Both the position numbers and the translations under genes were made by a program. The notes beneath the pieces are model-generated. The model did no database searches. It was not told where the DNA came from and saw only the letters and a program-made list of their open reading frames with translations. From a virus: a stretch of 64,000 nucleotides of DNA. This document shows positions 1-64,000 of the stretch, in pieces (position 1 is the stretch's first letter; each line of letters opens with the position of its first letter). The stretch lies in the IMG/VR virus record IMGVR_UViG_3300018868_001080; one strand, written 5' to 3'.

Positions 1-157
1 CAATAACCTGTGTATCTTTGGTAATGGAGTGATCTGCAGGTATGGCATTCGATGACATGTTATCAATGATGGTAATGCTCCAGCCAAGCGCTTTCCACTT
101 CTCAATGCAGTGTACACCTACGAATCCTAGACCACCAGTGATAAGAATCCTTTTCAT
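1..157 (-). CDS. NAD-dependent epimerase/dehydratase (extended SDR), N-terminal part; runs off the window
   Basis: Hand translation from ATG at 157 gives MKRILITGGLGFVGVHCIEKWKALGWSITIIDNMS, a TGGxGFxG Rossmann motif. Not in the ORF track because it is truncated. Confidence 0.85.
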   Translation of the reverse strand, partial: MKRILITGGLGFVGVHCIEKWKALGWSITIIDNMSSNAIPADHSITKDTQVI

Positions 158-199
158 CACTATAATTAGCACATGTTATTGTTATTTCAATCTACCTTA

Positions 200-931
200 T
201 CAGACGTAACTAGTAATTAATTTTCTATTGGCTATTAGTGATGATCCGGATGGCCCGGATTCAGGTTTATCATAATCTATATTGAGGATTGAATCACTCC
301 ACTTCTTCCATGTAGTACTAATATCAGATCTGGGGTCACCATTGAATAGATCCCAGTGTGGGTATTTTTCTTCAGCTAAAGTTTTTACAATAACAAAGTG
401 GTCATAACCATTGTATTTTTGCAGCCAATGTGGTGTGGAGCTATGACCACCAGGCACATTGAGAGGCGATTTCCAGGTGGTATCATAAGTGCTCTCCTGG
501 CTCTCATAAAGGGCTAAATCTGCTTCATACAATCTCCACACCCAATCACGATCTTCCCAACCACCATGAATGAACCTCTCGTCCCACCAGCCTATTTTTC
601 TGATTAATTCTTTTGCAAACCCCATGAACCCAACATTATAAAGCAGCACACACGACATGCCATTCTCAAGTAAATGCAGCATTTTTTCCACTTCTTCTGG
701 TTTCGGATAAGTGCGATCGTTAATTAATATTACCCATTCCGTTGGTGAAGTAACAATAGCGTGGTTTATGAGCTGAGAGTATGAGGGGTACATTTTAGGA
801 TACCTATCGATTCTATTGTTCCAGTGTACTTTGTATTTTGCCTCTAACGGCTTTAATGCCTCTATTTGTTTATTTGTTATATCTCTACTGCAACCACAGT
901 GCAAGCTAATTGTAAATTCGTCAATTTTCAT
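200..931 (-). CDS. GT-A fold (GT2-like) glycosyltransferase
   Basis: WVILINDR and KIGWWDERFIHGGWEDRDW, the GT2 C-terminal G-x-x-D-E-x-F...EDxD signature. Confidence 0.7.
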   Translation of the reverse strand: MKIDEFTISLHCGCSRDITNKQIEALKPLEAKYKVHWNNRIDRYPKMYPSYSQLINHAIVTSPTEWVILINDRTYPKPEEVEKMLHLLENGMSCVLLYNVGFMGFAKELIRKIGWWDERFIHGGWEDRDWVWRLYEADLALYESQESTYDTTWKSPLNVPGGHSSTPHWLQKYNGYDHFVIVKTLAEEKYPHWDLFNGDPRSDISTTWKKWSDSILNIDYDKPESGPSGSSLIANRKLITSYV

Positions 932-1344
932 ATAAAATCAGTGCATATGCCGTAACAATTATAGTTTAACTGTTTCCAATCATTTTGCAAGTGCACAATA
1001 ATGCTTTTTTCATTCACTGCTTTGCCTGGATATGTCCAAATATAACCATTGGAAGTTAATGTCCGTTCATCAGATTCATGCCAGAAGCAAGCAACATTTT
1101 TATTTAAAAGAAATATTAATGCATCTAAATTTTTTGCATGCCACCAAATGCTCTTAAGCTCAAAAAAGGAGCCATCAACAGCATGATCAGGCGCATCGTG
1201 ACCAAGAAACAAACCCCCATGAGTTGCATGGACATCAACCTCGCAATCATAACCCATGTTCAATACTTTTTTTATTTGTTCCGGGGTATTTTCCAATGTT
1301 AAGTTCGAGCCGCTTGTATTGCCTCTGTGTGAAATTAGCTTCAT
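928..1344 (-). CDS. small glycerophosphodiester phosphodiesterase (GDPD)-fold protein
   Basis: N-terminal ISHRGN, ExD in CEVDV, LGHD, C-terminal GICTDF. Confidence 0.75.
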   Translation of the reverse strand: MKLISHRGNTSGSNLTLENTPEQIKKVLNMGYDCEVDVHATHGGLFLGHDAPDHAVDGSFFELKSIWWHAKNLDALIFLLNKNVACFWHESDERTLTSNGYIWTYPGKAVNEKSIIVHLQNDWKQLNYNCYGICTDFI

Positions 1345-1347
1345 CTG

Positions 1348-2544
1348 TTATGCAGAAACTATGCCCCACTTTTCAATGGCTTGGTTATATTCCTTGCCAT
1401 GTTCCTTATCAATAGCTTGCCGCATAGCCAAGGCACCAGATCGGGAGCCACCTGGATGGCCGTGCACTGCACCACCTACATTTGCCATAAAATCATTACC
1501 CACCCTGCCAATACAGAAATCAACTAGACCGGGATGCATTCCGCAACTAAGAGCTGGCACAGTATTGCCTTCTCTTAAAATTTTTAATGCTTGCATCAAT
1601 TCAATTTCATCATCATTGCTATAACCACCAACCATACCTGCTTGTATTGTATCAGCACCCATGAGAGTTGCTAACTGACAAACAACAGGCCAAGCAATAG
1701 AGAATCTATGACTTCTATCTGTAAATACTCTGTCGCCGCTTTTTTGAAAATGTAAGAATACTGGTAAATCTAACTTACGAATGCTATTATAAACCCCCAG
1801 ACCGCTCCATACATTTATGTGTACTCCGTTGCCGCCCAGTTCGCTTACTTTGCGTACCCTATCTAAAACAACATGTGGATCTCCATTAATTGTGTGGCAA
1901 AAAGCTATTTTTTTCTTTTGTGTTGAAAGATAGTTAGCTATAACTTCTACCCTTTCCTCCAACCGGCAACATGCAGGGTTACTCATTATTTCATCTTCTT
2001 TAATAAAATCAACACCACCCTCAACAACTTGTTTAACCATTTCAAGCAAAACTTTTGAAGTGATACCAGTTTTGGGTTTAATAATAGCACCAAAAAGCGG
2101 TTTGTTAAATTGATTGGTTAATTTCCTCAATCCTGTGATGCCAAATTTTGGGCCCAAGAAATGCTGCTTAACACATTCTGGTATTAGCAAATCAATTAAT
2201 CTGCAGCTAGTGATCAGATCGATATCTACATGACCTCCCATGAGCTGGCACAATAAATGGCTAATACCATCGTTATCCCAGTCACTATTGATAACAGGAA
2301 ATCCTATCTCTACCATACCAGCCTTTTGTTCCTCTAATTTCTTTTCATCCGCAAATATAATACAGCTGTGATTTTCAAACAAGCTGTCTGTCTCCCATTC
2401 ATTTCTTACATTAGGATTACCAACACTTTGACCTATGGCTAGGTTCCAAGCTGCTGCTTTGAGAGATTGGTTGCTTGACATTCTATATGTGGCAACAACA
2501 TATTTGTTGATGTCTACCTCTTCCTTGTTACGGAAAATTTTCAT
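1348..2544 (-). CDS. RuBisCO-like protein (form IV type), probably not a carboxylase
   Basis: GPKFGITGLR, GAIIKPKTG, GGVDFIKEDE (carbamate-Lys/Mg motif), LSCGMHPG, NVGGAVHGHPGG. Confidence 0.93.
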   Translation of the reverse strand: MKIFRNKEEVDINKYVVATYRMSSNQSLKAAAWNLAIGQSVGNPNVRNEWETDSLFENHSCIIFADEKKLEEQKAGMVEIGFPVINSDWDNDGISHLLCQLMGGHVDIDLITSCRLIDLLIPECVKQHFLGPKFGITGLRKLTNQFNKPLFGAIIKPKTGITSKVLLEMVKQVVEGGVDFIKEDEIMSNPACCRLEERVEVIANYLSTQKKKIAFCHTINGDPHVVLDRVRKVSELGGNGVHINVWSGLGVYNSIRKLDLPVFLHFQKSGDRVFTDRSHRFSIAWPVVCQLATLMGADTIQAGMVGGYSNDDEIELMQALKILREGNTVPALSCGMHPGLVDFCIGRVGNDFMANVGGAVHGHPGGSRSGALAMRQAIDKEHGKEYNQAIEKWGIVSA

Positions 2545-2854
2545 ATTTATCTCCTGTCACAGAAGGTGTTTTTACAACTATAAGTTCGCAATCTTCAAAA
2601 AAAGTGGGATCTGCTATTTCATTTGGTTCAATAACAAAAACATCTCCTTGTTGTAAAATTTTTTCTTGTATCATCATTTTACCTTTGATTAGATAGTTAA
2701 TCTCCGTCGCAACTTTATGCAAGTGCTTTGGCCAGCATTCACCTTTCTGATGCTGCTTATAGCAGACTTCAAATTCTTTTGTCTTGAGAACAGAAGGGCT
2801 AAAATCACCGATAAACCACCCACCTTTAAAAGTATTAATGTTATAGATTTTCAT
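2528..2854 (-). CDS. cupin-domain protein
   Basis: HLHKVATEINYLIKG and GDVFVIEP match cupin motifs 1 and 2; N-terminal GWFIGDF. Confidence 0.8.
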   Translation of the reverse strand: MKIYNINTFKGGWFIGDFSPSVLKTKEFEVCYKQHQKGECWPKHLHKVATEINYLIKGKMMIQEKILQQGDVFVIEPNEIADPTFFEDCELIVVKTPSVTGDKYENFP

Positions 2855-3569
2855 ATATTTGTTCTGTAAAATAATTTAAATCGTCTGGCACACCAATGGG
2901 GTAATGGAGATTATAGTAATAAGGTATAATTTTCTTACCATCTCTTATCATGTAATTGTATGAAGGTGCAACATAAAATTCATTACCATATCTTTCATCT
3001 TTTTTTATCATTTCGTTTGCTGAATAAACAAAATCAGAACCCTTGGACCAAAAGTGCAGACCATTTGTTGCAATATTACTGATTACAATTTTTTCTTTTA
3101 TTTCCTGAATTCTTAAATCTTCACTAAGCTTTATGTAGCTATTTTTATTGGAATTAGAATGAAAGGCACCAACAATGCCATCTGCTTGATTAAATTTAGC
3201 AAAATTAAGTAAATTTTTAATATTAAAATCAACAATAATCTGGTCACAATTTACTATAATAAGCTGTTGACTGTTGTTGATATATTTTTCAGCTAGTAAG
3301 CATGTGCACGCGGGTCCTTCAGTAAGAGCCTCAGCAACTATGAGCTCATAATTAATGTCTAGTGAATCAAGAATGTCTTTGAAGCTTTTATCTGTACTGA
3401 GTTGTGATGAGATAATTAAAAAAAATTTAGTTTGTTTATCTTGTGATAGGTTATCAATGATGCGAGTTACCATCGGCTTGCCTTTCACATCAATCAGGGG
3501 CTTGAGCTCACCCGGGTGAGTTTTGCTAAATCGAGAGCCCACCCCAGCCATGGGTATAACCATATTCAT
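2841..3569 (-). CDS. sugar-phosphate nucleotidyltransferase
   Basis: VIPMAGVGSRF, KPLIDVKGKPM, NCDQ, KEK and EFYVAP motifs of the NTP-transferase superfamily. Confidence 0.88.
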   Translation of the reverse strand: MNMVIPMAGVGSRFSKTHPGELKPLIDVKGKPMVTRIIDNLSQDKQTKFFLIISSQLSTDKSFKDILDSLDINYELIVAEALTEGPACTCLLAEKYINNSQQLIIVNCDQIIVDFNIKNLLNFAKFNQADGIVGAFHSNSNKNSYIKLSEDLRIQEIKEKIVISNIATNGLHFWSKGSDFVYSANEMIKKDERYGNEFYVAPSYNYMIRDGKKIIPYYYNLHYPIGVPDDLNYFTEQIYENL

Positions 3570-3573
3570 GGCA

Positions 3574-4236
3574 TCAACAACCGATTATGCCGTCTGCACG
3601 TACAATATAAAATGTCTTATGAATTATATTAACATTAATATTGTTTGCATTTAAATGTGCACCTAGTATACCCTCTGGACATGGTTGTTTTATACGCTCG
3701 GTGCCTTCATTATCGTTGTAAACTTTTGCATATGTGTCCATAGTATTCGAATTACCGTATGCAAACCAATCATTTATACCACCGCAGCCACCTGGGCGGT
3801 CCATAAGATATACCTGCTTCTCTGCACAGTTGTGTAGATTTATTTTTTCGCTATAAAGCAAATCCCATCTTACTCTTACTACAACATCATACTTAAAATT
3901 ATTAACCCGCTCGTATTCTTTCTTAAGATCATTACTTCTTGTAATAGACCTGAGCATGCTCTTTGTATTTTCAGAAAAGGTGGGGTAATCAAAACAGAAA
4001 GAGATTGGCTTTAGAAAATTAACTACGTCAGTTATATCATAATCTGTATACTTGCCATAGGGTGTTGTGTCATGGTCGTTGAAATCATTCTTATAAGCAC
4101 TATCGTCATGCTTATGCCAGCAATGGCAAAACACATCACAATTGTAAGGATCGATTAGATGGTCTTTTAAGCTTTGGCGTACATAATTAAAGCTACGTAT
4201 TTGACCTGATAAACAAACAGCTACTTTCATTTCCAT
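3574..4236 (-). CDS. putative glycosyltransferase-like protein
   Basis: VAVCLSGQIRSF, YDVVVRVRWD, NDWFAYG, PEGIL; a family pattern recalled from viral glycan islands, plus gene context. Confidence 0.55.
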   Translation of the reverse strand: MEMKVAVCLSGQIRSFNYVRQSLKDHLIDPYNCDVFCHCWHKHDDSAYKNDFNDHDTTPYGKYTDYDITDVVNFLKPISFCFDYPTFSENTKSMLRSITRSNDLKKEYERVNNFKYDVVVRVRWDLLYSEKINLHNCAEKQVYLMDRPGGCGGINDWFAYGNSNTMDTYAKVYNDNEGTERIKQPCPEGILGAHLNANNINVNIIHKTFYIVRADGIIGC

Positions 4237-4241
4237 ATAAT

Positions 4242-5063
4242 TTATTTGATGGGGTAGCGCCTATTGTATTCCTCGAATAACCAAGGCTGGCCACCTGCAA
4301 AATGTCTGTAGATTATATTATTTGGATCGGCATGCACAATATCATATGTGTTGGGCTTTGTTGGTGTGAACGTTTTATCGCCTGTCTCGTCCAATAGATG
4401 TGTAACGTTCCATTCTGTTGGCAGTATATCAACATTCTCAAGCAATTCGTCCAGCGACAGAACAGTTTTTTCAGTTACTTCAGAATGCAGACCGTTGTTA
4501 GGTAGATCATAGAAAGGCGTCCAGCTATGAGGTTTTATGCCAGCATGCACATAGTATGCCTGCTGATCACCATGATAAAAGGTTCTCTTTTCATTAAAAT
4601 GTTCGTTCCAAATTTTAAAATCTTTGTTTTCATAGAATTTCTCTCTTGAAGTAATCAGATTGATTAGCTTGCGGGTGAATGGCGAGATTTTGAGAATAAA
4701 GAATCCAAAGCAATGTGTGTTGCCTGAATCAATTGCATAGGTGAAACTTTTCTTGGGCTCATAAAACTTATCGAGCTGAGCAATAAAAACGTCTGCATCA
4801 TATTGATATATAACATCACCATCCACAAGCTTGCCTGAGTCAACTAAATCTTTGAAAAGATACCACCTGTTGAAATGAAAATTATCACCAGGGTGAAGCT
4901 CTGGGAAGTAGATTTGTGGAGTAAAATTGGTTTGATTGATCTCAATATACTTTAACCCGTGCATCTCACAATATTTTCTATTGCGCGGCTCAATATACTT
5001 TCTGAATAAGTTTTCGCGTTCACCGTGCCATATAGCAAAATTTAAGAAATATTTCTTCATCAT
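4242..5063 (-). CDS. putative GT-A glycosyltransferase (GT34/GT8-like)
   Basis: YDADVFI (DxD), GDQQAY, LPTEWNV, RHFAGG. Confidence 0.65.
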   Translation of the reverse strand: MMKKYFLNFAIWHGERENLFRKYIEPRNRKYCEMHGLKYIEINQTNFTPQIYFPELHPGDNFHFNRWYLFKDLVDSGKLVDGDVIYQYDADVFIAQLDKFYEPKKSFTYAIDSGNTHCFGFFILKISPFTRKLINLITSREKFYENKDFKIWNEHFNEKRTFYHGDQQAYYVHAGIKPHSWTPFYDLPNNGLHSEVTEKTVLSLDELLENVDILPTEWNVTHLLDETGDKTFTPTKPNTYDIVHADPNNIIYRHFAGGQPWLFEEYNRRYPIK

Positions 5064-5066
5064 TCT

Positions 5067-5094
5067 AATATATACTATTAATTAGCTTTTGCAA
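5067..5094 (-). promoter_or_regulatory. sigma70-like promoter TTGCAA-N16-TATATT
   Basis: The -10 box ends 3 and 6 nt before the tandem ATGs at 5063 and 5060. Confidence 0.55.
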
Positions 5095-5903
5095 GTACTT
5101 GCGGCATCGAGAATTAATTTTTTATAATAATTGAAGTCTGATTTGTATGTTTCTTTTTTACTCACCTCAGCATACTTGGTCATGAGCAGCTCCGGTGTTA
5201 AATCTTCCCATGAGTTAATAAAAAGAATTGGGCAATCTTTAAAATAAACCACTGGTATATCTTTTAAAACAATGGGCACTGTTCCTACATACATTGACTC
5301 CCAGATTCTATGACAGTCAACACTGTTTCCTGGTGGTGAAATAACATACTTGTATGTGCTTAGTTTGCGCAAATAGTCTTCAAAGCTATGCTTATGAAAA
5401 TCGAAATCGATAAAATCGTAATGTTTGATCTTCTGTATTGCATGAGACCTCTCATTGGGATTTGTGTTGGGATCAAAGTTACAGTAAACAAGATTCTTTT
5501 TACTATTGTTCTCATTAATTATTTTTAATATTGTTTCTTTGTTACCGTGAGGCCAAACTTCATTTGCCATACCTATGGGTATGGTTTGTAATTTATTGTG
5601 CATAACATGGCAATTCATGCCAAACCATTTGACGAGATGCGGGTTGTTGAGAATCGATAGATGTTCTGTTGTGACTGGTGCATCTGCATCATGCGTAATC
5701 AAGACAAACGGGTAATTAATGTTGGGTAAATTTTCTCTTGCAAATAGAGAAATGTTATCACCATGAAGAAAAATAATATTTTCGTCAGGGTTGTATGTAA
5801 TTTTCTTACCATATCTAGATATGTAGTTGCTTGCAAGGCTCAACAACTTATCTGGTGTAATTATAAAATCTGTATTATTCACTTTTCTTAATAAACTCTT
5901 CAA
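5082..5903 (-). CDS. exostosin-like (GT47-type) glycosyltransferase
   Basis: YKYVISPPGNSVDCHRIWESMYVGTVPIV. Confidence 0.75.
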   Translation of the reverse strand: MKSLLRKVNNTDFIITPDKLLSLASNYISRYGKKITYNPDENIIFLHGDNISLFARENLPNINYPFVLITHDADAPVTTEHLSILNNPHLVKWFGMNCHVMHNKLQTIPIGMANEVWPHGNKETILKIINENNSKKNLVYCNFDPNTNPNERSHAIQKIKHYDFIDFDFHKHSFEDYLRKLSTYKYVISPPGNSVDCHRIWESMYVGTVPIVLKDIPVVYFKDCPILFINSWEDLTPELLMTKYAEVSKKETYKSDFNYYKKLILDAASTCKS

Positions 5904-6792
5904 TGCATTTCTTATTATGCATGTGTAGGTTGAAGATAGGAATCTTCTTATCCTTATAAATCACATAGGGTTTCTTATCAAATCCTACTGAGATGCTTTT
6001 CTCGATGAGCTCCTTGCCAACATAGTGACGGTATTCCACATAGCCTGGTGGATGGTTTTGATTAGTACCACCGAGAAACATGCCATAGGGATTAGGATCA
6101 AAAAGCATCTGCATTTCGTTAAAATTTTCAGAAAACGGTCCTGATGGCACACATGGTAGCATTTTATAATTTTTTCCGTATTTGTAGATTAAGTCGAGCA
6201 AGGCCATGTCTGTAATCCAGCTATAAAAATGCCCAACATGACTGCGTAGAGCTTCCTCACCTTTCTTGATGAGCTTCACATGAAGGTCCAGAAGTGTCTG
6301 TGCTGCTGCACTATCTTTTACAAAGATACAGCATGGTGCAGAAGCGGACGGCGCTTCATTGCAAAATCCAAACTCACCTGGTTTAAAAAATTTGCTTATG
6401 TTTGAAATATCATCAAATATAAGATTGTCACCTTCCAGATGCAGAGTATCTTTGAGGTCTCTTTTGATGATAAAAATGAGAAATAGGAATACACGAATTG
6501 TTGTGTTGAACCAGAATGCATCAGTCATATACCTGGGCCATTTTGTTTTAAATATATGAATAATTTCTTTATACTCCTCTGTCTGAAGCAGTGGTTCCAC
6601 ATCCACAGAATTTTCGTGCTTGTATTTTTCTTGTAAAATAATATATGCATTATCTGCATGTTTTTTATTAAAAGCAAGTGTCTGTTTGTAGTAATCAGGC
6701 AGAGAGGCAGGTGCGTAGATATTTTCCTCACTACTAGGAATACTGGTGGGTAGAAATGTTCTGTCTAGAAAGAACGAAACCAAATTACTCAT
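5875..6792 (-). CDS. putative glycosyltransferase
   Basis: LHLEGDNLIF, TDMALL, LFDP, FNLHMH; lies within the GT operon. Confidence 0.5.
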   Translation of the reverse strand: MSNLVSFFLDRTFLPTSIPSSEENIYAPASLPDYYKQTLAFNKKHADNAYIILQEKYKHENSVDVEPLLQTEEYKEIIHIFKTKWPRYMTDAFWFNTTIRVFLFLIFIIKRDLKDTLHLEGDNLIFDDISNISKFFKPGEFGFCNEAPSASAPCCIFVKDSAAAQTLLDLHVKLIKKGEEALRSHVGHFYSWITDMALLDLIYKYGKNYKMLPCVPSGPFSENFNEMQMLFDPNPYGMFLGGTNQNHPPGYVEYRHYVGKELIEKSISVGFDKKPYVIYKDKKIPIFNLHMHNKKCIEEFIKKSE

Positions 6793-7588
6793 ATTTTTTA
6801 GTAAAAAATGCCTTGGTCAGATCTTTTTTGTCATATTGATGCACAATGGCAAAAGGTTGTTGACCTGGCTTGGTAAGCAGATTGTTGCATATCCATTTTT
6901 CACTCAAATCATTTTTCTCATCAGCTGCAGACAGGTGTATTAAGAATTCATCTCCATGCGGGAGAATCTCTAGCTGCAGACTCTTCCTCACATATGTTAA
7001 GAGATTTAAAATAACTTGATCGTATGCAAAATAATTTCTTTGTGGTAGAATGATGCTCAGCTCTGTTGCAACTTGCTTTTGATAATCAATTAGCTTGTCA
7101 ATATTACCAATGGTAACGCCACAATTCAAAATCTTCTTGTCCTTTACCCCATCGTAACTCTCACTGTACCCGAACTTGTACCAAGTTGTGTTGGTGTCAC
7201 AGTCTCTAAAATAGTTTCGTTCTTCTGCAAGCACAGTGCTGTTTGCAGGGAATTTTTTTGCATATTCAACAAAGGGGTCTTTTTGAAAAATGACATCCAC
7301 ATCTGTCATCAAAGCTGTCTGACAATTCGTTTGTGCTTTGATCTCTTTCAAGAGAAGATAAAATACAATGGGTTTTAAATTGTACGGTGTGAGGCTTCTA
7401 ATATTATGTTTTTCGGCAAATTTATAGTAATTTATTATTTGTATCTTCTTTTGATCAATTGGCAGGCTCGAGCAATCCAGATCAGTTACAAGGAATAAAA
7501 CACCATCCACATTGTCATTAAAGCTCTTGAGAAATGGTTTCAAGTAGTTGTAGTTAAACCCCAGAGATAGTGCAATAGTACAATTCAT
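6785..7588 (-). CDS. GT-A fold glycosyltransferase
   Basis: TDVDVIFQKDPF, LNCGVTIG, DQVILN, VHQYDK. Confidence 0.75.
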   Translation of the reverse strand: MNCTIALSLGFNYNYLKPFLKSFNDNVDGVLFLVTDLDCSSLPIDQKKIQIINYYKFAEKHNIRSLTPYNLKPIVFYLLLKEIKAQTNCQTALMTDVDVIFQKDPFVEYAKKFPANSTVLAEERNYFRDCDTNTTWYKFGYSESYDGVKDKKILNCGVTIGNIDKLIDYQKQVATELSIILPQRNYFAYDQVILNLLTYVRKSLQLEILPHGDEFLIHLSAADEKNDLSEKWICNNLLTKPGQQPFAIVHQYDKKDLTKAFFTKKYE

Positions 7589-8448
7589 TGTGTTAGTTTA
7601 AAGTAGTGTTGCTCTAATTCAACTTCATTTTCAAAAGGTTGGTACCACCTGCAATTGTTTACTGTGGGTCGCTTCTCCAGAACATTGAACACATAATTCC
7701 ACCAAATACGATTGACAATAGGGTCGCGTCTAAATACATCTTCAGTATAATAATTTTCAACAAATGCTTTGTCACTGGAACAACCATCATGATTTATATG
7801 AAAGGAAACAAAAGGTAATTTGTTTAGATTCTTGCATTTACACAAGCAATTGAGCATGGTGAAGAAATATGTATCCCAATAATTGTGACCAAGTATGAAC
7901 TGTTTAAGAGATTTTGTTACACGCTTCCATGTGCTGTTTTTAATTGCAAAAGCATCAAACCCGTGCACTGAGTATGCATCTGCAACAGGTGTATCGTCAA
8001 GTGATTTAATATTGCTAATGCAGGCTTTGCTTGAGGGATAACACTCATACTCTGCAGTAATGTGCTTGATGAACCTATCAGAAATTATTATGTCACTGTT
8101 TGTGAATAAGAAATAGTCACTATCAATATCTGACATGACATCAAATATTTCATTTACAATTGGTAATTCTCTCTTGTTGTTGTTGATATCATTTTCTCTC
8201 AAACTATACTCTTGTGATAGATGGGCTTGTTTAAAATACTCCTTTACAACTGCATTTGACTTCTTTTTTAATTTGTTGATGGTAATGAATCCATCATAAA
8301 CTAATTGATCTTCTTGAAACGTTATTATATACAGTTCAACGTTTTTAAATTTTTGCTTTAATTTTTGCAAGCTCTCAATGCACAGCATTTCACGATGATT
8401 CAATCTATCGTAAGGCTTGAAAGCATTTATACCAATTGCAATTTTCAT
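7585..8448 (-). CDS. putative GT-A glycosyltransferase
   Basis: YFLFTNSDII, GFDAFAI, LGHNYWD. Confidence 0.6.
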   Translation of the reverse strand: MKIAIGINAFKPYDRLNHREMLCIESLQKLKQKFKNVELYIITFQEDQLVYDGFITINKLKKKSNAVVKEYFKQAHLSQEYSLRENDINNNKRELPIVNEIFDVMSDIDSDYFLFTNSDIIISDRFIKHITAEYECYPSSKACISNIKSLDDTPVADAYSVHGFDAFAIKNSTWKRVTKSLKQFILGHNYWDTYFFTMLNCLCKCKNLNKLPFVSFHINHDGCSSDKAFVENYYTEDVFRRDPIVNRIWWNYVFNVLEKRPTVNNCRWYQPFENEVELEQHYFKLTQ

Positions 8449-9227
8449 GGTTTAATTTGCTTCAAAAAGCTAACAACCTCTTGCTTTGTTTTGATGGGTA
8501 TTTGATTCACCATGACACCGTGTTTTTTAACAAAATATTCCCACTCTTTATGAATTTTTAGAGTACGAGAGCCATCAGGATTATCTGGGGCATCAATGCG
8601 GCTGCTCGTCTCTGGGTTATTCATAATGTAATTATCTGAATTTGTTAAATCTGCAAACCACCAGAACGGCGCTGCATAATCTCCACGCACAGACTCTCTA
8701 TATGTGAGGTCAACATCCCATGCAAACCTATATCCAGTGTCATATAAGCCAGTCTTGCTGTAGCACGAAGCATGATGATATGTGAACTCGTTGCACATGT
8801 TTGGATAAAATGAAATGCTTGTATCTTTGCTATATTCTACAGTTAGTTTTGGTGTTCGTTTTTCTGGTGCACCAGATTCCCAGGATGTACTCACAAATGA
8901 AAAGTACTTCAAGTTGCTTGCTTTGGATGCCTCAATATATTTGTAGAATATATTCTTGTCTTTGATGATCATGTCATCTTCAATTATAAAAATATGATCA
9001 CATTTTTTTTCCAAAAGAAAATTAATACAATCATTTCTGCATACACTTGGATACCTATTTTTGTGATGCTGTATCCAATCAGAATCATATTTTTTAGAAT
9101 ATTCTTTCCCACCATTAACTGTCACAAGTTCATCAATTGTATCACGTGGTAGAGAATTGTACAATGCATCATAATAATGCTCAGTATTATATGTGGTGAT
9201 ACCTACTCCAATTTTCTGTGTGTTCAT
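8445..9227 (-). CDS. GT2-family glycosyltransferase
   Basis: GVGITTYN, DHIFIIEDD, GLYDTGY; paralogue of 9224..9988. Confidence 0.8.
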   Translation of the reverse strand: MNTQKIGVGITTYNTEHYYDALYNSLPRDTIDELVTVNGGKEYSKKYDSDWIQHHKNRYPSVCRNDCINFLLEKKCDHIFIIEDDMIIKDKNIFYKYIEASKASNLKYFSFVSTSWESGAPEKRTPKLTVEYSKDTSISFYPNMCNEFTYHHASCYSKTGLYDTGYRFAWDVDLTYRESVRGDYAAPFWWFADLTNSDNYIMNNPETSSRIDAPDNPDGSRTLKIHKEWEYFVKKHGVMVNQIPIKTKQEVVSFLKQIKP

Positions 9228-9988
9228 AATGATTTAAAATATTCAATAACCTTATCCAAGCCATCATATGGCTGACCAGGGTCTGTAACATCAATATTAT
9301 ATTTTTGTTTGAATCTATCCACACCATTTCTAAAATTCTTCATCCAATCACCTTTCCTTATGGTAGATTTATCATGATGGTAGTCTTGATCAACAATGTA
9401 TTGGTTGCTGTTCTCTAGGTCAATGAACCAACGGAACGGTGGGTGGTATCCATGCCTTATAGCATTCATGGTATGATCCACATGCTCCATGGCATTGACA
9501 TATTGCTCATCCATCAATCCTATTTGGTCAAAGACTGATTTGTGGTAATAACTGCATGCTCCATACACATTAAAATACAGAGCCACTCTTTGTCCTCGTA
9601 TTTCAAAGATTTTGCGGGGGATTGGCACATTGTTCTGTTTGTTATCTTGACCATGTAAGCAGTAGTTAAAATGCTTCACTCTGGTCTTTTTGCTTGCTGC
9701 AACATATGCAGCAAATGCATTGTCAAGAAAAACAACATCATCCTCCACAAGAAAAATGTGATCGCAACCTTTTGCCAAGAGAAATTCTATGGCTTTGTTC
9801 TTTGACTTGCCAACACCTAGATTCACTTCATTATTAATAATATGCATACCTGGTTGCATAATTTTATCAAATCCATCATTAACAACAACTAATTCATCAT
9901 ACCAATCTGGCTTGAGACTTTTGATGCATTCTCTAAGAAATGATGGCCGATCACAAGTGATAACACCTATCCCAGTTTTTTCTTTCAT
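9224..9988 (-). CDS. GT2-family glycosyltransferase
   Basis: VVVNDG, NLGVGKSKN, HIFLVEDD, IGLMDE. Confidence 0.85.
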   Translation of the reverse strand: MKEKTGIGVITCDRPSFLRECIKSLKPDWYDELVVVNDGFDKIMQPGMHIINNEVNLGVGKSKNKAIEFLLAKGCDHIFLVEDDVVFLDNAFAAYVAASKKTRVKHFNYCLHGQDNKQNNVPIPRKIFEIRGQRVALYFNVYGACSYYHKSVFDQIGLMDEQYVNAMEHVDHTMNAIRHGYHPPFRWFIDLENSNQYIVDQDYHHDKSTIRKGDWMKNFRNGVDRFKQKYNIDVTDPGQPYDGLDKVIEYFKSL

Positions 9989-9995
9989 CTCTTGT

Positions 9996-10023
9996 ATTGT
10001 ATATTAAATAATAGAGATGTCAA
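9996..10023 (-). promoter_or_regulatory. sigma70-like promoter TTGACA-N16-TACAAT for the GT operon
   Basis: Perfect -35 box; the -10 box ends 7 nt before ATG 9988. Confidence 0.75.
10005..10010 (+). promoter_or_regulatory. T4-type late promoter core TAAATA
   Basis: 6 nt before ATG 10017. Confidence 0.6.
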
Positions 10024-10742
10024 ACAATAGTAATTATGTCAACATATCAGATCTACCTGTAATACCCGAAATAGCACCTGGTGATTATTTTGTAGTTAAA
10101 ACACCACAAGGCCAGGCTCTCATAGATTATGCAGATCTGCCATTTACCACAGTTTCAGGCAACAACGTCACCATATTCGGATCACTCTCTTCAAATTCCC
10201 TTACTGTGAGTACATCCATTTCAGCAGCATCAGCATACATTACCCAAATATATGTTGATGGTGTTTCTGGTCTTAACACAACAGGCAACTATAACACATT
10301 TGACATACGCTCAGGTATCATTGTGGATGTAGGCAACACCACTTCAGATTACATCATCTCATTGAGTGCAACTACAGACACAAAATTGAATGCTGTTTCA
10401 GCTGCAGTGCCAAAAATCTTTACTGACAGTGGAATTATATATATTAATGCTTCTGTTTCAGCACCCTCATTCTCAGAGGTGTGCATTGGCAACAATAATG
10501 TGCCGCAGAATTTGTTCATTCAGCCAGATGACATAAACATTCAGTACCTGTTTAATACTGAATTGGATTCGTTTCTCTTGACCAATTATCTCTCATCCAT
10601 ACCCATGGTATATATTGAGGAGAATGTGAGTAACAGTTACACCAATAGTAACAGTAAAATTCAGTTCAGAGCCGTATTCAGACCGCCACTCAAGAGTAGT
10701 GCCAGGGTAGCATGGAACATAGCAAAAGTATATTCTAGCTGA
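10017..10742 (+). CDS. hypothetical Ser/Thr-rich, probably structural protein
   Basis: Late box; beta-rich, low-charge composition; paralogous to the next ORF. Confidence 0.5.
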   Translation: MSNNSNYVNISDLPVIPEIAPGDYFVVKTPQGQALIDYADLPFTTVSGNNVTIFGSLSSNSLTVSTSISAASAYITQIYVDGVSGLNTTGNYNTFDIRSGIIVDVGNTTSDYIISLSATTDTKLNAVSAAVPKIFTDSGIIYINASVSAPSFSEVCIGNNNVPQNLFIQPDDINIQYLFNTELDSFLLTNYLSSIPMVYIEENVSNSYTNSNSKIQFRAVFRPPLKSSARVAWNIAKVYSS

Positions 10743-11500
10743 TGGACACTGTAATCACATCGTTGCTGTCATCAGATTTATTTCTTATTGAAACGCCTAG
10801 CGGCACAGGCACAATAGATGCATCTCAAGTTAATTATGTTTCAACACAATTTCAAAAAATTTATTCCCTCATCGGTACATACTCACTCAATGTGCGGGAA
10901 GCTACAGCCAACACTTTAACTGTGCAGAGAATTAAGCCTTTTACTACTAACGTTGCTACAGTCACAGGCAACTTCAACACCTTTGTGTACAATTCCGGGT
11001 TAATTGTATCTGCATACAACACAACAAGCTCAGAAGTTAACTCCATAAGCTCCACCATAACCAGAGAGATAAGCGCGCTGTCTGCATCCGTGTACAATGT
11101 ATTCTTTGAATCAGGTACTGCCAGAATCCCTCAATACATACATCAATACAATGTTAATCAGTCCACACAAATAACTTTAACAGGTGCAAAGACTGTACCG
11201 GCTGGTGTTGTCATTGCTGCACAAAACATAAGGTTCAAAGTTTTGTTTGATGGTTTCACTGACATTGGCGATAACACTTTTGTGACATACAACACAGCTT
11301 TTCCGTTTGTATATTTGAAAGATTTTGATTATACCATGTCTAACGGTTTTGACAAAAAGAATGATGATAATGGTAATGATTATGTGGACCCAGCCACACG
11401 ACAAGTTGTATTGCCAATAATAATTGCAAATATGCCTGCTGCAGGCGACCCCGCAAGTGGTGGTGTGCTGTTCACCTGGAAAGTCCAGAAATTTTACTAA
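10742..11500 (+). CDS. hypothetical structural protein, paralogue of the upstream ORF
   Basis: TGNFNTFVYNSGLIVSAYNTTS versus TGNYNTFDIRSGIIVDVGNTTS; TGATG overlap. Confidence 0.5.
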   Translation: MDTVITSLLSSDLFLIETPSGTGTIDASQVNYVSTQFQKIYSLIGTYSLNVREATANTLTVQRIKPFTTNVATVTGNFNTFVYNSGLIVSAYNTTSSEVNSISSTITREISALSASVYNVFFESGTARIPQYIHQYNVNQSTQITLTGAKTVPAGVVIAAQNIRFKVLFDGFTDIGDNTFVTYNTAFPFVYLKDFDYTMSNGFDKKNDDNGNDYVDPATRQVVLPIIIANMPAAGDPASGGVLFTWKVQKFY

Positions 11501-11715
11501 TTGTTTTTGGAGTGAAAGTGCAGAGCTTTGGATATTTTATCCAAGATTACTTTGGGGCTGTGCCCTTCGCCCATGAGTCTGTTAAATTCTAGTTTGAATG
11601 CTTTAATAAATTCACTGGATAGCTGCAGATTGCGTGGATAAAATAACCGTCTCTTGAAGGTGATGGAACCGTAGCCCTCAAACAGGGCAGCAAATTTCTT
11701 GTTGAAACGGCTCAC
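11497..11715 (-). CDS. small late protein with capsid-targeting-like N-terminus
   Basis: TAAATA 5 nt before GTG; begins MSRFNKKFAALFE. Confidence 0.55.
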   Translation of the reverse strand: MSRFNKKFAALFEGYGSITFKRRLFYPRNLQLSSEFIKAFKLEFNRLMGEGHSPKVILDKISKALHFHSKNN

Positions 11716-11723
11716 ACATATAT

Positions 11724-12470
11724 TTATCTTTTGGGTATGATAAGATTGCTGTAAAAGGATTTTTCATGCTTCTCTTTTTCAGATATCTGTTTCTGTGTGT
11801 TAATCAACTCCTCCATTTGCGAGGATGCTTGTATATCACTGATTACACTCTGATCTTCACCAATTAGATCGCCGTTCACATTGAGGTAATACCTCACCAA
11901 TTGTATTCTTTCCTCAGGCTTGCCAAAAATTTCCACTATGCCAGGTGAATCATCCTTGGGAAAAAACACAGACACACCTGTTTTTTGAATTTGTTGCACA
12001 ATGGTTTTGAATATGTTGTCTATTTCTTTGATGTAGACTTCATCTATCTCGCGCTTGTCATCTTGCACAACGGGCACAGGTGCTACACGTGTTATAGGTG
12101 TGAAGAATATGATGTCCAGATAGCGCATAGACTCACGCACCAACGGTATGCACTTGTCAATGAATTTGTCATCAAATTTATCGGGAGTCTTGCTGTTGCC
12201 CCAAAGAGAGTATATGATGTTATCCAAGGGACAACGGTCAAATATGATTTTGCTTCCCCTTTCACAATTTTTCTGCATGTCATCAATCATGCAGTTTAGT
12301 ATCTTCCACTGCAGATCTGGTGTGGATTCCTTGCTATGGGGTGCCTTCTCTTGCTTCAATATTTTTCTGTAACTTGAATCAATCTGTTTGTAGGATGGCC
12401 ATTCCTTTATGAAATCATTTATGAAGGTTGTTTTGCCTTGACAAGCGGATCCAGATACAGCAATTCTCAT
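11724..12470 (-). CDS. P-loop kinase (nucleotide kinase/AAA_28-like)
   Basis: MRIAVSGSACQGKTT and IIFDRCPLD; start placed at ATG 12470, 5 nt after a promoter. Confidence 0.7.
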   Translation of the reverse strand: MRIAVSGSACQGKTTFINDFIKEWPSYKQIDSSYRKILKQEKAPHSKESTPDLQWKILNCMIDDMQKNCERGSKIIFDRCPLDNIIYSLWGNSKTPDKFDDKFIDKCIPLVRESMRYLDIIFFTPITRVAPVPVVQDDKREIDEVYIKEIDNIFKTIVQQIQKTGVSVFFPKDDSPGIVEIFGKPEERIQLVRYYLNVNGDLIGEDQSVISDIQASSQMEELINTQKQISEKEKHEKSFYSNLIIPKR

Positions 12471-12475
12471 AACAT

Positions 12476-12503
12476 ATTTTACAGTTAATTTCAATATTTG
12501 CAA
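12476..12503 (-). promoter_or_regulatory. sigma70-like promoter TTGCAA-N16-TAAAAT
   Basis: 5 nt before ATG 12470. Confidence 0.6.
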
Positions 12504-12524
12504 GCCTGCTTAAATAACATTATT

Positions 12525-13973
12525 ATGTGCGGTTTTCTAGTAACAAACAAGCCAGTGTCAGATGCAGAATTGGACCATGCAAATTTTTATATCAAATTCA
12601 GGGGGCCTGATCATACCGAGAAAACAAAAATAGAAAATATTAGCTTCATACACAACCTGCTCAGTCTCACAGGAGAATTTAGACCCCAGCCAATTTTTAA
12701 AGATAATATAGCTGTGGTCTATAACGGTGAAATTTATAATTTTAAGGAATTAGATAAAGATGCAAAATCAGACGGTGATGTAATTATTCCACTGTACAAA
12801 GAATATGGTGCCAATTTTCTTGATAAACTTGATGGTGAGTTCTCCATAGTGCTTATTGATTTTAATACAAACAAAGCAATATTAGCTGTTGACACCTTTG
12901 AAACAAAACCTCTGTATGTTGCACACAAGGGCCCATACTTTGGTGCTGCATCTCTGAGAAGCGGTTTAGTAAGGCTGGGATTCAAACATATAAGAGAATT
13001 GAGATGCAATACAGGTATAATATATAATATAAAGTCACTAGCAGTTGAGGACATATTTGAAATACATAAGTTTGATGTTGAAAATGAGCACAAGAAAACC
13101 TTTGATGATTGGCATAATGCCTTTGAAGCAGCAGTTTTGAAGCGGCTAAAATATGTGGATCTTAAGAAAACTGGAGTTGGTCTGCACTTAAGTGAGGGTC
13201 ATGACAGTGGCTCTATTGCAGCGTGCCTTAAAAAATACAACCTTTCGGATGATATCTTAATACATTCTTTCATAACACAGGATATGCATCCTGAAGTCTT
13301 GAGGTGGAGACATGGGCTTGATCAGGATACTTTGCCAAAGAATGGCAGTGGAGAAATTTTTAAATCTCCAAATTTTAAACGATCCATACTTGATAGTATA
13401 AGAGAGGAGGATTTTGTTTTGAGCAATATTTTATATAAGAAAAGAGTTGAGGATTTTGATTATTTTACAATGACACCCGAAGCAAAGCTGGAAGTAAGAA
13501 ATTCCTACTATCATTTCACAAGAAATATGTACCATCTTATATACAGAGCTAGATTGAAACATAGTTGCAGAATAGGGCTGGGTGGTTATGGTGGTGATGG
13601 TGTGTCAAGTGCGTGGGTAAATAAAATTTATAAGAAATATGGAAGCATATGGCCTATTATTAATTTCAGGGATAACTCGATGTATCTATCAGATATAATA
13701 GCAGGTTCTCTGGGAGTTGAAGTAAGAAACCCTTACATGGATAAAGCATTATGGCAGGAGTCTTTCTGGATGGATAAATCTGTCTATAGAAATGAAAACA
13801 ATAATCATAAACCACCATTGCATGACTATCTTGAGAAAGAGAAATTTCCATTTTATAAGAGAGATAAAAACAACGATATAGAGTTCTTCTGGATTGGATT
13901 CGGTAATTTTCTGAACTTTAACTCAGTACATAAAGACCCTATTTATGTACCGCAACCTGATATTACACTTTAA
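12525..13973 (+). CDS. asparagine synthetase B-like amidotransferase
   Basis: Ntn N-terminus MCG, RGPD, YNGEIYN, LSEGHDS (PP-loop), GYGGD, EVRNPY; TAAATA at 12511-12516. Confidence 0.8.
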   Translation: MCGFLVTNKPVSDAELDHANFYIKFRGPDHTEKTKIENISFIHNLLSLTGEFRPQPIFKDNIAVVYNGEIYNFKELDKDAKSDGDVIIPLYKEYGANFLDKLDGEFSIVLIDFNTNKAILAVDTFETKPLYVAHKGPYFGAASLRSGLVRLGFKHIRELRCNTGIIYNIKSLAVEDIFEIHKFDVENEHKKTFDDWHNAFEAAVLKRLKYVDLKKTGVGLHLSEGHDSGSIAACLKKYNLSDDILIHSFITQDMHPEVLRWRHGLDQDTLPKNGSGEIFKSPNFKRSILDSIREEDFVLSNILYKKRVEDFDYFTMTPEAKLEVRNSYYHFTRNMYHLIYRARLKHSCRIGLGGYGGDGVSSAWVNKIYKKYGSIWPIINFRDNSMYLSDIIAGSLGVEVRNPYMDKALWQESFWMDKSVYRNENNNHKPPLHDYLEKEKFPFYKRDKNNDIEFFWIGFGNFLNFNSVHKDPIYVPQPDITL

Positions 13974-14715
13974 GTGCTTTGTCCCAAATTACAAGCTGCA
14001 GACGCGGGCTAAAATTGAACATGTGCTTCTTGCAAAGATCGGCTACCATGGCCGCCTTTTCTGCTAATTCTGCCCTGCTGCCACAACAAGGCATCAACCA
14101 TACACGATTCTTTGGCACATTAACGTCAGGGTTGTTTATATACTTCTCCAGGATTTCCTGCACATCAGATTCACCGCTAACAACAAACTTGAACCCTGAC
14201 CCATTCTCTGCATGCCACTTTAAAACAGCGGGCTTGTATCTCTTTTCAACAGCATCCCCATTATTAGACAGTTTTGGTGATGTTGTGAACGTTGCCCTAT
14301 ATTCTGTTAGCCAGGCTTCATCCGGCAGAATGGTTGCATTGGTTTCAAAATCAATAACCGGCGTGTATCCAAATCGGTCTGCATACGAGCGCACTAATTT
14401 GAGCAATTGCTTCTGTTGAATGAGTGGTTCACCGCCAGTGATCTTCCATATGGCACCCTCGCGCAACTTGCACTCATATCCCTCTTGCAACAACAGATCC
14501 AATATGCTGTCCAAAGTCAACTTGTTCTTTACAGACCAGCTCACAAAGCTGTCACAACCATGTGGTGCAGCTGCAGAAGCAAATCCTTTGCATGTGAGGT
14601 TGCACATAGAAAGGCGCATGAACACAGAAGGCATGCCGGCATATTCACCTTCACCTTCAATGGTGTAAAAAATCTTATCATCACTAAGAAATAGTGTATC
14701 AATTGCATCAGTCAT
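13963..14715 (-). CDS. queE: 7-carboxy-7-deazaguanine synthase (radical SAM)
   Basis: FYTIEGEG, FMRLSMCNLTC...CDS, ITGGEPL, ETN, SPKL, FSPRLQ. Confidence 0.88.
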   Translation of the reverse strand: MTDAIDTLFLSDDKIFYTIEGEGEYAGMPSVFMRLSMCNLTCKGFASAAAPHGCDSFVSWSVKNKLTLDSILDLLLQEGYECKLREGAIWKITGGEPLIQQKQLLKLVRSYADRFGYTPVIDFETNATILPDEAWLTEYRATFTTSPKLSNNGDAVEKRYKPAVLKWHAENGSGFKFVVSGESDVQEILEKYINNPDVNVPKNRVWLMPCCGSRAELAEKAAMVADLCKKHMFNFSPRLQLVIWDKALKV

Positions 14716-14721
14716 ATGTTT

Positions 14722-14749
14722 ATAATAAATTATATTTCTTTGTTTTCAA
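14722..14749 (-). promoter_or_regulatory. sigma70-like promoter TTGAAA-N16-TATTAT
   Basis: 6 nt before the queE ATG. Confidence 0.6.
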
Positions 14750-14818
14750 CTGGTTTCCTTGTTCAATATTATAATATATATGCCTCAAAAGAATGTTGCA
14801 CAGAATAAATAATTACAG

Positions 14819-15562
14819 ATGTCGAAAAAAGACAAGCTGCGTAAAAGAGCTGTAAGACAAGCCAAGGATGAAAACGGTATCATCAAGAATGACATTTTTC
14901 TCAACTTTAAAATTGATCAAAAATTTCACCTAAATGATCATCACAAAGCCTTTGTAGAGAAAGCCATGGCAGACACCTCACAGATTATATTCTGTGATGG
15001 TCCTGCAGGTTCTTCCAAAACATATCTGGCAGTTTATGTGGCTTTGTCCATGTTGCGAGACAAAAAAATAGAGGAAATAGTATACATCCGCAGCATTGTG
15101 GAGTCTGCCACAAGAAAATTAGGCAGCTTGCCTGGTGAAGTGGATGAAAAGTTCAAACCATGGAGCATACCATTAGTGGAGAAATGTGATGAACTTGTGG
15201 GTAAACAAATAACAGAAATGCTTTTTGAAAGCGATTACTTGAAGAGTATTCCAGTAAATTTCTTGCGTGGTTCAACATTTGCAAACAATGTTGTGATAGT
15301 GGATGAAGCGCAAAACTTGGAGCACAGTGAATTGGTCACTATTTTAACCCGGTTTGGCAAAAACTGCAAGCTGTTTGTCATTGGTGATTCCTTGCAATCA
15401 GACATACAGAAATCCGGCTTTGAGAAGATAATGCATGCATTTAATACAGAACAAAGTCATGAGAATGGCATCAGTGCGTTCCATTTCACAGAAGATGACA
15501 TCACACGCAGCAAGCTGCTCAAATTTATTGTGAAGGTTATTGCCAGTATCAAGATGAAGTGA
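14819..15562 (+). CDS. phoH: PhoH-like ATPase
   Basis: GPAGSSKT, LGSLPG, FLRGSTF, VDEAQN, LTRFG, GDSLQSD; TAAATA at 14806-14811. Confidence 0.93.
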   Translation: MSKKDKLRKRAVRQAKDENGIIKNDIFLNFKIDQKFHLNDHHKAFVEKAMADTSQIIFCDGPAGSSKTYLAVYVALSMLRDKKIEEIVYIRSIVESATRKLGSLPGEVDEKFKPWSIPLVEKCDELVGKQITEMLFESDYLKSIPVNFLRGSTFANNVVIVDEAQNLEHSELVTILTRFGKNCKLFVIGDSLQSDIQKSGFEKIMHAFNTEQSHENGISAFHFTEDDITRSKLLKFIVKVIASIKMK

Positions 15563-15761
15563 TTTGAGACAATCTCTCTAATTCTTCAAGCGCTCTGCGA
15601 ATATTCTGTTGTGCCTCTGCACTGTACCCGGATGTAGCATCATGATGTGAATCTGCATCTGTTGCAGTCACCTCTTTGTCACCATTGATTATGGTGTTCA
15701 TTCTGCTCAACACATCTGTCTTGAGCTTTTGCAATTGCGGGTCTTTGTCGCGATGCACCAT
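15549..15761 (-). CDS. hypothetical protein
   Basis: 70-aa ORF abutting the queD stop. Confidence 0.5.
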   Translation of the reverse strand: MVHRDKDPQLQKLKTDVLSRMNTIINGDKEVTATDADSHHDATSGYSAEAQQNIRRALEELERLSQITSS

Positions 15762-16400
15762 TCAAGTGCCCCAAGAGGTTCCTGCATAAGGATTGCTTAT
15801 GCCGCGTGTCACTTTGTTGGTGAGCGGTGCACCAGACTCAATGTTCAGACCTGCATTCACTGCAGTTACATTCTGTAGTGCAGGTGGTATGGTAGTTGTA
15901 ACAGTTACTGCAGCTGCATTGCCTGAAGCTATACTGGTAGCGGTATGTGCAGTTTGTGTGGCTGTGGCAATTGCAATTGCAGAATTCTTCTCATGTTCCC
16001 ACACTTCCACCTGTTTAACCCAGCAACGACCATTGGTAAGATGTCTCACATGTCGATCAGCTGTCTCCAAGCACCATTCTGCAGTACGCTCGATGCCTAC
16101 TCCATTTTCCATGATGCGTGGTAATGCTGCACCTGCATGACCCAATGCAATGAATGTATCAAGTAGAGGATCATCACCTGCAATGCATAATGTATGATCA
16201 AATTGATGTTCTAATGCTTGCTTCAATTCCTTGAGACCACCAAAATCTACAACCCAATTTCTTGCATCTAAGTGTTCACACTCAAACCAAAATTTTGCCA
16301 CCAATCGGTAACCATGCACATATTTGCAATGACTGTCTGCTCTCCATTGTCTGAATGCGCAACTTCCCAGCTCTATAATCTTTGTACTTTCATGTTTCAT
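15762..16400 (-). CDS. queD: 6-carboxy-5,6,7,8-tetrahydropterin synthase with low-complexity C-terminal extension
   Basis: HCKYVHGY, WVVDFGGLK, FDH, VEVWEHEKNSA. Confidence 0.88.
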   Translation of the reverse strand: MKHESTKIIELGSCAFRQWRADSHCKYVHGYRLVAKFWFECEHLDARNWVVDFGGLKELKQALEHQFDHTLCIAGDDPLLDTFIALGHAGAALPRIMENGVGIERTAEWCLETADRHVRHLTNGRCWVKQVEVWEHEKNSAIAIATATQTAHTATSIASGNAAAVTVTTTIPPALQNVTAVNAGLNIESGAPLTNKVTRGISNPYAGTSWGT

Positions 16401-16406
16401 ATTTGA

Positions 16407-16496
16407 ATTATAACTGTGTTTGTTCGTTAATCAACTGTATACATACCAACTCTTTATATTACTGTATTATTATAACCAAATTAATTTAGAAATCAA
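16407..16496 (-). promoter_or_regulatory. two tandem promoters TTGATT-N16-TATAAT upstream of queD
   Basis: Copies at 16407-16434 and 16469-16496, each including the 12-mer aatcaactgtat (+ strand). Confidence 0.7.
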
Positions 16497-16544
16497 CTGT
16501 ATTTGTTTGGAATTTATGCAATATAATGTTGCAACATGCACTTA

Positions 16545-17513
16545 TTAACTCTTGAGAGATCGGAGTGCGGTTATGGCTTGCTGATCATTAGGATTTTTTC
16601 TAATTCTTTGTATGAGTTCTTCTGCACGGCCTACATTCTGTTGCACTGGTGCTGTATCAGTGGCCACTGGATCTGCTGCACCAGTAATACCACCGCGACG
16701 GGCAGTACCAGCTATCTGTCGTTGCAACTGCTGCGGTGCACCACCTGCAGCAGACTTGAGCGCTTGACCCAATGCACGCGGTGCATTCACAATGCGTGAA
16801 TATGCACCAATGCCTTTGGTGAGCGCATTTACTGGTGCAGCTGCAATTTTACTGATCATATCTGGTCCCCGGGGTTGTGCAGGTTGTGGTGCAAGTGCAG
16901 CTGCAGCTGCAGCTTGTGCAGACACTTGATTGCGATAATTCTGATTGACAGTTCGTCCTGGTGCGCGCTGCTGCTGTGGTTGCTTTGGTTTGATTGTTGC
17001 TTTGGGTGCACTATTAGATGGTGCTGCAGGTGCGACAGGAGGAGCTGGAGGTGGTGGTATTTTTCCGCCCCCGGCAGTAGCTACAGGTGCTTTTACTGCA
17101 GGTGCAGGTGCTACTGCTGGTGCTGGAGCTACAGGTGGTACAGGTGCTACTGCAGGTGCAGGTGCTACAGGTACCGGGACAACTGCTGGCGCCCTTGATG
17201 CAGGCTTTACAGGTGCATTGGGCACTGTCTTGTACTTGCTGATAATATCCTGATACCTGCTCTCAAACTCTGACATCTTCTTTTTTGCAGCTGACTTCTC
17301 TCCCTGTGGTGCACTTGGGTCATTTGCAATCCTATTCATTACATCATACTGCTTGGCTATTTTTGCAGCATCAACAGGCTTTTTGCTTGCAGGTGCAGGC
17401 ACTGTCGTTGCTGCAGCTTGACTGGGCTGCGGCAATGATGGTCGAGGTGGTGGTAGCTGAGGTACACCCTGCTCTTCAATTAAACTGTGGAAGAAATTAT
17501 TAAACTTGCTCAT
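16545..17513 (-). CDS. Pro/Ala/Gln-rich low-complexity protein with capsid-targeting-like N-terminus
   Basis: Begins MSKFNNFFHSLIEE; APAPAV repeats. Confidence 0.6.
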   Translation of the reverse strand: MSKFNNFFHSLIEEQGVPQLPPPRPSLPQPSQAAATTVPAPASKKPVDAAKIAKQYDVMNRIANDPSAPQGEKSAAKKKMSEFESRYQDIISKYKTVPNAPVKPASRAPAVVPVPVAPAPAVAPVPPVAPAPAVAPAPAVKAPVATAGGGKIPPPPAPPVAPAAPSNSAPKATIKPKQPQQQRAPGRTVNQNYRNQVSAQAAAAAALAPQPAQPRGPDMISKIAAAPVNALTKGIGAYSRIVNAPRALGQALKSAAGGAPQQLQRQIAGTARRGGITGAADPVATDTAPVQQNVGRAEELIQRIRKNPNDQQAITALRSLKS

Positions 17514-17913
17514 TGCTTAGAATATACTCCTTGTACAAATCTTTTATATGCACATCATTCAAGCCATTGTCCTTGAGTATGGCTTCAATTGCCACAATGT
17601 CAGCCAAATTGACAATCATTTCACCTGCAGGTGCACCCAGTTTTTGCAGAATAAAAGCTTTTAATCCTTGTAAATTATTGTGTGTAGGTGCTGCCACCAT
17701 GGAAGCAGGCAGATCCACCATGGGGTTCATGTCTTGTGCAGGTTGCATCACTACAATGGAAACTGAGCCACCACACTCATGCAGCACATAACCCTCATAG
17801 CCTGCATATGCTTTGAATGCATCATGCTCTTTGTTGAGAGGATCAAACTTTATGCGTATTCTTTTCAAATTCTGCGCTTTGGCAGTACTCTCAATTAGTT
17901 GATCAAATTTCAT
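17500..17913 (-). CDS. hypothetical late protein
   Basis: TAAATA 9 nt upstream; begins MKFDQLIES. Confidence 0.6.
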   Translation of the reverse strand: MKFDQLIESTAKAQNLKRIRIKFDPLNKEHDAFKAYAGYEGYVLHECGGSVSIVVMQPAQDMNPMVDLPASMVAAPTHNNLQGLKAFILQKLGAPAGEMIVNLADIVAIEAILKDNGLNDVHIKDLYKEYILSNEQV

Positions 17914-17931
17914 TGACTATAATATTTATTA

Positions 17932-17959
17932 TTGAATATCACAAACTTTAAGTTATATT
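17932..17959 (+). promoter_or_regulatory. sigma70-like promoter TTGAAT-N16-TATATT
   Basis: 6 nt before the folE ATG. Confidence 0.6.
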
Positions 17960-17965
17960 ATTAAT

Positions 17966-18613
17966 ATGTCTACAAAAGTATTAATTCCATACGCAAATCA
18001 TAACCACCCTCGATCTGAACAAGAGAAGCAGGAGATCATTGCACATGCTGCAAAAGCTTATGAAGCATATCTGGATGCATTGTGCATTGATTGGCGCAAT
18101 GATCCCAACAGTTCCAACACACCACACCGAGTGGCCAAAGCCTTTGTGGAAGATCTGGCCAGTGGTTGTTACAGTACCCCGCCCAAGGTGACTGCGTTTG
18201 CAAATGTGGACCAGTATGATGGCATTGTGTGTCAGAACAACATCAGAGTAACCTCACTTTGCTCTCATCACCATGCAGCGTTCACTGGTGTGGCACATGT
18301 GGCATACATACCTGCACGTGATGGCAAGGTCATTGGATTGAGCAAGCTTAATCGCATTGTGGACTGGTTTTCACGCAGACCACAGGTGCAAGAAAATCTC
18401 ACCATGCAAATTCATACACATATTGATGAAGCTTGTGTGAAGAACAATGGTGTAGCAGTCATGATTGAAGCCAAGCATTCATGTTGTTCCAACCGCGGCA
18501 TCAAGCATGATTCTACTATGCGCACTGCGCGCATGTCTGGTGCATTCCTGGACAATGGCGACAACTCTCGTTCAGAGTTTTACAAGTTCATTGAATTTGC
18601 ACAAGTGCATTAA
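17966..18613 (+). CDS. folE: GTP cyclohydrolase I
   Basis: TPHRVAK, SLCSHH, VIGLSKLNR, RPQVQENLT, HSCCSNRG. Confidence 0.95.
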   Translation: MSTKVLIPYANHNHPRSEQEKQEIIAHAAKAYEAYLDALCIDWRNDPNSSNTPHRVAKAFVEDLASGCYSTPPKVTAFANVDQYDGIVCQNNIRVTSLCSHHHAAFTGVAHVAYIPARDGKVIGLSKLNRIVDWFSRRPQVQENLTMQIHTHIDEACVKNNGVAVMIEAKHSCCSNRGIKHDSTMRTARMSGAFLDNGDNSRSEFYKFIEFAQVH

Positions 18614-18655
18614 GTCTCATCCAGCTCCAATTGATCATCACTTGCTTGCCCTGCA

Positions 18656-19312
18656 CTAAGCCATCTGGCGTCTTGCCGATGTGTCGCAAGATTGCATATC
18701 TGAAGTGCCTTTTAGCAAAAGCGGTTCTCTTAGGCTAAGCTCAATTGACTTGAGATTTTCACTGAACTCAAGCAGAGGAGCAGTGCTAGGAATCAAGCCA
18801 ATCTTTTGCAAAGCTAAAAAGGTGGGCGGGTGATTCATGGCATTTCTAATTTTAGCAGGGGACGCTCGACCATTGGCAATAACCTCTGAGAGGATATCCT
18901 TGGCAATCATGGCAGTATACTCATTGGCCGCATTTGCTTCAAACATCTGCTCGTCACTATACCCCTCAATTCTGGTTGGTTCTGCAATCTCATACAGCTC
19001 AGCCAACAACTTTTCCAGGATAACAATCTCTTGCTTGTTTAACTCATAGGCTTCAAGTGCAGCTGGAATAACAGATTGCATCTCAATTAACTCTGCCTCC
19101 AGGGTGAGGATGACGTGTGGGAGTGCATTTTTTTTTCTACAATTGGCCAGCTCCATTTCTTTGGCCTTGAGCTTCTTTTCGCCCACCTCCTGCAGCATGG
19201 CAGCTCGGTAGCGTCCCTCCAAAAATCCCTTCAGTGTCTTGATCTTCTCCCAAGTAGTCTCTCCAATTACTTGGTAGCGGTAATTAAACTCTGTATTTAG
19301 TTTTGCAGCCAT
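18656..19312 (-). CDS. hypothetical coiled-coil protein next to the repeat protein
   Basis: Helical, E/K/L-rich; TAAGTA 6 nt before ATG. Confidence 0.55.
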   Translation of the reverse strand: MAAKLNTEFNYRYQVIGETTWEKIKTLKGFLEGRYRAAMLQEVGEKKLKAKEMELANCRKKNALPHVILTLEAELIEMQSVIPAALEAYELNKQEIVILEKLLAELYEIAEPTRIEGYSDEQMFEANAANEYTAMIAKDILSEVIANGRASPAKIRNAMNHPPTFLALQKIGLIPSTAPLLEFSENLKSIELSLREPLLLKGTSDMQSCDTSARRQMA

Positions 19313-19339
19313 AAATTATACTTACTTTATAGCTATAAA

Positions 19340-22075
19340 TTATCCATATGCAGCTGCTGCAGGGCCACTCCTGGCTGTACCCACTCCTGCCACATCATTG
19401 CCCACCACTCCAGTGTTAGTAACCAGGTTAGTCATGGAAACACCGGATCCTACGGATCCATAGCCAAAGATGGCTTTGTCAGTACCATATGCAGCTGCTG
19501 CAAGGGCGAATCTAGGTGTGCCTACCCCTGTCACATCATTGCCCACCACTCCAGTGTTAGTAACCAGGTTAGTCATGGAAACATTACCGCCTGTACCTCC
19601 CCCATAACCAAAAATGGCTTTGTCAGTACCATATGCAGCTGCTGCAAGGGCGGTCCTAGCTGTGCCCACCCCAGTCACATCATTGCCCACCACTCCAGTG
19701 TTGGTAACCAGGTTAGTCATGGAAACATGGGAAGCTACATATCCATAACCAAAGATGGCTTTGTCTGTACCATATGCAGCTGCTGCAAGGCCACTCCTGG
19801 CTGTACCCACTCCTGCCACATCATTGCCCACCACTCCAGTGTTAGTAACCAGGTTAGTCATGGAAACATTACCGCCTGTACCTCCCCCATAACCAAAGAT
19901 GGCTTTGTCTGTACCATATGCAGCTGCTGCAAGGTCACTCCTGGCTGTACCCACTCCTGCCACATCATTGCCCACCACTCCAGTGTTGGTGACCAGGTTA
20001 GTCATGGAAACATTACCGCCTGTACCCCCATAACCAAAGATGGCTTTGTCTGTACCATATGCAGCTGCTGCAAGGGCATACCTAACTGTACCCACCCCAG
20101 TCACATCATTGCCCACCACTCCAGTGTTGGTGACCAGGTTAGTCGTGGAGACCAAAACACCCCCAGCTGCAAATCCATAACCAAAAATGGCTTTGTCAGA
20201 AGTAGTAGGTGTTATTACATCACCATACCTGGTTGCAAATGTTGCATAGAATGTTCTAATTGCCCCTACGTTGCAGTACAGTGGTCCACTGGTGTAAGAC
20301 CACACACCACCAGTGGTTCTCTTGAGAACATGAAAGGAGTTATCAAAATTAGGACTGCCTTCATATGTGCTCACAAACAGTCCCAAGGAATTGTCTGCAA
20401 AGACATCCAGCTTGGCTGATTGGATGCTACTGGCTTCAGAGGGATTGAAGGCAATTCCACCCAAACCTGATCCCTGACATGATGCAACAACTGTGTTGGA
20501 TATGATGGTGTTGGTAGTAAAATTATATTCTATGAGCGCTATGGCTGCACGTGGAAGAGACACTGTTTTCTTGACGTATATGATGTAGGCTATGTTGCTG
20601 TCTGTTTTGCTGAAGTCCAGCCCAACAATGGGTGATCTGCCATCAAGATTGTCTCCACCGCCAATGCCGGGATCAATCCTGTAGTCAGTGGCCACACTGG
20701 CGTCTGTGTATATGGCCACATTATCAAAGTAGAGTGTACCAGCTGAAGTGACACCAGCAGTGTGAAAGACACCCAAGTAATCGCAATTGTAATCATAATT
20801 ATACACAATGCCGGGGCTGCCATCAAAAATCAAAGCATTGTCCGGATATGAATGTATGGTGTTACTGCTTCCGCTGGCTCCGCCCCCGGGGTAAGCTAAC
20901 TTATAACCTGATGCATTTGTCTTGTCTTGCACCGCAATCAATGCAGCACCATTTGCACGGAAATCGCGCGCCACAGCGCTTATTTGCGTTGGTGTGGACC
21001 ATGTGAGACCTCTGTCAGTTGAAGAAGAAGTAAACAGAGGTTTGGTATTTGAGGTGCCGGTATCGAAATAGAAATAATAATATGTGTTGTCAGCAGCTAT
21101 GAAGAGATGGTCAGTGCCTGGAAAGAATGAGACTGGTGGTGCAAGATTGGCTGGTGTGGAGACTATATCCCATGATGTGCCGTTCCATCTTCTGACAGAT
21201 CTGAAGAGACCAGGGTCTCTGGCATTTGTAACCATTGCAACCAAACTATTATTTGCACCACTCTCATAAGCCATGACCATTTGTGTCCTGCTATTTCCTG
21301 CAAAGGGAATTGTCGTGATTTTGCTCAGTGTCACCAGATTGTTGGTATATTCTCTTATTTCAAAAGGAGGTTTGCCTGTATCCAAAGCGGTTCCCTGAGC
21401 CAGAAAGGACATTTTCTGTACAATAACAGAAACAGGATTTGTGGGTGTGGGTGTCACAGTGGGTGTCACAGTGGGTGTCACAGTGATTGTGGGCGTCACA
21501 GTGGGTGTCACAGTGATTGTGGGCGTCACTGTGGGTGTCACAGTGGGTGTCACAGTGGGCGTCTCAGTGATTGTGGGCGTCACAGTGGGTGTCACAGTGC
21601 ATGTGGGTGTCAGAGATATGGTGGGTGTAATTGTAATGGTTGGTGTGACTGTGTTGGTAGGCGTCACTGTGGGTGTCTCAGTGGGTGTCACAGTGCATGT
21701 GGGTGTAATTGTAATGGTTGGTGTCACAGTAGGTGTCACTGTGGATGTAACGGTGATGGTAGGCGTCACAGTAGGTGTTGCAGTGCGTGTGGGTGTAATG
21801 GTGGGTGTTGCAGTGCGTGTGGGTGTAATGGTGGGTGTTGCAGTGCGTGTGGGTGTAATGGTGGGTGTCACAGTAGGTGTAGCGGTTGGGGTGGGTGTAA
21901 CTATTGTAGGCGTTACTGTGATTGTAGGTGTTGGTGTTATTGGTACAATCACATAGTTGGTATCTGTTTTTGTAACATTAACAATTGATGCTAAATTCTT
22001 TTTCACATACTCTACACCATTTATAGTGACATAATTGTAACCAGACAATGCTGCTATATTTGGTAGTACTATCAT
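19340..22075 (-). CDS. 911-aa putative virion surface/adhesin protein: Thr/Pro stalk, Asp-box domain, six-repeat C-terminal domain
   Basis: TPT repeats; STDRGLTW Asp-box; six 47-49-aa repeats DKAIFGYG...AAAAYG. Confidence 0.7.
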   Translation of the reverse strand: MIVLPNIAALSGYNYVTINGVEYVKKNLASIVNVTKTDTNYVIVPITPTPTITVTPTIVTPTPTATPTVTPTITPTRTATPTITPTRTATPTITPTRTATPTVTPTITVTSTVTPTVTPTITITPTCTVTPTETPTVTPTNTVTPTITITPTISLTPTCTVTPTVTPTITETPTVTPTVTPTVTPTITVTPTVTPTITVTPTVTPTVTPTPTNPVSVIVQKMSFLAQGTALDTGKPPFEIREYTNNLVTLSKITTIPFAGNSRTQMVMAYESGANNSLVAMVTNARDPGLFRSVRRWNGTSWDIVSTPANLAPPVSFFPGTDHLFIAADNTYYYFYFDTGTSNTKPLFTSSSTDRGLTWSTPTQISAVARDFRANGAALIAVQDKTNASGYKLAYPGGGASGSSNTIHSYPDNALIFDGSPGIVYNYDYNCDYLGVFHTAGVTSAGTLYFDNVAIYTDASVATDYRIDPGIGGGDNLDGRSPIVGLDFSKTDSNIAYIIYVKKTVSLPRAAIALIEYNFTTNTIISNTVVASCQGSGLGGIAFNPSEASSIQSAKLDVFADNSLGLFVSTYEGSPNFDNSFHVLKRTTGGVWSYTSGPLYCNVGAIRTFYATFATRYGDVITPTTSDKAIFGYGFAAGGVLVSTTNLVTNTGVVGNDVTGVGTVRYALAAAAYGTDKAIFGYGGTGGNVSMTNLVTNTGVVGNDVAGVGTARSDLAAAAYGTDKAIFGYGGGTGGNVSMTNLVTNTGVVGNDVAGVGTARSGLAAAAYGTDKAIFGYGYVASHVSMTNLVTNTGVVGNDVTGVGTARTALAAAAYGTDKAIFGYGGGTGGNVSMTNLVTNTGVVGNDVTGVGTPRFALAAAAYGTDKAIFGYGSVGSGVSMTNLVTNTGVVGNDVAGVGTARSGPAAAAYG
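19343..20200 (-). repeat. six coding tandem repeats of about 141-147 bp
   Basis: ccatatgcagctgctgca recurs at 19344, 19485, 19629, 19770, 19914 and 20055. Confidence 0.95.
21441..21940 (-). repeat. coding minisatellite (12/30-bp units) encoding TPT(V/I) repeats
   Basis: Repeated gtgggtgtcaca and gtgggtgtaatggtgggtgttgcagtgcgt units. Confidence 0.95.
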
Positions 22076-22080
22076 GATGA

Positions 22081-22485
22081 TTACTTGTTAATGTCAATGA
22101 GTGCATTCAATTTTTGTAGAAATTCCATGCCCAACAACACTGGTGTTTCATTTCTGCTTCTGTCTGCTATTGAAAACTTCACCTTGTTATATTTTTTGCC
22201 TTTGAAAATAATGTCAAACTCCACAATGGGTCTGCTTTCATTAACACCTGATCCAATGTGTATCACAATTGTGTCTGCAATTTTTTTCTGCAAACGCAAA
22301 TTGTTGGGTGTGGAAACAAAGGTGACTGTGCCATTCTCTATCTGTATGTTGCGACCGTCCAGCACGTTAAAAGCACTGTTGCCTGAATCTGCCATGCTAT
22401 CCACCACACCAACACCTTCAATGGTAATGGACTCTATTAAATTGACTATGTTTTTCTCGTAATAGTACTGCCGGAAGGGATTCAC
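22081..22485 (-). CDS. retropepsin-like aspartic peptidase (RimK-associated type)
   Basis: ADSGN (D[ST]G), RPIVEF, DRS...PVLLGMEFL. Confidence 0.75.
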   Translation of the reverse strand: MNPFRQYYYEKNIVNLIESITIEGVGVVDSMADSGNSAFNVLDGRNIQIENGTVTFVSTPNNLRLQKKIADTIVIHIGSGVNESRPIVEFDIIFKGKKYNKVKFSIADRSRNETPVLLGMEFLQKLNALIDINK

Positions 22486-22489
22486 CCCA

Positions 22490-22699
22490 TTATTTATTCT
22501 TTTTATTATATGAAAGCTTGGTGGGCCGCTCTATATATTCTTCCAGGTGCTTTGCAAATGTCTTTACTTGTTCCACAACAATGTCCTTCTCCTCACCCTT
22601 GAGCTTCTTGGTGCGTTCATACAGATCCAGTATGAAATCTGAGCTTATTCTGATGTAACTCACACCCTCTTTGAGCTCAGTTTTCTTTAAAAATTTCAT
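22490..22699 (-). CDS. small late hypothetical protein
   Basis: TAAGTA 5 nt before ATG. Confidence 0.55.
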   Translation of the reverse strand: MKFLKKTELKEGVSYIRISSDFILDLYERTKKLKGEEKDIVVEQVKTFAKHLEEYIERPTKLSYNKKNK

Positions 22700-22772
22700 T
22701 TAAATACTTAAGAGAAAAGTTGATAAGGCTACTATTTGTTGAGATAATATGCTCGATCACATAAATATTATC

Positions 22773-23306
22773 ATGTACAGAGATGATATTAACAATTTAA
22801 ATAATGCCTTCTTAAAGGTAATAAATGAAGGTGTAGCAGATTTAGGACCTCAGGCAGACTCACAGCAGGGTTTGTCACCAGTGATACCCACCATAATCAA
22901 GGGCAAGCAAGAGGAGTGTGAGGATTGTGGGTGCGATGGCAGCTCTACAGCTGCATCAGTCAATCCACCGGATGCTGATGAAATTGAAATGGCCAGGGGT
23001 GAGCTACACAACACCATTCGCCATGCCATTAGTTTGTATGCAAAACTCAAAACAACCAACAATCTTGAGGCTTGGGTGCGCGCAAAAATAACAAAAGCTG
23101 CAGATTATTTGAACTCTGTGAAACATTACATGGACACTGATGAAGTGCAGAGTGAGCAAAATGAAGAACAGGAATTGTTCAATGCTCTTGATCAAGGTTC
23201 AACAGATATCATGCACAAACTTTCCAGCATACTTGCACGTGAAAGCAAGGAAAATTTAGAAAAAATCTTGTTTGAAGTGGTGCAGTTGATTGAAAAGAAA
23301 ACTTAA
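22773..23306 (+). CDS. hypothetical acidic late protein
   Basis: TAAATA at 22762-22767 favours ATG 22773; LEAWVRAKITKAADYL segment. Confidence 0.6.
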   Translation: MYRDDINNLNNAFLKVINEGVADLGPQADSQQGLSPVIPTIIKGKQEECEDCGCDGSSTAASVNPPDADEIEMARGELHNTIRHAISLYAKLKTTNNLEAWVRAKITKAADYLNSVKHYMDTDEVQSEQNEEQELFNALDQGSTDIMHKLSSILARESKENLEKILFEVVQLIEKKT

Positions 23307-24091
23307 TACATCATTCGACCAACTGTCAAACCGCCATCCACCTGGTAGGGCGGGTTGGTGAGTTTGTTACCAAATGCCTTGTCTGTATCTTTCATCAATT
23401 CTTTGCCCAGAAAGCTGTTCACTTCATTCTCTTCGCTGCTGTAGCTTGCAAGATGCTTGTCAAAGATTTTCTTAATCTTGTCATGATTGCTGGTGTACAT
23501 CTTCTTAATTAAATTCATCTTCTGATTGTCAGTGAGCGTGCTATACATCTTGCGCAATTCAGATGCACTCTCAATATCCTTGCCAAAGATGTTGCTACCA
23601 AATTTAATTGCTGGAAATGTGTATATGTAGCCATGCTTGGAAAATGGTTCCATGTTTGCAACAGAATAATCCTGAAAATATGATGCAGTACCATCCTTCT
23701 TGATGCGTGTGAACAATGACTGCCTGGTGGGGTCTTGCTTCTCTTTGCTACTCACTGCAAATACAGCCTTATCTTTATCAGGATTATATTTCTTGAGAAT
23801 CTCCTCTGATCTGAATGGTGACTTCACTTCAATAATTTTATTCGGGTCTATGCCTGTGGATGATATTATGAGCTTCTTCTCTTGAGCTGTGAATGGTCTC
23901 TCCTCTGTGTAGCCTGTTATGGCTATGTAGGTATCTGCATCTGGAAATGTATGTTGTATGTTATCGAAAATGCTTTTATGGCCCAAATGAAAAGGATGAA
24001 AGCCACCTGGAAAAATTACTACTGTCTTGCCCGTACTCTCTACAATAAAATGCTTGTGAACAATGCTCTCTACCAATGCATCGAATTTCAT
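23303..24091 (-). CDS. HIGH-motif cytidylyltransferase-like protein
   Basis: VIFPGGFHPFHLGH and SASELR. Confidence 0.8.
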   Translation of the reverse strand: MKFDALVESIVHKHFIVESTGKTVVIFPGGFHPFHLGHKSIFDNIQHTFPDADTYIAITGYTEERPFTAQEKKLIISSTGIDPNKIIEVKSPFRSEEILKKYNPDKDKAVFAVSSKEKQDPTRQSLFTRIKKDGTASYFQDYSVANMEPFSKHGYIYTFPAIKFGSNIFGKDIESASELRKMYSTLTDNQKMNLIKKMYTSNHDKIKKIFDKHLASYSSEENEVNSFLGKELMKDTDKAFGNKLTNPPYQVDGGLTVGRMMY

Positions 24092-24414
24092 CTATTTAAA
24101 TCTACATCCGGATCATATTTTCTCACCAGTGTGATGAGCTGTGTGAGTACTTCCTTGGCATTCTCCGGGTTAATGTCTGGCAGCTCAATGATGGTGTCTG
24201 TGTCTGTGGTGTCAGGCTTGATCACAAGAGCTTTCTTCAGCAACCTCACCAGCATTGTCTCACCTTCAGAAGTTAAAGGTGCAGCAGGTTGAGCAGCAAC
24301 AGGTGCAGCTGCATCTGCAGGTGGCATGGCGGCATCTTGTGCAGGGGGCAATGCAGAGGCAGGCTCCTGTTCAAGTAGGTGCTGATATTTTTTCAGAGTT
24401 TCTAGAAATTTCAT
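24088..24414 (-). CDS. hypothetical protein
   Basis: Begins MKFLETLKKYQHLLE; in a late operon. Confidence 0.6.
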   Translation of the reverse strand: MKFLETLKKYQHLLEQEPASALPPAQDAAMPPADAAAPVAAQPAAPLTSEGETMLVRLLKKALVIKPDTTDTDTIIELPDINPENAKEVLTQLITLVRKYDPDVDLNR

Positions 24415-24417
24415 AAA

Positions 24418-24876
24418 TTAGGTTTGTATTTGACCTGCCACGCTTTTTATTTTTGAAGAAAGCTTCTTGAGAAGAACACCATAGGATCTTTCAATATCTT
24501 TCTGCGGATTATCAAAAGGATTCAGCCCACCCTTTGCCTGTCCACCTGCGAGGTTTTTTACCAACATTACATCACTGGCAGAAATTGAATTTTTACCTAG
24601 AATACTTGATGAATTTTCTGCATTCTCTTCACCGCCACCTGTGTCAGATGCATCTGCAACCTGGTTACCATCTTCATCCATATCAATAATGTTGTAGCCT
24701 GCAGCATGCTTGCGCATCATGCAATAACACTTTTTCTTGGAAGTGGGATGCTGATATTTGTGTATCACATCAAATTCATCGGAAACATCTGCACAATTAT
24801 CTGACTCCATGGCGCTAGCTTCACGCAGATCCAGATCTTCATATATAGAAGACAGCTTCACAAGGTACTTGCTCAC
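24418..24876 (-). CDS. hypothetical late protein
   Basis: TAAATA 5 nt before GTG. Confidence 0.6.
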   Translation of the reverse strand: MSKYLVKLSSIYEDLDLREASAMESDNCADVSDEFDVIHKYQHPTSKKKCYCMMRKHAAGYNIIDMDEDGNQVADASDTGGGEENAENSSSILGKNSISASDVMLVKNLAGGQAKGGLNPFDNPQKDIERSYGVLLKKLSSKIKSVAGQIQT

Positions 24877-24887
24877 ATATGTATTTA

Positions 24888-25454
24888 TTATCTCAGAAGC
24901 AGTTGTTTGGATTTTATTGCATTAAAGTACACATCAGATAAGAAGGTTAACCCATACTTCTGTGTAAAAATGCGGATCTTACGGAAAGTATACTGCTCAT
25001 AGCTGGTTCTATCAATAAGAGCTCTTATTCTGTACAGAATCTCCATTCCCCTGGCCTCATTCTTTTTTACCAGATACACAAAGGACTTGAATGTATGGCT
25101 TGTGATGAATATTCGCACAGGAAGCAATCTCATGACTTTGCGAAGCAACATTTCAATGAACAGAGTCAGCTCTTCTTCAGCAATGTATTTGTTCAGATCA
25201 GTTTTGATCAGATTGCTTGTGCTGTAAAATACAACCACCTTCTCACTGCATCGCGCATGCAGTATCTCCTCACACAATGCATGTATGATGCCGTGGTACA
25301 GCAGCTTCCTGATGTCTTTGTTTGCGAGTCTGATATCAGTTAATTTGTAGTCATTCAAGTGTGCAAAGAAATTGTGCAGAATTTTGTCATTGTAAATTTT
25401 TTCAAAATCAATAACATACAAGTTGTGTGTTGGTAGCAGTATGCTGTCTGACAT
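24888..25454 (-). CDS. hypothetical protein
   Basis: 188-aa ORF with its own promoter. Confidence 0.6.
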   Translation of the reverse strand: MSDSILLPTHNLYVIDFEKIYNDKILHNFFAHLNDYKLTDIRLANKDIRKLLYHGIIHALCEEILHARCSEKVVVFYSTSNLIKTDLNKYIAEEELTLFIEMLLRKVMRLLPVRIFITSHTFKSFVYLVKKNEARGMEILYRIRALIDRTSYEQYTFRKIRIFTQKYGLTFLSDVYFNAIKSKQLLLR

Positions 25455-25461
25455 GTATTGT

Positions 25462-25489
25462 AGTATATGTGCGGTATGACATTACTCAA
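25462..25489 (-). promoter_or_regulatory. sigma70-like promoter TTGAGT-N16-TATACT
   Basis: 7 nt before ATG 25454. Confidence 0.6.
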
Positions 25490-25907
25490 CAAATCGGTTC
25501 TTAAATTCTGTTGGTGGCGTGCCTATGCGTACATTTATTATGCCGTTGTAATAGTTGTCATTGAGCAGCACATCTCTGGCTATTTGTTCTTTTATTTCAA
25601 AATAAGCTAACTCCCATTTGGATCCACATGTGCGTAGAATTTTAAATTCAAACTGTTCTTTGCCAAGCTTCAGCATATCTGCATTCAATTCATTTGATGA
25701 GCTAGTATAGCCTCTCCAGCTTGATTCCTTGATTTCAATTCTATTTCTAGTCTTGCCCTTGAGCGGCTTTTTCTTGTGTCTGGATTTGCACTGCTTCTTG
25801 CCAATGTACTTCTTGTTGGTGCTTAGATTCGTTATTTCGTATATGAAGCCAAATGTTGTTTCATCAATAACAACACCATCTGCCAATAGCCAGTGTCCGG
25901 TGTCCAT
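25482..25907 (-). CDS. GIY-YIG nuclease
   Basis: GFIYEITNLSTNKKYIGKK, Y-x-SS, conserved E and YYN; TAAGTA 4 nt upstream. Confidence 0.85.
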   Translation of the reverse strand: MDTGHWLLADGVVIDETTFGFIYEITNLSTNKKYIGKKQCKSRHKKKPLKGKTRNRIEIKESSWRGYTSSSNELNADMLKLGKEQFEFKILRTCGSKWELAYFEIKEQIARDVLLNDNYYNGIINVRIGTPPTEFKNRFVE

Positions 25908-25935
25908 GTCTTACTTAATTTGCATGCATCAGAAA

Positions 25936-26205
25936 TCACATGCCTGTAAGAGGCCTGCGCATAACCACCATTTTCACCTTGCCCTTGCCTTTGCTCTTTC
26001 TTCCCTTAGCACCCAAAGCAACTGGCGACCGGTAATCGTCCTTGTTATATTCATCTTTACCGGGTGTGCCTGAGGGTATATCCTTCCAATCAGATGTTTG
26101 GAACGTTCCCAGAGATCCCCCGGAACCTGCTGTATTAGAAGCTGCAACTGTCATTGCACCTGCATCCTCTATGAGCTTGGCAAACAATATATCAAACATT
26201 TTCAC
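25936..26205 (-). CDS. small late protein
   Basis: Full TATAAATA at 26212-26219, 6 nt before GTG; begins MKMFDILFAKLIE. Confidence 0.6.
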   Translation of the reverse strand: MKMFDILFAKLIEDAGAMTVAASNTAGSGGSLGTFQTSDWKDIPSGTPGKDEYNKDDYRSPVALGAKGRKSKGKGKVKMVVMRRPLTGM

Positions 26206-26239
26206 TTTAATTATTTATAGTATACATTATAATAAAGAT

Positions 26240-26638
26240 ATGGAATATAACATATCAAGCATATTAGCTGAGATAAAGCAAGATGTAACAGTGGATGAAT
26301 TGAATCTACGAGAGGTGCAATTCCGGTTGCCAGCTATCAAGCACAAGTATGCAGGTCTTCTGATCAGATCCAAAATTGAGCTCAACAACAAGAAGAAAGA
26401 GCTTGATGAGCAGCGCAAGAATGCTGTGGAGCAAATAAAAGAAAAAAGCCCCATCAAATTGGCACCTAACACACTGTATGATACTGCAAGCGAACTGCCC
26501 AACCTCAAGAAAATACGCAGCGAAATTGAGGAAATGGAACTGCTAATAACATTGCTGGAGAAAACTGAGAAAACTCTGGCCTCCATGACATATGACATAA
26601 AGAACATTATAGAGATACAAAAGCTTGAAACTACATGA
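26240..26638 (+). CDS. uvsY: recombination mediator UvsY-like
   Basis: Coiled coil ending YDIKNIIE, directly upstream of uvsW; TATAAT 6 nt before ATG 26240. Confidence 0.75.
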   Translation: MEYNISSILAEIKQDVTVDELNLREVQFRLPAIKHKYAGLLIRSKIELNNKKKELDEQRKNAVEQIKEKSPIKLAPNTLYDTASELPNLKKIRSEIEEMELLITLLEKTEKTLASMTYDIKNIIEIQKLETT

Positions 26639-28098
26639 TAAAGATTGATCTGGATGGTAAAAAGAACAAAGCTACTCTCACCGGGCTTTACTTTGATGAA
26701 ATAAGAGAGAATTTCTCTGTTAAGAACAAAGCTGCCGTATTCCTGAAGCGGTACGCCCGTTACATACCATCGCGCATTTACAGTATTACACCTACCGGCA
26801 GATTTGATCCATGCCTGACACTAGAACTACAGAAATTTTTTCTTGAAAAACAATATGCCTGCACCATTGAAATTTCCGAAGACATAAAGAAGATAATTAC
26901 ACCATCTGTTTATTCATGGCAACAGAATGCAAATTTTTCTCCTGTGCCTTACAAGTTGAAGTTAGATTTGCGTGATTATCAGGAGGAGATAGTCAAACAG
27001 TGCCTAGCCTCAGGCAGAGGCACAGTGGTACTTGCAACTGCTGGTGGCAAGACTCTTGTAATGGCTTCACTGATATCATCTGTGTACCGTTTTCACAATA
27101 GCAAATTCAAATGTCTGCTTGTGGTGCCAGATCGCGGTCTTGTGGAACAAACATTCAATGATTTTGTTGAATATGGTGTACCCTTGTCATTCTCCAAGTG
27201 GACAGGTGATAACAAGCTGGACCTCACTTCAAATATTATAATCGCCAACCTAGGCATACTGCATAGCAAGAATTCGAATTTGTCTTGGCTAGAAAATATT
27301 GACATGGTGGTAGTGGATGAAGTGCATAAGATTAGAAAAGGAAAGGAAGTTAACAAGCTGCTAGCCCTGATCAAGACACCGCACAAATTTGGCTTCACTG
27401 GAACCTTGCCTGAGGAGAAAGAGGACCAGTGGAATATTATTGGAAAGATTGGACCACTGTTGTATGAAAAGAATAGTTATGAACTACGAACTGAAAACTA
27501 TGTAAGTAATGCAAGCATACAAATGCTCAATATTTTCTATCAGACTGTGCCCAAGCGCAACAGTGGTAACTTCACACCCACTGATTTCTACAGGAAAGAG
27601 CTCGATTTTATCATTGATAATAAATTCAGGAACATACTGCTGTCGAAAATTGTAAACAAAGTTTCAAAGAACGTTCTCATCTTAATTGACTTCATCAAGC
27701 ATGGTGAAATACTTGAAGCTACTCTCAAGGCAAGCTGCCCTGGCAAAAAGATATTTTTTATTCGCGGTGAAGTTGAAGTGGAAGAAAGAGAGAGAATTAA
27801 GAGCATCATTGAAGCAGACAATGATGTGGTTGTGGTTGCCATTTCCAAGATATTTTCTACTGGTATCAATGTCAAGAATTTACACTACATCGTATTTGCA
27901 GGCGGTGGCAAAGCTAAGATTAAAACTGTTCAATCTATTGGTAGAGGTTTACGCTTGCATATTAACAAGGATAAGCTTATAATATTTGATATATCAGATC
28001 AGCTGTATTACGGTATACAGCATACTAGCAAAAGAAAACAAATTTATGAAAAAGAAAAAATCCAATACAACACCACCGATATCTACGAAAAAGCCTAA
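26635..28098 (+). CDS. uvsW: UvsW SF2 helicase
   Basis: LRDYQ, ATAGGKT, DEVH, GFTGT, QSIGRGLR. Confidence 0.93.
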   Translation: MIKIDLDGKKNKATLTGLYFDEIRENFSVKNKAAVFLKRYARYIPSRIYSITPTGRFDPCLTLELQKFFLEKQYACTIEISEDIKKIITPSVYSWQQNANFSPVPYKLKLDLRDYQEEIVKQCLASGRGTVVLATAGGKTLVMASLISSVYRFHNSKFKCLLVVPDRGLVEQTFNDFVEYGVPLSFSKWTGDNKLDLTSNIIIANLGILHSKNSNLSWLENIDMVVVDEVHKIRKGKEVNKLLALIKTPHKFGFTGTLPEEKEDQWNIIGKIGPLLYEKNSYELRTENYVSNASIQMLNIFYQTVPKRNSGNFTPTDFYRKELDFIIDNKFRNILLSKIVNKVSKNVLILIDFIKHGEILEATLKASCPGKKIFFIRGEVEVEERERIKSIIEADNDVVVVAISKIFSTGINVKNLHYIVFAGGGKAKIKTVQSIGRGLRLHINKDKLIIFDISDQLYYGIQHTSKRKQIYEKEKIQYNTTDIYEKA

Positions 28099-28552
28099 AA
28101 AAGATAAACCTTTTTATGTTAGTCCCAAGGAATTTGAGGCAGAGATTACTATCTATTACAACACTGGCAACATGTCCATCAATCTGGGCGAATCAATTAC
28201 CAAGATTGCCAATGGCTTGAGCTATGCCCCTAACTTTATCAACTACACTTACAAGGATGACATGATTGGCGATGCAATTGTGAAGATGTTTTCTGCTTTA
28301 AAAAATAAGAAGTTCAGATTAAACAGCGGGTTCAGCCCCTTTTCTTACTTTACAACAATTGCTTTCCATGCCTTCATCAACAGAATTAAAAAAGAAAAGA
28401 AGCACCATGCTGCAATCAATGATTACAGGGAAAAGGTGTACACTGATTTGATTCATTCTTGCCCGGGCGGTGAACACATATACGTTAAACCAACTGACAA
28501 CCCTCATACAGATGATGGTGAGAACGGTGTGTACAGTAATTTGAATGGTTAA
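28046..28552 (+). CDS. gp55: late-transcription sigma factor
   Basis: IANGLSYAPNFINYTYKDDMIGDA and PFSYFTTIAFHAFINRIKKEKK; adjacent to gp47. Confidence 0.9.
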   Translation: MKKKKSNTTPPISTKKPKKDKPFYVSPKEFEAEITIYYNTGNMSINLGESITKIANGLSYAPNFINYTYKDDMIGDAIVKMFSALKNKKFRLNSGFSPFSYFTTIAFHAFINRIKKEKKHHAAINDYREKVYTDLIHSCPGGEHIYVKPTDNPHTDDGENGVYSNLNG

Positions 28553-29597
28553 GCTTAATAACAAGAAAATATGCTGCTTTTCTGATGTACATATTGGTGT
28601 ACACCAGAATAATGTCTTTTGGTATAATGTTGCCCAAAAATTCTTTACTTGGGTAGCACAAGAACTCAAGAGTAGACAGATTGAAGATATCATCATTTGT
28701 GGTGATTTGTTTCACTACCGGGATGAAATCTCTGTGCACACCATTCACCTTGCATCACAGCTCTTGGCAGAATTAAAAGACTTCAACATCATAATGCTGG
28801 TCGGTAATCATGATGCTTACTACAAGGACCGGTCTGATGTAAATTCTCTAACACCGTTTGCAGGATGGCCCAACATACGCGTCATTTCCCAAGCTACTTC
28901 GTCTTTTAATTTCAACAGAGAACTTTCTTTTATACCATGGGGCACAGATCCTAAGCTTCTGCCTGATAGTGAAGTGATGTTTGGCCACTTTGAAATTGAA
29001 ACATTCAAGATGAACAGCCATAAAATATGTGAACGCGGCATCAAAGCATCACAATTACTCGACAAGGCTAAACTTGTTATCTCAGGACATTTTCACCTCA
29101 AAGATGAACGCAAATATGCTGAAGGCACAATTCTCTATTTAGGAAGCCCTTACCAGATGGATTTTGGTGATGTGGAGAGCCAAAAAGGTATCCACATATT
29201 GGACCTCAACACTTTAAAATATGAGTTTGTTGAGAATGATAACTACCCCAAGCATAAAAAAATTCTTTTATCAGATCTTATTAAAGAAGAGGGATTCACA
29301 GATAAAGTTAAAGATGAGTTTAAGGATAATATAGTTAAATTTATTGTTGATAAGAATATTACTGCAGATGAGATTGATTTATTGCTTGAAAAATTATCCA
29401 CGCTTAACCCCTTGTCAATTAATGTAGACTATGCTGTTAATTTCAATAAGTTTTCTGTGCAGAATGATCCAAACTGTGATTTGTCAGGGGTGAACATACC
29501 CAAGGCTATTGAAGAATTTGTAAACATGCTTGATGATATTAACAACAAGCAAGAGATTATAGAGTATACAACAGAGTTGTTTAAAAGGGTCAAATGA
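28545..29597 (+). CDS. gp47: recombination endonuclease subunit (Mre11/SbcD-like)
   Basis: SDVHIG, GDLFH, GNHD, SGHFH. Confidence 0.92.
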   Translation: MVKLNNKKICCFSDVHIGVHQNNVFWYNVAQKFFTWVAQELKSRQIEDIIICGDLFHYRDEISVHTIHLASQLLAELKDFNIIMLVGNHDAYYKDRSDVNSLTPFAGWPNIRVISQATSSFNFNRELSFIPWGTDPKLLPDSEVMFGHFEIETFKMNSHKICERGIKASQLLDKAKLVISGHFHLKDERKYAEGTILYLGSPYQMDFGDVESQKGIHILDLNTLKYEFVENDNYPKHKKILLSDLIKEEGFTDKVKDEFKDNIVKFIVDKNITADEIDLLLEKLSTLNPLSINVDYAVNFNKFSVQNDPNCDLSGVNIPKAIEEFVNMLDDINNKQEIIEYTTELFKRVK

Positions 29598-31399
29598 AGA
29601 AAATCATATTCAAAAAGATCTCTGTAAAAAACTTTCTATCTGTGGGCAGTGAACCGGTAGTCATTGACTTCAAATCAGGTTTGCACATCATTACAGGTCT
29701 TAACAAGGACAAGGAAGATCGCCGCAATGGTGTAGGCAAGTCAACTATTGCAGATGCCATATACTTTGCTATCTTTGGTGACACATTAAGAGAGCTCAAG
29801 AAAGAACATATTGTTAACAACACCAACAGAGAGAATTGTGAGATTATATTAGATTTTGATATTGAAGGATTTGAGCACAAGGATGAATACAAGATTGTAA
29901 GAATGCTGGAACCTTCACGGTGTTACATCTATAAGAATGGTGAAGACAAGACACGAGACAGTATTGTCAATACTACTGAATACATCTTCAAGAAGATCAA
30001 TTGCTCTCCAGATATTTTCCAAAATTGCGTAATAATGACAGTCAATAACACTGTACCTTTCATGGCAAAAAAGAAGATTGAAAAGCGTAAGTTTATTGAA
30101 GGTATCTTTAATCTAGAAGTGTTCGGTACCATGTTGCAACAACTACGAGAAGAGTACAACGAATCAAAGAAGAATTTTGACATTGAATCTACTAAATGTG
30201 TTGAAATTGAAAGCAACCTGGCATCACAGGTAGCTGCAAGTGAAGCTTACAACAAAGAGCGTGACGTCAAGAGACAGAAGTATATTACCCGCAAAGAAAA
30301 CAACACAAAGGAATTGCAGAGTTTGAGTGAGAATGCCAAGGAGTTTGCTGTGCTGGATGTCAAGAAGATAGAGAAGGATATAGATGCTCTTACTGCAAAA
30401 GCACAGAAGATTGATCAAGAGGTCATTGCATTGCGCGACAAAACATCATCTTACAAGACACAGATTGAATTGAAGGAAAAAACACACAAACATATTGGAA
30501 CAGACAAAGATGTGTGTCCAACATGTCTGCGTGGTTTGGAAGATAAAGACAGGCACAACATCAAAGAAGAGAAGCAAAAAATTAAGCAAGACATCAGCAA
30601 TTTTGAGAGCAAGATAGCTAGCAATCTCAAGAAAGAAGAAGAGTCTTCTGCTCTGGAGCTCAAGCTTTATGGAGCAGTGGACAGCTTGAAGAGCAAAATA
30701 AATAGTTTTAATCTTGAGCAAAAAGAGCTTGAAAATATTAAGCTCAGAATCAATCAATTAAACCTGTGGCAGAAAGAGTTAGACGTGGATTTAGCTGAAG
30801 TTAGCAAAGCCAATAATCAACACAATGCGAATATAGAAGCAATTACAAAGCGATTGGAAGAAGTAAAAACCTTGCTTGAGAAAACAAAAATGCATCTCAA
30901 CATGCTTGATGCAGTAAAATTTGTTTTATCAGAAGAGGGTGTGAAGTCTTATATTGTAAAGAAGATTTTGCAGTTGTTCAATAGCAAATTGGCTTACTAC
31001 TTAAAAAAGATGGATGCCAATTGCATTTGCATATTCAACGAATACTTTGAAGAAGAGATCATTGATGAAAAAGGCAAACCATGCTCTTACTTTAATTTTA
31101 GTGGTGCAGAGCGCAAGAATATAGACTTGGCATGCCTGTTTGCTTTCATGGACATCAGACGTTTGCAAGGCAATGTGGCGTTTAATTTCAGTGTGTATGA
31201 TGAATTGTTTGATTCATCTTTGGATGAAAAAGGAGTGGAGCTGGTGTTAGGTATTTTGAGAGAAAGAATTGAAAAGTACAACGAATGTATCATGGTGATC
31301 AGTCATCGCAAAGAGAGTGTTAAATTTGCTTCTGGTGATATTATCTACTTGGAAAAGAAAAACGGAATCACCAAGCGAGTAGAGTACAGCGACTATTAA
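29594..31399 (+). CDS. gp46: recombination ATPase subunit (Rad50/SbcC-like)
   Basis: KNFLSVG, NGVGKST, CPTC zinc hook, FSGAE, DELFDSSLD. Confidence 0.93.
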   Translation: MKKIIFKKISVKNFLSVGSEPVVIDFKSGLHIITGLNKDKEDRRNGVGKSTIADAIYFAIFGDTLRELKKEHIVNNTNRENCEIILDFDIEGFEHKDEYKIVRMLEPSRCYIYKNGEDKTRDSIVNTTEYIFKKINCSPDIFQNCVIMTVNNTVPFMAKKKIEKRKFIEGIFNLEVFGTMLQQLREEYNESKKNFDIESTKCVEIESNLASQVAASEAYNKERDVKRQKYITRKENNTKELQSLSENAKEFAVLDVKKIEKDIDALTAKAQKIDQEVIALRDKTSSYKTQIELKEKTHKHIGTDKDVCPTCLRGLEDKDRHNIKEEKQKIKQDISNFESKIASNLKKEEESSALELKLYGAVDSLKSKINSFNLEQKELENIKLRINQLNLWQKELDVDLAEVSKANNQHNANIEAITKRLEEVKTLLEKTKMHLNMLDAVKFVLSEEGVKSYIVKKILQLFNSKLAYYLKKMDANCICIFNEYFEEEIIDEKGKPCSYFNFSGAERKNIDLACLFAFMDIRRLQGNVAFNFSVYDELFDSSLDEKGVELVLGILRERIEKYNECIMVISHRKESVKFASGDIIYLEKKNGITKRVEYSDY

Positions 31400-32277
31400 T
31401 CGTAAGAGGTATAGTTTCTATCACCTATTGTGCTGGGAACCACTCTTTTTCCAAACTCTCTGCGTGCAATGTCTTCAATGTCTGGTTCAAGCCCAGGCTC
31501 CAGGACCACTGGTTCCTTAGTAGTGTCTTCTGGGTTAGCTAGCTTGTAGTAATCTGCAGTAAGATCCACAAAGTTCTGAAAATAGTCAAAATTATCGCTT
31601 TGGTCCACCTTAAAGAATTCATCCTTCTCCTTCTTATCAAGCATGTCTTCTGCCGCACTACGCGCAGCTGTTGTGATCTGCTTCTTTAATTCATCAGGGT
31701 TGCTGGTGTTGAAAGAATCTGGCAGCTCATCATACACTCTGGGGCTTATCTTGTCATACTTACCAAAATTGGGTGTACCTGTTCGAGTGTAAACACCTTC
31801 AACTTCTGCTGCAGCACTCTTGCCTGCAACATCTTCATTCTTTGCACCAGCTTCCACTGCCTTGGTGACTGCCACAGGTGAAGCTGCTGATCCACCCTCA
31901 CCATCTGTGCGGATTACATTGAGTAAATTGTCTGCAATACGCGCAGTGTACACTGCCTGTGTCTTGCCAATCTTGAGCTCATTCTTAATGAGATTGATTA
32001 ATTCCACGCGAAACTTATCCTTACTACCTGGGTAATACAATTGATATTCTACACCATCCACTGTGTGTGCAGCAGGCTTGAATAGCTTGGTCTTAACTGC
32101 ATCAATTACCCCTCTGACTTGATCATCAGTTAACCCCTTAAATCCATAACCGCCACTGGCTCCTTTGCGTGGATCAGATGCAAACCCCAGGTCCTCTGGT
32201 CCTAACACCGGTATCTCACTGATCAACTGTGATTGGTTATATGCTTCGAAGATTAACTTTGAGTCTTTGTTATTCAT
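31396..32277 (-). CDS. hypothetical late protein
   Basis: TAAATA (32286-32291) 8 nt before ATG 32277; begins MNNKDSKLIFEAY. Confidence 0.6.
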   Translation of the reverse strand: MNNKDSKLIFEAYNQSQLISEIPVLGPEDLGFASDPRKGASGGYGFKGLTDDQVRGVIDAVKTKLFKPAAHTVDGVEYQLYYPGSKDKFRVELINLIKNELKIGKTQAVYTARIADNLLNVIRTDGEGGSAASPVAVTKAVEAGAKNEDVAGKSAAAEVEGVYTRTGTPNFGKYDKISPRVYDELPDSFNTSNPDELKKQITTAARSAAEDMLDKKEKDEFFKVDQSDNFDYFQNFVDLTADYYKLANPEDTTKEPVVLEPGLEPDIEDIARREFGKRVVPSTIGDRNYTSYD

Positions 32278-32279
32278 GC

Positions 32280-32307
32280 TTGAATTATTTATTCTTTGTA
32301 CTAATAT
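32280..32307 (+). promoter_or_regulatory. sigma70-like promoter TTGAAT-N16-TAATAT
   Basis: 5 nt before ATG 32313. Confidence 0.6.
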
Positions 32308-32312
32308 ATTTA

Positions 32313-33530
32313 ATGGTCTCGCCCTTTGCTTCACCCTTCGCACCATCCTTTCCACAGCCCTATAACATCATGCCCGCAGGCATGCCTTCTGCTCCACAGC
32401 AAATGCCAGCTGTGCCACCTGAAGCTAATCTGCCACGTGCCATCAATTATCTTGCAGATTACAGTGGTTGCGGTTTTTGGCGATTAATTTGGCCAGGTCA
32501 CTTGTTGTGTGCACACCAGAAGGCTATTGTACATGCATCCACAGTGATGTGCTTTGATCCTCGCTGGTATAGCAACACTCAAGCAATTAGAATTCAAAGA
32601 CAGGCAACGAGTCAGCAGAGACAGTTCTTCGAATTTCTCAAAAAACTCAGCGGCGAGATGGGATTCAGAATGATATATGAAATAGATGACATCATGCTGC
32701 ATGAAGACATACCTGATTACAACAAGTTCAAACCAGCCTTTAAGAACGAAGAAATTAGAAACAATGCAATATCCATGATGAACATGTCAGATGAAGTCAC
32801 TGTCACCTGTGATTTCATGAAAGACTATTATATTAATAAAACTGGCAATAAGAATGTCACAGTGATACCCAACTTCCCACCCAAGTGGTGGATAGGACAT
32901 TTCTATAATGAAAAGAAGTTGAGCCAAGATTATGACAAGCACCGCAAGCGCCCTCGCATTTTATATGCTGGTTCTGGTGCACACTTTGATGTGGAGAACA
33001 GAGTCAATCAAGATGATGATTTCAGACATGTGCTGCAAGCCATTGTAAACACTCGACACAAGTATCAGTGGGTATTTTTAGGAGCGTTTCCTCTTGCATT
33101 GCAGCAATTTGTAAAGGATGGTACTTTAGAGTATCATCCATGGGAACTGCTGTATCAATACCCACAGAAAATCTACAATCTCAATATCAACATGATGGTT
33201 GCACCTCTGCAGGACAATAATTTTAACAAAGCCAAGAGTGACCTCAAGTATATTGAAGCATGCAGCTATGGCATCCCCATTGCTTGCCAAGATCTCTGTA
33301 CATATTCTAGCGCTCCATTTAAATTCAAGACAGGCGATGAAATGATTCAGAGGATTGATGAAGTGTTGGAGAAGAAATCCAAGTACATGACACACTGTCA
33401 GCATGCCAGAGCATATGCTGAAACACGGTGGCTAGAGAACGAGGACAACATTAACATGTATCAAGAGCTTTACACCTTACCCTATGGGCACAAGGACAGG
33501 AAGCTGCTTAATAAAATTAATGGCTTGTAA
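32313..33530 (+). CDS. GT-B fold (GT4-like) glycosyltransferase
   Basis: SGCGFWR, YEIDD, APLQDNNFNKAKSDLKYIEA. Confidence 0.75.
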   Translation: MVSPFASPFAPSFPQPYNIMPAGMPSAPQQMPAVPPEANLPRAINYLADYSGCGFWRLIWPGHLLCAHQKAIVHASTVMCFDPRWYSNTQAIRIQRQATSQQRQFFEFLKKLSGEMGFRMIYEIDDIMLHEDIPDYNKFKPAFKNEEIRNNAISMMNMSDEVTVTCDFMKDYYINKTGNKNVTVIPNFPPKWWIGHFYNEKKLSQDYDKHRKRPRILYAGSGAHFDVENRVNQDDDFRHVLQAIVNTRHKYQWVFLGAFPLALQQFVKDGTLEYHPWELLYQYPQKIYNLNINMMVAPLQDNNFNKAKSDLKYIEACSYGIPIACQDLCTYSSAPFKFKTGDEMIQRIDEVLEKKSKYMTHCQHARAYAETRWLENEDNINMYQELYTLPYGHKDRKLLNKINGL

Positions 33531-33552
33531 TAGCTAGTTATTCATTTATTAT
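33525..33552 (+). promoter_or_regulatory. sigma70-like promoter TTGTAA-N16-TATTAT
   Basis: 6 nt before the gp43 GTG. Confidence 0.55.
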
Positions 33553-33558
33553 CAATCT

Positions 33559-36135
33559 GTGTACAGAAACGCTGTCTATCTACCTAAAAATGAATGTGTA
33601 CGTGTGTATACATGGGACGCAGATGGTAAGAGAACCTTTTATGATGCCACATACAGGCCATATCTGTACATAGAGAGCAACAATGCATCTGACTTGAAGT
33701 CAATCTTCAACACCAACATCAAGAAGATTTCTTTTAAAACTCAATATGACCGCAATGAATATATTAAGCGTGGCGCTACACGCATATTTGAGAACACACC
33801 ACCCATACAGCAGCACTTGATTGATTCATATTGGGAAAAGAACGAAGACAAGGACTTTGGTAAAGACCCTCTCAAATTGTATTTGCTTGACATCGAGACA
33901 TATAGTCCGGATGAATTTCCTATACCAGAGCAAGCTAAACATACCATCAACATCATCACAGTGTATGACTCGTTGCAACAGCATTACTATTCTTGGGGAC
34001 TTAAGCCATACACCAAGAAGGTACAAAACATCACATACATAAAGTGTGACAGTGAGAGTGAATTGCTTAAGAAATTTATTAATTTCATTGAAATGGATCA
34101 CCCAGATATCTTGTCTGGGTGGAACTGCGAGTTCTTTGACATACCTTACATTATTAACAGGATAAAAAATATACTGGGTGATGAAGAAGTGTTGAGACTT
34201 TCACCGGTGTTGAAATTGTATCCCAGATCCATCCGCGGCAAATATGGTCAAGATCAAGTGAGATGGCACATAGAAGGCATATCTGTCATTGATTATTTGG
34301 ACATTTACAAAAGATTTTGCATGGTGCAAAGAGAGAGTTATAAGCTTGATAATATTGCGCAAATTGAATTGAATGAAACAAAGGTGGATTATGGTGACAC
34401 CAATCTCTCCTCACTTGCAGATGATAACTGGGATCTGTTTGTGGATTACAACATACAAGACGTAAAGATTCTAGTTAAACTGGAAGACAAGCTGCGATAT
34501 CTTGAATTGCTTCGCATGATAGCATACACTGGACTCACCACATTTGAGGCTGCAATGGGTTCACTCTCTGTGATAACTGGTGCTACTGCCATTCGCGCCA
34601 GATACAGACAGCAAAGAATACCTACTTTCATCAGGAATGATGACAACAAGACAAAGAATCCTGGTGCTTATGTGAGTGAGCCACAGCAAGGCTTCCAGGA
34701 GCACATTGTTTCATTTGATGCAAACAGTCTGTATCCTAACACAATGATTTCTCTGAATCTGTCTCCAGAGACCAAGATGGGCAAAATTGAAAATATCGAT
34801 AAAGAAACAGGCAATGTGCTCTTTCGCGATGTTAATGGCGTATCATTCACTCTCTCCAAGGAAAATTTCGCTCAGCTCATCAAAAAAGAGCAGCTATCAA
34901 TATCAAGATCCAAAGTTCTTTTTTCTCAGAAAAAGAAAGGCATAATTCCAGAGATTGTGGACAACTATTATTCACAACGCGTTGAGATCAAGCATGAGCT
35001 TAAGAAGCTCAAGAAAACTCTTGCAACTCTCGACAAGAATAGTGAAGAGTATAATCATACTCAAGCTGAAGTTAACAGATTGAACATCAAGCAGCACACA
35101 ATAAAGATTTTTATCAATACAATTTATGGATACTTTGGCAACAAACATGCCCCCATTGGTGATGATGATTTGGCTTCATCCATAACTCTCACCGGTCAAG
35201 CTGTAATCAAGCAGTGCAATGAATTGATTCGAGATTTCATCAAACTAAAAACCAATGCCGCTGAACTTCCAGCTGATCCTGTGATATACAATGACACAGA
35301 CAGTGTGTACATCACACTTAAAAACTTGGTGAACAATCTCAAGATCACTGTTTCAGATAAAAATGGCCACATAACAGCAGAGTATCATGAGCTTGTGGAT
35401 GAGTTGGAAGCTTATCTCAACAAACATATAACCAAATGGGGTACCGATTCATTAAATTCCAAGGATTGCCGATTTGTCTTCAAGCGCGAAGCAATTGCAG
35501 ATGTTGGCATTTTCCTACAGAAAAAAAGATACATTCTTCACCTGCTTGATGAAGAAGGTATTGCCTGTGACAAATTCAAATACACAGGTGTGGAGGTGGT
35601 CAGAACTACCATGCCCAGACCCATCAAGCCACATGTCAAGAAGATCATGACCACCATGTTAATGTCAAGAAATCAGAGTGAAACCAACAAGGTTTTAAAT
35701 GAAACTTATGAAATATTCAAGAACCTGCCTCTGCAGGACATATCCTTTGTGTCTGGCATTAAGAACTATGAAAAATATGCAGCACAGTGTGATAATTTTA
35801 AAGTAGTCAAGGGCATGCCCAATCATGTCAAAGCTGCTTATTACTATAATCTTTTGTTGCAGAAATTAAACATTGATAAAAAGTATGAAAAAATTAATTC
35901 TGGTGACAAAATAAGATTTTTTTATGTGCGCAAGCCCAATGCATACGGTCTCACATCCATTGCCTTCAAGCACTACTATCCAAAGGAATTTACTAATATT
36001 TTTGAGCCTGATTATGAGCTCATGTTCAATAAGATCGTTTTCAGTGCAATAGAAAGACTGTATGATGCAGTGCAATGGAAGGCGATAGAGCCTGGACAAC
36101 AAGTGCAGTGCGATTTATTTGAATTATTATCTTGA
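33559..36135 (+). CDS. gp43: family B DNA polymerase
   Basis: DIET, GWNCEFFD, SFDANSLYP, KIFINTIYG, YNDTDS, KKRY. Confidence 0.97.
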   Translation: MYRNAVYLPKNECVRVYTWDADGKRTFYDATYRPYLYIESNNASDLKSIFNTNIKKISFKTQYDRNEYIKRGATRIFENTPPIQQHLIDSYWEKNEDKDFGKDPLKLYLLDIETYSPDEFPIPEQAKHTINIITVYDSLQQHYYSWGLKPYTKKVQNITYIKCDSESELLKKFINFIEMDHPDILSGWNCEFFDIPYIINRIKNILGDEEVLRLSPVLKLYPRSIRGKYGQDQVRWHIEGISVIDYLDIYKRFCMVQRESYKLDNIAQIELNETKVDYGDTNLSSLADDNWDLFVDYNIQDVKILVKLEDKLRYLELLRMIAYTGLTTFEAAMGSLSVITGATAIRARYRQQRIPTFIRNDDNKTKNPGAYVSEPQQGFQEHIVSFDANSLYPNTMISLNLSPETKMGKIENIDKETGNVLFRDVNGVSFTLSKENFAQLIKKEQLSISRSKVLFSQKKKGIIPEIVDNYYSQRVEIKHELKKLKKTLATLDKNSEEYNHTQAEVNRLNIKQHTIKIFINTIYGYFGNKHAPIGDDDLASSITLTGQAVIKQCNELIRDFIKLKTNAAELPADPVIYNDTDSVYITLKNLVNNLKITVSDKNGHITAEYHELVDELEAYLNKHITKWGTDSLNSKDCRFVFKREAIADVGIFLQKKRYILHLLDEEGIACDKFKYTGVEVVRTTMPRPIKPHVKKIMTTMLMSRNQSETNKVLNETYEIFKNLPLQDISFVSGIKNYEKYAAQCDNFKVVKGMPNHVKAAYYYNLLLQKLNIDKKYEKINSGDKIRFFYVRKPNAYGLTSIAFKHYYPKEFTNIFEPDYELMFNKIVFSAIERLYDAVQWKAIEPGQQVQCDLFELLS

Positions 36136-36159
36136 TTTTTATGAATGTTATTATAAAAT
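36132..36159 (+). promoter_or_regulatory. sigma70-like promoter TTGATT-N16-TAAAAT
   Basis: 6 nt before ATG 36166. Confidence 0.65.
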
Positions 36160-36165
36160 TTATAT

Positions 36166-36549
36166 ATGAGCAAAACATTAAACATTACTACATTTGTTGA
36201 CCATATTGGTCGCGTTATTCTTGGTGAAGTTGTATCCGATACAAAGGAGACACTCAAGATTAAAAACCCTGCAATTGTCCATATTGGACAGAATCAGCAG
36301 ACTAACCAGATCCAGGTGCAAACTATTCCCTACTTCTTCAGGGAATTTGTCGCAGCCAGTGCACAAAAGGAAGGTACAACTTGGAATTTTAGCAAAGACA
36401 AGATTGTCACTGGTGAAGTGGAGCTTGACTCCAGACTCATTGAACAATATAAAAATCTCTTCAATAGCACTGTTATGCCTGCGCCTGCACCACAGCAAAG
36501 AACTGCAGCTGTAGATAAAGCAGAAGTTATCAAGCTGTTTGACGAATAA
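36166..36549 (+). CDS. hypothetical protein (small beta fold)
   Basis: Between gp43 and uvsX; TAATG overlap with uvsX. Confidence 0.6.
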   Translation: MSKTLNITTFVDHIGRVILGEVVSDTKETLKIKNPAIVHIGQNQQTNQIQVQTIPYFFREFVAASAQKEGTTWNFSKDKIVTGEVELDSRLIEQYKNLFNSTVMPAPAPQQRTAAVDKAEVIKLFDE

Positions 36550-37703
36550 TGTCCCTTACCAAAGACATCAGAAGTGTACTAGATACAATTGATAGTACCA
36601 ATCCGCACGCCACCTATCTGTCAGAGGGCACTCTCTCAAAGGTTGATGGTTGGATCAGCACAGGATCATATGTGTTAAATGGCATCATTTCTGGGAGTAT
36701 TCACAAGGGTGTACCCAGAAACAGAGTAACACTATTCGCAGGTGAAAGTATGACGGGCAAGACTTATGTTATTACAAAAATTCTTGCAAATGCACAAAAA
36801 GAAGGTCTCATACCAGTTATATTTGATACTGAAGGAGCCATTGACGCAGAATCTGCAACCAAGCTTGGGTTGGACACCACCAAGGTGAAGTATGTGCCAT
36901 GCTTTTCAATTGAAGAAACTCGCAACACTATCTATAACTTTCTTACCAAAGTAAAAGAGAATGGACAGGAGGGTAAGTTTATCATTGCAATTGATTCTAT
37001 TGGTAACCTTGATAATCAACTCTCTCTGGATAGAATGACCAAAGAGAGCAGCTCCATGGACATGGGCACAAGAGCCAGAGCAATCAAGAGCTTGCTCAAA
37101 ACCTGCACAACCATGTCACGCTTGACAAAGACAACATTCTTGATCACAAATCATACATATGATGATCCCAGTGCAATGTATGAAAGCATGATCAAGCACC
37201 AACCTGGTGGTAAGAGTGTTTGGTATCTGTCAGATGTGGCAGTGCAGCTGGCGCGTAAGCCTGAAAAAGATGATGGTGGTAAAGCAGTGGACAGTAAGCT
37301 GGCAGTAGGTCAGCGCAATTACCCGGGGGTAATTCTGCGCGCTCTTACTGTTAAAAATAGATTTGTACGACAATACCTGCAAGGTGAGATGTACTTGAGC
37401 TTTGAGTCCGGTCTCAACAAATATTATGGCTTGCTTGACCTGGCTGTGGGTTTTGGAATTGTATTGCAAAATGGTGCTACATATGCCTTGGCTGATGGTA
37501 CCAAGCTCGGATATTATAAGACCTGGAGAACAGATGAAGAGCTTTGGAACACAAAATTGTTACCAGCTATTGAAGCCAAGATAATTGTTGAGTGGCAGTA
37601 TGGCAATTCAAATGAAGTGCCAGATGAACTACCAACTGAAGATGTGCCTGTTGTTAAAAAAACTAAAGGTGCTAAGTTGGCGGATGATGTTAACGACCAA
37701 TAA
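36549..37703 (+). CDS. uvsX: RecA-like recombinase
   Basis: ISTGSYVLN, AGESMTGKT, FDTEGA, IDSIG, TNHTY, KNRF. Confidence 0.93.
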   Translation: MSLTKDIRSVLDTIDSTNPHATYLSEGTLSKVDGWISTGSYVLNGIISGSIHKGVPRNRVTLFAGESMTGKTYVITKILANAQKEGLIPVIFDTEGAIDAESATKLGLDTTKVKYVPCFSIEETRNTIYNFLTKVKENGQEGKFIIAIDSIGNLDNQLSLDRMTKESSSMDMGTRARAIKSLLKTCTTMSRLTKTTFLITNHTYDDPSAMYESMIKHQPGGKSVWYLSDVAVQLARKPEKDDGGKAVDSKLAVGQRNYPGVILRALTVKNRFVRQYLQGEMYLSFESGLNKYYGLLDLAVGFGIVLQNGATYALADGTKLGYYKTWRTDEELWNTKLLPAIEAKIIVEWQYGNSNEVPDELPTEDVPVVKKTKGAKLADDVNDQ

Positions 37704-38424
37704 GCCTGCTGTTGTAGTTCCAGTGAGTGGTGGCATGGACAGTACCGTGTTGCTGCATAAAGCTGCGCGCGAATTCAATAAAATTCACTGCATAAGCTTT
37801 GACTATGGTCAGAAACACAAGAAAGAATTAACTTGTGCTGCAACACAGATTGATCTGATAAAGAACAAGCTTGGTAATGACAATGTTTCCTGGGAAACTA
37901 TTGATTTGTCTTTTTTCAAGACCATCTCTTCAACATCTGCTCTCACAAACAGTGACATTGCTGTGGCAAAAGCTAAGCATGCCATGGGCGATCCACAGAC
38001 AGTTAATTACGTACCATTTAGAAACTTAATGTTGCTTAGCATTTGCCTGGCATATGCCGAGAGTCATGAAGCTACATCTGTATGGCATGGCGCTGCACAA
38101 GCTGACAGCATTGCAGGCTACTGGGATGGTAGTGCAGAGTTTATTGCTGATATCAACAAAATTGCATCATTAAATCGCAGATCACGCATTAAGATAGAAG
38201 CACCATTGCTTACAAAATCAAAATTGGATATTGTCACGCTTGGTGTGCATTTGGGTGTACCATTCAAGGACACCTGGACATGTTATGAGGGTGGTCAAGA
38301 TGCATGTGGTGAATGCACTGCATGCAGTCTTCGTTTGCAGGGCTTCATCAAAGCAGGATTTGTTGATCCTATCTCCTACACAAAAGAAATTGACTGGAAT
38401 TCCTACAACTGTATTCCATTATAA
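37684..38424 (+). CDS. queC: 7-cyano-7-deazaguanine synthase
   Basis: SGGMDS, FDYGQKH, YVPFRN, TWTCY, CGECTAC. Confidence 0.95.
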   Translation: MMLTTNKPAVVVPVSGGMDSTVLLHKAAREFNKIHCISFDYGQKHKKELTCAATQIDLIKNKLGNDNVSWETIDLSFFKTISSTSALTNSDIAVAKAKHAMGDPQTVNYVPFRNLMLLSICLAYAESHEATSVWHGAAQADSIAGYWDGSAEFIADINKIASLNRRSRIKIEAPLLTKSKLDIVTLGVHLGVPFKDTWTCYEGGQDACGECTACSLRLQGFIKAGFVDPISYTKEIDWNSYNCIPL

Positions 38425-38428
38425 TTAA

Positions 38429-39079
38429 ATGTGTGGTATATTTGGAGCTGTGGACAGAGAGAGATTTAAATCACTGTACAACTTGAACAAGCAGAGAGGT
38501 AATTTTTCTTTTGGATGCTGCTTTTTAACACAAGATAGACGCACACAGTACTGTGAATCCGCACCTGGCGAGGTGGATGTAGAGGATTTTATGAATGAGG
38601 ACTACTATTATCTGCTAGGGCATACACAGGCCCCTACATCATCTGCTCGTGAGTATGACCGTGCCACTTCGCATCCATTCATAGCTGGTGATTGGGTTGT
38701 TGCTCACAATGGTGTGTTATCAAATTTTGAGATATTGAAACAGAAGTATGCACCAGACCACACAAACCCCGTGGATAGCAGCATCATACCGGTGCTGCTT
38801 GACTGCATGCAAGAGGAAGACGAGATTAAAACAATAACAAGCGTGCTTGAGACCATTGAAGGCACATACAGTCTGTGGCTATACAATAATATTAGCAAGA
38901 ATATCTATGTGGCAAGATGTGGCAGTACCTTGTTTGGCGATCTGCTTAGATGTGAATTCTCCTCGTACCCTGACATTGGATTAACAGAACTTGATGATAA
39001 CACCCTGTATCTTGTAACACAAGAAGGTCTTACAAAAGTCTCAGGCTTCAATGGCAACTCTCCATTTTTTATTATATGA
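38429..39079 (+). CDS. class II (Ntn) glutamine amidotransferase, Gat partner of QueC
   Basis: MCGIFG, LGHTQAPT, HPF, AHNGVL, DS. Confidence 0.85.
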   Translation: MCGIFGAVDRERFKSLYNLNKQRGNFSFGCCFLTQDRRTQYCESAPGEVDVEDFMNEDYYYLLGHTQAPTSSAREYDRATSHPFIAGDWVVAHNGVLSNFEILKQKYAPDHTNPVDSSIIPVLLDCMQEEDEIKTITSVLETIEGTYSLWLYNNISKNIYVARCGSTLFGDLLRCEFSSYPDIGLTELDDNTLYLVTQEGLTKVSGFNGNSPFFII

Positions 39080-39750
39080 ATATTTGTGTCTATAGTTGTA
39101 CTCGCAAGGAAGATGAAACACAGACAGTTCTGTATAAAAGTTGTGTAGCATTTGAACACCTGGATGTGTATTTCAAGAAAAATAATACTGAAGGTTTATC
39201 TAAATCATACAATGATTTTCTATTTAGTACAGAAGCTGCTGCATATGATGTTGTTGTGTTTTGTCATGATGATGTGTTCCTAGATGATCTCAAGCTGCAG
39301 AGCAAATTACAAGCTGCAATGGAGCTTGGCTACGATATCGTGGGTCTTGCAGGTTGCGTGTCACCAAGAATTATGAGACCCGCACTGTGGCATCTCATGG
39401 CAGGTGGGTTTGGCGGGTCCAATTTGAGAGGCATTGTGAACCACTATCAGGATGCAGATCACAAGCACTATTTTGCAACAAATTTTGGCATTACACCTGC
39501 ACGTGTTGCCATACTTGACGGTCTCTTTCTCGCTGTTAACGTCAACAAAGCCAAGGAGGCAAATTGGCGCTTTAACGAAAACTACAGCTTTCATCATTAT
39601 GATATTGCATCCTGCATAGATGCAAATGCAAAAAAATTAAAACTTGGCGTGTATCCCATCAATGTTATACACGGTTCTCCTGGGCTACAATCATTTGATG
39701 ACAATTTTAAAGCCAGTGAAGATATCTTCATGCAGGAATATGCAGGTTGA
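39076..39750 (+). CDS. GT-A fold glycosyltransferase
   Basis: GLSKSYN, FCHDDV, DIVGLAG, LDGLFLA, FHHYD. Confidence 0.75.
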   Translation: MNICVYSCTRKEDETQTVLYKSCVAFEHLDVYFKKNNTEGLSKSYNDFLFSTEAAAYDVVVFCHDDVFLDDLKLQSKLQAAMELGYDIVGLAGCVSPRIMRPALWHLMAGGFGGSNLRGIVNHYQDADHKHYFATNFGITPARVAILDGLFLAVNVNKAKEANWRFNENYSFHHYDIASCIDANAKKLKLGVYPINVIHGSPGLQSFDDNFKASEDIFMQEYAG

Positions 39751-39774
39751 TTAATTGATATTTTCTTTTATCAT
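39747..39774 (+). promoter_or_regulatory. sigma70-like promoter TTGATT-N16-TATCAT
   Basis: 7 nt before the gp41 ATG. Confidence 0.6.
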
Positions 39775-39781
39775 ATAAATT

Positions 39782-41116
39782 ATGCAAGAGCACGCTTTAG
39801 ACCTGGATTTCTTTGAGCATGTATTTCTATACAAATCACTCACCGACGAAAAGTTTTTAGGCTCAATAGTGGACATTGTCAAGCCTGCTTTCTTCAAAGA
39901 CAGAAACATCAAAAGTATTTTCAGCATCATTAAAGAATTTTACGTTAAAAATACTACTGTACCCACATTAACTGAGATCAAGGCTTATCTGAGTACTGAC
40001 AAGCTTAAGGAGAGCTTCAAAGAAGCCATTTCAAAATTTAAAGACATTGACAAGAATTTTAATGAAGAAGAGCTCTATCGTAATGCTGAAAGATTTCTGA
40101 GAGAAAAAGCTGTGTACACAACCATGCTGGAGGTAGCAGACAAGTGTTCAAAGGGCGAAATTAATACAGCAGAAATTCTGGAGAAGTTCGATACTTCATG
40201 CAGTATTAATTTGGCCATGGACCTCGGCATAGAGATATTAACTGATTCACAGCTTATCATAGACGATTTGAATAAAGTTGAAAGCTTCATCTCCACCGGG
40301 TATCCCTGGATTGATCAACGCATAGGTGGTGGGTTACAGCAGAACGGCAGATCATTGTATGTCTTTGCAGGTGAAACAAACATAGGCAAATCAATCTTCC
40401 TGGCTAATGTAGCTACAAACATTGCCAAGCAAAACAAAACTGTGTTATTAATTTCTCTTGAAATGCCAGAACTCATATATGCCAAGAGGCTTTCTTCTAA
40501 TATTACTAAGATTCCAATCTTTAGACTGAAGGGCGAGCAAGATCAACTCAAGATTGGGCTAGATGAATTTAACAAAAAGAACCCTAGTGCAAGAATTTAT
40601 GTGAAAGAGTTCCCCCCATCCACAATATCACCTTTGCAGCTGAATGCTTTTATAAAGAAGTTTATTGCCAAGGGCATCAAAGTGGATGCTATTGTACTTG
40701 ATTATCTTAACCTTATTCATTCACCGACTGGTACTAATTCATATGAAAGAGTAAAATATGTTACTGAAAAAGTACGTGCCATGTCCTATGTTTTTAATTG
40801 CCCCATCATCTCTGCTACTCAATTGAATCGCTCTGGATATAATGAATCTGACCCTTCCATTGCCACTATCAGTGAGAGCATAGGGTTAGCTGCAACTGCA
40901 GATGTTGTCATGAGTATTTTTCAGACAGATGAGGAGAGGGAGCTGGGTGTTATTCACTTGGGCATGATGAAGAATCGATTTGGACCAAATTTCGGTAATA
41001 TTCTGCTGCGAGTAGATTATCCAACACTGACAATAACACAAGATGACAACATCAATGATACAGATGAGAGCAACTCGCTCACATCAACACTCAAGGCACT
41101 AGCAGATAACAATTGA
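39782..41116 (+). CDS. gp41: replicative DnaB-like helicase
   Basis: GETNIGKS, ISLEM, VKEFP, LDYLNL, SATQLNR, KNRFG. Confidence 0.95.
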   Translation: MQEHALDLDFFEHVFLYKSLTDEKFLGSIVDIVKPAFFKDRNIKSIFSIIKEFYVKNTTVPTLTEIKAYLSTDKLKESFKEAISKFKDIDKNFNEEELYRNAERFLREKAVYTTMLEVADKCSKGEINTAEILEKFDTSCSINLAMDLGIEILTDSQLIIDDLNKVESFISTGYPWIDQRIGGGLQQNGRSLYVFAGETNIGKSIFLANVATNIAKQNKTVLLISLEMPELIYAKRLSSNITKIPIFRLKGEQDQLKIGLDEFNKKNPSARIYVKEFPPSTISPLQLNAFIKKFIAKGIKVDAIVLDYLNLIHSPTGTNSYERVKYVTEKVRAMSYVFNCPIISATQLNRSGYNESDPSIATISESIGLAATADVVMSIFQTDEERELGVIHLGMMKNRFGPNFGNILLRVDYPTLTITQDDNINDTDESNSLTSTLKALADNN

Positions 41117-41147
41117 TTATTTATAGATTTTCCTAAATACTCATAGA

Positions 41148-42026
41148 ATGCAAGACAAGTACTGCTTTGTTGTACCGTCCAATATAGAGGCGGCCAGCTG
41201 TGTATTGGCCTTTCTATGGCTTACCAAGAAAGATGATGTTACAACCATTGTGTCCAGTGAGAACAACCTACAGAACGATCTCAAAAAAATTAAATTGGAT
41301 GCATTCAAGTTTGTGTATATTGTTGGCTTCTATGATTTTAAGGGTCTAGATCAACTGTACAATCGTAAAAACATATACGTCATTAATAAAAAACTTACTA
41401 ATGTGCCAGACTTTGAGTTGACCCACTTTCTCTCTGGTGGTAACACTACTTTAGACTTGATAATTAACATGCTGCAGAAACATACCCAAGACAAACTAAG
41501 CAACAATCAAGAGATCTTTCTTGACAACATCAGACGGTACTTGACATTCACATTTGAAAATGATCTTACTCCATTAAAGCTATTTTACTACTTCAAAACA
41601 CAACCCGACATGAACAAGGTGGATGCATTCATACGCAAATTTCATGCCGGGTTAATATTGTTCAACGAAACAGAGAACTACAAGATTAGCATATTGCTCA
41701 AGGAGCTGGCCATAACACTCAAATCATTGAAGCTGTTCAAAGGCACTGTGAGCCACAACAACATCACATACAATGTAGTTTCCACTTTTAGCTCCAAATT
41801 TAAGAATGAAGTTGCTCACAAGATTCTCAAGAAAGGTGTGGACATCTCACTTGTGTTGGATCTGGAAAAACGAACAGCACATTTTCGCAAGAACAAAGAC
41901 ATTGACATTGACTTAGGCAATTTCGTGCATAAATGCTTTTCAGGATATGGAACTGAACATGCAGCATTTTGCAAGCTCAATGAGCAAATCATTGACTTAA
42001 CAAAGAATTTCTTCCCCATTACATGA
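41148..42026 (+). CDS. degenerate DHH/DHHA1-like protein
   Basis: C-terminal FRKNKDIDIDLG...GYGTEHAAF resembles DHHA1; catalytic motifs absent. Confidence 0.45.
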   Translation: MQDKYCFVVPSNIEAASCVLAFLWLTKKDDVTTIVSSENNLQNDLKKIKLDAFKFVYIVGFYDFKGLDQLYNRKNIYVINKKLTNVPDFELTHFLSGGNTTLDLIINMLQKHTQDKLSNNQEIFLDNIRRYLTFTFENDLTPLKLFYYFKTQPDMNKVDAFIRKFHAGLILFNETENYKISILLKELAITLKSLKLFKGTVSHNNITYNVVSTFSSKFKNEVAHKILKKGVDISLVLDLEKRTAHFRKNKDIDIDLGNFVHKCFSGYGTEHAAFCKLNEQIIDLTKNFFPIT

Positions 42027-42313
42027 ACATCAAAGAACTCAACCCTTCGTTTAAAATGGTTGAGTCTGAAACAATGCACAACTTCTTATCTTTTTGCACC
42101 TTCATATACCTAATAAATGGTAAAAAACTTAACTTGGCAAATATCTTTCTGCTATGCCTAAAGAATGAAAACATTAAGAAACTATACAAAAGAATATTAG
42201 AAGTGGATAATGATTATTATGCCTTTAAAATGTTCTTTGAATTTGATCCTACACTGTACAAGAGTAAATACATAATGAAGTTTTTAAGCAACAGAGAAAA
42301 ATATGAGAAATAA
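42023..42313 (+). CDS. hypothetical protein
   Basis: ATGA overlap with the upstream gene. Confidence 0.6.
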   Translation: MNIKELNPSFKMVESETMHNFLSFCTFIYLINGKKLNLANIFLLCLKNENIKKLYKRILEVDNDYYAFKMFFEFDPTLYKSKYIMKFLSNREKYEK

Positions 42314-42506
42314 CGCCGAAGTAAAATTAGAGTCAAAGAAATCCTCTAGCAAAGAATATTTTGATAAAAAGCTAAATATCTTTTCCAAGTCAGTTAAGAA
42401 AAGTGGTGTGCTAGAAGATTTAAAATGGAAACGATGCTTCTACAAGCCATCAATGCTCAAGAAGTTGAAGAAGAAGAATGCGCACTTGAAGTGGAAATTT
42501 TATTGA
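42303..42506 (+). CDS. rpsU: ribosomal protein bS21
   Basis: 67 aa, basic; FSKSVKKSGVLEDLKWKRCFYKPS aligns by eye with the bS21 core FKRxxxKAGVLxExRxREFYEKP. Confidence 0.82.
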   Translation: MRNNAEVKLESKKSSSKEYFDKKLNIFSKSVKKSGVLEDLKWKRCFYKPSMLKKLKKKNAHLKWKFY

Positions 42507-43138
42507 TGTTAAGTGATTTCGAGAAATTCCTTTACAACAAATACTTGAGCTGCACTAAAAAAGCACAAAACAAACCCTATACTCTTCGAAAAGATTTTTC
42601 CAATATTGACAGCTCTACGGCCTTCTATCTGAAGAAGTTGGGCCTTTTTTTCAACAAATTCAAGCAAATCAAAATTGATGATTTTTTTGGAGCCCCTTTT
42701 GGTTTGCACAAGGATGAAAAATACATTGATTTGAAGTTCTACATTTCACCCAAAGCTGTAAACATGTACAACATGTATAAGAAACAAAAAGAAACACAAG
42801 ACCCCGACACTACTGACAATCTAAAACACACAGCATCTGCATTAAAATTTATTAAAAACTATTGCTCTGTCCACAACATACACATCAAAGACTATCTCAA
42901 TTTTACTGAACATACAAATAGCCTGCCAGCATTTGTAGGACATCTGCAATCGCATGATGTTAACTTTTACTCACTGATGGGATTTAATAATTTTATGAAA
43001 CTATTGACACAAAATTTTGAAACCCACAAATTTGTGCTTGGTGATGTGCTTGACAACATGCATGAGATATACAGCAATTTTGTGCGATCTAAAAAATTAA
43101 AAGTTTTAGTAAGAGAAGGCATTAAGAAAATTGCTTGA
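42506..43138 (+). CDS. hypothetical protein, possibly gp59-like helicase loader
   Basis: About 210 aa immediately upstream of gp32 (T4 synteny only); TGATG overlap sets the start. Confidence 0.35.
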   Translation: MLSDFEKFLYNKYLSCTKKAQNKPYTLRKDFSNIDSSTAFYLKKLGLFFNKFKQIKIDDFFGAPFGLHKDEKYIDLKFYISPKAVNMYNMYKKQKETQDPDTTDNLKHTASALKFIKNYCSVHNIHIKDYLNFTEHTNSLPAFVGHLQSHDVNFYSLMGFNNFMKLLTQNFETHKFVLGDVLDNMHEIYSNFVRSKKLKVLVREGIKKIA

Positions 43139-43162
43139 TATATTATACTCTTCCTATATTAT
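43135..43162 (+). promoter_or_regulatory. sigma70-like promoter TTGATA-N16-TATTAT
   Basis: 8 nt before ATG 43171. Confidence 0.55.
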
Positions 43163-43170
43163 ATTTAAAT

Positions 43171-44019
43171 ATGAATGACATCACCAAATCAATGTTTGAG
43201 AGTATTAAAACGGCACTAGTTCGTCAAGACAATGGCAATTCCTCCTATCGCGACATCCTCAGGATGGAAGCAGATAAGACGTACGTAGTACGCTTGCTGC
43301 CCAACATCAAGGATCCTGCCAAGACTTTCTTCCACTTCTATCAACATGCTTTCAATAGCTTTGCAACAGGCAAGTTCATGTCTGTGGTTTCACCTTCATC
43401 CTTTGGAGAAAGAGATCCCATCTCTGAACTCAAGTACAAATTAATACGCACAGGATCTGATGAAGAAAAGAAGAAGGCAGCCACTCTTGCGTGGTCTGAG
43501 CGTTGGCTAGTGAATGCATACATTGTTGATGACCCTACTAATCCTGATAACAACGGCAAGGTTAAGATTCTACAGTTTGGCAAGCAATTGCACAAGATTA
43601 TCATGCGTGCTATTGATGGTGATGACGCAGATGATCTTGGTGTAAAAGTATTCTCACTCAAAGCTGATGGTGTTAATCTCAAGATTACTTGTGAGACCCA
43701 GGGCGGGTTCAAGACGTACACTTCCTCCAAGTTCTCCATGCCAAGGGCCATTGATGGTGTAACTGATAAGAACATTGATGAAATTCTTGGCACCATGCAT
43801 GACTTGGAGAAAATTAACCCAGTCAAATCCTATGATGATCTCAAGAAGATTCTGGATGAGCATTTTCTCTGTGTTGAGTCTGCAGATAATGTGACACAAG
43901 AAGTTGCAGTCAAGCCAATGGAGAGACAATCAATTGTCACAGCTGCTAGCACCTCAAAGCCTTCTGCAGCAGTTGATGATGATGAGGTCAAGAGATTACT
44001 TGACGGATTAGATGAATAA
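43171..44019 (+). CDS. gp32: single-stranded DNA-binding protein
   Basis: VVRLLP, DDPTNPDNNGKVKILQFGK, YTSSKF, acidic C-terminal tail. Confidence 0.9.
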   Translation: MNDITKSMFESIKTALVRQDNGNSSYRDILRMEADKTYVVRLLPNIKDPAKTFFHFYQHAFNSFATGKFMSVVSPSSFGERDPISELKYKLIRTGSDEEKKKAATLAWSERWLVNAYIVDDPTNPDNNGKVKILQFGKQLHKIIMRAIDGDDADDLGVKVFSLKADGVNLKITCETQGGFKTYTSSKFSMPRAIDGVTDKNIDEILGTMHDLEKINPVKSYDDLKKILDEHFLCVESADNVTQEVAVKPMERQSIVTAASTSKPSAAVDDDEVKRLLDGLDE

Positions 44020-44440
44020 AACACCTCAAGAAGAGTATCTTGAAAAAGTAGAACTGATCAAGTTCTTTGGAGCCGTAAAAGGTTCCTTGAATGAGATCAA
44101 CACCAAGGTTGTGGAAGGTAGCAATCTGCGGTCCGATCTGGATATTAAAAAGCTGGCCCTGGACCACGACAAAGCCATGGGCACACCACAAGCTGCAGAA
44201 CCACAATCTCAATTGCAGCTTGTGCACGGAGACTCTAGCAATAATTTTGTGCAGGCACCTATTGCTATTGAAACTATTTCACATGATGATCCCAACCAAT
44301 TAACATTGCCATTTGACAAGAAATACAGTCTGAATGACATTTTTGCAAAAATTGATGACATGTACAGAAAAGTTATTCTTCTGGAGAATCAAGTTTATAA
44401 ATTGCAGCAACTAGTTGAGAATAAAAAAAAAGAACTATAA
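44012..44440 (+). CDS. hypothetical protein
   Basis: ORF between gp32 and gp45. Confidence 0.6.
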   Translation: MNKTPQEEYLEKVELIKFFGAVKGSLNEINTKVVEGSNLRSDLDIKKLALDHDKAMGTPQAAEPQSQLQLVHGDSSNNFVQAPIAIETISHDDPNQLTLPFDKKYSLNDIFAKIDDMYRKVILLENQVYKLQQLVENKKKEL

Positions 44441-44449
44441 TATATCAAA

Positions 44450-45190
44450 ATGGTTCTCAAGATTTACAACCTAAAAGCCTTTAACAACGGGTTTTTGTAT
44501 AACATATCCAAACTAACCGATAGCTGCATCTTACGATTTGAAAAGAATGAAGTGTCTTGCATTGCAAGTAACAATGACAACACTGTAGTTTATTACAGTT
44601 CTTCCAATCAGGATACACCCTTTATAAATGACAACCTAGTCACACTCAACATACCAGACGTTAAGAAGTTGATAAAAATATTCTCTTGCATTGAGGATAA
44701 TAATATTCAATTGGCTGTTGAAAACAATAACATATCCTTTGCAAACAACTCTTTCAAATTCAAGTACCATCTGCTAGAAGATGGTATCATTGTCATACCA
44801 AAGATAAACATTTCAAAGATATTTGCCCTACAGTTCAACACCACTTTCAAAATTAAAAAGAATGAGCTTCAAAATATTCTCAAGGCAAGCACCATTGCAT
44901 TGGATGTTACAAAGCTATATCTATACAGTGATGACACAGGCATCTTTTGTGATTTTACTGACAACAACAGACACAACATTGATAGTATTGCTCTGAAGAT
45001 AACGGATACTTTTGAAGGTGAAAAGATCAAGCAACCTGTGCCTATTAACTTTGAGATTGTGAGATTGATATCATCTTCAAAATCTAACGCGCTAAACATC
45101 AATTACAACAACAGCCTCGGGGTGTTTCTCTTTGATCTTGAGGAACAAGGGCACACCTGTAAATATGTTGTGTCAGCGCTTGTAAACTGA
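44450..45190 (+). CDS. gp45: DNA polymerase sliding clamp
   Basis: 246 aa, PCNA/gp45-like pattern (LNIPDVKKL, FKYHL, KYVVS); replication context. Confidence 0.75.
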   Translation: MVLKIYNLKAFNNGFLYNISKLTDSCILRFEKNEVSCIASNNDNTVVYYSSSNQDTPFINDNLVTLNIPDVKKLIKIFSCIEDNNIQLAVENNNISFANNSFKFKYHLLEDGIIVIPKINISKIFALQFNTTFKIKKNELQNILKASTIALDVTKLYLYSDDTGIFCDFTDNNRHNIDSIALKITDTFEGEKIKQPVPINFEIVRLISSSKSNALNINYNNSLGVFLFDLEEQGHTCKYVVSALVN

Positions 45191-45198
45191 GCAAATAT

Positions 45199-45822
45199 AT
45201 GTACAATACAGAATCATGGAAGGGAACTTTTATTAATGATTTAATAAGAGACTTGCAGTGTGGATCTTATCTAGAGTTGGGGATAGCGGCTGCCGATACA
45301 TGGAATGCTGTTACTTGTCAAAATAAAGTCGGTATTGATAGTAACCCCAACATACGAGTGCCTGGTGTTATTTGTAATACAACAGATGAATACTTCAAAT
45401 CCCTGGATCCTACTGTTAAATTTGATCTCATTTACATTGACGCATATCATGAAAAAAATCAAGTCAAAAGAGATTTTTGCAACAGCTGGAACCACTTGAA
45501 TCCAGGCGGCACAATTGTAATGCATGATATTAACCCACTATCTTCTGAAGCTACAAGTGCATTTGCCAATCATAATTGTTTTGCATTTTGGATTGGTTTG
45601 GTTAATGCCTACCAATCAAGATTGGCAGTTTTCAGTGGTGGCACTATTTGTGGAAAATACGACAGCGTCGGGTTATACTACAAGAATGATGAAGCAATCG
45701 ATTCAAATAATTTAAATGTGGATCATAGTTATGAGTATTTCGATAACAACAGGGAAACCTTGATTAAAAAGCTAGAGCTATCATACAATGATATTATTGC
45801 AAAATATTCACAATTTAAATGA
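45199..45822 (+). CDS. class I SAM-dependent methyltransferase (Methyltransf_24-like)
   Basis: YLELGI, FDLIYIDAYH, LNPGGTIVMHD. Confidence 0.85.
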   Translation: MYNTESWKGTFINDLIRDLQCGSYLELGIAAADTWNAVTCQNKVGIDSNPNIRVPGVICNTTDEYFKSLDPTVKFDLIYIDAYHEKNQVKRDFCNSWNHLNPGGTIVMHDINPLSSEATSAFANHNCFAFWIGLVNAYQSRLAVFSGGTICGKYDSVGLYYKNDEAIDSNNLNVDHSYEYFDNNRETLIKKLELSYNDIIAKYSQFK

Positions 45823-45923
45823 CAACAAACACATCAACTTGTAGCAATTTGAATATATTTCTTTTTGATCTTGAAGAATCTACACACACTGGTAAATATG
45901 TTGTATCAGCGTTTGCAAATTAA
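45819..45923 (+). pseudogene. second, diverged copy of the gp45 3' end (34-codon ORF)
   Basis: Encodes ...IFLFDLEESTHTGKYVVSAFAN* versus gp45 ...VFLFDLEEQGHTCKYVVSALVN*. Confidence 0.8.
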
Positions 45924-45927
45924 AATT

Positions 45928-46296
45928 ATGAAATTAGTTAAAAATAAAATTCGCACTGCAGGTTACTTTATCAAGAGATTGAGAGATAATGGGTTTATCG
46001 TACTTAAGATGTTCTTTAGATATGGTAAACACGATGCACGTCGCTGGACTGTGTTAGTTGATCCAAGTGGCGCATCAGTGTTCATTACTTGTTATGAGAA
46101 CAAGGACTTTATGAATGAAATTATGTTTGAGTTTAATGATGGTGGCGTAAAGTTTCCTAAGAACTTTAGTATTAAAACCGATTCATTGGAAGTTATCATA
46201 CATCACTTGATTACAAGTGGTGTATGCAATGAATACCCCACAAGTTTATATCACAAGAAACCAATAAATATTGTTGATGAAGAAGAGGAAAGATAA
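45928..46296 (+). CDS. hypothetical protein
   Basis: Start at MKLVKNK, 4 nt after the remnant's stop codon. Confidence 0.6.
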   Translation: MKLVKNKIRTAGYFIKRLRDNGFIVLKMFFRYGKHDARRWTVLVDPSGASVFITCYENKDFMNEIMFEFNDGGVKFPKNFSIKTDSLEVIIHHLITSGVCNEYPTSLYHKKPINIVDEEEER

Positions 46297-46627
46297 TCCT
46301 GATTCAGGTGATGATGAGAGTATGAAGAAGAAAGAGGACAAGCTAAAGCAATCGCAAGAATTAGATAAAATTCTCAAGGCTGCACTTAATAATTATTTGA
46401 TGTCCCAAGTGTCAGAAGTAAAAAGCCGAACCCGGGATATTGATGCTCTTAAAGCTACTATAGAAGAATTTTTAAACAGCTACATATTGCTGGGGTATTC
46501 ACCTGTGGGTGAACCAGTGCATGTTGTGTCCGCGCACAATCAACAAGAGGCTGATTCACTATCTGCTTTGTTAAATAAGTTTCTTTTGAATCAGAATGAA
46601 AGACCGGATCAAGGTTTTCCTTTCTAA
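46277..46627 (+). CDS. hypothetical protein
   Basis: TAAATA 6 nt before ATG 46277. Confidence 0.6.
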   Translation: MKKRKDNPDSGDDESMKKKEDKLKQSQELDKILKAALNNYLMSQVSEVKSRTRDIDALKATIEEFLNSYILLGYSPVGEPVHVVSAHNQQEADSLSALLNKFLLNQNERPDQGFPF

Positions 46628-46632
46628 CCAAA

Positions 46633-47490
46633 ATGATTATCATCTTAGGCGGCGGATTTATAGGCGCGCAACTCCACAGCTTTTTAAACTGCAAATATTT
46701 CAACGTAAAGCTTGTAACCAGATCAGATATTGATTACTCTAACGAGAAGATTTTAACTGATTTTTTGTTAGCTAATAAACCACGATTTATAATTAATTGT
46801 TCAGGGTACACTGGTTACCCGAATGTGGATAGCTGTGAAACAGACCGCGAAACTTGCTTGAGATATAATGTGCAAGTACCGCTCAATGTTTGCAATGTGT
46901 GTGCAAAACTTGGCATCAAGGTCATACATGTTTCATCTGGTTGCATATACAATGGATATGAAAAAGATTACACAGAAGAGGATGTGCCTGACTTTGGAAT
47001 TTTTAATAATGAGTCTAGCTTTTATTCAAAAACAAAGCACATGTTTGAAGTGGCATGTGCACCCTTCTTGCACAACACAGCCATACTGCGCGTCCGCATG
47101 CCCTTCACAAACACTACAGATCACAAAAACTACCTGCATAAATTGTACAAATACAGCAATCTCATCAACTTGAAGAATAGCGTCACGTATTTGGAGGATT
47201 TGAACCGCTTCATTTTCACTCTTTGTCAGGCCAACAATTTTAAAGGCGGTGCATACAATGTAGTTAGTTCAGAGCCAGTGCTTGCAGCTGATGTTGTTTC
47301 AATCTTCAAGAGCAATGGCATGGACAACACAGCATGGCGTTTCGTGGATTTGAGTGAACTTGATATCAAAGCTAACCGATCAAATTGTGTGCTTTCAAAT
47401 AAAAAGATCATTGAACTGGGATTTGCTTTTCCAAACGCACATGCTGCCATGGATAAGTGCATAAAAGATATGAAGCAGTTGCTTGTATGA
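46633..47490 (+). CDS. NDP-4-keto-6-deoxyhexose reductase (RmlD/NRS-ER-like)
   Basis: LGGGFIG, GYTGYPNVDSCE, SSGCIY, SFYSKTK (YxxxK). Confidence 0.85.
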   Translation: MIIILGGGFIGAQLHSFLNCKYFNVKLVTRSDIDYSNEKILTDFLLANKPRFIINCSGYTGYPNVDSCETDRETCLRYNVQVPLNVCNVCAKLGIKVIHVSSGCIYNGYEKDYTEEDVPDFGIFNNESSFYSKTKHMFEVACAPFLHNTAILRVRMPFTNTTDHKNYLHKLYKYSNLINLKNSVTYLEDLNRFIFTLCQANNFKGGAYNVVSSEPVLAADVVSIFKSNGMDNTAWRFVDLSELDIKANRSNCVLSNKKIIELGFAFPNAHAAMDKCIKDMKQLLV

Positions 47491-47771
47491 ATATTTTAAA
47501 ATATTTCAAAAAGCTTGTAAAGCAATACACCCCAGGCACCATATTTGCATACAAAAAGGGTTTATATACTGGCAAGATGATTGTATTGATCAGCAACAAT
47601 GATGATCACAAGGCATTTCTTTTGCTGCCAAACATGCTACCGTATACTGTTAATCATAAGGATTTTAGCTATTTACTTGCCACAGATGAACTTGAATACG
47701 TGGAAGAATTGCCAACCCATGTTTATGATATAATCAAAGCTCAGTATTTAAAAAACATCCATGCGGTGTAA
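47487..47771 (+). CDS. hypothetical protein
   Basis: ATGA overlap sets the start at 47487. Confidence 0.55.
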   Translation: MNILKYFKKLVKQYTPGTIFAYKKGLYTGKMIVLISNNDDHKAFLLLPNMLPYTVNHKDFSYLLATDELEYVEELPTHVYDIIKAQYLKNIHAV

Positions 47772-47779
47772 ATAATGAC

Positions 47780-47980
47780 ATGAGTAATAATAACCCCGGT
47801 AATTTTGTCAGAGCTACTGGCATAGTTTCGCCCATAAGTGGGCAATTGTCCAAGCCCAAAATTGTGGAACGCATTGTGGATGGCAAGCTTCATGTGGAAG
47901 CACATTGGTATGATCCCGCTAGCGGCTCTTTTATCCGCAAAGGCACAGTTGAAGTGAGAGACTTGCCTCAAAACAAATAA
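47780..47980 (+). CDS. small late hypothetical protein
   Basis: TAAATA 5 nt before ATG. Confidence 0.6.
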   Translation: MSNNNPGNFVRATGIVSPISGQLSKPKIVERIVDGKLHVEAHWYDPASGSFIRKGTVEVRDLPQNK

Positions 47981-47982
47981 TA

Positions 47983-48010
47983 TTGTTTTCTCTTAAACTT
48001 CATACATAAT
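47983..48010 (+). promoter_or_regulatory. sigma70-like promoter TTGTTT-N16-CATAAT
   Basis: 6 nt before the primase GTG. Confidence 0.45.
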
Positions 48011-48016
48011 ACATGT

Positions 48017-49060
48017 GTGATACTATTACCTGAGGAGTTCATTGTAACTAAATTCTTACAACATGCAGGTTACGCAAAGTATAAGCGGTTAGCTAATGTG
48101 TATGAAGGTGGCTGTCCCATGTGCAGGGAGGGCAAGAGCTGGGGAAGCAAGCGTAGGTTATTTTACCTACCAAAAAAGAAAGTTATATGCTGTCACAATT
48201 GTGGTTGGTACAGCACACCTTTAACTTGGATAAAGAAAGTTAGTGGTGCAGATGATATTGAGATTATAAGAGAAATAAAGGGATTCAGCTATAACATTGT
48301 GCAGGATTTATCCAAACAGAGTGAGGAACCAAAAAAAGAGATTATCAGAAGCACCTTGCCAGACAACTGCATAAATTTAAATGACCCCTCGCAAACAAAT
48401 TTCTATAAGAATGAAAAGGTTGTGCAGCTTGCATTAGCTTATGTCAAAGAAAGAAGACTCAATACTTGCATTAACGCACCACCAACGTTCTATGTGTCAT
48501 TGACAGATGTTGTGCACAAGAACAGACTTGTCATACCTTTCTTCTATAATAAAGAAATTATCTTCTATCAAACACGCACCCTGCTACAAGCAGACAACAA
48601 GACCAAACCCAAGTACCTCTCCAAGATTTCTGGTGAGAAGTCTTTGTTCAACATTGATAATGTGAAGGATGACTTGGATTGCATCTTTATTTTTGAGGGT
48701 CCCATTGATTCGTGTTTTGTCAAGAATGGGGTGAGCGTTACTGGCATTCAGGAACGAAGCAAGCAAACGTTCAATGAGCTACAAAAGAAGCAACTGGATC
48801 AATACAAGTTCCACAAGCGTATTTTTGTGCTTGATTCACAATGGCAAGATGAAGCAAGCATGAGAAAGACCAGAATTTTATTACAACAAAACGAATGTGT
48901 GTTCATATGGCCAGAGAAGCTGGGCAAAAAATTTAAAGATTTTAATGACATATGCATGCACACACAACGAGATTTCATCAAGCCAGAGATTGTGCTGAAC
49001 CATGCTTTTGATGGCGTGAAGGGGTTAGTACAATTAAGCAGAATTAAGCGTTATCGTTAG
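48017..49060 (+). CDS. gp61: DNA primase
   Basis: CPMC...CHNCG zinc finger, RLVIPF, PKYL, FEGPIDS TOPRIM, KDFND. Confidence 0.93.
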   Translation: MILLPEEFIVTKFLQHAGYAKYKRLANVYEGGCPMCREGKSWGSKRRLFYLPKKKVICCHNCGWYSTPLTWIKKVSGADDIEIIREIKGFSYNIVQDLSKQSEEPKKEIIRSTLPDNCINLNDPSQTNFYKNEKVVQLALAYVKERRLNTCINAPPTFYVSLTDVVHKNRLVIPFFYNKEIIFYQTRTLLQADNKTKPKYLSKISGEKSLFNIDNVKDDLDCIFIFEGPIDSCFVKNGVSVTGIQERSKQTFNELQKKQLDQYKFHKRIFVLDSQWQDEASMRKTRILLQQNECVFIWPEKLGKKFKDFNDICMHTQRDFIKPEIVLNHAFDGVKGLVQLSRIKRYR

Positions 49061-49460
49061 AACCTGCAATCAAGTAACCCTTGAGTGACTCTGCAAGAGA
49101 ACTCAGATCCACTGCAACACGTGCAATCTTCTTTGTCTCACTGCGCGCAATTTTTTCAAACATGGAATCACAACCTGACTTGTGCAGTTTTGTTTGAATG
49201 GACTCATCATTCACACCATTGAGATAGTTAATGAATTCATCTATTCTGCCAATCCATGACTCCAGCTCTCCCAATTGGTGTGCTTGTGATTCTTGTTTGG
49301 CCTGTGACACTTGATCGCTGCCTGGTGTGGCACCAAATTGCTTAACGTCTGTTGTTTGCAGCTGTTGATTTGCAGCTTCTTGATCGGCTGTGGGTTGCAC
49401 TGCAGCTTCATCGGCTTCAAACAAGGAAATAAATCTATCGGAAAAACTTTTCATAGTCAT
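49044..49460 (-). CDS. hypothetical late protein
   Basis: Begins (MT)MKSFSDRFISLFE; late box upstream. Confidence 0.6.
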   Translation of the reverse strand: MTMKSFSDRFISLFEADEAAVQPTADQEAANQQLQTTDVKQFGATPGSDQVSQAKQESQAHQLGELESWIGRIDEFINYLNGVNDESIQTKLHKSGCDSMFEKIARSETKKIARVAVDLSSLAESLKGYLIAGSNDNA

Positions 49461-49468
49461 AATTACAT

Positions 49469-49478
49469 TAAATATTTA
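49469..49478. promoter_or_regulatory. bidirectional late promoter TAAATATTTA
   Basis: Palindrome between divergent starts at 49460 and 49480. Confidence 0.6.
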
Positions 49479-49479
49479 T

Positions 49480-49848
49480 ATGATCTCGTTCAAAAAAATG
49501 TGTGAAGATGCACAAATGTATTCGGGTGACCGATATGTTGCAGGCATAGCTTCACGTGAGCTCAAGTCAAACCCCATTAGCATAGCAGATTTGTATGGTA
49601 ATCAAGATCAATACCCAAATAAGCAGAATATTGCACGTGTTACTCCTTCAGAATTAACAAACATATTAGATTTACTTGGCCAATTGTATTTGATCTGCGA
49701 GAATCTATTCACCAAATACAACTTGGCATTGGGCAACCCCACAATCAAGAACAAATTGCTTCTGAAGTTGGCGCTGTTGATTGTCAGAAAAATGTATGCT
49801 GCAACTAAGAAATTAGCAAACATTACGAGAAAAGTAGTTGATAGTTAA
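49480..49848 (+). CDS. hypothetical late protein
   Basis: ATG 5 nt after TAAATA; begins MISFKKMCE. Confidence 0.55.
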   Translation: MISFKKMCEDAQMYSGDRYVAGIASRELKSNPISIADLYGNQDQYPNKQNIARVTPSELTNILDLLGQLYLICENLFTKYNLALGNPTIKNKLLLKLALLIVRKMYAATKKLANITRKVVDS

Positions 49849-49865
49849 TGTATTTCCGTTACCAT
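49838..49865 (+). promoter_or_regulatory. sigma70-like promoter TTGATA-N16-TACCAT
   Basis: 7 nt before GTG 49873. Confidence 0.55.
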
Positions 49866-49872
49866 ATGTCTT

Positions 49873-50265
49873 GTGATTAGTATTATCAAGAGCATCATGA
49901 CAACGCTTGTTGTCAGCACAGCCATCACAATCTTGCTGCTTCCCATACAGCCACATTATGTCACCGGTTTCCTACTAACAACCATCATACAGTTTATTGT
50001 TTTTTATGTAGTAGGCAGTGTCATGGAGTTTATTGGTGAATTGAAATTGAAAGAGATAAATGCTTTCAAGTTGCAAGAACTTTCAAGACAGAGCATGGAG
50101 GTGGTGTGTCCCTGTTTCAAGAAGATCAAAGAAATCATACCCATTGATTTGAACTCTAAGAATTCTTACAGGTGCAATGATTGTGGCAAGACCAACAGCA
50201 TTGTTATTACTGCAGAAACTGCACATACTACAGAGCCAATTAGTGGTTTTGAGCCACCTGTATGA
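49873..50265 (+). CDS. predicted membrane protein with C-terminal Zn ribbon
   Basis: Two hydrophobic N-terminal segments; CPC...CNDC. Confidence 0.6.
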   Translation: MISIIKSIMTTLVVSTAITILLLPIQPHYVTGFLLTTIIQFIVFYVVGSVMEFIGELKLKEINAFKLQELSRQSMEVVCPCFKKIKEIIPIDLNSKNSYRCNDCGKTNSIVITAETAHTTEPISGFEPPV

Positions 50266-50618
50266 TTGAATTTAAAGAAGTGCCACCCACATCAATTCAT
50301 GCAACTCTGCCTGTTGCTGCAGATTATAGCCAATTCAAACCACTAGCTGAAGCATTATTTTCTAAGAAAGATATAAACAGCGGCGCCATTCTTACATATC
50401 CTATAACAACTGTGGGTGATTTCATGGATGTCTTTTTTTTACTTTTAAAAGAAATTACTATTCAGAATGCTGACTTGAATAACGAATTATATCAAGCACA
50501 AACCATCCTTAAATCCATCTACAAAGAAAATAATAACTTAGAAAAGCTGTTGACTATGTTGCTGGGTACCATTATAAAAAGATATGAATACAAAACAAAC
50601 AATACAAGTACAAACTAA
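50262..50618 (+). CDS. hypothetical protein
   Basis: ATGA overlap. Confidence 0.55.
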   Translation: MIEFKEVPPTSIHATLPVAADYSQFKPLAEALFSKKDINSGAILTYPITTVGDFMDVFFLLLKEITIQNADLNNELYQAQTILKSIYKENNNLEKLLTMLLGTIIKRYEYKTNNTSTN

Positions 50619-50916
50619 AACGACAACTGAAGAGCTCACGCTGGAGTGTGCTGCACGGTGGCTTTCTCTCATGGAAGCTATTTATATAGTAGGAAAAAAA
50701 GCCGATAATCTAGGAATCAATATTGACAAAAATATGTCCTGGATCAAGCCCATCAGCTTTCAAAAATATATGGATGAGAGACTGCCCTCCATGGTCAACG
50801 AGATAGAATTAGATTTGGGTATTTTCAAGGGCGGGTTAGAGCGCTGCAACACAAGCAAAGCAAAGATTGCAAGCCAAGAAGCAGATGAAGTGGACAGCGT
50901 TACAACTTACTCGTAA
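50584..50916 (+). CDS. hypothetical protein
   Basis: 110-aa ORF in the same operon. Confidence 0.55.
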   Translation: MNTKQTIQVQTKTTTEELTLECAARWLSLMEAIYIVGKKADNLGINIDKNMSWIKPISFQKYMDERLPSMVNEIELDLGIFKGGLERCNTSKAKIASQEADEVDSVTTYS

Positions 50917-51668
50917 TCACCATACACACTAGTATTATTTGTACCATCAAATACAGTTGTCTTTGACAACACGTTCACATCAAATGGATAGTTCTTGGTG
51001 GCACCAATGGCATTTGCATCTTTTGCATCATCAAACACCTGTGTGTTTCCTTTTTCTGCTGTGAGGCCCGGCTCGAAACTAGTTTCATACCTCTTGGCTT
51101 TTAGCAACCAAACATAATGACCCAACAGTGGGTTGATTTTGTTTATATCTTGATCCAACCGCTCTGTAATTTCAAACAGCTTGCCGTCTCGTTCACCTGG
51201 TCTATCAGAACCATATTCTGTTAATTTGAACACATCACCTGATTTGGGTTCAATGGTGTAGCCATGAAATAAAGCAGACAATGAAGGAGTGTTGTATGCC
51301 TCATAAAAAGAACTTATGTGTATGTACATGGTGATGTCATCATCTGACTGAAACCCATACTTGCTCAATAACAGTGAATTCTCATTCAGATCAATGTATG
51401 TGATGAAATTGATGGGTATGCCATATACTGATGCGGGTTGTTCACCATAAAAATTATCACCGGAAAGAACTGGGTTGTATGTGTTGACATAGTATGTTAC
51501 CCGAGTCCCATACAGGTTAATCTGTTCTCTGTACACATTTGATACCATATCACGTTCACATTGATTGGTACCCTTGTCCATGAACCGGAAACATGTGTTC
51601 TCAGTTGTGTTGGATGGCAGAGGGTAAAACCTCACATCTGGATTGCCGGTATACCTATCAATGCTCAT
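50907..51668 (-). CDS. gp14: neck protein, T4 gp14-like
   Basis: EQINLYG, FYGE, LSKYGFQSDDDIT, PKSGD, LFEITE. Confidence 0.7.
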   Translation of the reverse strand: MSIDRYTGNPDVRFYPLPSNTTENTCFRFMDKGTNQCERDMVSNVYREQINLYGTRVTYYVNTYNPVLSGDNFYGEQPASVYGIPINFITYIDLNENSLLLSKYGFQSDDDITMYIHISSFYEAYNTPSLSALFHGYTIEPKSGDVFKLTEYGSDRPGERDGKLFEITERLDQDINKINPLLGHYVWLLKAKRYETSFEPGLTAEKGNTQVFDDAKDANAIGATKNYPFDVNVLSKTTVFDGTNNTSVYGDYE

Positions 51669-51669
51669 A

Positions 51670-52026
51670 TTACCTTTGCATCATGTATCGGTTTGTTTGT
51701 TTATCAAAATACACGCTGATTCCTGTGTTGCCAAGCTTCTTAACTTCACCTGGCAGAATAATACCTATGTTGAACCTTTGCTTGAGTTTGTTTAGCTCAG
51801 AAGGTGACAACACCTTTACACCTGTTTTGCCTTTGCGTAAATTATCCAGCTTGGCAAACGATCCCATGTCTGGTTGATGCATGTCAGGTACAAATTCTCT
51901 GTGCTTGCGGTTTATGCCCGATCGACCTATTGCATGATGGTGTCGTTTCTTTGTGCCTATCTTCATGCCCACAATCTTGTCCACGTTCTTTTTATTTGAC
52001 TTGGCAAAGTAGTCCTTGAAGGTCAT
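51670..52026 (-). CDS. basic late hypothetical protein
   Basis: TAAATA 5 nt before ATG; begins MTFKDYF. Confidence 0.6.
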   Translation of the reverse strand: MTFKDYFAKSNKKNVDKIVGMKIGTKKRHHHAIGRSGINRKHREFVPDMHQPDMGSFAKLDNLRKGKTGVKVLSPSELNKLKQRFNIGIILPGEVKKLGNTGISVYFDKQTNRYMMQR

Positions 52027-52040
52027 AAAGGTATTTAAGC

Positions 52041-52068
52041 AAAAAAAACCCCTCTTTGGGAGGGGTTT
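52041..52068 (-). terminator. intrinsic terminator
   Basis: Stem aaacccctc/gaggggttt with a 5-nt loop and a U run on the minus strand, just downstream of the stop at 52091. Confidence 0.85.
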
Positions 52069-52090
52069 AAAAACTTTTTTTTAATCTATT

Positions 52091-53002
52091 TTAGAGGTTA
52101 AATGCTGACTTACCGGCGACAATCTTGGAGCTAACTACGTTTGCTTTGCCCTTGACTGAGGTAGGAGCGCCACCGCTAACACCACCACCCACTAGGGCAT
52201 GGCCTTTTTCACCATCTGCGCCAACCTTATCAGTGTACTTACCGTCGCCACCTTTACCAGCCTTCTTACCAGCTGTTGATACTTCACTTGGAACGACATT
52301 GGAACCTGACGAAACTTTGTTCAATCCTTTGTTGAGCTTCTCTGCATCAACCACTGCATGGCCGACTTCTTCTGCATCTACTGCTTCACCAGCAACTTCA
52401 CGTGCTTCTTCTTGTTGCTCGTGTCCCATTTCAGAATTCTCTTCACCTGCACCCTCTTCATCAGTGACATCTTCATCAGCAGGGCACTTCTCGTGAGCCA
52501 GTTGCAGAAGCTCCAATGCCTTGGCAATGAGCTCTTTGGAGTTCATCTCAGCTTCAGACTTTGCACCTTCATCACCAGTGTCGATGTCCAGCTGCTGTGC
52601 ATCCAGAGCCTCCATGTCCTGGGGCTGGCCTTCGCCACCCATCACATCTTCGTAAAGTTTGTCAAAAATAGATTTATTGTTCATGAAATTATTTATATTC
52701 TCTTTCACCTTTTTTTTCACATTATTTGAAAATTTCTCTGGTTCGTAGTGATTATCTTCACCTTTGTTGGTCTTAGGATCCACAATGTTCTTGTTGAACC
52801 CATCAGCATTCTCTGGGCCTGAGTCTTTATGAAAGTAAGGTTGTGCAGGCTGACCATCATCTTGCAGAGGCTCTGTTATTTTAACAGAAGGAATTGCATG
52901 CAGTGGTTTGCCAGGCTTGGTGCCAAATTTGGCTTTTGGGTCAGCCAGCTTGGTTGCTTCATAGAGAGCTGATAAATCTAATAGGTCGCGAACTTTATTC
53001 AT
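52091..53002 (-). CDS. acidic/Gly-rich late protein, possibly a head internal protein
   Basis: TAAATA 5 nt before ATG 53002; has its own terminator; low-complexity charged sequence. Confidence 0.6.
   Translation of the reverse strand: MNKVRDLLDLSALYEATKLADPKAKFGTKPGKPLHAIPSVKITEPLQDDGQPAQPYFHKDSGPENADGFNKNIVDPKTNKGEDNHYEPEKFSNNVKKKVKENINNFMNNKSIFDKLYEDVMGGEGQPQDMEALDAQQLDIDTGDEGAKSEAEMNSKELIAKALELLQLAHEKCPADEDVTDEEGAGEENSEMGHEQQEEAREVAGEAVDAEEVGHAVVDAEKLNKGLNKVSSGSNVVPSEVSTAGKKAGKGGDGKYTDKVGADGEKGHALVGGGVSGGAPTSVKGKANVVSSKIVAGKSAFNL
52690..52697 (-). promoter_or_regulatory. intragenic late promoter TATAAATA
   Basis: Full T4 consensus 5 nt before in-frame ATG 52684. Confidence 0.55.
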
Positions 53003-53003
53003 A

Positions 53004-53013
53004 TAAGTATTTA
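53004..53013. promoter_or_regulatory. bidirectional late promoter TAAGTATTTA
   Basis: In the 15-nt gap between divergent ATGs at 53002 and 53018. Confidence 0.65.
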
Positions 53014-53017
53014 TGGT

Positions 53018-54721
53018 ATGCACAGCAAAGAAAACAAATTTTATTTAGGCAATAAGAACTTACCCACACCTGAAACAAAATTTGAGTGGACGCCAGTCAT
53101 GTTGGCTGAGCTCAAGAAATGTAGCAAAAATATATTACACTTTGCTGAAAACTATTTTTACATTGTGAATCTGGACAGAGGCAAAGAGAAGATAAAACTA
53201 CACAATTATCAAAGAAGAATTTTAAGATCCTTGCGTGACAACAGATTTGTTTGCTTCCTATCATCCAGACAAAGCGGCAAAACCACATTGATGACCATAT
53301 ATGCACTGTGGATATCATGTTTCTTTGATGACCAACGCATTCTTCTTGTGGCAAACAAGGAGCAAACTGCAATCAACATTTTCAAACGTGTGCGAATGGC
53401 ATATGAACAGCTTCCAAATTATTTGAAACCCGGTGCCATTGAGTATGGTAAAACATCCATGGTGCTTGGCAATGGCAGCAGCATTGGCATATCCACAACA
53501 TCCTCGGATGCAGGCAGAGGTGACAGTTGCAACGTGCTCATCTTGGATGAGTTGGCATTCATTGATGATGGCATGGTGCAAGATTTTTGGAAATCTGTGT
53601 ACCCCATCATCTCTTCATCTAAGAAATCAAAAATATTTGTTGCCAGCACTCCTAATGGAACTGGCAACTTGTTTCACGAATTGTATTCTGGTGCTATAGA
53701 AGATTCAAATGGATGGAAAGCGGAAAGAGTAGATTGGTGGGAAGTGCCTGGTCGTGATGAAGAGTGGAAAGAGAAAACAATTCGTTCACTGGGCAACAGA
53801 GAATACTTTGATCAAGAGTTTGGTAATGTGTTCCTGCAATCAGGTGAAAGTTCTCTATCAGAAAAACTTTTCGAGGAACTAAAAGGTGGATGCAAGGACC
53901 CAGAGTTTGTTTTTGAAAATGGCAAATACAGAGTGTGGGAAGAGCCTAATGAAAAAAATATTTACGTTGTTGGGGTGGATGTGGCTGAAGGTGTCAGCAA
54001 CAATTACAGCGTGGTTCAAATACTGGATATTACAAATTTAAAAGAAATCAAGCAAGTGGCTGTGTATGGTGATAATAACATTACGCCTTTTAACTTTATC
54101 TCTAAACTTTTAGAAATTTTAAAACAATGGGGCTCACCACCGGTGTTAATTGAAAGGAACAATTGCGGTGCTCAAGTTGTGGATCAACTGAAATTAACAC
54201 ATCACTATGAAAACATTGTTTCTTACTCACCAAAAATTAACGGTCAAGAATATGCAAACCGGGTTGGTGTTGTGGCACACACAAATTCAAAATACAAAGG
54301 TGTCACTAACATGCGCTACTGGGTGAATGAATTGAAGGTTGTGAAGCTCTTTGATAGAGACACAGTGCTGGAATTAAAAAACTTTGTGCGCTATCCCAAT
54401 GGTACATGGGCTGCACGTCAAGGAGATCACAACGATGACAGGGTGATGTCTCTCATATGGGCTTTGATAATTCTTGAAAATGAAGTGTGTGAAAAATATT
54501 TTGACATCATAGAGTATGATACCAACCGCAAGCCACTGCTTTTGAAGCTGTTTGATTATGGCATAAGAAGCTTCATGAAACCATCAACTTACCTAAATAA
54601 TGAGAAGGGTTATGATGAAAACAGCAACAACATGCCCATCATTATCACAGGCAATAACAACGACCCATTTGAAATTGATGATCTCACATCACAAGGCTGG
54701 AAGAGGCTAAATGTCAACTAA
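53018..54721 (+). CDS. gp17: terminase large subunit
   Basis: SRQSGKTT, LILDELAF, ASTPNG, FDQEF, GVDVAEG, DDRVM. Confidence 0.96.
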   Translation: MHSKENKFYLGNKNLPTPETKFEWTPVMLAELKKCSKNILHFAENYFYIVNLDRGKEKIKLHNYQRRILRSLRDNRFVCFLSSRQSGKTTLMTIYALWISCFFDDQRILLVANKEQTAINIFKRVRMAYEQLPNYLKPGAIEYGKTSMVLGNGSSIGISTTSSDAGRGDSCNVLILDELAFIDDGMVQDFWKSVYPIISSSKKSKIFVASTPNGTGNLFHELYSGAIEDSNGWKAERVDWWEVPGRDEEWKEKTIRSLGNREYFDQEFGNVFLQSGESSLSEKLFEELKGGCKDPEFVFENGKYRVWEEPNEKNIYVVGVDVAEGVSNNYSVVQILDITNLKEIKQVAVYGDNNITPFNFISKLLEILKQWGSPPVLIERNNCGAQVVDQLKLTHHYENIVSYSPKINGQEYANRVGVVAHTNSKYKGVTNMRYWVNELKVVKLFDRDTVLELKNFVRYPNGTWAARQGDHNDDRVMSLIWALIILENEVCEKYFDIIEYDTNRKPLLLKLFDYGIRSFMKPSTYLNNEKGYDENSNNMPIIITGNNNDPFEIDDLTSQGWKRLNVN

Positions 54722-55319
54722 CTACACACAGTCACCTTTCAATAAGCAACGCAAAGATAAATTTCTTTTTGTGATGTCTCTGCCTGAAGCCTTGAGAGAT
54801 ATCAACAAAAAAATTACTCGCTCCACTACAAACATTCAGTTCGATTCCATCTCTTTCTCAGTGTACGGCGTTGTGGTGCCAAGTGTATCCATAAATGAAG
54901 TTGCTACCAGATATGCAGGGCAAACCTTGCATGTATCTTCAGAATCACGGCCACCCTACACAAATGTCACTGTTAATTTCACTATAGATAACTATTTCAA
55001 CAACTACTGGGCAATATACAGCTGGTTGGATTTAATTAACAATCAAAAATATAATGACCTGGATAACAGGGATTTGGTAGCTGGTACCACATCAGAAGTG
55101 TACAAATCTATCTTTACTTTGTATGGTCTGGACGAGTATGACAACAGAGTTATTCAATTTGACTTCACAAAAGCATTTCCCACGTCTTTAGGAGAAATAA
55201 ATTATAGCTATAGAGATGCAGCTCAAATAGACACTTCTTTTGATTTTGCTTTTGATCAACTCATAACAAAATTGATAACTCCCACTGAAACACAACCAAC
55301 AACTACAACTAATTTATAA
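54711..55319 (+). CDS. tail-tube-fold protein, T4 gp3-like tail completion
   Basis: VNFTIDNYFNNYWAIYSW and FTKAFPTSLG. Confidence 0.6.
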   Translation: MSTNYTQSPFNKQRKDKFLFVMSLPEALRDINKKITRSTTNIQFDSISFSVYGVVVPSVSINEVATRYAGQTLHVSSESRPPYTNVTVNFTIDNYFNNYWAIYSWLDLINNQKYNDLDNRDLVAGTTSEVYKSIFTLYGLDEYDNRVIQFDFTKAFPTSLGEINYSYRDAAQIDTSFDFAFDQLITKLITPTETQPTTTTNL

Positions 55320-55346
55320 AAAGCAAAGAATTTTGTAACGAAAAGA

Positions 55347-55354
55347 TATAAATA
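55347..55354 (+). promoter_or_regulatory. late promoter TATAAATA
   Basis: 8 nt before the sheath ATG. Confidence 0.75.
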
Positions 55355-55362
55355 ATTTCAGT

Positions 55363-57672
55363 ATGGCAAGAACAATCCAAAGTCCCGGTGTACAAGTAAG
55401 CGAATTTGATTTTTCACTAAGAGCAGCAACCAACGATACAACCAATGTATTAGTTGCAGGATTTGCTGCACAAGGTCCCACATATGAACCCATTATAGTT
55501 TCGACACTTTCCGAATTTGAAGCAATATACGGCACACCCACAAATGGTGCTGAAAGGTATTTCTATCACACTGCAAAAGCTGTACTGGCAAGCCCTGCCA
55601 CAATTTATGCTAGCAGAATTGCATATGGCCCGGCTTTAGGTGATGGGTATGGATCCAAATACACTGCATTGGTTTATCCTGTGCGTGGCAAAGTTGCAGG
55701 CACTGGTGATATTCAGACAAATTTACAATTAATCAGTGGTGATGGAGACATGTATGTGTTGGGACGTCCCAACTTGGTTGAACTGTCAGATGTTGATTAC
55801 CAGAACATACAGAATGGCAGTGCATTCACATGGTCTGCAAATACTGACTCCAGCAACGGTGTCATTACTTCAGTTGGTAGCTTCGGTCAAGCAGGTGTAA
55901 TCATTATCAACAAGCAGAAGTACACCACCAATACAAATTTTGAGGGGTATTATGTTGGCTTGATTGACAACACAACAGTTAACCCACAAGTAGATTACCG
56001 TGGCATCAATGATGCACTCACAGTCAGCTTGACTGGTACCAGATCTGGCGGATTAAATTCCACATACACACCGCTGCTACCATCTAGACTCAATTTTGCA
56101 CTTAGCGCCACATTCACAGGCATTGATGGATCTGTGTCACAAGACATGGAGTTCACAACTTTCAACATTGGCACCACTGCATTCAGAGATTGCTTGAATG
56201 TTGGATTGTTCAAATTGAGACAAACCGTTTTCTCACCAACAGTGTTGCAACTAAGCAAATCACTGATGGAACCATATGTGGGTTCAATCAATTATTACCG
56301 CCAACAGTTTCCTGAGAATGGTGGCGCAGCACAGAGCTTCTTTATTGGTGATGTGGATGACACGTCCACATCAATTGAAATACTGGTTAACCCCTACGTT
56401 TCTAAAAGAGATTTAAGCACAAACAATTCTACCGCAGCTGGAAATCCTAAAGTAGCAATCCGCGTGTTGGGTAGTGGTCTTCGATATGATGCACAACTTG
56501 ATCCAACATTCACAGGCATCACACCCCAGCAAGTTGATTCGTTTATCGCATCAGGGGATGGGATTGGCGATGCAGGTGCATTGTTCCCTCTTGGTTCTTA
56601 CACACTGGATAATCCATACACAAAGAGTATTGGAAATGTGCCAGGCAAAGTTAATAAACTGTTACAAAAATTTGAGAATTATGATGTGTACCCACTGACA
56701 TTGACTGTTGAAGGCGGTCTTGGAACAATATATGCAAGTGCGTCCGCTAATAATGACATATTTGACGATTACAAATACATCACTGGTTACAATGGTTTAT
56801 CATCTTCAACTGGAATCACAGGTGATGCTAAAGGTTTGAGAGATTGCTATGCAAGTGTGTTTGAAGAATTCAGAGTGTTTGCACAGGATGTGCGCAAAGA
56901 TCACATGTTCATCGCTGATGCACCGTTGCCCATCTTTATTCAAGGCAAAAATGTTAAGACAATTGAAAGACCGGATACCAACTTCACATCCAACATCTAC
57001 TGGCCACTACGCAATGTGTATGACTCAGTTAATTCAAGCTATGTGTGCGTGTATGCCAATTGTGCCCGGGTGAACGACGCTGCATCAAGCGCACAAGTCT
57101 GGGTGCCTTTCTCAGGTTTTGCAGCAAACTTGATGGCAAGAACTGATACCAATTTCCAGCCATGGTTTGCACCAGCCGGGTTTAATCGTGGCAATGTTGC
57201 TGGAGCTGTTGACATTGCTCTGTACCCCAAGCAAAAGCAACGAGATCAATTATACAAGATTGGCATGAACCCAGTTGCATTCTTTCCTGCTGAGGGATTT
57301 GTTGTGTATGGACAGAAAACACTGCAACGGCAACCAAGTGCATTTGATCGCATCAATGTGCGCCGGTTGTTCATAAATCTTGAAACACTGGTACGCAACA
57401 CTGTGAAGAGTTTCATATTTGAACCCAACACATTGTTCACACGCACACAAGTGATTAACACAATAACACCATTTTTTGAGAATGCTAAAAATACTGCTGG
57501 TGTATATGACTACTTGATCATATGTGATGAAAAAAATAATACACCTTCTGTAATTGATGACAACACCATGGTTGTTGATATCTACCTCAAGCCTACCAGG
57601 ACAGCAGAGTATATCCTTGTGAACTTCTTTGCAACAAAGACAAGCCAGGACTTTAACGAAATTATTGCATAA
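55363..57672 (+). CDS. gp18: tail sheath protein
   Basis: SPGVQVSEFD, PWFAPAGFNRG, YGQKTL, FDRINVRRLF, FEPN. Confidence 0.96.
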   Translation: MARTIQSPGVQVSEFDFSLRAATNDTTNVLVAGFAAQGPTYEPIIVSTLSEFEAIYGTPTNGAERYFYHTAKAVLASPATIYASRIAYGPALGDGYGSKYTALVYPVRGKVAGTGDIQTNLQLISGDGDMYVLGRPNLVELSDVDYQNIQNGSAFTWSANTDSSNGVITSVGSFGQAGVIIINKQKYTTNTNFEGYYVGLIDNTTVNPQVDYRGINDALTVSLTGTRSGGLNSTYTPLLPSRLNFALSATFTGIDGSVSQDMEFTTFNIGTTAFRDCLNVGLFKLRQTVFSPTVLQLSKSLMEPYVGSINYYRQQFPENGGAAQSFFIGDVDDTSTSIEILVNPYVSKRDLSTNNSTAAGNPKVAIRVLGSGLRYDAQLDPTFTGITPQQVDSFIASGDGIGDAGALFPLGSYTLDNPYTKSIGNVPGKVNKLLQKFENYDVYPLTLTVEGGLGTIYASASANNDIFDDYKYITGYNGLSSSTGITGDAKGLRDCYASVFEEFRVFAQDVRKDHMFIADAPLPIFIQGKNVKTIERPDTNFTSNIYWPLRNVYDSVNSSYVCVYANCARVNDAASSAQVWVPFSGFAANLMARTDTNFQPWFAPAGFNRGNVAGAVDIALYPKQKQRDQLYKIGMNPVAFFPAEGFVVYGQKTLQRQPSAFDRINVRRLFINLETLVRNTVKSFIFEPNTLFTRTQVINTITPFFENAKNTAGVYDYLIICDEKNNTPSVIDDNTMVVDIYLKPTRTAEYILVNFFATKTSQDFNEIIA

Positions 57673-57676
57673 CGAA

Positions 57677-57682
57677 TAAATA
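57677..57682 (+). promoter_or_regulatory. late promoter core TAAATA
   Basis: 5 nt before the tube ATG. Confidence 0.65.
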
Positions 57683-57687
57683 TTTTT

Positions 57688-58233
57688 ATGGCAGATGTAA
57701 ATCAATTAATATCAGACTTCTACAGAGTAGCGCAAGAGAGAGATTTCGCGCGCGACTTTCAATTCAGAGTGCTTTCAATCAATGCTGGCGATTCTGGTGT
57801 AACTTTTGATAATAATGATTTGGTGTATATTCGTACTGCAACATTACCTGAGAGAGCAATTACAAACAAACAAGTACCTTACATGGGTCTTAATTTTAAC
57901 GTGCCAGGCAACGCTACATACCCAAACAGCGAAGCTTATCAAGTGGAGTTTTACGCAGATGCACAATCGCAACTCCGGCAGAAGTTTGAAGATTGGTCCA
58001 GAAGCACATTTGATGATGCCAACAGCACAGGCAATTATTTCACACCAAAACAGAATTCTACAATTGACTTGGTTCAACTTGATTCCAAACTTGCAAAAGT
58101 GGCTCAATATCAATTGGTGGGTGTTTCAGTGCGTAATGTTGGTGCACTCACATACAACATTGCTGACGGAACAGGTGAAATCCTAAGATTCACTGCCACA
58201 CTAGCTTATCATTACTGGAAAAGAGTCTCGTAA
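57688..58233 (+). CDS. gp19: tail tube protein
   Basis: Follows the sheath gene; ATLP, VPYMG, LRQKFEDW, QLD, FTATLAYHYW. Confidence 0.85.
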   Translation: MADVNQLISDFYRVAQERDFARDFQFRVLSINAGDSGVTFDNNDLVYIRTATLPERAITNKQVPYMGLNFNVPGNATYPNSEAYQVEFYADAQSQLRQKFEDWSRSTFDDANSTGNYFTPKQNSTIDLVQLDSKLAKVAQYQLVGVSVRNVGALTYNIADGTGEILRFTATLAYHYWKRVS

Positions 58234-58262
58234 TTCTCGCAACAGTTCATTAAATATTTTTA

Positions 58263-59189
58263 ATGAACAACCCCATAACAGACGCAGCGTCTGGCCTGGC
58301 TCAAAACGCACAAGGTTTAATTACAGGACAAAACCCACTATTTGCTCCACAAGTAACCAATTTATTTGGATTCAATATACCTGCAGTGCCTTTGATTGGT
58401 GTTCGCGATTACTTTCTCACACAAATGGAATCGTGGTCCACTTCCATTCCATTGCGCACACAATGGATTGTGTTGATTGACAGATACCCTGCAGCATTAA
58501 ATTCTAGAATTATACAAGGCCTGGAAATTATTGGTGGTGACAAAAAGGGGTATGACATTGACCCTGCATTGACCATACTCAAGAGCTACCCCCTGCAAAG
58601 AATCATAGGTTGTTTGTTTGCGTCATCTGTTTCCATCCCACCTGAAACTCTGGATACTGATTTTGCTACTATTAAAAATAACAGAGGATTTCTTGGTGGT
58701 CCAGTAAGTTCTGAGCGTCAGAAATACGGTTCTTTCTTGCGCATAGGATTCAGAGAGACCAACACATCATTTGTGGATGTGGTAATCAGGCCTTGGGTCA
58801 TACTGGCATCACACATGGGGTTTGCAGCTCGACCTGGCGACCTGGGTGGCAAGCGCGATTATTACAACGTCAAAACAGACATCACAATCATGCAGTATGC
58901 ACAAACCTATCAGAACATATCCATGGTGCCTAGAAAGGTTTGGCAGTTTTATAACTGTGTGCCAGTCACATTGGATGCAGAAGAAGCTGTGTATGATCCT
59001 AGTGGTGAGGTGCTCGATATTTTTCAAACAAGCTGGATATTTTCTCACTACACTGTGACACCCAACTTGTATTTCCCACTTGTCAACATAATTAAGCGTA
59101 TAGAACAAGGTCAGCTACCAGTTATCTCACCAGTGCAGAGCGGGTTCCAGGGCGGTTTTGGTAGTATTAACCCGTTCGGCTTGATATGA
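58263..59189 (+). CDS. tube-fold baseplate protein (gp54-like)
   Basis: SVSIPPE, GFRETN, WQFYNCVP; TAAATA at 58251-58256. Confidence 0.55.
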   Translation: MNNPITDAASGLAQNAQGLITGQNPLFAPQVTNLFGFNIPAVPLIGVRDYFLTQMESWSTSIPLRTQWIVLIDRYPAALNSRIIQGLEIIGGDKKGYDIDPALTILKSYPLQRIIGCLFASSVSIPPETLDTDFATIKNNRGFLGGPVSSERQKYGSFLRIGFRETNTSFVDVVIRPWVILASHMGFAARPGDLGGKRDYYNVKTDITIMQYAQTYQNISMVPRKVWQFYNCVPVTLDAEEAVYDPSGEVLDIFQTSWIFSHYTVTPNLYFPLVNIIKRIEQGQLPVISPVQSGFQGGFGSINPFGLI

Positions 59190-60076
59190 TCAATAGATTT
59201 AAATTAAAATTATATGTTCCCAGCTTAGACGACAGAGTTTATTTTGATGAACTCAAGAATTTTTATCTGTTAAATATTCTCAAGTTTACAACAAACAAAG
59301 ATAGCAAAGGGCTTGCTGAATACTTTGAGTATGTTATCAGGGATCTAATACAAGACAAGTCTCTGTTTCATCAGTTAGATAGCTTTGATAAATTTATTAT
59401 ATTATTACAATTCAAAGCAATTAATATAAACCCTGAATTAAAGTTTAAAATAAATGTCAAAGACGAGAGCAAGGTGCTGGCATATGATATTTTTCAAGAA
59501 ATAAAAAATTTAACTGAAGCTAAGCTAGTCAAGGAGAAGGTACTCAAAATCGATCACAATTTTTCTGTACACTTGAGCATACCATTGAAACTTTACATTG
59601 AAAATTTTGATGATGTTTTTCTTAATTGCATAAAATTTGTAAAAATAGATGATCAAAGCTTTAGCTTTGATGCGCTCACTGATGACGAACAAAACCAAAT
59701 ATTTGAAAGCATATCTGGTAGCTTCTTAAATCAAATCATGGAATTTTTAAATGAAAGCAAGAAGAGTTGCCAGAACGTTAATTTTCTTAAAGTTAATAAC
59801 TACATTGAAGAGCTCAACAGCTTGAAGTTAGATTTTTTTAATAATTCCATGCTGGGTTTTCTTGAATTGATATACTCTGAAGATTTAAAAAATTTATTTG
59901 AATTAATCTACGTTTTAATTAATAAGGTTAAGCTGGGCTTGACAGAATTCTACGACTTGGTACCATCCGAATCATTATTACTCTATGCACTCTATGCAAA
60001 AGATGTTAAAACACAGAACGAAGAGATGGAAAAATCAACCAAAAAATCTAGCATACCGTTGCAAACTTCGCCATAA
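59186..60076 (+). CDS. baseplate hub assembly protein (gp26-like)
   Basis: LYVPSL N-terminus shared with the next ORF; tail context. Confidence 0.45.
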   Translation: MINRFKLKLYVPSLDDRVYFDELKNFYLLNILKFTTNKDSKGLAEYFEYVIRDLIQDKSLFHQLDSFDKFIILLQFKAININPELKFKINVKDESKVLAYDIFQEIKNLTEAKLVKEKVLKIDHNFSVHLSIPLKLYIENFDDVFLNCIKFVKIDDQSFSFDALTDDEQNQIFESISGSFLNQIMEFLNESKKSCQNVNFLKVNNYIEELNSLKLDFFNNSMLGFLELIYSEDLKNLFELIYVLINKVKLGLTEFYDLVPSESLLLYALYAKDVKTQNEEMEKSTKKSSIPLQTSP

Positions 60077-60092
60077 CCTTTAAATAGTTGTA

Positions 60093-60869
60093 ATGAGCTC
60101 AGATATCCTGCTGCAAAAGCTTAAAGAAATAAGCAACAAAAGCATAGATGTTTATATACCTTCTTTAGATAGGGACATACCTTTCAAGTCCCTTAACATC
60201 AAACAACAAAAAGAAATCATAAAGGCTTCTTTTGATAAGAACATACCAGGTATTTCTTTCAACAACATTTTAAATAGCATAATCAAAGAGAATTGTCAAG
60301 AGCAGCACATGGAATTGCTTGTTACAGACAGACCATCCATTGCCATTGCATTGCGTAAAAACATTTTTGGAACCAAGATTAAGAATGCAGTTAAAACTGA
60401 AACACTGGATGAAGAGAGTGTTGAGTTTGATCTTGAACAAGTAATCCAAACAAAAGCCAAGCTTGACATCACCACACTAAGAACAGTTAAATCGGATGTG
60501 CTTGAAGTGCAATTAAAAATACCCACACTTGCTACTGACAGCCGGGTCAACAAAGAAAGCCAAAAAGTGTTGTCACACCTGGTTGAGCAAAACAATACCA
60601 TCAAAGATCTCATCAGTGAATTGTTTGTGTATGAGCTTGTGAAATTCATTGATTATGTGGAAGTGCTTGACGTAGGCAAGGTGATTTTTGCAGAAATTAA
60701 TGTGGCAGATCAAATTAATATTGTGGAAAGCCTGACTGCAGAGGTGAACAAGAATATAATGGAATACATTGAACAAATAAGAGCTTTTGAAAAGAAATAC
60801 CTCTCTTTCACCAAGAATAACAAAGAATACAATATCAATTTAGACGCATCATTCTTTAGTAACGAATAA
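60093..60869 (+). CDS. baseplate hub assembly protein (gp26-like)
   Basis: YIPSLDRDIPFKSLNIKQQKEI, IALR, C-terminal SFF; TAAATA at 60081-60086. Confidence 0.6.
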   Translation: MSSDILLQKLKEISNKSIDVYIPSLDRDIPFKSLNIKQQKEIIKASFDKNIPGISFNNILNSIIKENCQEQHMELLVTDRPSIAIALRKNIFGTKIKNAVKTETLDEESVEFDLEQVIQTKAKLDITTLRTVKSDVLEVQLKIPTLATDSRVNKESQKVLSHLVEQNNTIKDLISELFVYELVKFIDYVEVLDVGKVIFAEINVADQINIVESLTAEVNKNIMEYIEQIRAFEKKYLSFTKNNKEYNINLDASFFSNE

Positions 60870-60883
60870 GTATTGTTATACTT

Positions 60884-62779
60884 ATGGCGGATAATATTGA
60901 CGTAGCTCAAGTGGTAGGAGATCTAGTCACTGCACTAGACAAAATGAATATCAAGCTTGATAAAATGCAAGCTGATTCAGTTTATATAGACGAATTTAAG
61001 AAGAGCAAGAATGCAAAGTTTAAGACGTTTGCCGATTTAATTAAGAAAGAATTCAAAGACTATCTAAAGAACATGTTGGTTCCTGCTGGAGGCATTGCGA
61101 CTTCCAAGACAGGCAAGCAAGAAGGGCAAGCTTCAGATTTAGCTGAATCAGGTGCAGAGAAGATAGGCGGTCCCATTTCAAAAGTAAGAGTTGAAGAAAT
61201 AAATCCTGCAGTTTTTAAAATGCTTCGCGATCTTCTCAGAGACACATTCAAGCAAAAAGAAGAAAAAGAAGAAATAAAAAAGAAAGGTGGCATGGTCTGG
61301 ATTTTTGGTTTGCTAGCTCTGCTCAGTGGTGTCATAGTAGGTGTCATTGAGTGGATTCGTGAGCGCTTTAAAATGATCAAATCAATGCTCAGAGGACTCA
61401 AAATATTTGAATGGATAGCGGATGGTTTTAGATTTCTGAGGTCCAGAATATTTGCAGCTGCAGAGTTCATTTACAAACAGCTCAAAGAAACCAGGTTGTT
61501 CAAATCACTGGAACGAATTTGGGAAGGCATCATTGCATCCATCCGTGAGTCTAGTTTTGTTAAAAAGCTTAGAACCTTTTTCAGTGAAGAGTCGTTTGTT
61601 GGCAGACTGTTTAAAAACATGGGTGCTTTCTTCAAGGGTGAAGGACGCGCAGGTGGTGTCGTGCGATCCATTGGCAGAGTATTTGAAATTATGAAGAATG
61701 CTTTGCGTGGTGTGGGTGGTGTGATAAAGAGTCTCATAGGTGCAATCAAGGGTGCAGGTGCATTTGTCATGAATCTCATCAAGCGCTCTCCAATGTTTGC
61801 CATAGGCAAGACCATAGGCAGATTGCTTGGTCCATTGTTCATTGTGTTTGAACTTATTACCAACACAATTGACAGCATCAAGCAACAAGGGTTCACTTTC
61901 AAAGCAGTACTTGATGGTGTGTTGGGTGGATTGCTCAGTTTCTTTACACTGGGAATACTAAACTTTGAGAACATTAAAAAGTTAACTGATCAAATATCTG
62001 CGGCTTTTCAGGAAGGCAATTTTGTGGAAGGCATATTGCGAATACTTTTAGGAATTCCTGATTTGATATTTCAGGGCATAGGCAAAATAGCCACATGGAT
62101 ATCTGGTTTTTTTGGTGATGATATAAAGAAGAAAGTAGAAAATTTTTTTAACGTTTCTTTTACCGACAAGGTGCTGCTAGTTATTAAAGATGTGATGAAT
62201 GTTCTGCTATGGCCTATTAACAAGACATTAGAAATTTTAAAGAATGTGTTCAACATAGATGTAGTAAAGTGGTTGAGAGAACATGTGCCTGCACCATTGC
62301 TAGGTATCTTTGATAAAATAGTAAAGGGCGCAACTGATACAAAAGAAAGACCGGCACAGCCCATGGATCAAACAAAATTAGATCAAGCTAAAATTGCAAA
62401 AGAAGAGCAAAAAGCTGGTAGCATGTTTGATTGGTTTAACAAAAAAGATGAAGATCAACCTGTGGGTATTGAAAAAGTTGAAGACAATGATTACGCTGAA
62501 GATGATGAGTATACAAAAGCTTCTGATCTGCCTCTTGTAACAACAGGCAGAGCTCCAGAATTAACAGCAAACAAATTAACACAAGAAAATATTTTTGACA
62601 GTGATAAAATTATTGCAGTATTGCAAAAACAGCTGGAAATAATGACACAAACTAAGAATTATCTGGAAACTCTCAAATCTACTAATAATGTTGCAACCAG
62701 TGTGAACAATCAAAGTGTTGTTAATATGAGCGGCAATTCTGGTGTATCATCTTGGCGCCAAGGTGTTATTGCAAGATAA
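60884..62779 (+). CDS. tape-measure/baseplate hub-like protein
   Basis: Long amphipathic helical sequence with periodic F/W, a hydrophobic segment and an Asn-rich end; tail context. Confidence 0.55.
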   Translation: MADNIDVAQVVGDLVTALDKMNIKLDKMQADSVYIDEFKKSKNAKFKTFADLIKKEFKDYLKNMLVPAGGIATSKTGKQEGQASDLAESGAEKIGGPISKVRVEEINPAVFKMLRDLLRDTFKQKEEKEEIKKKGGMVWIFGLLALLSGVIVGVIEWIRERFKMIKSMLRGLKIFEWIADGFRFLRSRIFAAAEFIYKQLKETRLFKSLERIWEGIIASIRESSFVKKLRTFFSEESFVGRLFKNMGAFFKGEGRAGGVVRSIGRVFEIMKNALRGVGGVIKSLIGAIKGAGAFVMNLIKRSPMFAIGKTIGRLLGPLFIVFELITNTIDSIKQQGFTFKAVLDGVLGGLLSFFTLGILNFENIKKLTDQISAAFQEGNFVEGILRILLGIPDLIFQGIGKIATWISGFFGDDIKKKVENFFNVSFTDKVLLVIKDVMNVLLWPINKTLEILKNVFNIDVVKWLREHVPAPLLGIFDKIVKGATDTKERPAQPMDQTKLDQAKIAKEEQKAGSMFDWFNKKDEDQPVGIEKVEDNDYAEDDEYTKASDLPLVTTGRAPELTANKLTQENIFDSDKIIAVLQKQLEIMTQTKNYLETLKSTNNVATSVNNQSVVNMSGNSGVSSWRQGVIAR

Positions 62780-62799
62780 TTGCTTGATTAAATAATAAT

Positions 62800-64000
62800 A
62801 TGGCTTCTTCTTATCTATGGCAGTTTTCGCAGGATCTCTCGAAAACAAAAATATACAAAAGCACGCCACCCACTCTCATCCCTGCCAATACTAGAGCTGT
62901 TAATTCTGAAAGCCCCAATTATCTTAAATCTTCTTTTGCAACCCCATATAATGTGGATGTGGTAAACTCCTTCTATTGGACTATACAGAATCCAAAGACA
63001 CGGGCAGGCCAGCTGTACAGAAATGAAGTACCCAGAATAGAACTAATAGAAAAAAGAATTAAAATCAATGCAATTGTAAATCAAGCATTCTATGCAATTG
63101 CAACTGGTGTGTCAAAGACTGGTGATGTATCCAATGAAGTTGGACAATTTTTTAGTGATCAAGCAACAAAAATAAATGGCACCGGTGGCAGTTTGTTGGG
63201 TGGATTAGGCTCCAACATTACAAATGCAGTAGATTTTTTAAAAGACGGAGTCAGCAAATTAACTTCAAAAGTTGGGCTTACTAAAGATTTTAACGGAGTA
63301 TTGGCGCCATATGAGGGGTTATATTTAACTGAAGACACTGGGTGGAAATACAACATACCGTATTTTGAGAACTTAAGCAATGAAGTGAGCAATGTATTCG
63401 GTGATTTGGATGGTAGTGCTTTTGCTGAACTGGCTCAAGGCATAGGCGCTTTTGTGAAAGCAGGTACCGATTTTATTAACATCAAAGAGCCTGGCACATA
63501 CATTGAAAGAACAAAAATGTTTCAGTTTGCTGATGGAGGCGATGACATTACTTTCGAGTTCCCACTGATTAATACAGGCAATGCTACTTTTATTGATGTG
63601 GTAAGAAATTGGCAGTTAATATTTCTACTCATATATCAGAACAGACCTCAAAGAATTTCAAGAGACATTATTGAACCATGTGTATTATATGAAGCGTTAA
63701 TACCAGGCATCAAGTACACACCCTTTGCCTATATCAAAAGATTGAATGTGGAATTTGTGGGTGCCAGGAGAACCATGTCCTTGCCCATACCTCAAATTGG
63801 ATCTGGTGGACAAGTGCTAACAAATTCAGAAAGCTTTGAAACCATTATTCCAGATGCATACAAAGTTTCAATTACACTCACAAGCCTAGTTGCTGAAACA
63901 AGGAATTTTCTTTACTCCATGCTATATGAAAAGAAGAATCTGGTGTCTGCTTCCACTCGCAGTGGAGACATTGGCAGCATCTTAAATACTATAGGCACAG
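62800..64000 (+). CDS. baseplate protein (gp48-like), runs off the window
   Basis: Hand translation MASSYLWQFSQD...ITFEFPLINT...AYIKRLNVEF is open to the window end; TAAATA at 62789-62794. Confidence 0.55.
   Translation, partial: MASSYLWQFSQDLSKTKIYKSTPPTLIPANTRAVNSESPNYLKSSFATPYNVDVVNSFYWTIQNPKTRAGQLYRNEVPRIELIEKRIKINAIVNQAFYAIATGVSKTGDVSNEVGQFFSDQATKINGTGGSLLGGLGSNITNAVDFLKDGVSKLTSKVGLTKDFNGVLAPYEGLYLTEDTGWKYNIPYFENLSNEVSNVFGDLDGSAFAELAQGIGAFVKAGTDFINIKEPGTYIERTKMFQFADGGDDITFEFPLINTGNATFIDVVRNWQLIFLLIYQNRPQRISRDIIEPCVLYEALIPGIKYTPFAYIKRLNVEFVGARRTMSLPIPQIGSGGQVLTNSESFETIIPDAYKVSITLTSLVAETRNFLYSMLYEKKNLVSASTRSGDIGSILNTIGT

What the first reader, a model, noticed from the sequence alone, without database searches (positions are those of the whole stretch)
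928..3569. RuBisCO-like protein in a four-gene nucleotide-sugar cassette: candidate pathway to an unusual activated sugar
Seen: nucleotidyltransferase, cupin, RLP and GDPD-fold genes are overlapped or 3 nt apart, and are flanked on both sides by GT-like genes. Established: characterised form IV RLPs do enolisation chemistry on phosphosugars (methionine-salvage enolase/isomerase; decarboxylation or transcarboxylation in branched-sugar catabolism such as apionate and hamamelose). No methionine-salvage genes are nearby. Inference: the RLP and cupin remodel a sugar phosphate, the transferase activates it and a neighbouring GT installs it, an anabolic RLP role I do not know to be characterised. Phage-borne RLPs have been noted in metagenomes, so the novelty lies in the pathway, not the gene's presence.
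Basis: partly seen in the sequence, partly recalled or inferred. Interest (0 to 1): 0.85.

Follow-up and report, generated by a model that had tools for sequence, protein, structure and literature searches.

The report
Phage RuBisCO-like ketose-activation gene cassette
A large bacteriophage carries a relative of the CO2-fixing enzyme RuBisCO that lacks several CO2-fixing residues and sits with relatives of bacterial fructose-capsule genes, which suggests an untested job in building a sugar donor for surface glycans.

Summary
Four coupled minus-strand genes (nucleotidyltransferase, cupin, RLP, miniature GDPD) lie in the glycan island of a T4-like phage. The RLP fits the published phage/Beckwithbacteria 'IV-like' clade (Jaffe 2018; function unknown). 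This scan has already reported the cassette on other genomes.

Linkage is real: of 56 dereplicated RLP loci, 53 have the transferase, 43 the cupin and 43 the GDPD, and natural fusions join the RLP to each partner.

(1) The transferase and the upstream DUF7796 gene are homologues of genes in the E. coli K4 fructose-capsule locus (30% identity; profile E 5e-39 and 8e-16).
(2) Among transferase-anchored viral loci, the RLP and a beta-PGM-like HAD never co-occur (0/12 against 31/33); a tree-corrected test was under-powered.
(3) The earliest-branching sampled relative sits in a sugar-kinase/transketolase cluster.

Best reading (about 0.5): a module that makes a nucleotide-activated ketose for a DUF7796 transferase, with the RLP as an interchangeable first step that isomerises a ketose phosphate. 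The cupin is dispensable. No chemistry is shown.

The parts
9996..10023 (-). Best sigma-70-type promoter match (11/12), just upstream of the first gene of the minus-strand glycan island
   Evidence: consensus match only
3574..4236 (-). DUF7796 protein (220 aa), candidate ketosyltransferase; homologous to a domain of the KfoD-position protein of the E. coli K4-type locus
   Evidence: PF25072 E 5.5e-12; profile of alignment A5 hits the KfoD-position protein at E 8e-16, 45.8 bits against a shuffle maximum of 12.8; function inferred
2841..3569 (-). Nucleotidyltransferase of the 4evw/KfoH-like family (242 aa)
   Evidence: 30% identity, E 1e-19 to the 241-aa transferase of the K4-type locus against 2e-5 to GalF; keeps G9-x-G11-x-R13, K23, D109, E159-K160
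2528..2854 (-). Small cupin (108 aa) with H44, H46, E51 but no second-motif histidine; accessory isomerase/epimerase candidate
   Evidence: present in 43 of 56 RLP loci
1348..2544 (-). RuBisCO-like protein (398 aa), phage/CPR 'IV-like' clade
928..1344 (-). Miniature GDPD-fold phosphodiesterase (138 aa); invariant H6, R7, E35, D37, H49, H69, K71
200..931 (-). Weakly glycosyltransferase-like gene; homologues in only 8 of 92 RLP loci, so not core
4242..9988 (-). Rest of the co-oriented glycan island (eight ORFs, one with RXYLT1_C/GT47 similarity); it continues past the left window edge with two NAD epimerases and a UDP-glucose-dehydrogenase-like gene

Best explanation
The cassette, with the DUF7796 gene upstream, is a donor-building module for a glycan. 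SHOWN: four coupled genes, conserved linkage and fusions, and an RLP with an intact carbamate/Mg site but without the carboxylase residues. SHOWN: the transferase and DUF7796 have homologues in bacterial capsule and O-antigen loci, including the fructose-branched K4 type. INFERRED: the transferase makes a nucleotide-activated ketose (a fructose-, xylulose- or ribulose-type furanose) and DUF7796 installs it. INFERRED: nature feeds this core in three ways (kinase plus small phosphatase; beta-PGM-like HAD plus GDPD; RLP plus GDPD), so the RLP does what the HAD does and supplies a re-positioned ketose phosphate. MOST SPECULATIVE (about 0.3): the RLP uses enediolate chemistry to shift the carbonyl, like the Rhodospirillum rubrum 1,3-isomerase, turning a pentulose 5-phosphate into a ketose 1-phosphate. 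The transferase and GDPD then move the phosphate to the anomeric C2 through an NDP ester and a 1,2-cyclic phosphate, before final activation. The cupin is an optional isomerase/epimerase. The glycan's target (host surface or virion) is not determined.
For: Linkage in 56 dereplicated loci: transferase 53, cupin 43, GDPD 43, DUF7796/WavE-like 35, in several gene orders. Fusions: RLP-transferase-cupin P0121 and P0122, RLP-transferase P0245, GDPD-RLP P0296. The K4-type locus L114 and an ST69 capsule locus L112 carry both the transferase family (E 5e-39, 6e-43) and a DUF7796 domain (E 8e-16, 4.5e-28); kfoE is linked to fructosylation (PMC10609508) and BcbE/BcbG are needed for fructose addition (PMC13552107). 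The same transferase family is fused to RpiB in phage Bellamy and to RibB in S-SKS1, both pentulose-phosphate enzymes. RLP and HAD exclude each other, 0/12 against 31/33; 7 switches on the transferase tree, and a cupin-less RLP group nests inside the HAD clade. Seven kinase-type loci have no GDPD; most HAD and RLP loci do. The earliest-branching sampled family member lies among an FGGY kinase, split transketolase, GPI-type cupin and aldolase. Precedent for an RLP 1,3-isomerase paired with a cupin: PMC6302742.
Against: No biochemistry. The window transferase is only 26-30% identical to the Kfo-type group and lies in another subclade, so its substrate may differ. The tree-corrected test of RLP/HAD exclusion points the right way (about 3 pairs to 0.1) but is not significant (median p 0.25), and 4 of 56 RLP loci also hold a HAD. 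E. coli O78 and O20/O137 clusters carry the kinase-type module, although I recall no ketose in their published repeats. PMC7685785 lists xylulose only in O95/O97 and says precursor genes are absent from those clusters, which I could not inspect. The RLP signature (KEDE, H294Q, K334Y) differs from the DeepYkr-type reference. A single transferase would have to act twice in the cyclic-phosphate route.
Confidence: 0.5

Rival explanations
1. Branched-sugar or sugar-acid route: the RLP adds or removes CO2, or rearranges the skeleton, to give an apiose/hamamelose-type branched sugar phosphate that is then activated.
For: OiaX-type RLPs act on branched sugar acids (PMC6302742). The OiaX reference aligns Gly at N123, Gln at H327 and Tyr at K334, although the loop-6 alignment is gapped. 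FGGY kinase plus split transketolase (L282) recalls apiose catabolism (own knowledge). K175, K177 and the metal site are invariant.
Against: The family forms its own clade apart from OiaX (SH-aLRT 99) and scores 132 against a cut-off of 700. H294 is Gln in 100 of 100 sequences. A HAD could not replace a carbon-skeleton-changing enzyme if the exclusion pattern is real. No reductase is conserved next to the RLP.
Confidence: 0.15
2. The module makes an NDP-polyol, NDP-1-ketose or NDP-hydroxy-acid phosphate donor for phosphodiester-linked substituents (as with CDP-ribitol or CDP-glycerol). DUF7796 would be a phosphotransferase and the GDPD an editing or recycling hydrolase.
For: GDPDs act on polyol phosphodiesters (established knowledge; fold). 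An RXYLT1_C-type gene lies in the island. The transferase has a weak IspD hit and lacks the second Mg-binding Asp of RmlA/HddC (by eye).
Against: The transferase keeps the RmlA-type EK sugar-binding pair. Its homologues and DUF7796 sit in the K4-type locus, whose capsule has a fructose branch and no phosphodiester (own knowledge).
Confidence: 0.17
3. Enolase/phosphatase parallel to methionine salvage: the RLP enolises a 2,3-diketo 1-phosphate, the HAD is a MtnC-like alternative, and the cupin is an acireductone-type enzyme, all redirected to a glycan substituent.
For: In methionine salvage an RLP (MtnW) and a HAD (MtnC) are known alternatives upstream of the dioxygenase MtnD (PMC6302742; MtnD is a cupin, own knowledge), which would also give exclusion.
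Against: The HAD scores best as beta-PGM/YqaB family. No dehydratase (MtnB-like 0/56). The cupin goes with the RLP more than with the HAD. Dephosphorylation would leave nothing for the transferase.
Confidence: 0.07
4. Auxiliary metabolic gene for carbon fixation or methionine salvage, placed in the island by chance or co-regulation.
For: Structurally closest to form III RuBisCO; public annotations call it RbcL.
Against: E60, T65, N123, H294 and K334 are replaced across the family; below all RuBisCO and MtnW cut-offs; no MtnA in the window or loci; fused to the transferase in several lineages.
Confidence: 0.05

Closest known systems
'Form IV-like' RuBisCO-related proteins of phages and Beckwithbacteria (Jaffe et al., bioRxiv 10.1101/386292)
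   Same: Myovirus-type host genome, divergent RLP, 51% identical Beckwithbacteria homologue, one clade with it.
   Different: The passages I read leave function unclear and describe no conserved partners; here the clade is tied to a transferase/GDPD/cupin/DUF7796 module.
E. coli K4 kfoD/I/E/H and P. multocida bcbE/F/G fructose side-chain genes
   Same: Same transferase family and a DUF7796 domain; glycan-locus setting.
   Different: They use a kinase plus small HAD and have no GDPD or RLP; 30% identity; their enzymology was not found in the literature searched. The names kfoH/kfoI and the match of BcbG to the transferase are from memory.
Rhodospirillum rubrum MTRu-1-P 1,3-isomerase RLP with cupin (MTA-isoprenoid shunt)
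   Same: RLP that moves a ketose carbonyl, paired with a cupin (PMC6302742).
   Different: Catabolic salvage of a thio-sugar; different active-site signature and clade; no MTA genes here.
OiaX/hamamelose-type decarboxylating RLPs and MtnW enolase
   Same: Carbamate/Mg enolisation core on phosphosugars.
   Different: Below family cut-offs, separate clade, H294 lost, biosynthetic neighbours.
HAD-transferase-GDPD-DUF7796 modules of cyanophages S-CAM9 and B23 and of bacterial plasmids
   Same: Same transferase and GDPD core, with DUF7796 or WavE and sometimes the cupin.
   Different: HAD in place of the RLP; also uncharacterised.

Membership tests
RuBisCO superfamily | RbcL fold with carbamylated Lys and Mg ligands (K201, D203, E204) | tested here: met
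   K182, D184, E185 in 100/100; TM 0.88
Bona fide RuBisCO (forms I-III) | E60, T65, N123, H294, K334 present | tested here: not met
   G38, N43, G104, Q267, Y308 in 99-100 of 100; 165 bits against cut-off 497
Bona fide RuBisCO (forms I-III) | RuBP carboxylase activity | not testable with these tools
   needs an assay
MtnW enolase (IV-YkrW) | Family score, Lys at the N123 position, mtn neighbours | tested here: not met
   162 against 409; Gly at that site; no MtnA or MtnB-like gene
OiaX decarboxylase (IV-NonPhoto) | Family score, clade, four-carbon acid sugar kinase neighbour | tested here: not met
   132 against 700; separate clade; kinase next to the references, not in the window island
R. 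rubrum-type 1,3-isomerase (IV-DeepYkr) | KDDH-type signature and clade | tested here: not met
   KEDE; apart from one MtnA-linked DeepYkr-like reference on a long branch. This lowers membership, not the 'works like' claim
Phage/Beckwithbacteria IV-like clade (Jaffe 2018) | One clade with Beckwithbacteria RLPs, on myovirus genomes | tested here: met
GDPD/PLC-like phosphodiesterase | GDPD barrel and two catalytic His with E-x-D metal ligands | tested here: met
   Z 10.3; H6, E35, D37, H49 invariant; third ligand appears to be His (by eye)
Kfo/Bcb-type ketose side-chain module | 4evw-family transferase plus DUF7796/WavE protein | tested here: met
Kfo/Bcb-type ketose side-chain module | Kinase and BcbF-type phosphatase | tested here: not met
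   absent from the window and from L105
Kfo/Bcb-type ketose side-chain module | Product glycan carries a ketofuranose | not testable with these tools
   needs structural glycan analysis

The most novel reading that the evidence does not exclude
A whole RuBisCO-superfamily clade, spread through jumbo phages, probable giant viruses and some bacteria, was recruited from sugar catabolism into glycan biosynthesis. There it relocates a ketose phosphate by carbonyl shift and, with a 138-aa phosphodiesterase, opens an undescribed route to nucleotide-activated ketoses. DUF7796 would be an unrecognised ketosyltransferase family that also explains fructose and xylulose branches in bacterial capsules.
Probability: 0.3. 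Interest if true: 0.88.

Novelty: new variant of a known kind. Interest (0 to 1): 0.68.

Why it matters
It would give a first function to the unexplained phage RLP clade and an anabolic, glycan-building role to the RuBisCO fold; I found none described. It argues against counting these genes as phage carbon-fixation genes. It also makes an open question testable: how bacteria activate and transfer fructose or xylulose to capsules and O-antigens, for which a 2019 review lists no precursor genes. The small viral enzymes (108-398 aa) are easy to express.

Tried and rejected
No whole genome is held. No cultured phage in INPHARED has this RLP; plasmid hits were other RLP types, about 30% identity or less. 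No RNA holder was listed, which says nothing about expression. Foldseek gave no E<=0.001 match for the mini-GDPD; VIA-align resolved it. No solved-structure match for the DUF7796 profile, so its fold is unassigned. DUF7796-versus-WavE profile comparison failed technically, so their kinship is untested. A blastn search of E. coli genomes with the Scandinavium transferase gene found nothing; O95/O97 clusters were not identified. Paper searches found no functional study of this RLP clade and no characterised NDP-ketose pathway; subscription journals are mostly not covered. The tree-corrected RLP-cupin association showed no signal. T4 late-promoter motif: none upstream of the island. Complex prediction was not run because no binding claim is made. 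Rejected: carbon fixation, methionine salvage, chance adjacency.
Full report
OBSERVATION. The four ORFs are present and intact on the minus strand, with overlaps of 14 and 17 nt and a 3-nt gap. They lie in a co-oriented island of 13 genes (9988 to 200) headed by the best sigma-70 match of the region. The island runs on past the window edge into two NAD epimerases and a UDP-glucose-dehydrogenase-like gene. The window is a large T4-like phage: terminase, tail sheath and DNA polymerase hit PHROGs strongly, and the longest contig encoding the RLP is 148 kb. The RLP is a RuBisCO-fold protein below all NCBIfam cut-offs. The 138-aa ORF has no Pfam hit but folds as a reduced GDPD barrel with both catalytic histidines.

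THE RLP. Across 100 dereplicated family members K175, K177, K201, D203, E204, S379 and G381 are invariant, and G403/G404 nearly so. E60, T65, N123, H294 and K334 become G, N, G, Q and Y. The metal and first-phosphate site are therefore kept under selection while the carboxylase set is gone. Extra near-invariant residues (E51, D107, H242, N244) are candidates for new acid-base roles (inference). The family is one clade (SH-aLRT 99) with Beckwithbacteria and other bacterial members, apart from OiaX-type and DeepYkr-type references. This matches the phage 'IV-like' clade of Jaffe et al., who left its function open (10.1101/386292).

LINKAGE. In 92 RLP-anchored loci the transferase occurs in 87, the GDPD in 71 and the cupin in 60, in several orders. 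After adding metagenome loci and dereplicating: 53, 43 and 43 of 56, with a DUF7796/WavE-like gene in 35. Fusions join the RLP to every partner: RLP-transferase-cupin (P0121, P0122; one on a probable giant-virus contig), RLP-transferase (P0245) and GDPD-RLP (P0296, a fragment). Bacterial copies often sit among glycosyltransferases. The cupin is absent from a whole marine group, so it is accessory.

WHAT THE CORE DOES. The transferase belongs to the 4evw family (profile E 1.6e-35 against about 1e-10 for the next family). Following it into annotated genomes showed the same core without an RLP in cyanophages and bacterial surface-polysaccharide loci. It then led to E. coli capsule and O-antigen clusters. 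Locus L114 has the gene order of the K4 kfo locus (my identification from order and sizes), whose capsule is fructose-branched chondroitin. Its 241-aa transferase is 30% identical to the window's (E 1e-19; profile 5e-39), and its KfoD-position protein matches the DUF7796 profile (E 8e-16; shuffles far lower). An ST69 capsule locus, probably K52 (PMC13171598; its fructose branch is from memory), has both as well. Genetics ties kfoE and bcbE/bcbG to fructose addition (PMC10609508; PMC13552107). In two cyanophages the transferase is fused to RpiB or RibB, both enzymes of pentulose phosphates. From this I infer a nucleotide-activated ketose donor, with DUF7796 as the transferase that installs it.

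WHAT THE RLP ADDS. Three front ends feed this core. Kinase plus BcbF-like phosphatase loci have no GDPD; HAD loci and RLP loci mostly do. In 45 dereplicated transferase-anchored viral loci, none of 12 with an RLP has the beta-PGM-like HAD, against 31 of 33 without. The two states switch 7 times on the transferase tree, and a cupin-less RLP group nests among HAD-linked transferases. Corrected for kinship the trend is one-sided but not significant (median p 0.25), so it is a lead and not proof. If the RLP replaces a phosphomutase or phosphatase, the simplest RLP chemistry with the same outcome is a carbonyl shift that turns a ketose 5-phosphate into a ketose 1-phosphate. The R. rubrum RLP does this in the other direction (PMC6302742). 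A GDPD-type attack by the neighbouring 2-OH on an NDP-1-ketose would give a 1,2-cyclic phosphate and so access to the anomeric phosphate that the kinase route makes directly. This last part is my hypothesis alone. The earliest-branching sampled relative lies among a sugar kinase, transketolase, isomerase-type cupin and aldolase, which fits a ketose-phosphate substrate but also a branched sugar.

LIMITS. Nothing is assayed. The transferase is distant from the Kfo group and in another subclade. O78 and O20/O137 clusters hold the module without, to my memory, a published ketose, and PMC7685785 reports no precursor genes in the xylulose serogroups. The target of the glycan is unknown. Rivals are a phosphodiester-linked polyol or ketose donor (0.17), a branched sugar (0.15), an enolase/phosphatase parallel (0.07) and ordinary auxiliary metabolism (0.05).

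VERDICT. The cassette is real, conserved and functionally coupled. The gene clade is published, and this scan has reported the cassette on other genomes. The link to ketose side-chain loci and the RLP/HAD exclusion were not found in earlier notes or in the papers searched. Novelty: new variant of a known kind. Interest 0.68. Confidence that the RLP serves glycan-donor biosynthesis is about 0.85; in the activated-ketose model about 0.5; in the exact carbonyl-shift and cyclic-phosphate route about 0.3.

Noticed in passing
window 37585-39079 (+), 13963-14715, 15762-16400, 17966-18613: QueC-like ORF (SGGMDS and FDYGQ motifs, by eye) followed by a glutamine-amidotransferase-like ORF; with QueE-, QueD- and FolE-like genes this suggests a 7-deazaguanine DNA-modification set.
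   Followed up: no
L282:1-7287: Earliest-branching sampled member of this RLP clade lies in a bacterial catabolic cluster (FBP aldolase, GntR, FGGY kinase, split transketolase, GPI-type cupin, glycoside hydrolase, ABC transporter); a good entry point for finding the substrate.
   Followed up: partly
L109:3242-9172 and L115:9894-12606: E. coli O78 and O20/O137 O-antigen clusters carry the kinase/phosphatase/transferase module (O78 also WavE); their repeats may hold an overlooked acid-labile ketose branch.
   Followed up: no
L092:6001-7428 and L095:5992-7149: Cyanophages S-SKS1 and Bellamy fuse this transferase family to RibB and RpiB respectively.
   Followed up: partly
L100:6389-8830 and L103:10001-12175: Probable giant-virus contigs (VLTF3, ankyrin genes) carry an RLP-transferase-cupin fusion and an RLP with an unassigned 330-aa C-terminal domain.
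   Followed up: partly
L029:7161-7799 and homologues: A Methyltransf_24/CmcI-like methyltransferase accompanies the RLP in 19 of 56 loci, and in 5/12 RLP against 0/33 non-RLP transferase loci; absent next to the window RLP.
   Followed up: partly
window 928-1344: At 138 aa this is a strongly reduced GDPD barrel, yet it aligns end to end with 220-250-aa GDPDs.
   Followed up: yes
window 19340-22075 (-): 911-aa protein with a long Pro/Thr repeat near its N-terminus.
   Followed up: no
P0306: A distant RLP, outside this clade, is fused to a TIR domain.
   Followed up: no

Follow-up and report, generated by a model that had tools for sequence, protein, structure and literature searches.

Sigma70-like promoters ending a few nucleotides before start codons raise the question of where the messages of this phage begin and how ribosomes find them. 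The source is a deep-branching, uncultured T4-like phage, and the stretch of its DNA analysed here (64,000 nt) is called the window. We consider it likely, with no mapped 5' ends, that its genes start in only two ways: as leaderless heads abutted by a promoter, or as coupled followers without a Shine-Dalgarno (SD) motif. E-type sites were defined as sigma70-like TTGnnn-N16-TAnnnT abutting a start, and L-type sites as the T4-type late box wwTAAATA abutting a start; the offset is the number of nucleotides between the end of the -10 hexamer or late box and the start codon. The ORFs and starts were called by our own greedy caller, not by a trained gene finder. The window was compared with G001, a complete relative of 217 kb with approximately 79% nucleotide identity, and with a second, more distant clade whose DNA polymerase is only 57–59% identical to that of the window.

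An earlier note had listed 13 starts of early and middle genes as preceded by TTGnnn-N16-TAnnnT. On checking the sequence, all 13 carry the pattern, which ends 5–8 nt before ATG or GTG: 5 nt at 12470 and 32313; 6 nt at 5060, 14715, 16400, 17966, 33559, and 36166; 7 nt at 9988, 25454, 39782, and 49873; and 8 nt at 43171. The weaker cases claimed at uvsY, a gp45-like gene, and primase are also present (26240, 44450, and 48017), and one exact site absent from that list was found at 7588 on the minus strand. The identities of the queE-like radical SAM protein, queD/PTPS, folE, gp41 helicase, gp32 SSB, and gp43 polymerase were confirmed. The E-type sites, which head replication, deazaguanine, metabolic, and glycan genes, are as follows.

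5058–5094, minus strand: TTGCAA-16-TATATT-6-ATG(5060), tandem ATG at 5063
7586–7622, minus strand: TTGAAT-16-TAAACT-6-ATG(7588)
9986–10023, minus strand: TTGACA-16-TACAAT-7-ATG(9988), GT2 glycosyltransferase
12468–12503, minus strand: TTGCAA-16-TAAAAT-5-ATG(12470), AAA_28/dNK-like kinase
14713–14749, minus strand: TTGAAA-16-TATTAT-6-ATG(14715), queE-like radical SAM
16398–16434, minus strand: TTGATT-16-TATAAT-6-ATG(16400), queD/PTPS
17932–17968, plus strand: TTGAAT-16-TATATT-6-ATG(17966), folE GTP cyclohydrolase I
25452–25489, minus strand: TTGAGT-16-TATACT-7-ATG(25454), unknown 188-aa protein
26206–26242, plus strand: weaker, TTTAAT-16-TATAAT-6-ATG(26240), uvsY
32280–32315, plus strand: TTGAAT-16-TAATAT-5-ATG(32313), glycosyltransferase
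33525–33561, plus strand: TTGTAA-16-TATTAT-6-GTG(33559), gp43 DNA polymerase
36132–36168, plus strand: TTGATT-16-TAAAAT-6-ATG(36166), 127-aa protein, first in the uvsX operon
39747–39784, plus strand: TTGATT-16-TATCAT-7-ATG(39782), gp41 helicase
43135–43173, plus strand: TTGATA-16-TATTAT-8-ATG(43171), gp32 SSB, -35 overlapping the upstream TGA stop
44415–44452, plus strand: weaker, TTGAGA-15-TATAAT-8-ATG(44450) or equally TTGAGA-17-TAATAT-6-ATG, gp45-like, identity not confirmed
47983–48019, plus strand: weaker, TTGTTT-16-CATAAT-6-GTG(48017), DNA primase
49838–49875, plus strand: TTGATA-16-TACCAT-7-GTG(49873), unknown 130-aa protein

We searched upstream of 81 window ORF starts over a grid of spacers 13–20 and offsets 0–30. 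Spacer 16 with offset 6 gave 6 matches and spacer 16 with offset 7 gave 4, whereas the remaining cells held 0–1. Over 80 starts, the 10 observed fits compare with a mean of 0.18 (maximum 3) when the 60-nt stretch preceding each start was shuffled (Poisson P ~1e-14). The claimed association with start codons is thus borne out as a positional enrichment confined to spacer 16 and offset 6–7. The pattern alone showed no window-wide excess (98 sites at spacer 16 versus 59–89 at other spacers), which indicates that the E-type signal is one of placement with respect to start codons. The E-type sites did not stand out in a general sigma70 consensus scan (81 versus 62 in shuffles). Their consensus is sTTGAww-N16-TAwwAT ending 6 (5–8) nt before ATG/GTG; A at position 4 of the -35 (79–84%), A at position 5 of the -10 (71–82%), and the C/G preceding the -35 TTG are conserved though not imposed by the search pattern.

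The arrangement, which the earlier note had ascribed to early and middle genes, does hold for them but is not special to them, as late genes are abutted likewise. Late boxes wwTAAATA stand 4–9 nt (mode 5) before ATG/GTG at approximately 21 further window starts, with 16 fits observed versus 1.26 in shuffles, and head terminase, sheath, tube, and similar virion or late genes. Approximately 45% of window ORFs are promoter-abutted. The window encodes a gp55-type sigma factor, adjoining gp47/gp46 as in T4-type phages, which would read the TAAATA boxes. These features are as follows.

27986–28552, plus strand: gp55-type late sigma factor (phrog_234, E 2e-24), probable start ATG 28046
10003–10019, plus strand: ATTAAATA-6-ATG(10017)
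11713–11728, minus strand: GATAAATA-5-GTG(11715)
12509–12527, plus strand: CTTAAATA-8-ATG(12525)
14804–14821, plus strand: AATAAATA-7-ATG(14819), PhoH-like
17911–17930, minus strand: AATAAATA-9-ATG(17913)
19310–19326, minus strand: AGTAAGTA-6-ATG(19312)
22483–22498, minus strand: AATAAATA-5-GTG(22485)
22697–22712, minus strand: CTTAAGTA-5-ATG(22699)
22760–22775, plus strand: CATAAATA-5-ATG(22773)
24874–24889, minus strand: AATAAATA-5-GTG(24876)
25905–25919, minus strand: ATTAAGTA-4-ATG(25907)
41132–41150, plus strand: CCTAAATA-8-ATG(41148)
46263–46279, plus strand: AATAAATA-6-ATG(46277)
49467–49482, plus strand: ATTAAATA-5-ATG(49480)
52024–52039, minus strand: CTTAAATA-5-ATG(52026), terminator-promoter-start junction
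53000–53020, both strands: overlapping divergent pair CATAAATA-5-ATG(53002, minus) and TATAAGTA-8-ATG(53018, plus, large terminase)
55347–55365, plus strand: TATAAATA-8-ATG(55363), tail sheath
57675–57690, plus strand: AATAAATA-5-ATG(57688), tail tube
58249–58265, plus strand: ATTAAATA-6-ATG(58263)
60079–60095, plus strand: TTTAAATA-6-ATG(60093)
60865–60886, plus strand: looser, AATAAGTA-11-ATG(60884)

The L-type promoter of 10017 and the divergent E-type promoter of 9988 occupy a common 28-nt intergenic region, and the -35 of the latter falls within the gene starting at 10017. The gap between the start codons 53002 and 53018 is only 15 nt and holds two overlapping late boxes. The box of 52026 directly follows a GC-rich hairpin and T-run.

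Both layouts recur in relatives. G001 has 18 E-type sites at spacer 16/offset 6, and TAARTA occurs at offset 5 in 34 cases and at offset 6 in 14, versus approximately 0.23 expected per cell. When alternative starts were allowed, 36 E-type and 74 L-type sites covered 40% of its ORFs. In G001, an ORF-opening ATG/GTG follows at 4–9 nt after 61% of the strong matches to the E-type consensus and after 50% of the wATAAATA octamers, versus 6–8% of control hexamers of like composition. In the clade with 57–59% polymerase identity, 25 of 149 starts have spacer 16 and offset 6–7. The gp43 promoter layout is common to most of 18 aligned loci (L001–L019; 57–92% protein identity), in which the inter-box sequences are unrelated and the start varies between GTG and ATG; the exceptions are L013 (spacer 17) and L009 (offset 9). 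The -35, spacer, -10, and distance to the start are conserved, whereas the inter-box stretch has diverged, with indels. Between window and G001 orthologues, the offset of 5–8 is maintained despite indels, and third-codon-position changes begin immediately 3' of the start codon. The whole clade shares the 16-nt spacer.

With the -10 hexamer at -12 to -7 and the late box at -13 to -6 (as in T4), the modal offsets of 6 and 5, respectively, support a predicted +1 at the initial base of the start codon, or within approximately 2 nt of it, for both promoter types. Since both would place +1 there, the mRNAs would be leaderless. The earlier claim of +1 at or beside the start codon is supported by position, conservation, start codons, and the SD background. 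SD motifs precede 3 of 80 window starts, versus 6% of random windows, and 8% of starts in G001, versus 46% in T4 and HTVC008M; the T4 controls were leadered and SD-rich, in agreement with the stated difference from T4. With promoters 5–8 nt before starts and SD motifs only at background, most messages probably begin at the start codon, unlike in T4. Every sequence-level test run agrees with leaderless mRNA, which remains an inference in the absence of TSS data, as no RNA run containing this sequence was listed.

We propose that each transcription unit opens with a gene whose start codon is abutted by a promoter, either a sigma70-like one heading replication, deazaguanine, and glycan genes or a T4-type late box, presumably read by phage gp55, heading virion and other late genes. 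Inferred transcription start points on or within approximately 2 nt of the start codon would yield leaderless mRNA, and the ribosome may load on the 5'-terminal AUG/GUG without SD contact, a loading mode that is itself inferred and for which the capacity of the host is untested. Promoter-abutted starts in G001 are ATG/GTG in 95 of 95 cases (first-start call), which matches the leaderless initiation rule of mycobacteria, ATG or GTG; in E. coli, GTG works poorly as a leaderless start (PMC4633059). The anchored collection of abutted starts contains only one TTG, in G001.

Downstream genes, overlapping or near the preceding stop, would probably depend on coupling or re-initiation for their translation, likewise without SD. 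Among unmarked genes preceded by a gene on the same strand, 32 of 38 (84%) in the window and 107 of 142 in G001 either overlap the stop of that gene or are no more than 10 nt away from it; these coupled internal genes lack E-type and L-type boxes. This absence is difficult to reconcile with the A/T-rich boxes being RNA-level, non-SD ribosome-binding or translation-enhancing signals (e.g. for bS1) rather than promoter elements. Comparable A/T-rich motifs ahead of start codons have been reported for SD-poor bacteria, SD is absent throughout, and the SD-free Chryseobacterium phage MA9V-3 has A-rich pre-start regions. However, the E-type needs TTG exactly 16 nt upstream of the -10, approximately 35 nt before the start, where it has no translational role; the late box is that of T4 late promoters and is accompanied by a gene for a gp55 sigma; and the two box types divide by gene function like temporal classes. 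TAAATA is also under-represented in the rest of the genome (258 sites versus 375–562), which avoidance of stray promoters would predict. We regard a translation signal as very unlikely.

Intrinsic terminators were not enriched (10 versus 13.9 in shuffles), so many promoter-abutted genes must also lie inside longer read-through transcripts, and another SD-free initiation must work where they are internal cistrons 11–30 nt past the previous stop. The boxes could then be real promoters whose proximity to starts is a by-product of compaction, the abutted genes being translated mainly from read-through transcripts and the promoters chiefly serving genes further downstream. Besides the lack of terminator enrichment, the median gaps between E- or L-type genes and a preceding same-strand gene (14–30 nt) are just promoter-sized, and in several cases the -35 or the late box runs into the stop codon of the gene upstream. 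Compaction alone, however, would allow any offset, or promoters within the upstream gene, whereas the offsets peak sharply at the values that put +1 on the start, one base apart between promoter types, and outlast indels before starts that are ATG or GTG. Moreover, G001 has 58 divergent gene heads, none with a same-strand gene directly upstream from which read-through could come, and 34 of them are box-abutted, and P-SSM2 and T4 are as compact yet keep leaders of 10–30 nt. Compaction as the sole cause therefore seems quite unlikely, and we retain leaderless heads.

The E-type sites are most simply read by the host primary sigma, with the holoenzyme inferred. TTG-N19-TA is ordinary sigma70 geometry, and a 16-nt spacer lies within the normal sigma70 range. 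Searches of G001 found no sigma with region 4 (gp55 is the only sigma-like gene), no MotA (the T4 positive control worked), and no AsiA (without a positive control), which favours the host sigma. The sites could instead be read with an unrecognised phage factor, a MotA/AsiA analogue with the 16-nt spacer as its signature, and the mRNAs would still be leaderless. Within the clade the spacer hardly ever departs from 16, whereas in cyanophage-like T4 contigs it is 17 and leaders are present; the -35 consensus sTTGAtt differs from TTGACA, and the gp43 promoter of the 57–59% clade has TTGCTT/TTGCTA, recalling what we take to be the core of the T4 MotA box. The spacer-16 TTG presumably lies approximately 2 nt upstream of the MotA-box position, as reckoned from the T4 consensus, which counts against such a factor together with the negative searches and the ordinary spacer. 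We consider it unlikely and keep to the host sigma.

The window also encodes a ribosomal protein.

42303–42506, plus strand: ribosomal protein bS21, 67 aa, C-terminus KWKFY

The end of the upstream ORF extends over the bS21 start. ATG 42275, in frame with bS21, is preceded at 4 nt by a TAAATA box (42265), and from this placement bS21 appears to be expressed from a late box. The protein is no nearer to F. johnsoniae bS21 than to other bS21.

Leaderless expression is itself a known mode; the finding is its inferred presence in a T4-type phage. Freshwater phages encoding bS21 are predicted to infect Bacteroidetes (PMC9723584), and Bacteroidota systems share with the window phage the lack of SD and phage bS21 with an aromatic C-terminus. 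Bacteroidota, however, use a -33/-7 promoter with TAnnTTTG and SD-free leadered mRNAs, 87% of F. johnsoniae mRNAs being leadered (PMC6847099). The window phage has TAwwAT as its -10 box, with no TTTG, and the TAnnTTTG box was found at none of the sites, as the earlier note had stated. MA9V-3, the one Bacteroidota phage examined, has TAccTTTa-like boxes and A-rich leaders of 25–30 nt.

T4 late transcription uses TATAAATA at -13 to -6 with gp55, gp33, and the gp45 clamp (PMC2988020). T4 and the window phage have in common the wwTAAATA box without a -35, gp55 beside gp47/gp46, and late boxes before structural genes. In T4, however, the late box lies 9–46 nt before the start, versus a mode of 5 nt here, and an SD-like motif precedes 44 of 57 genes, versus background here; T4, P-SSM2, and Cr30 are leadered. 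HTVC008M, a cultured T4-like Pelagibacter (SAR11) phage of the Kyanoviridae, also encodes bS21 and shares only the late-type layout, with TAAATA exactly 5 nt before 9 of the first 62 annotated starts and 10 of 175 called starts genome-wide. Unlike the window phage, it has SD-like motifs at 46% of starts and no sigma70-like promoter abutting a start was found; its polymerase belongs to a cyanophage-like group and is only approximately 30% identical to the window gp43.

According to the summary of Sevostyanova et al. 2007 in PMC3594737, most middle and late mRNAs of the Thermus thermophilus phage phiYS40 are leaderless, a feature tentatively connected with a shift that the phage induces in the translation apparatus of its host. 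On that account, phiYS40 resembles the window phage as a large lytic phage with promoters abutting starts and missing leaders, but its early genes are the exception, whereas here both sigma70-like and late classes abut starts. The evidence for phiYS40 is experimental and ours is inferred from sequence. phiYS40 is not T4-like, and many leaderless mRNAs occur in the phylum of its host, Deinococcus-Thermus, itself; the control genomes of that phylum have no bS21 gene, unlike the window phage. In Deinococcus, expression from a -10 box adjoining the ORF has been proven (PMC12340547). In Deinococcus and mycobacteria, as in the window phage, TANNNT lies approximately 6 nt before ATG/GTG, giving leaderless mRNA there, and leaderless starts are ATG or GTG, not TTG (PMC12340547, PMC4633059). 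These are cellular genomes with strong SD for leadered genes, whereas SD is at background in the window phage, which goes beyond them in having a clear -35 at fixed spacing and a second, late promoter class.

We examined the sequences preceding the start codons of the window (G+C content approximately 38%), with ORFs and starts taken from our own greedy longest-ORF caller. An earlier note had listed 13 early and middle genes at which a sigma70-like promoter, TTGnnn-N16-TAnnnT (E-type), abuts the start codon, and at all 13 the pattern was confirmed in the sequence, ending 5–8 nt before ATG or GTG. The cases named there as weaker, uvsY (26240), a gp45-like gene (44450), and primase (48017), were confirmed in the same frame; a profile search with the gp45-like gene gave no hit. 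A further exact site was found at start 7588, and the spacer between the −35 and −10 hexamers was 16 nt in all 14 window sites. Matches to the loose pattern abound in A/T-rich DNA, and they were not enriched overall in the window; it is the position of the sites that stands out. When spacers of 13–20 nt and offsets (the distance from the end of the box to the start codon) of 0–30 nt were tabulated for the 81 ORF starts of the window, spacer 16 was combined with offset 6 at 6 starts and with offset 7 at 4 starts, and the remaining cells contained 0 or 1 start each. The 10 observed sites compare with a mean of 0.18 after shuffling of the upstream 60 nt, which confirms positional enrichment over background. 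A generic sigma70 scan was not discriminating (81 promoter-like sites versus 62 in shuffles).

The window contains the T4-type genes for gp43 polymerase, gp41 helicase, gp32, uvsX, uvsY, gp46/47, primase, and gp55, the virion and packaging genes for the large terminase, tail sheath, and tail tube, the 7-deazaguanine genes folE, queD, queE, and queC, and a glycan island. No close relative was found among cultured phages, with gp43, gp41, sheath, TerL, QueC, and QueE each below 41% identity; gp43, gp41, TerL, and sheath reached at most 30–38% identity to T4-like phages of the cyanophage, Campylobacter, rhizobial, and enterobacterial groups. The closest cultured-virus homologues of QueE (13963–14715) were those of haloarchaeal tailed viruses (38–40%); those of Cellulophaga and Chryseobacterium phages came next (33%). 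IMG/VR contained 19 related contigs with gp43 identities of 57–92%. Genome-wide counts were made on a complete relative among these contigs, G001 (217,413 bp, rated 100% complete, DNA approximately 79% identical to the window), in place of the window's own genome.

In G001, 18 starts had spacer 16 and offset 6, versus approximately 0.23 expected, and 25 of 149 starts had spacer 16 and offset 6–7 in the clade with a gp43 identity of 57–59%; spacer 16 was dominant in all clades. Viewed in reverse, 23 of the 38 strong consensus matches in G001 were followed by an ORF-opening ATG or GTG at 6–9 nt. The E-type consensus was sTTGAww-N16-TAwwAT. The TTG of the −35 hexamer was imposed by the search pattern, and three features were conserved though not imposed: A at −35 position 4 (79–84%), C or G before TTG, and A at −10 position 5 (71–82%). 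The sites thus meet the sequence criteria for sigma70-type promoters, namely a TTGACA-like −35 and a TAnnnT −10 within 16–18 nt spacing; initiation by a primary-sigma holoenzyme approximately 7 nt past the −10, the functional criterion, is inferred from sequence alone. The gp43 promoter (TTG-16-TAnnnT-6/7-start) was kept in most of the related loci aligned, the exceptions being L013 (spacer 17) and L009 (offset 9); across the loci the spacer sequence was unrelated and the start codon alternated between GTG and ATG. Between orthologous sites of the window and G001 the boxes were kept, and indels shifted the offset only within 5–8 nt. Third-codon-position changes between the two sequences start immediately after the proposed start codons, which supports these start codons.

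Offsets of orthologous E-type sites in the window and in G001.
Start 39782: 7 nt in the window, 6 nt in G001
Start 49873: 7 nt in the window, 6 nt in G001
Start 32313: 5 nt in the window, 6 nt in G001
Start 17966: 6 nt in the window, 8 nt in G001

The layout had been described for early and middle genes. It held at the genes with E-type promoters and is wider than that, as late genes show it too. A late box of the T4 type (wwTAAATA or TAAGTA; L-type) ended 4–9 nt, most often 5 nt, before 21 further starts in the window and 74 starts in G001. These boxes meet the sequence criterion for T4-type late promoters, a TATAAATA box without a −35 element, and no conservation was seen upstream of them; the full definition of such promoters also includes the gp33 co-activator and the gp45 clamp. 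An ORF-opening start followed at 4–9 nt for 30% of all TAAATA hexamers and for half of the wATAAATA octamers in G001, versus 6–8% for control hexamers. TAAATA was also rarer in G001 (258 on both strands) than hexamers of like composition (375–562), which suggests selection against stray late promoters. L-type boxes head the terminase, sheath, tube, hub, and other genes, and those of the E-type stand before genes for replication, nucleotide, and glycan functions; this division matches the temporal classes of T4. A gene for a gp55-type late sigma factor is located at 27986–28552, beside gp47/gp46 (phrog_234, E = 2e-24), and a sigma region 2 match was found at the orthologous place in G001, where it is the sole sigma-like gene. 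No box abuts the gp55 gene, which probably starts at ATG 28046; this codon falls within the 3′-terminal part of the helicase gene upstream and follows an A-rich stretch.

The divergent starts 53002/53018 and 9988/10017 are only 15 and 28 nt apart, respectively, leaving no room for a leader.

Compact arrangements of boxes and start codons in the window.
9986–10023 (both strands): E-type promoter (minus) and late box (plus) in one 28-nt intergenic region, each promoter extending into the coding sequence of the other gene; a single point of divergence for one early and one late gene
52026–52075 (minus strand): GC-rich hairpin and T-run with CTTAAATA-5-ATG immediately after; terminator, promoter, and start are joined without a spare base
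53000–53020 (both strands): two overlapping late boxes, for an unknown gene at 53002 (minus) and the large terminase at 53018 (plus); a compact bidirectional late promoter

The −10 hexamer of a sigma70 promoter occupies positions −12 to −7, and hence six bases lead to +1. The T4 late box occupies positions −13 to −6, with five bases to +1 (PMC2988020). The modal offset was 6 at the hexamer and 5 at the late box, so that for both promoter types +1 would coincide with the start codon's first base. There is no reason for a translation signal to follow this one-base difference. The mRNAs are predicted to be leaderless from promoter geometry alone; no 5′ ends have been mapped, and the prediction is supported at the sequence level with inferred 5′ ends. 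By the first-start call, the abutted starts in G001 comprised 79 ATG, 16 GTG, and 0 TTG (n = 95), and the anchored site collection contained a single TTG among its starts. Such usage agrees with the preference of initiation for purines, and also with the ATG/GTG start rule for leaderless initiation in mycobacteria (PMC4633059).

GGAG, GAGG, or AGGA preceded 3 of 80 window starts, compared with 6% of random windows, and SD-like motifs were found at 8% of G001 starts. No G-rich peak was observed in the base frequencies before genes lacking an abutting box. This agrees with the earlier note, which saw no room for a normal SD-containing leader: SD motifs were at background in both the window and G001. 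Genes without a box that lie behind a same-strand gene overlapped the previous stop or were no more than 10 nt away in 32 of 38 cases in the window and 107 of 142 in G001. Together, 35 promoter-abutted and 32 coupled ORFs account for 67 of the 77 window ORFs. Terminators were not enriched in the window (10 versus 13.9 in shuffles), and read-through transcripts therefore probably also carry the abutted genes as internal cistrons.

For comparison, T4, P-SSM2, Cr30, cyanophage-like contigs, HTVC008M, and G001 were all put through the same scripts.

Promoter position, SD-like motifs, and bS21 in the phages compared. The percentages for T4, HTVC008M, Cr30, P-SSM2, and G001 were obtained with the same caller.
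T4 (late region): TAAATA 9–46 nt upstream; SD-like motifs at 44 of 57 annotated starts (same caller, 46%); no bS21
P-SSM2: TAAATA mostly 15–29 nt upstream; SD-like motifs 21%; no bS21
Cr30: no TAAATA pattern; SD-like motifs 33%; no bS21
Cyanophage-like contigs: spacer-17 promoters with 12–25 nt leaders; SD-like motifs 40%
HTVC008M: TAAATA exactly 5 nt before 9 of the first 62 annotated starts; SD-like motifs 46%; bS21 present
G001: TAAATA at 5 nt (31 starts) and E-type at 6 nt (18 starts); SD-like motifs 8%; bS21 present

The control phages lacking the G001 pattern indicate that the signal was not created by the pipeline. The layout is indeed unlike that of T4, in which TAAATA lies 9–46 nt upstream of SD-rich starts, whereas here the boxes abut the starts and SD motifs are at background. 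The exception was the cultured Pelagibacter (SAR11) phage HTVC008M (NC_020484.1), which has the late-type layout in common with this clade but, unlike this clade, lacks an abutting sigma70-type promoter. Its genes with TAAATA-5-start are mostly without the AAGGAG-type SD carried by its other genes.

In regard to the polymerase, no sigma region 4 was found in G001, nor was MotA, for which the T4 positive control worked; an AsiA search, without a positive control, gave no hit. With the reservation that the AsiA search was uncontrolled, these results are most simply explained if the E-type −35 is read by the host primary sigma, although initiation is inferred without RNA data. T4 middle promoters carry a MotA box approximately 12 nt before the −10 and need both MotA and AsiA. 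The sites do not qualify as such promoters: MotA is missing from G001, and the −10 here lies 16 nt from the TTG hexamer.

The phyla of Thermus, Deinococcus, and Corynebacterium are known for abundant leaderless mRNAs. A bS21 search (PF01165) gave no hit in the control genomes of Thermus, Deinococcus, Corynebacterium, and Thermotoga. As the phage itself carries bS21, the lack of a hit in the first three makes it unlikely that the host comes from these leaderless-rich phyla, and the layout does not simply reproduce what such a host does. Actinobacteria and Deinococcus-Thermus were set aside as host groups on this ground and because SD is absent from the phage genes. The missing SD and the bS21 precedent suggested a Bacteroidota host, for which neither the promoter boxes nor the single Bacteroidota phage examined gave support. 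The mismatch to the Bacteroidota promoter noted previously was upheld, with TAnnTTTG in 0 of 14 window sites, A at position 5 in 71–82%, and the next two bases not TG. Unlike this clade, Chryseobacterium phage MA9V-3 has TAccTTTa-like boxes and 25–30 nt A-rich leaders, and mRNAs of F. johnsoniae are mostly leadered (PMC6847099). In MA9V-3 (PV245944.1, 30001–80000) a repeated GTACCTTTA-like box lies approximately 25–35 nt before many starts; it corresponds to the Bacteroidota −7-type TAnnTTT motif and is followed by A-rich leaders, and an SD-like motif was found at 2 of 57 starts. Searches for the host with bS21 in species genomes found no relative, and those with gp43 yielded nothing beyond two uninformative cyanophage-like contigs in MAGs (32% identity). 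Comparison of bS21 with solved ribosomes gave weak matches to many bacteria, with Flavobacterium not preferred; a protein atlas gave viral clusters only for bS21 and RmlD, and bS21 had no tblastn match in cultured phages.

The phage bS21 has 67 aa with the C-terminus KWKFY (PF01165, 33.4 bits) and is conserved in close relatives. At 42265–42506, close to the end of the ORF upstream of bS21, an in-frame ATG (42275) is preceded at 4 nt by a TAAATA box; this ATG would open a leaderless mini-ORF of 12 codons, the stop of which overlaps the start of bS21. G001 has the same arrangement, with GTG as the bS21 start. In HTVC008M the bS21 gene (65.7 bits) is preceded by an SD-like leader. The anti-SD is supported by bS21, and without bS21 the leaderless lambda cI mRNA is translated more easily (PMC10491246). 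It is conceivable, although we consider it improbable, that the phage has given up SD initiation entirely and uses its bS21 to re-tune host ribosomes to its leaderless mRNAs. Every cistron would then start either on a 5′-terminal AUG or GUG from a promoter on the start codon or by stop-start re-initiation; a late box would drive expression of the divergent bS21, which would take the place of the host protein next to the anti-SD, and the swap would shift the ribosomes toward leaderless messages, giving the phage's own mRNAs a translational preference. Five T4-like genomes were compared, and TAAATA-5-start was seen in just the two that encode bS21, namely this clade and HTVC008M; this co-occurrence, the effect of bS21 loss, and the lack of a bS21 hit in the controls from leaderless-rich phyla fit such re-tuning. 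One published proposal is that phage bS21 biases ribosomes toward phage mRNAs late in infection (PMC9723584), which, with the lambda cI effect, makes the pairing of bS21 with the layout worth testing.

The promoter-start layout is thus confirmed, and its reading as leaderless, which also extends to the late genes, has the support of the sequence though not of transcript data. T4 expression in its textbook form relies on leadered, SD-dependent mRNAs, with the translational repressors RegA, gp32, and gp43 acting on the leaders. A widespread uncultured T4-type lineage without room for leaders would need other regulation of its replication genes and would depend on host ribosomes accepting 5′-terminal start codons. 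Its two promoter classes and phage-encoded bS21 would make it a natural model for how leaderless and coupled initiation can sustain a whole 217-kb lytic programme. For annotation, promoter boxes would be better predictors of the true start codons in these phages than SD-based gene finders, and the SD-free, sigma70-type signature narrows the host search. Our literature search found no description of a leaderless architecture in T4-like phages or cyanophages. Promoter-abutted, leaderless mRNAs are established in mycobacteria (PMC4633059), in Deinococcus, where the promoters abut ORFs (PMC12340547), and, as summarised in PMC3594737, for the middle and late genes of Thermus phage phiYS40.
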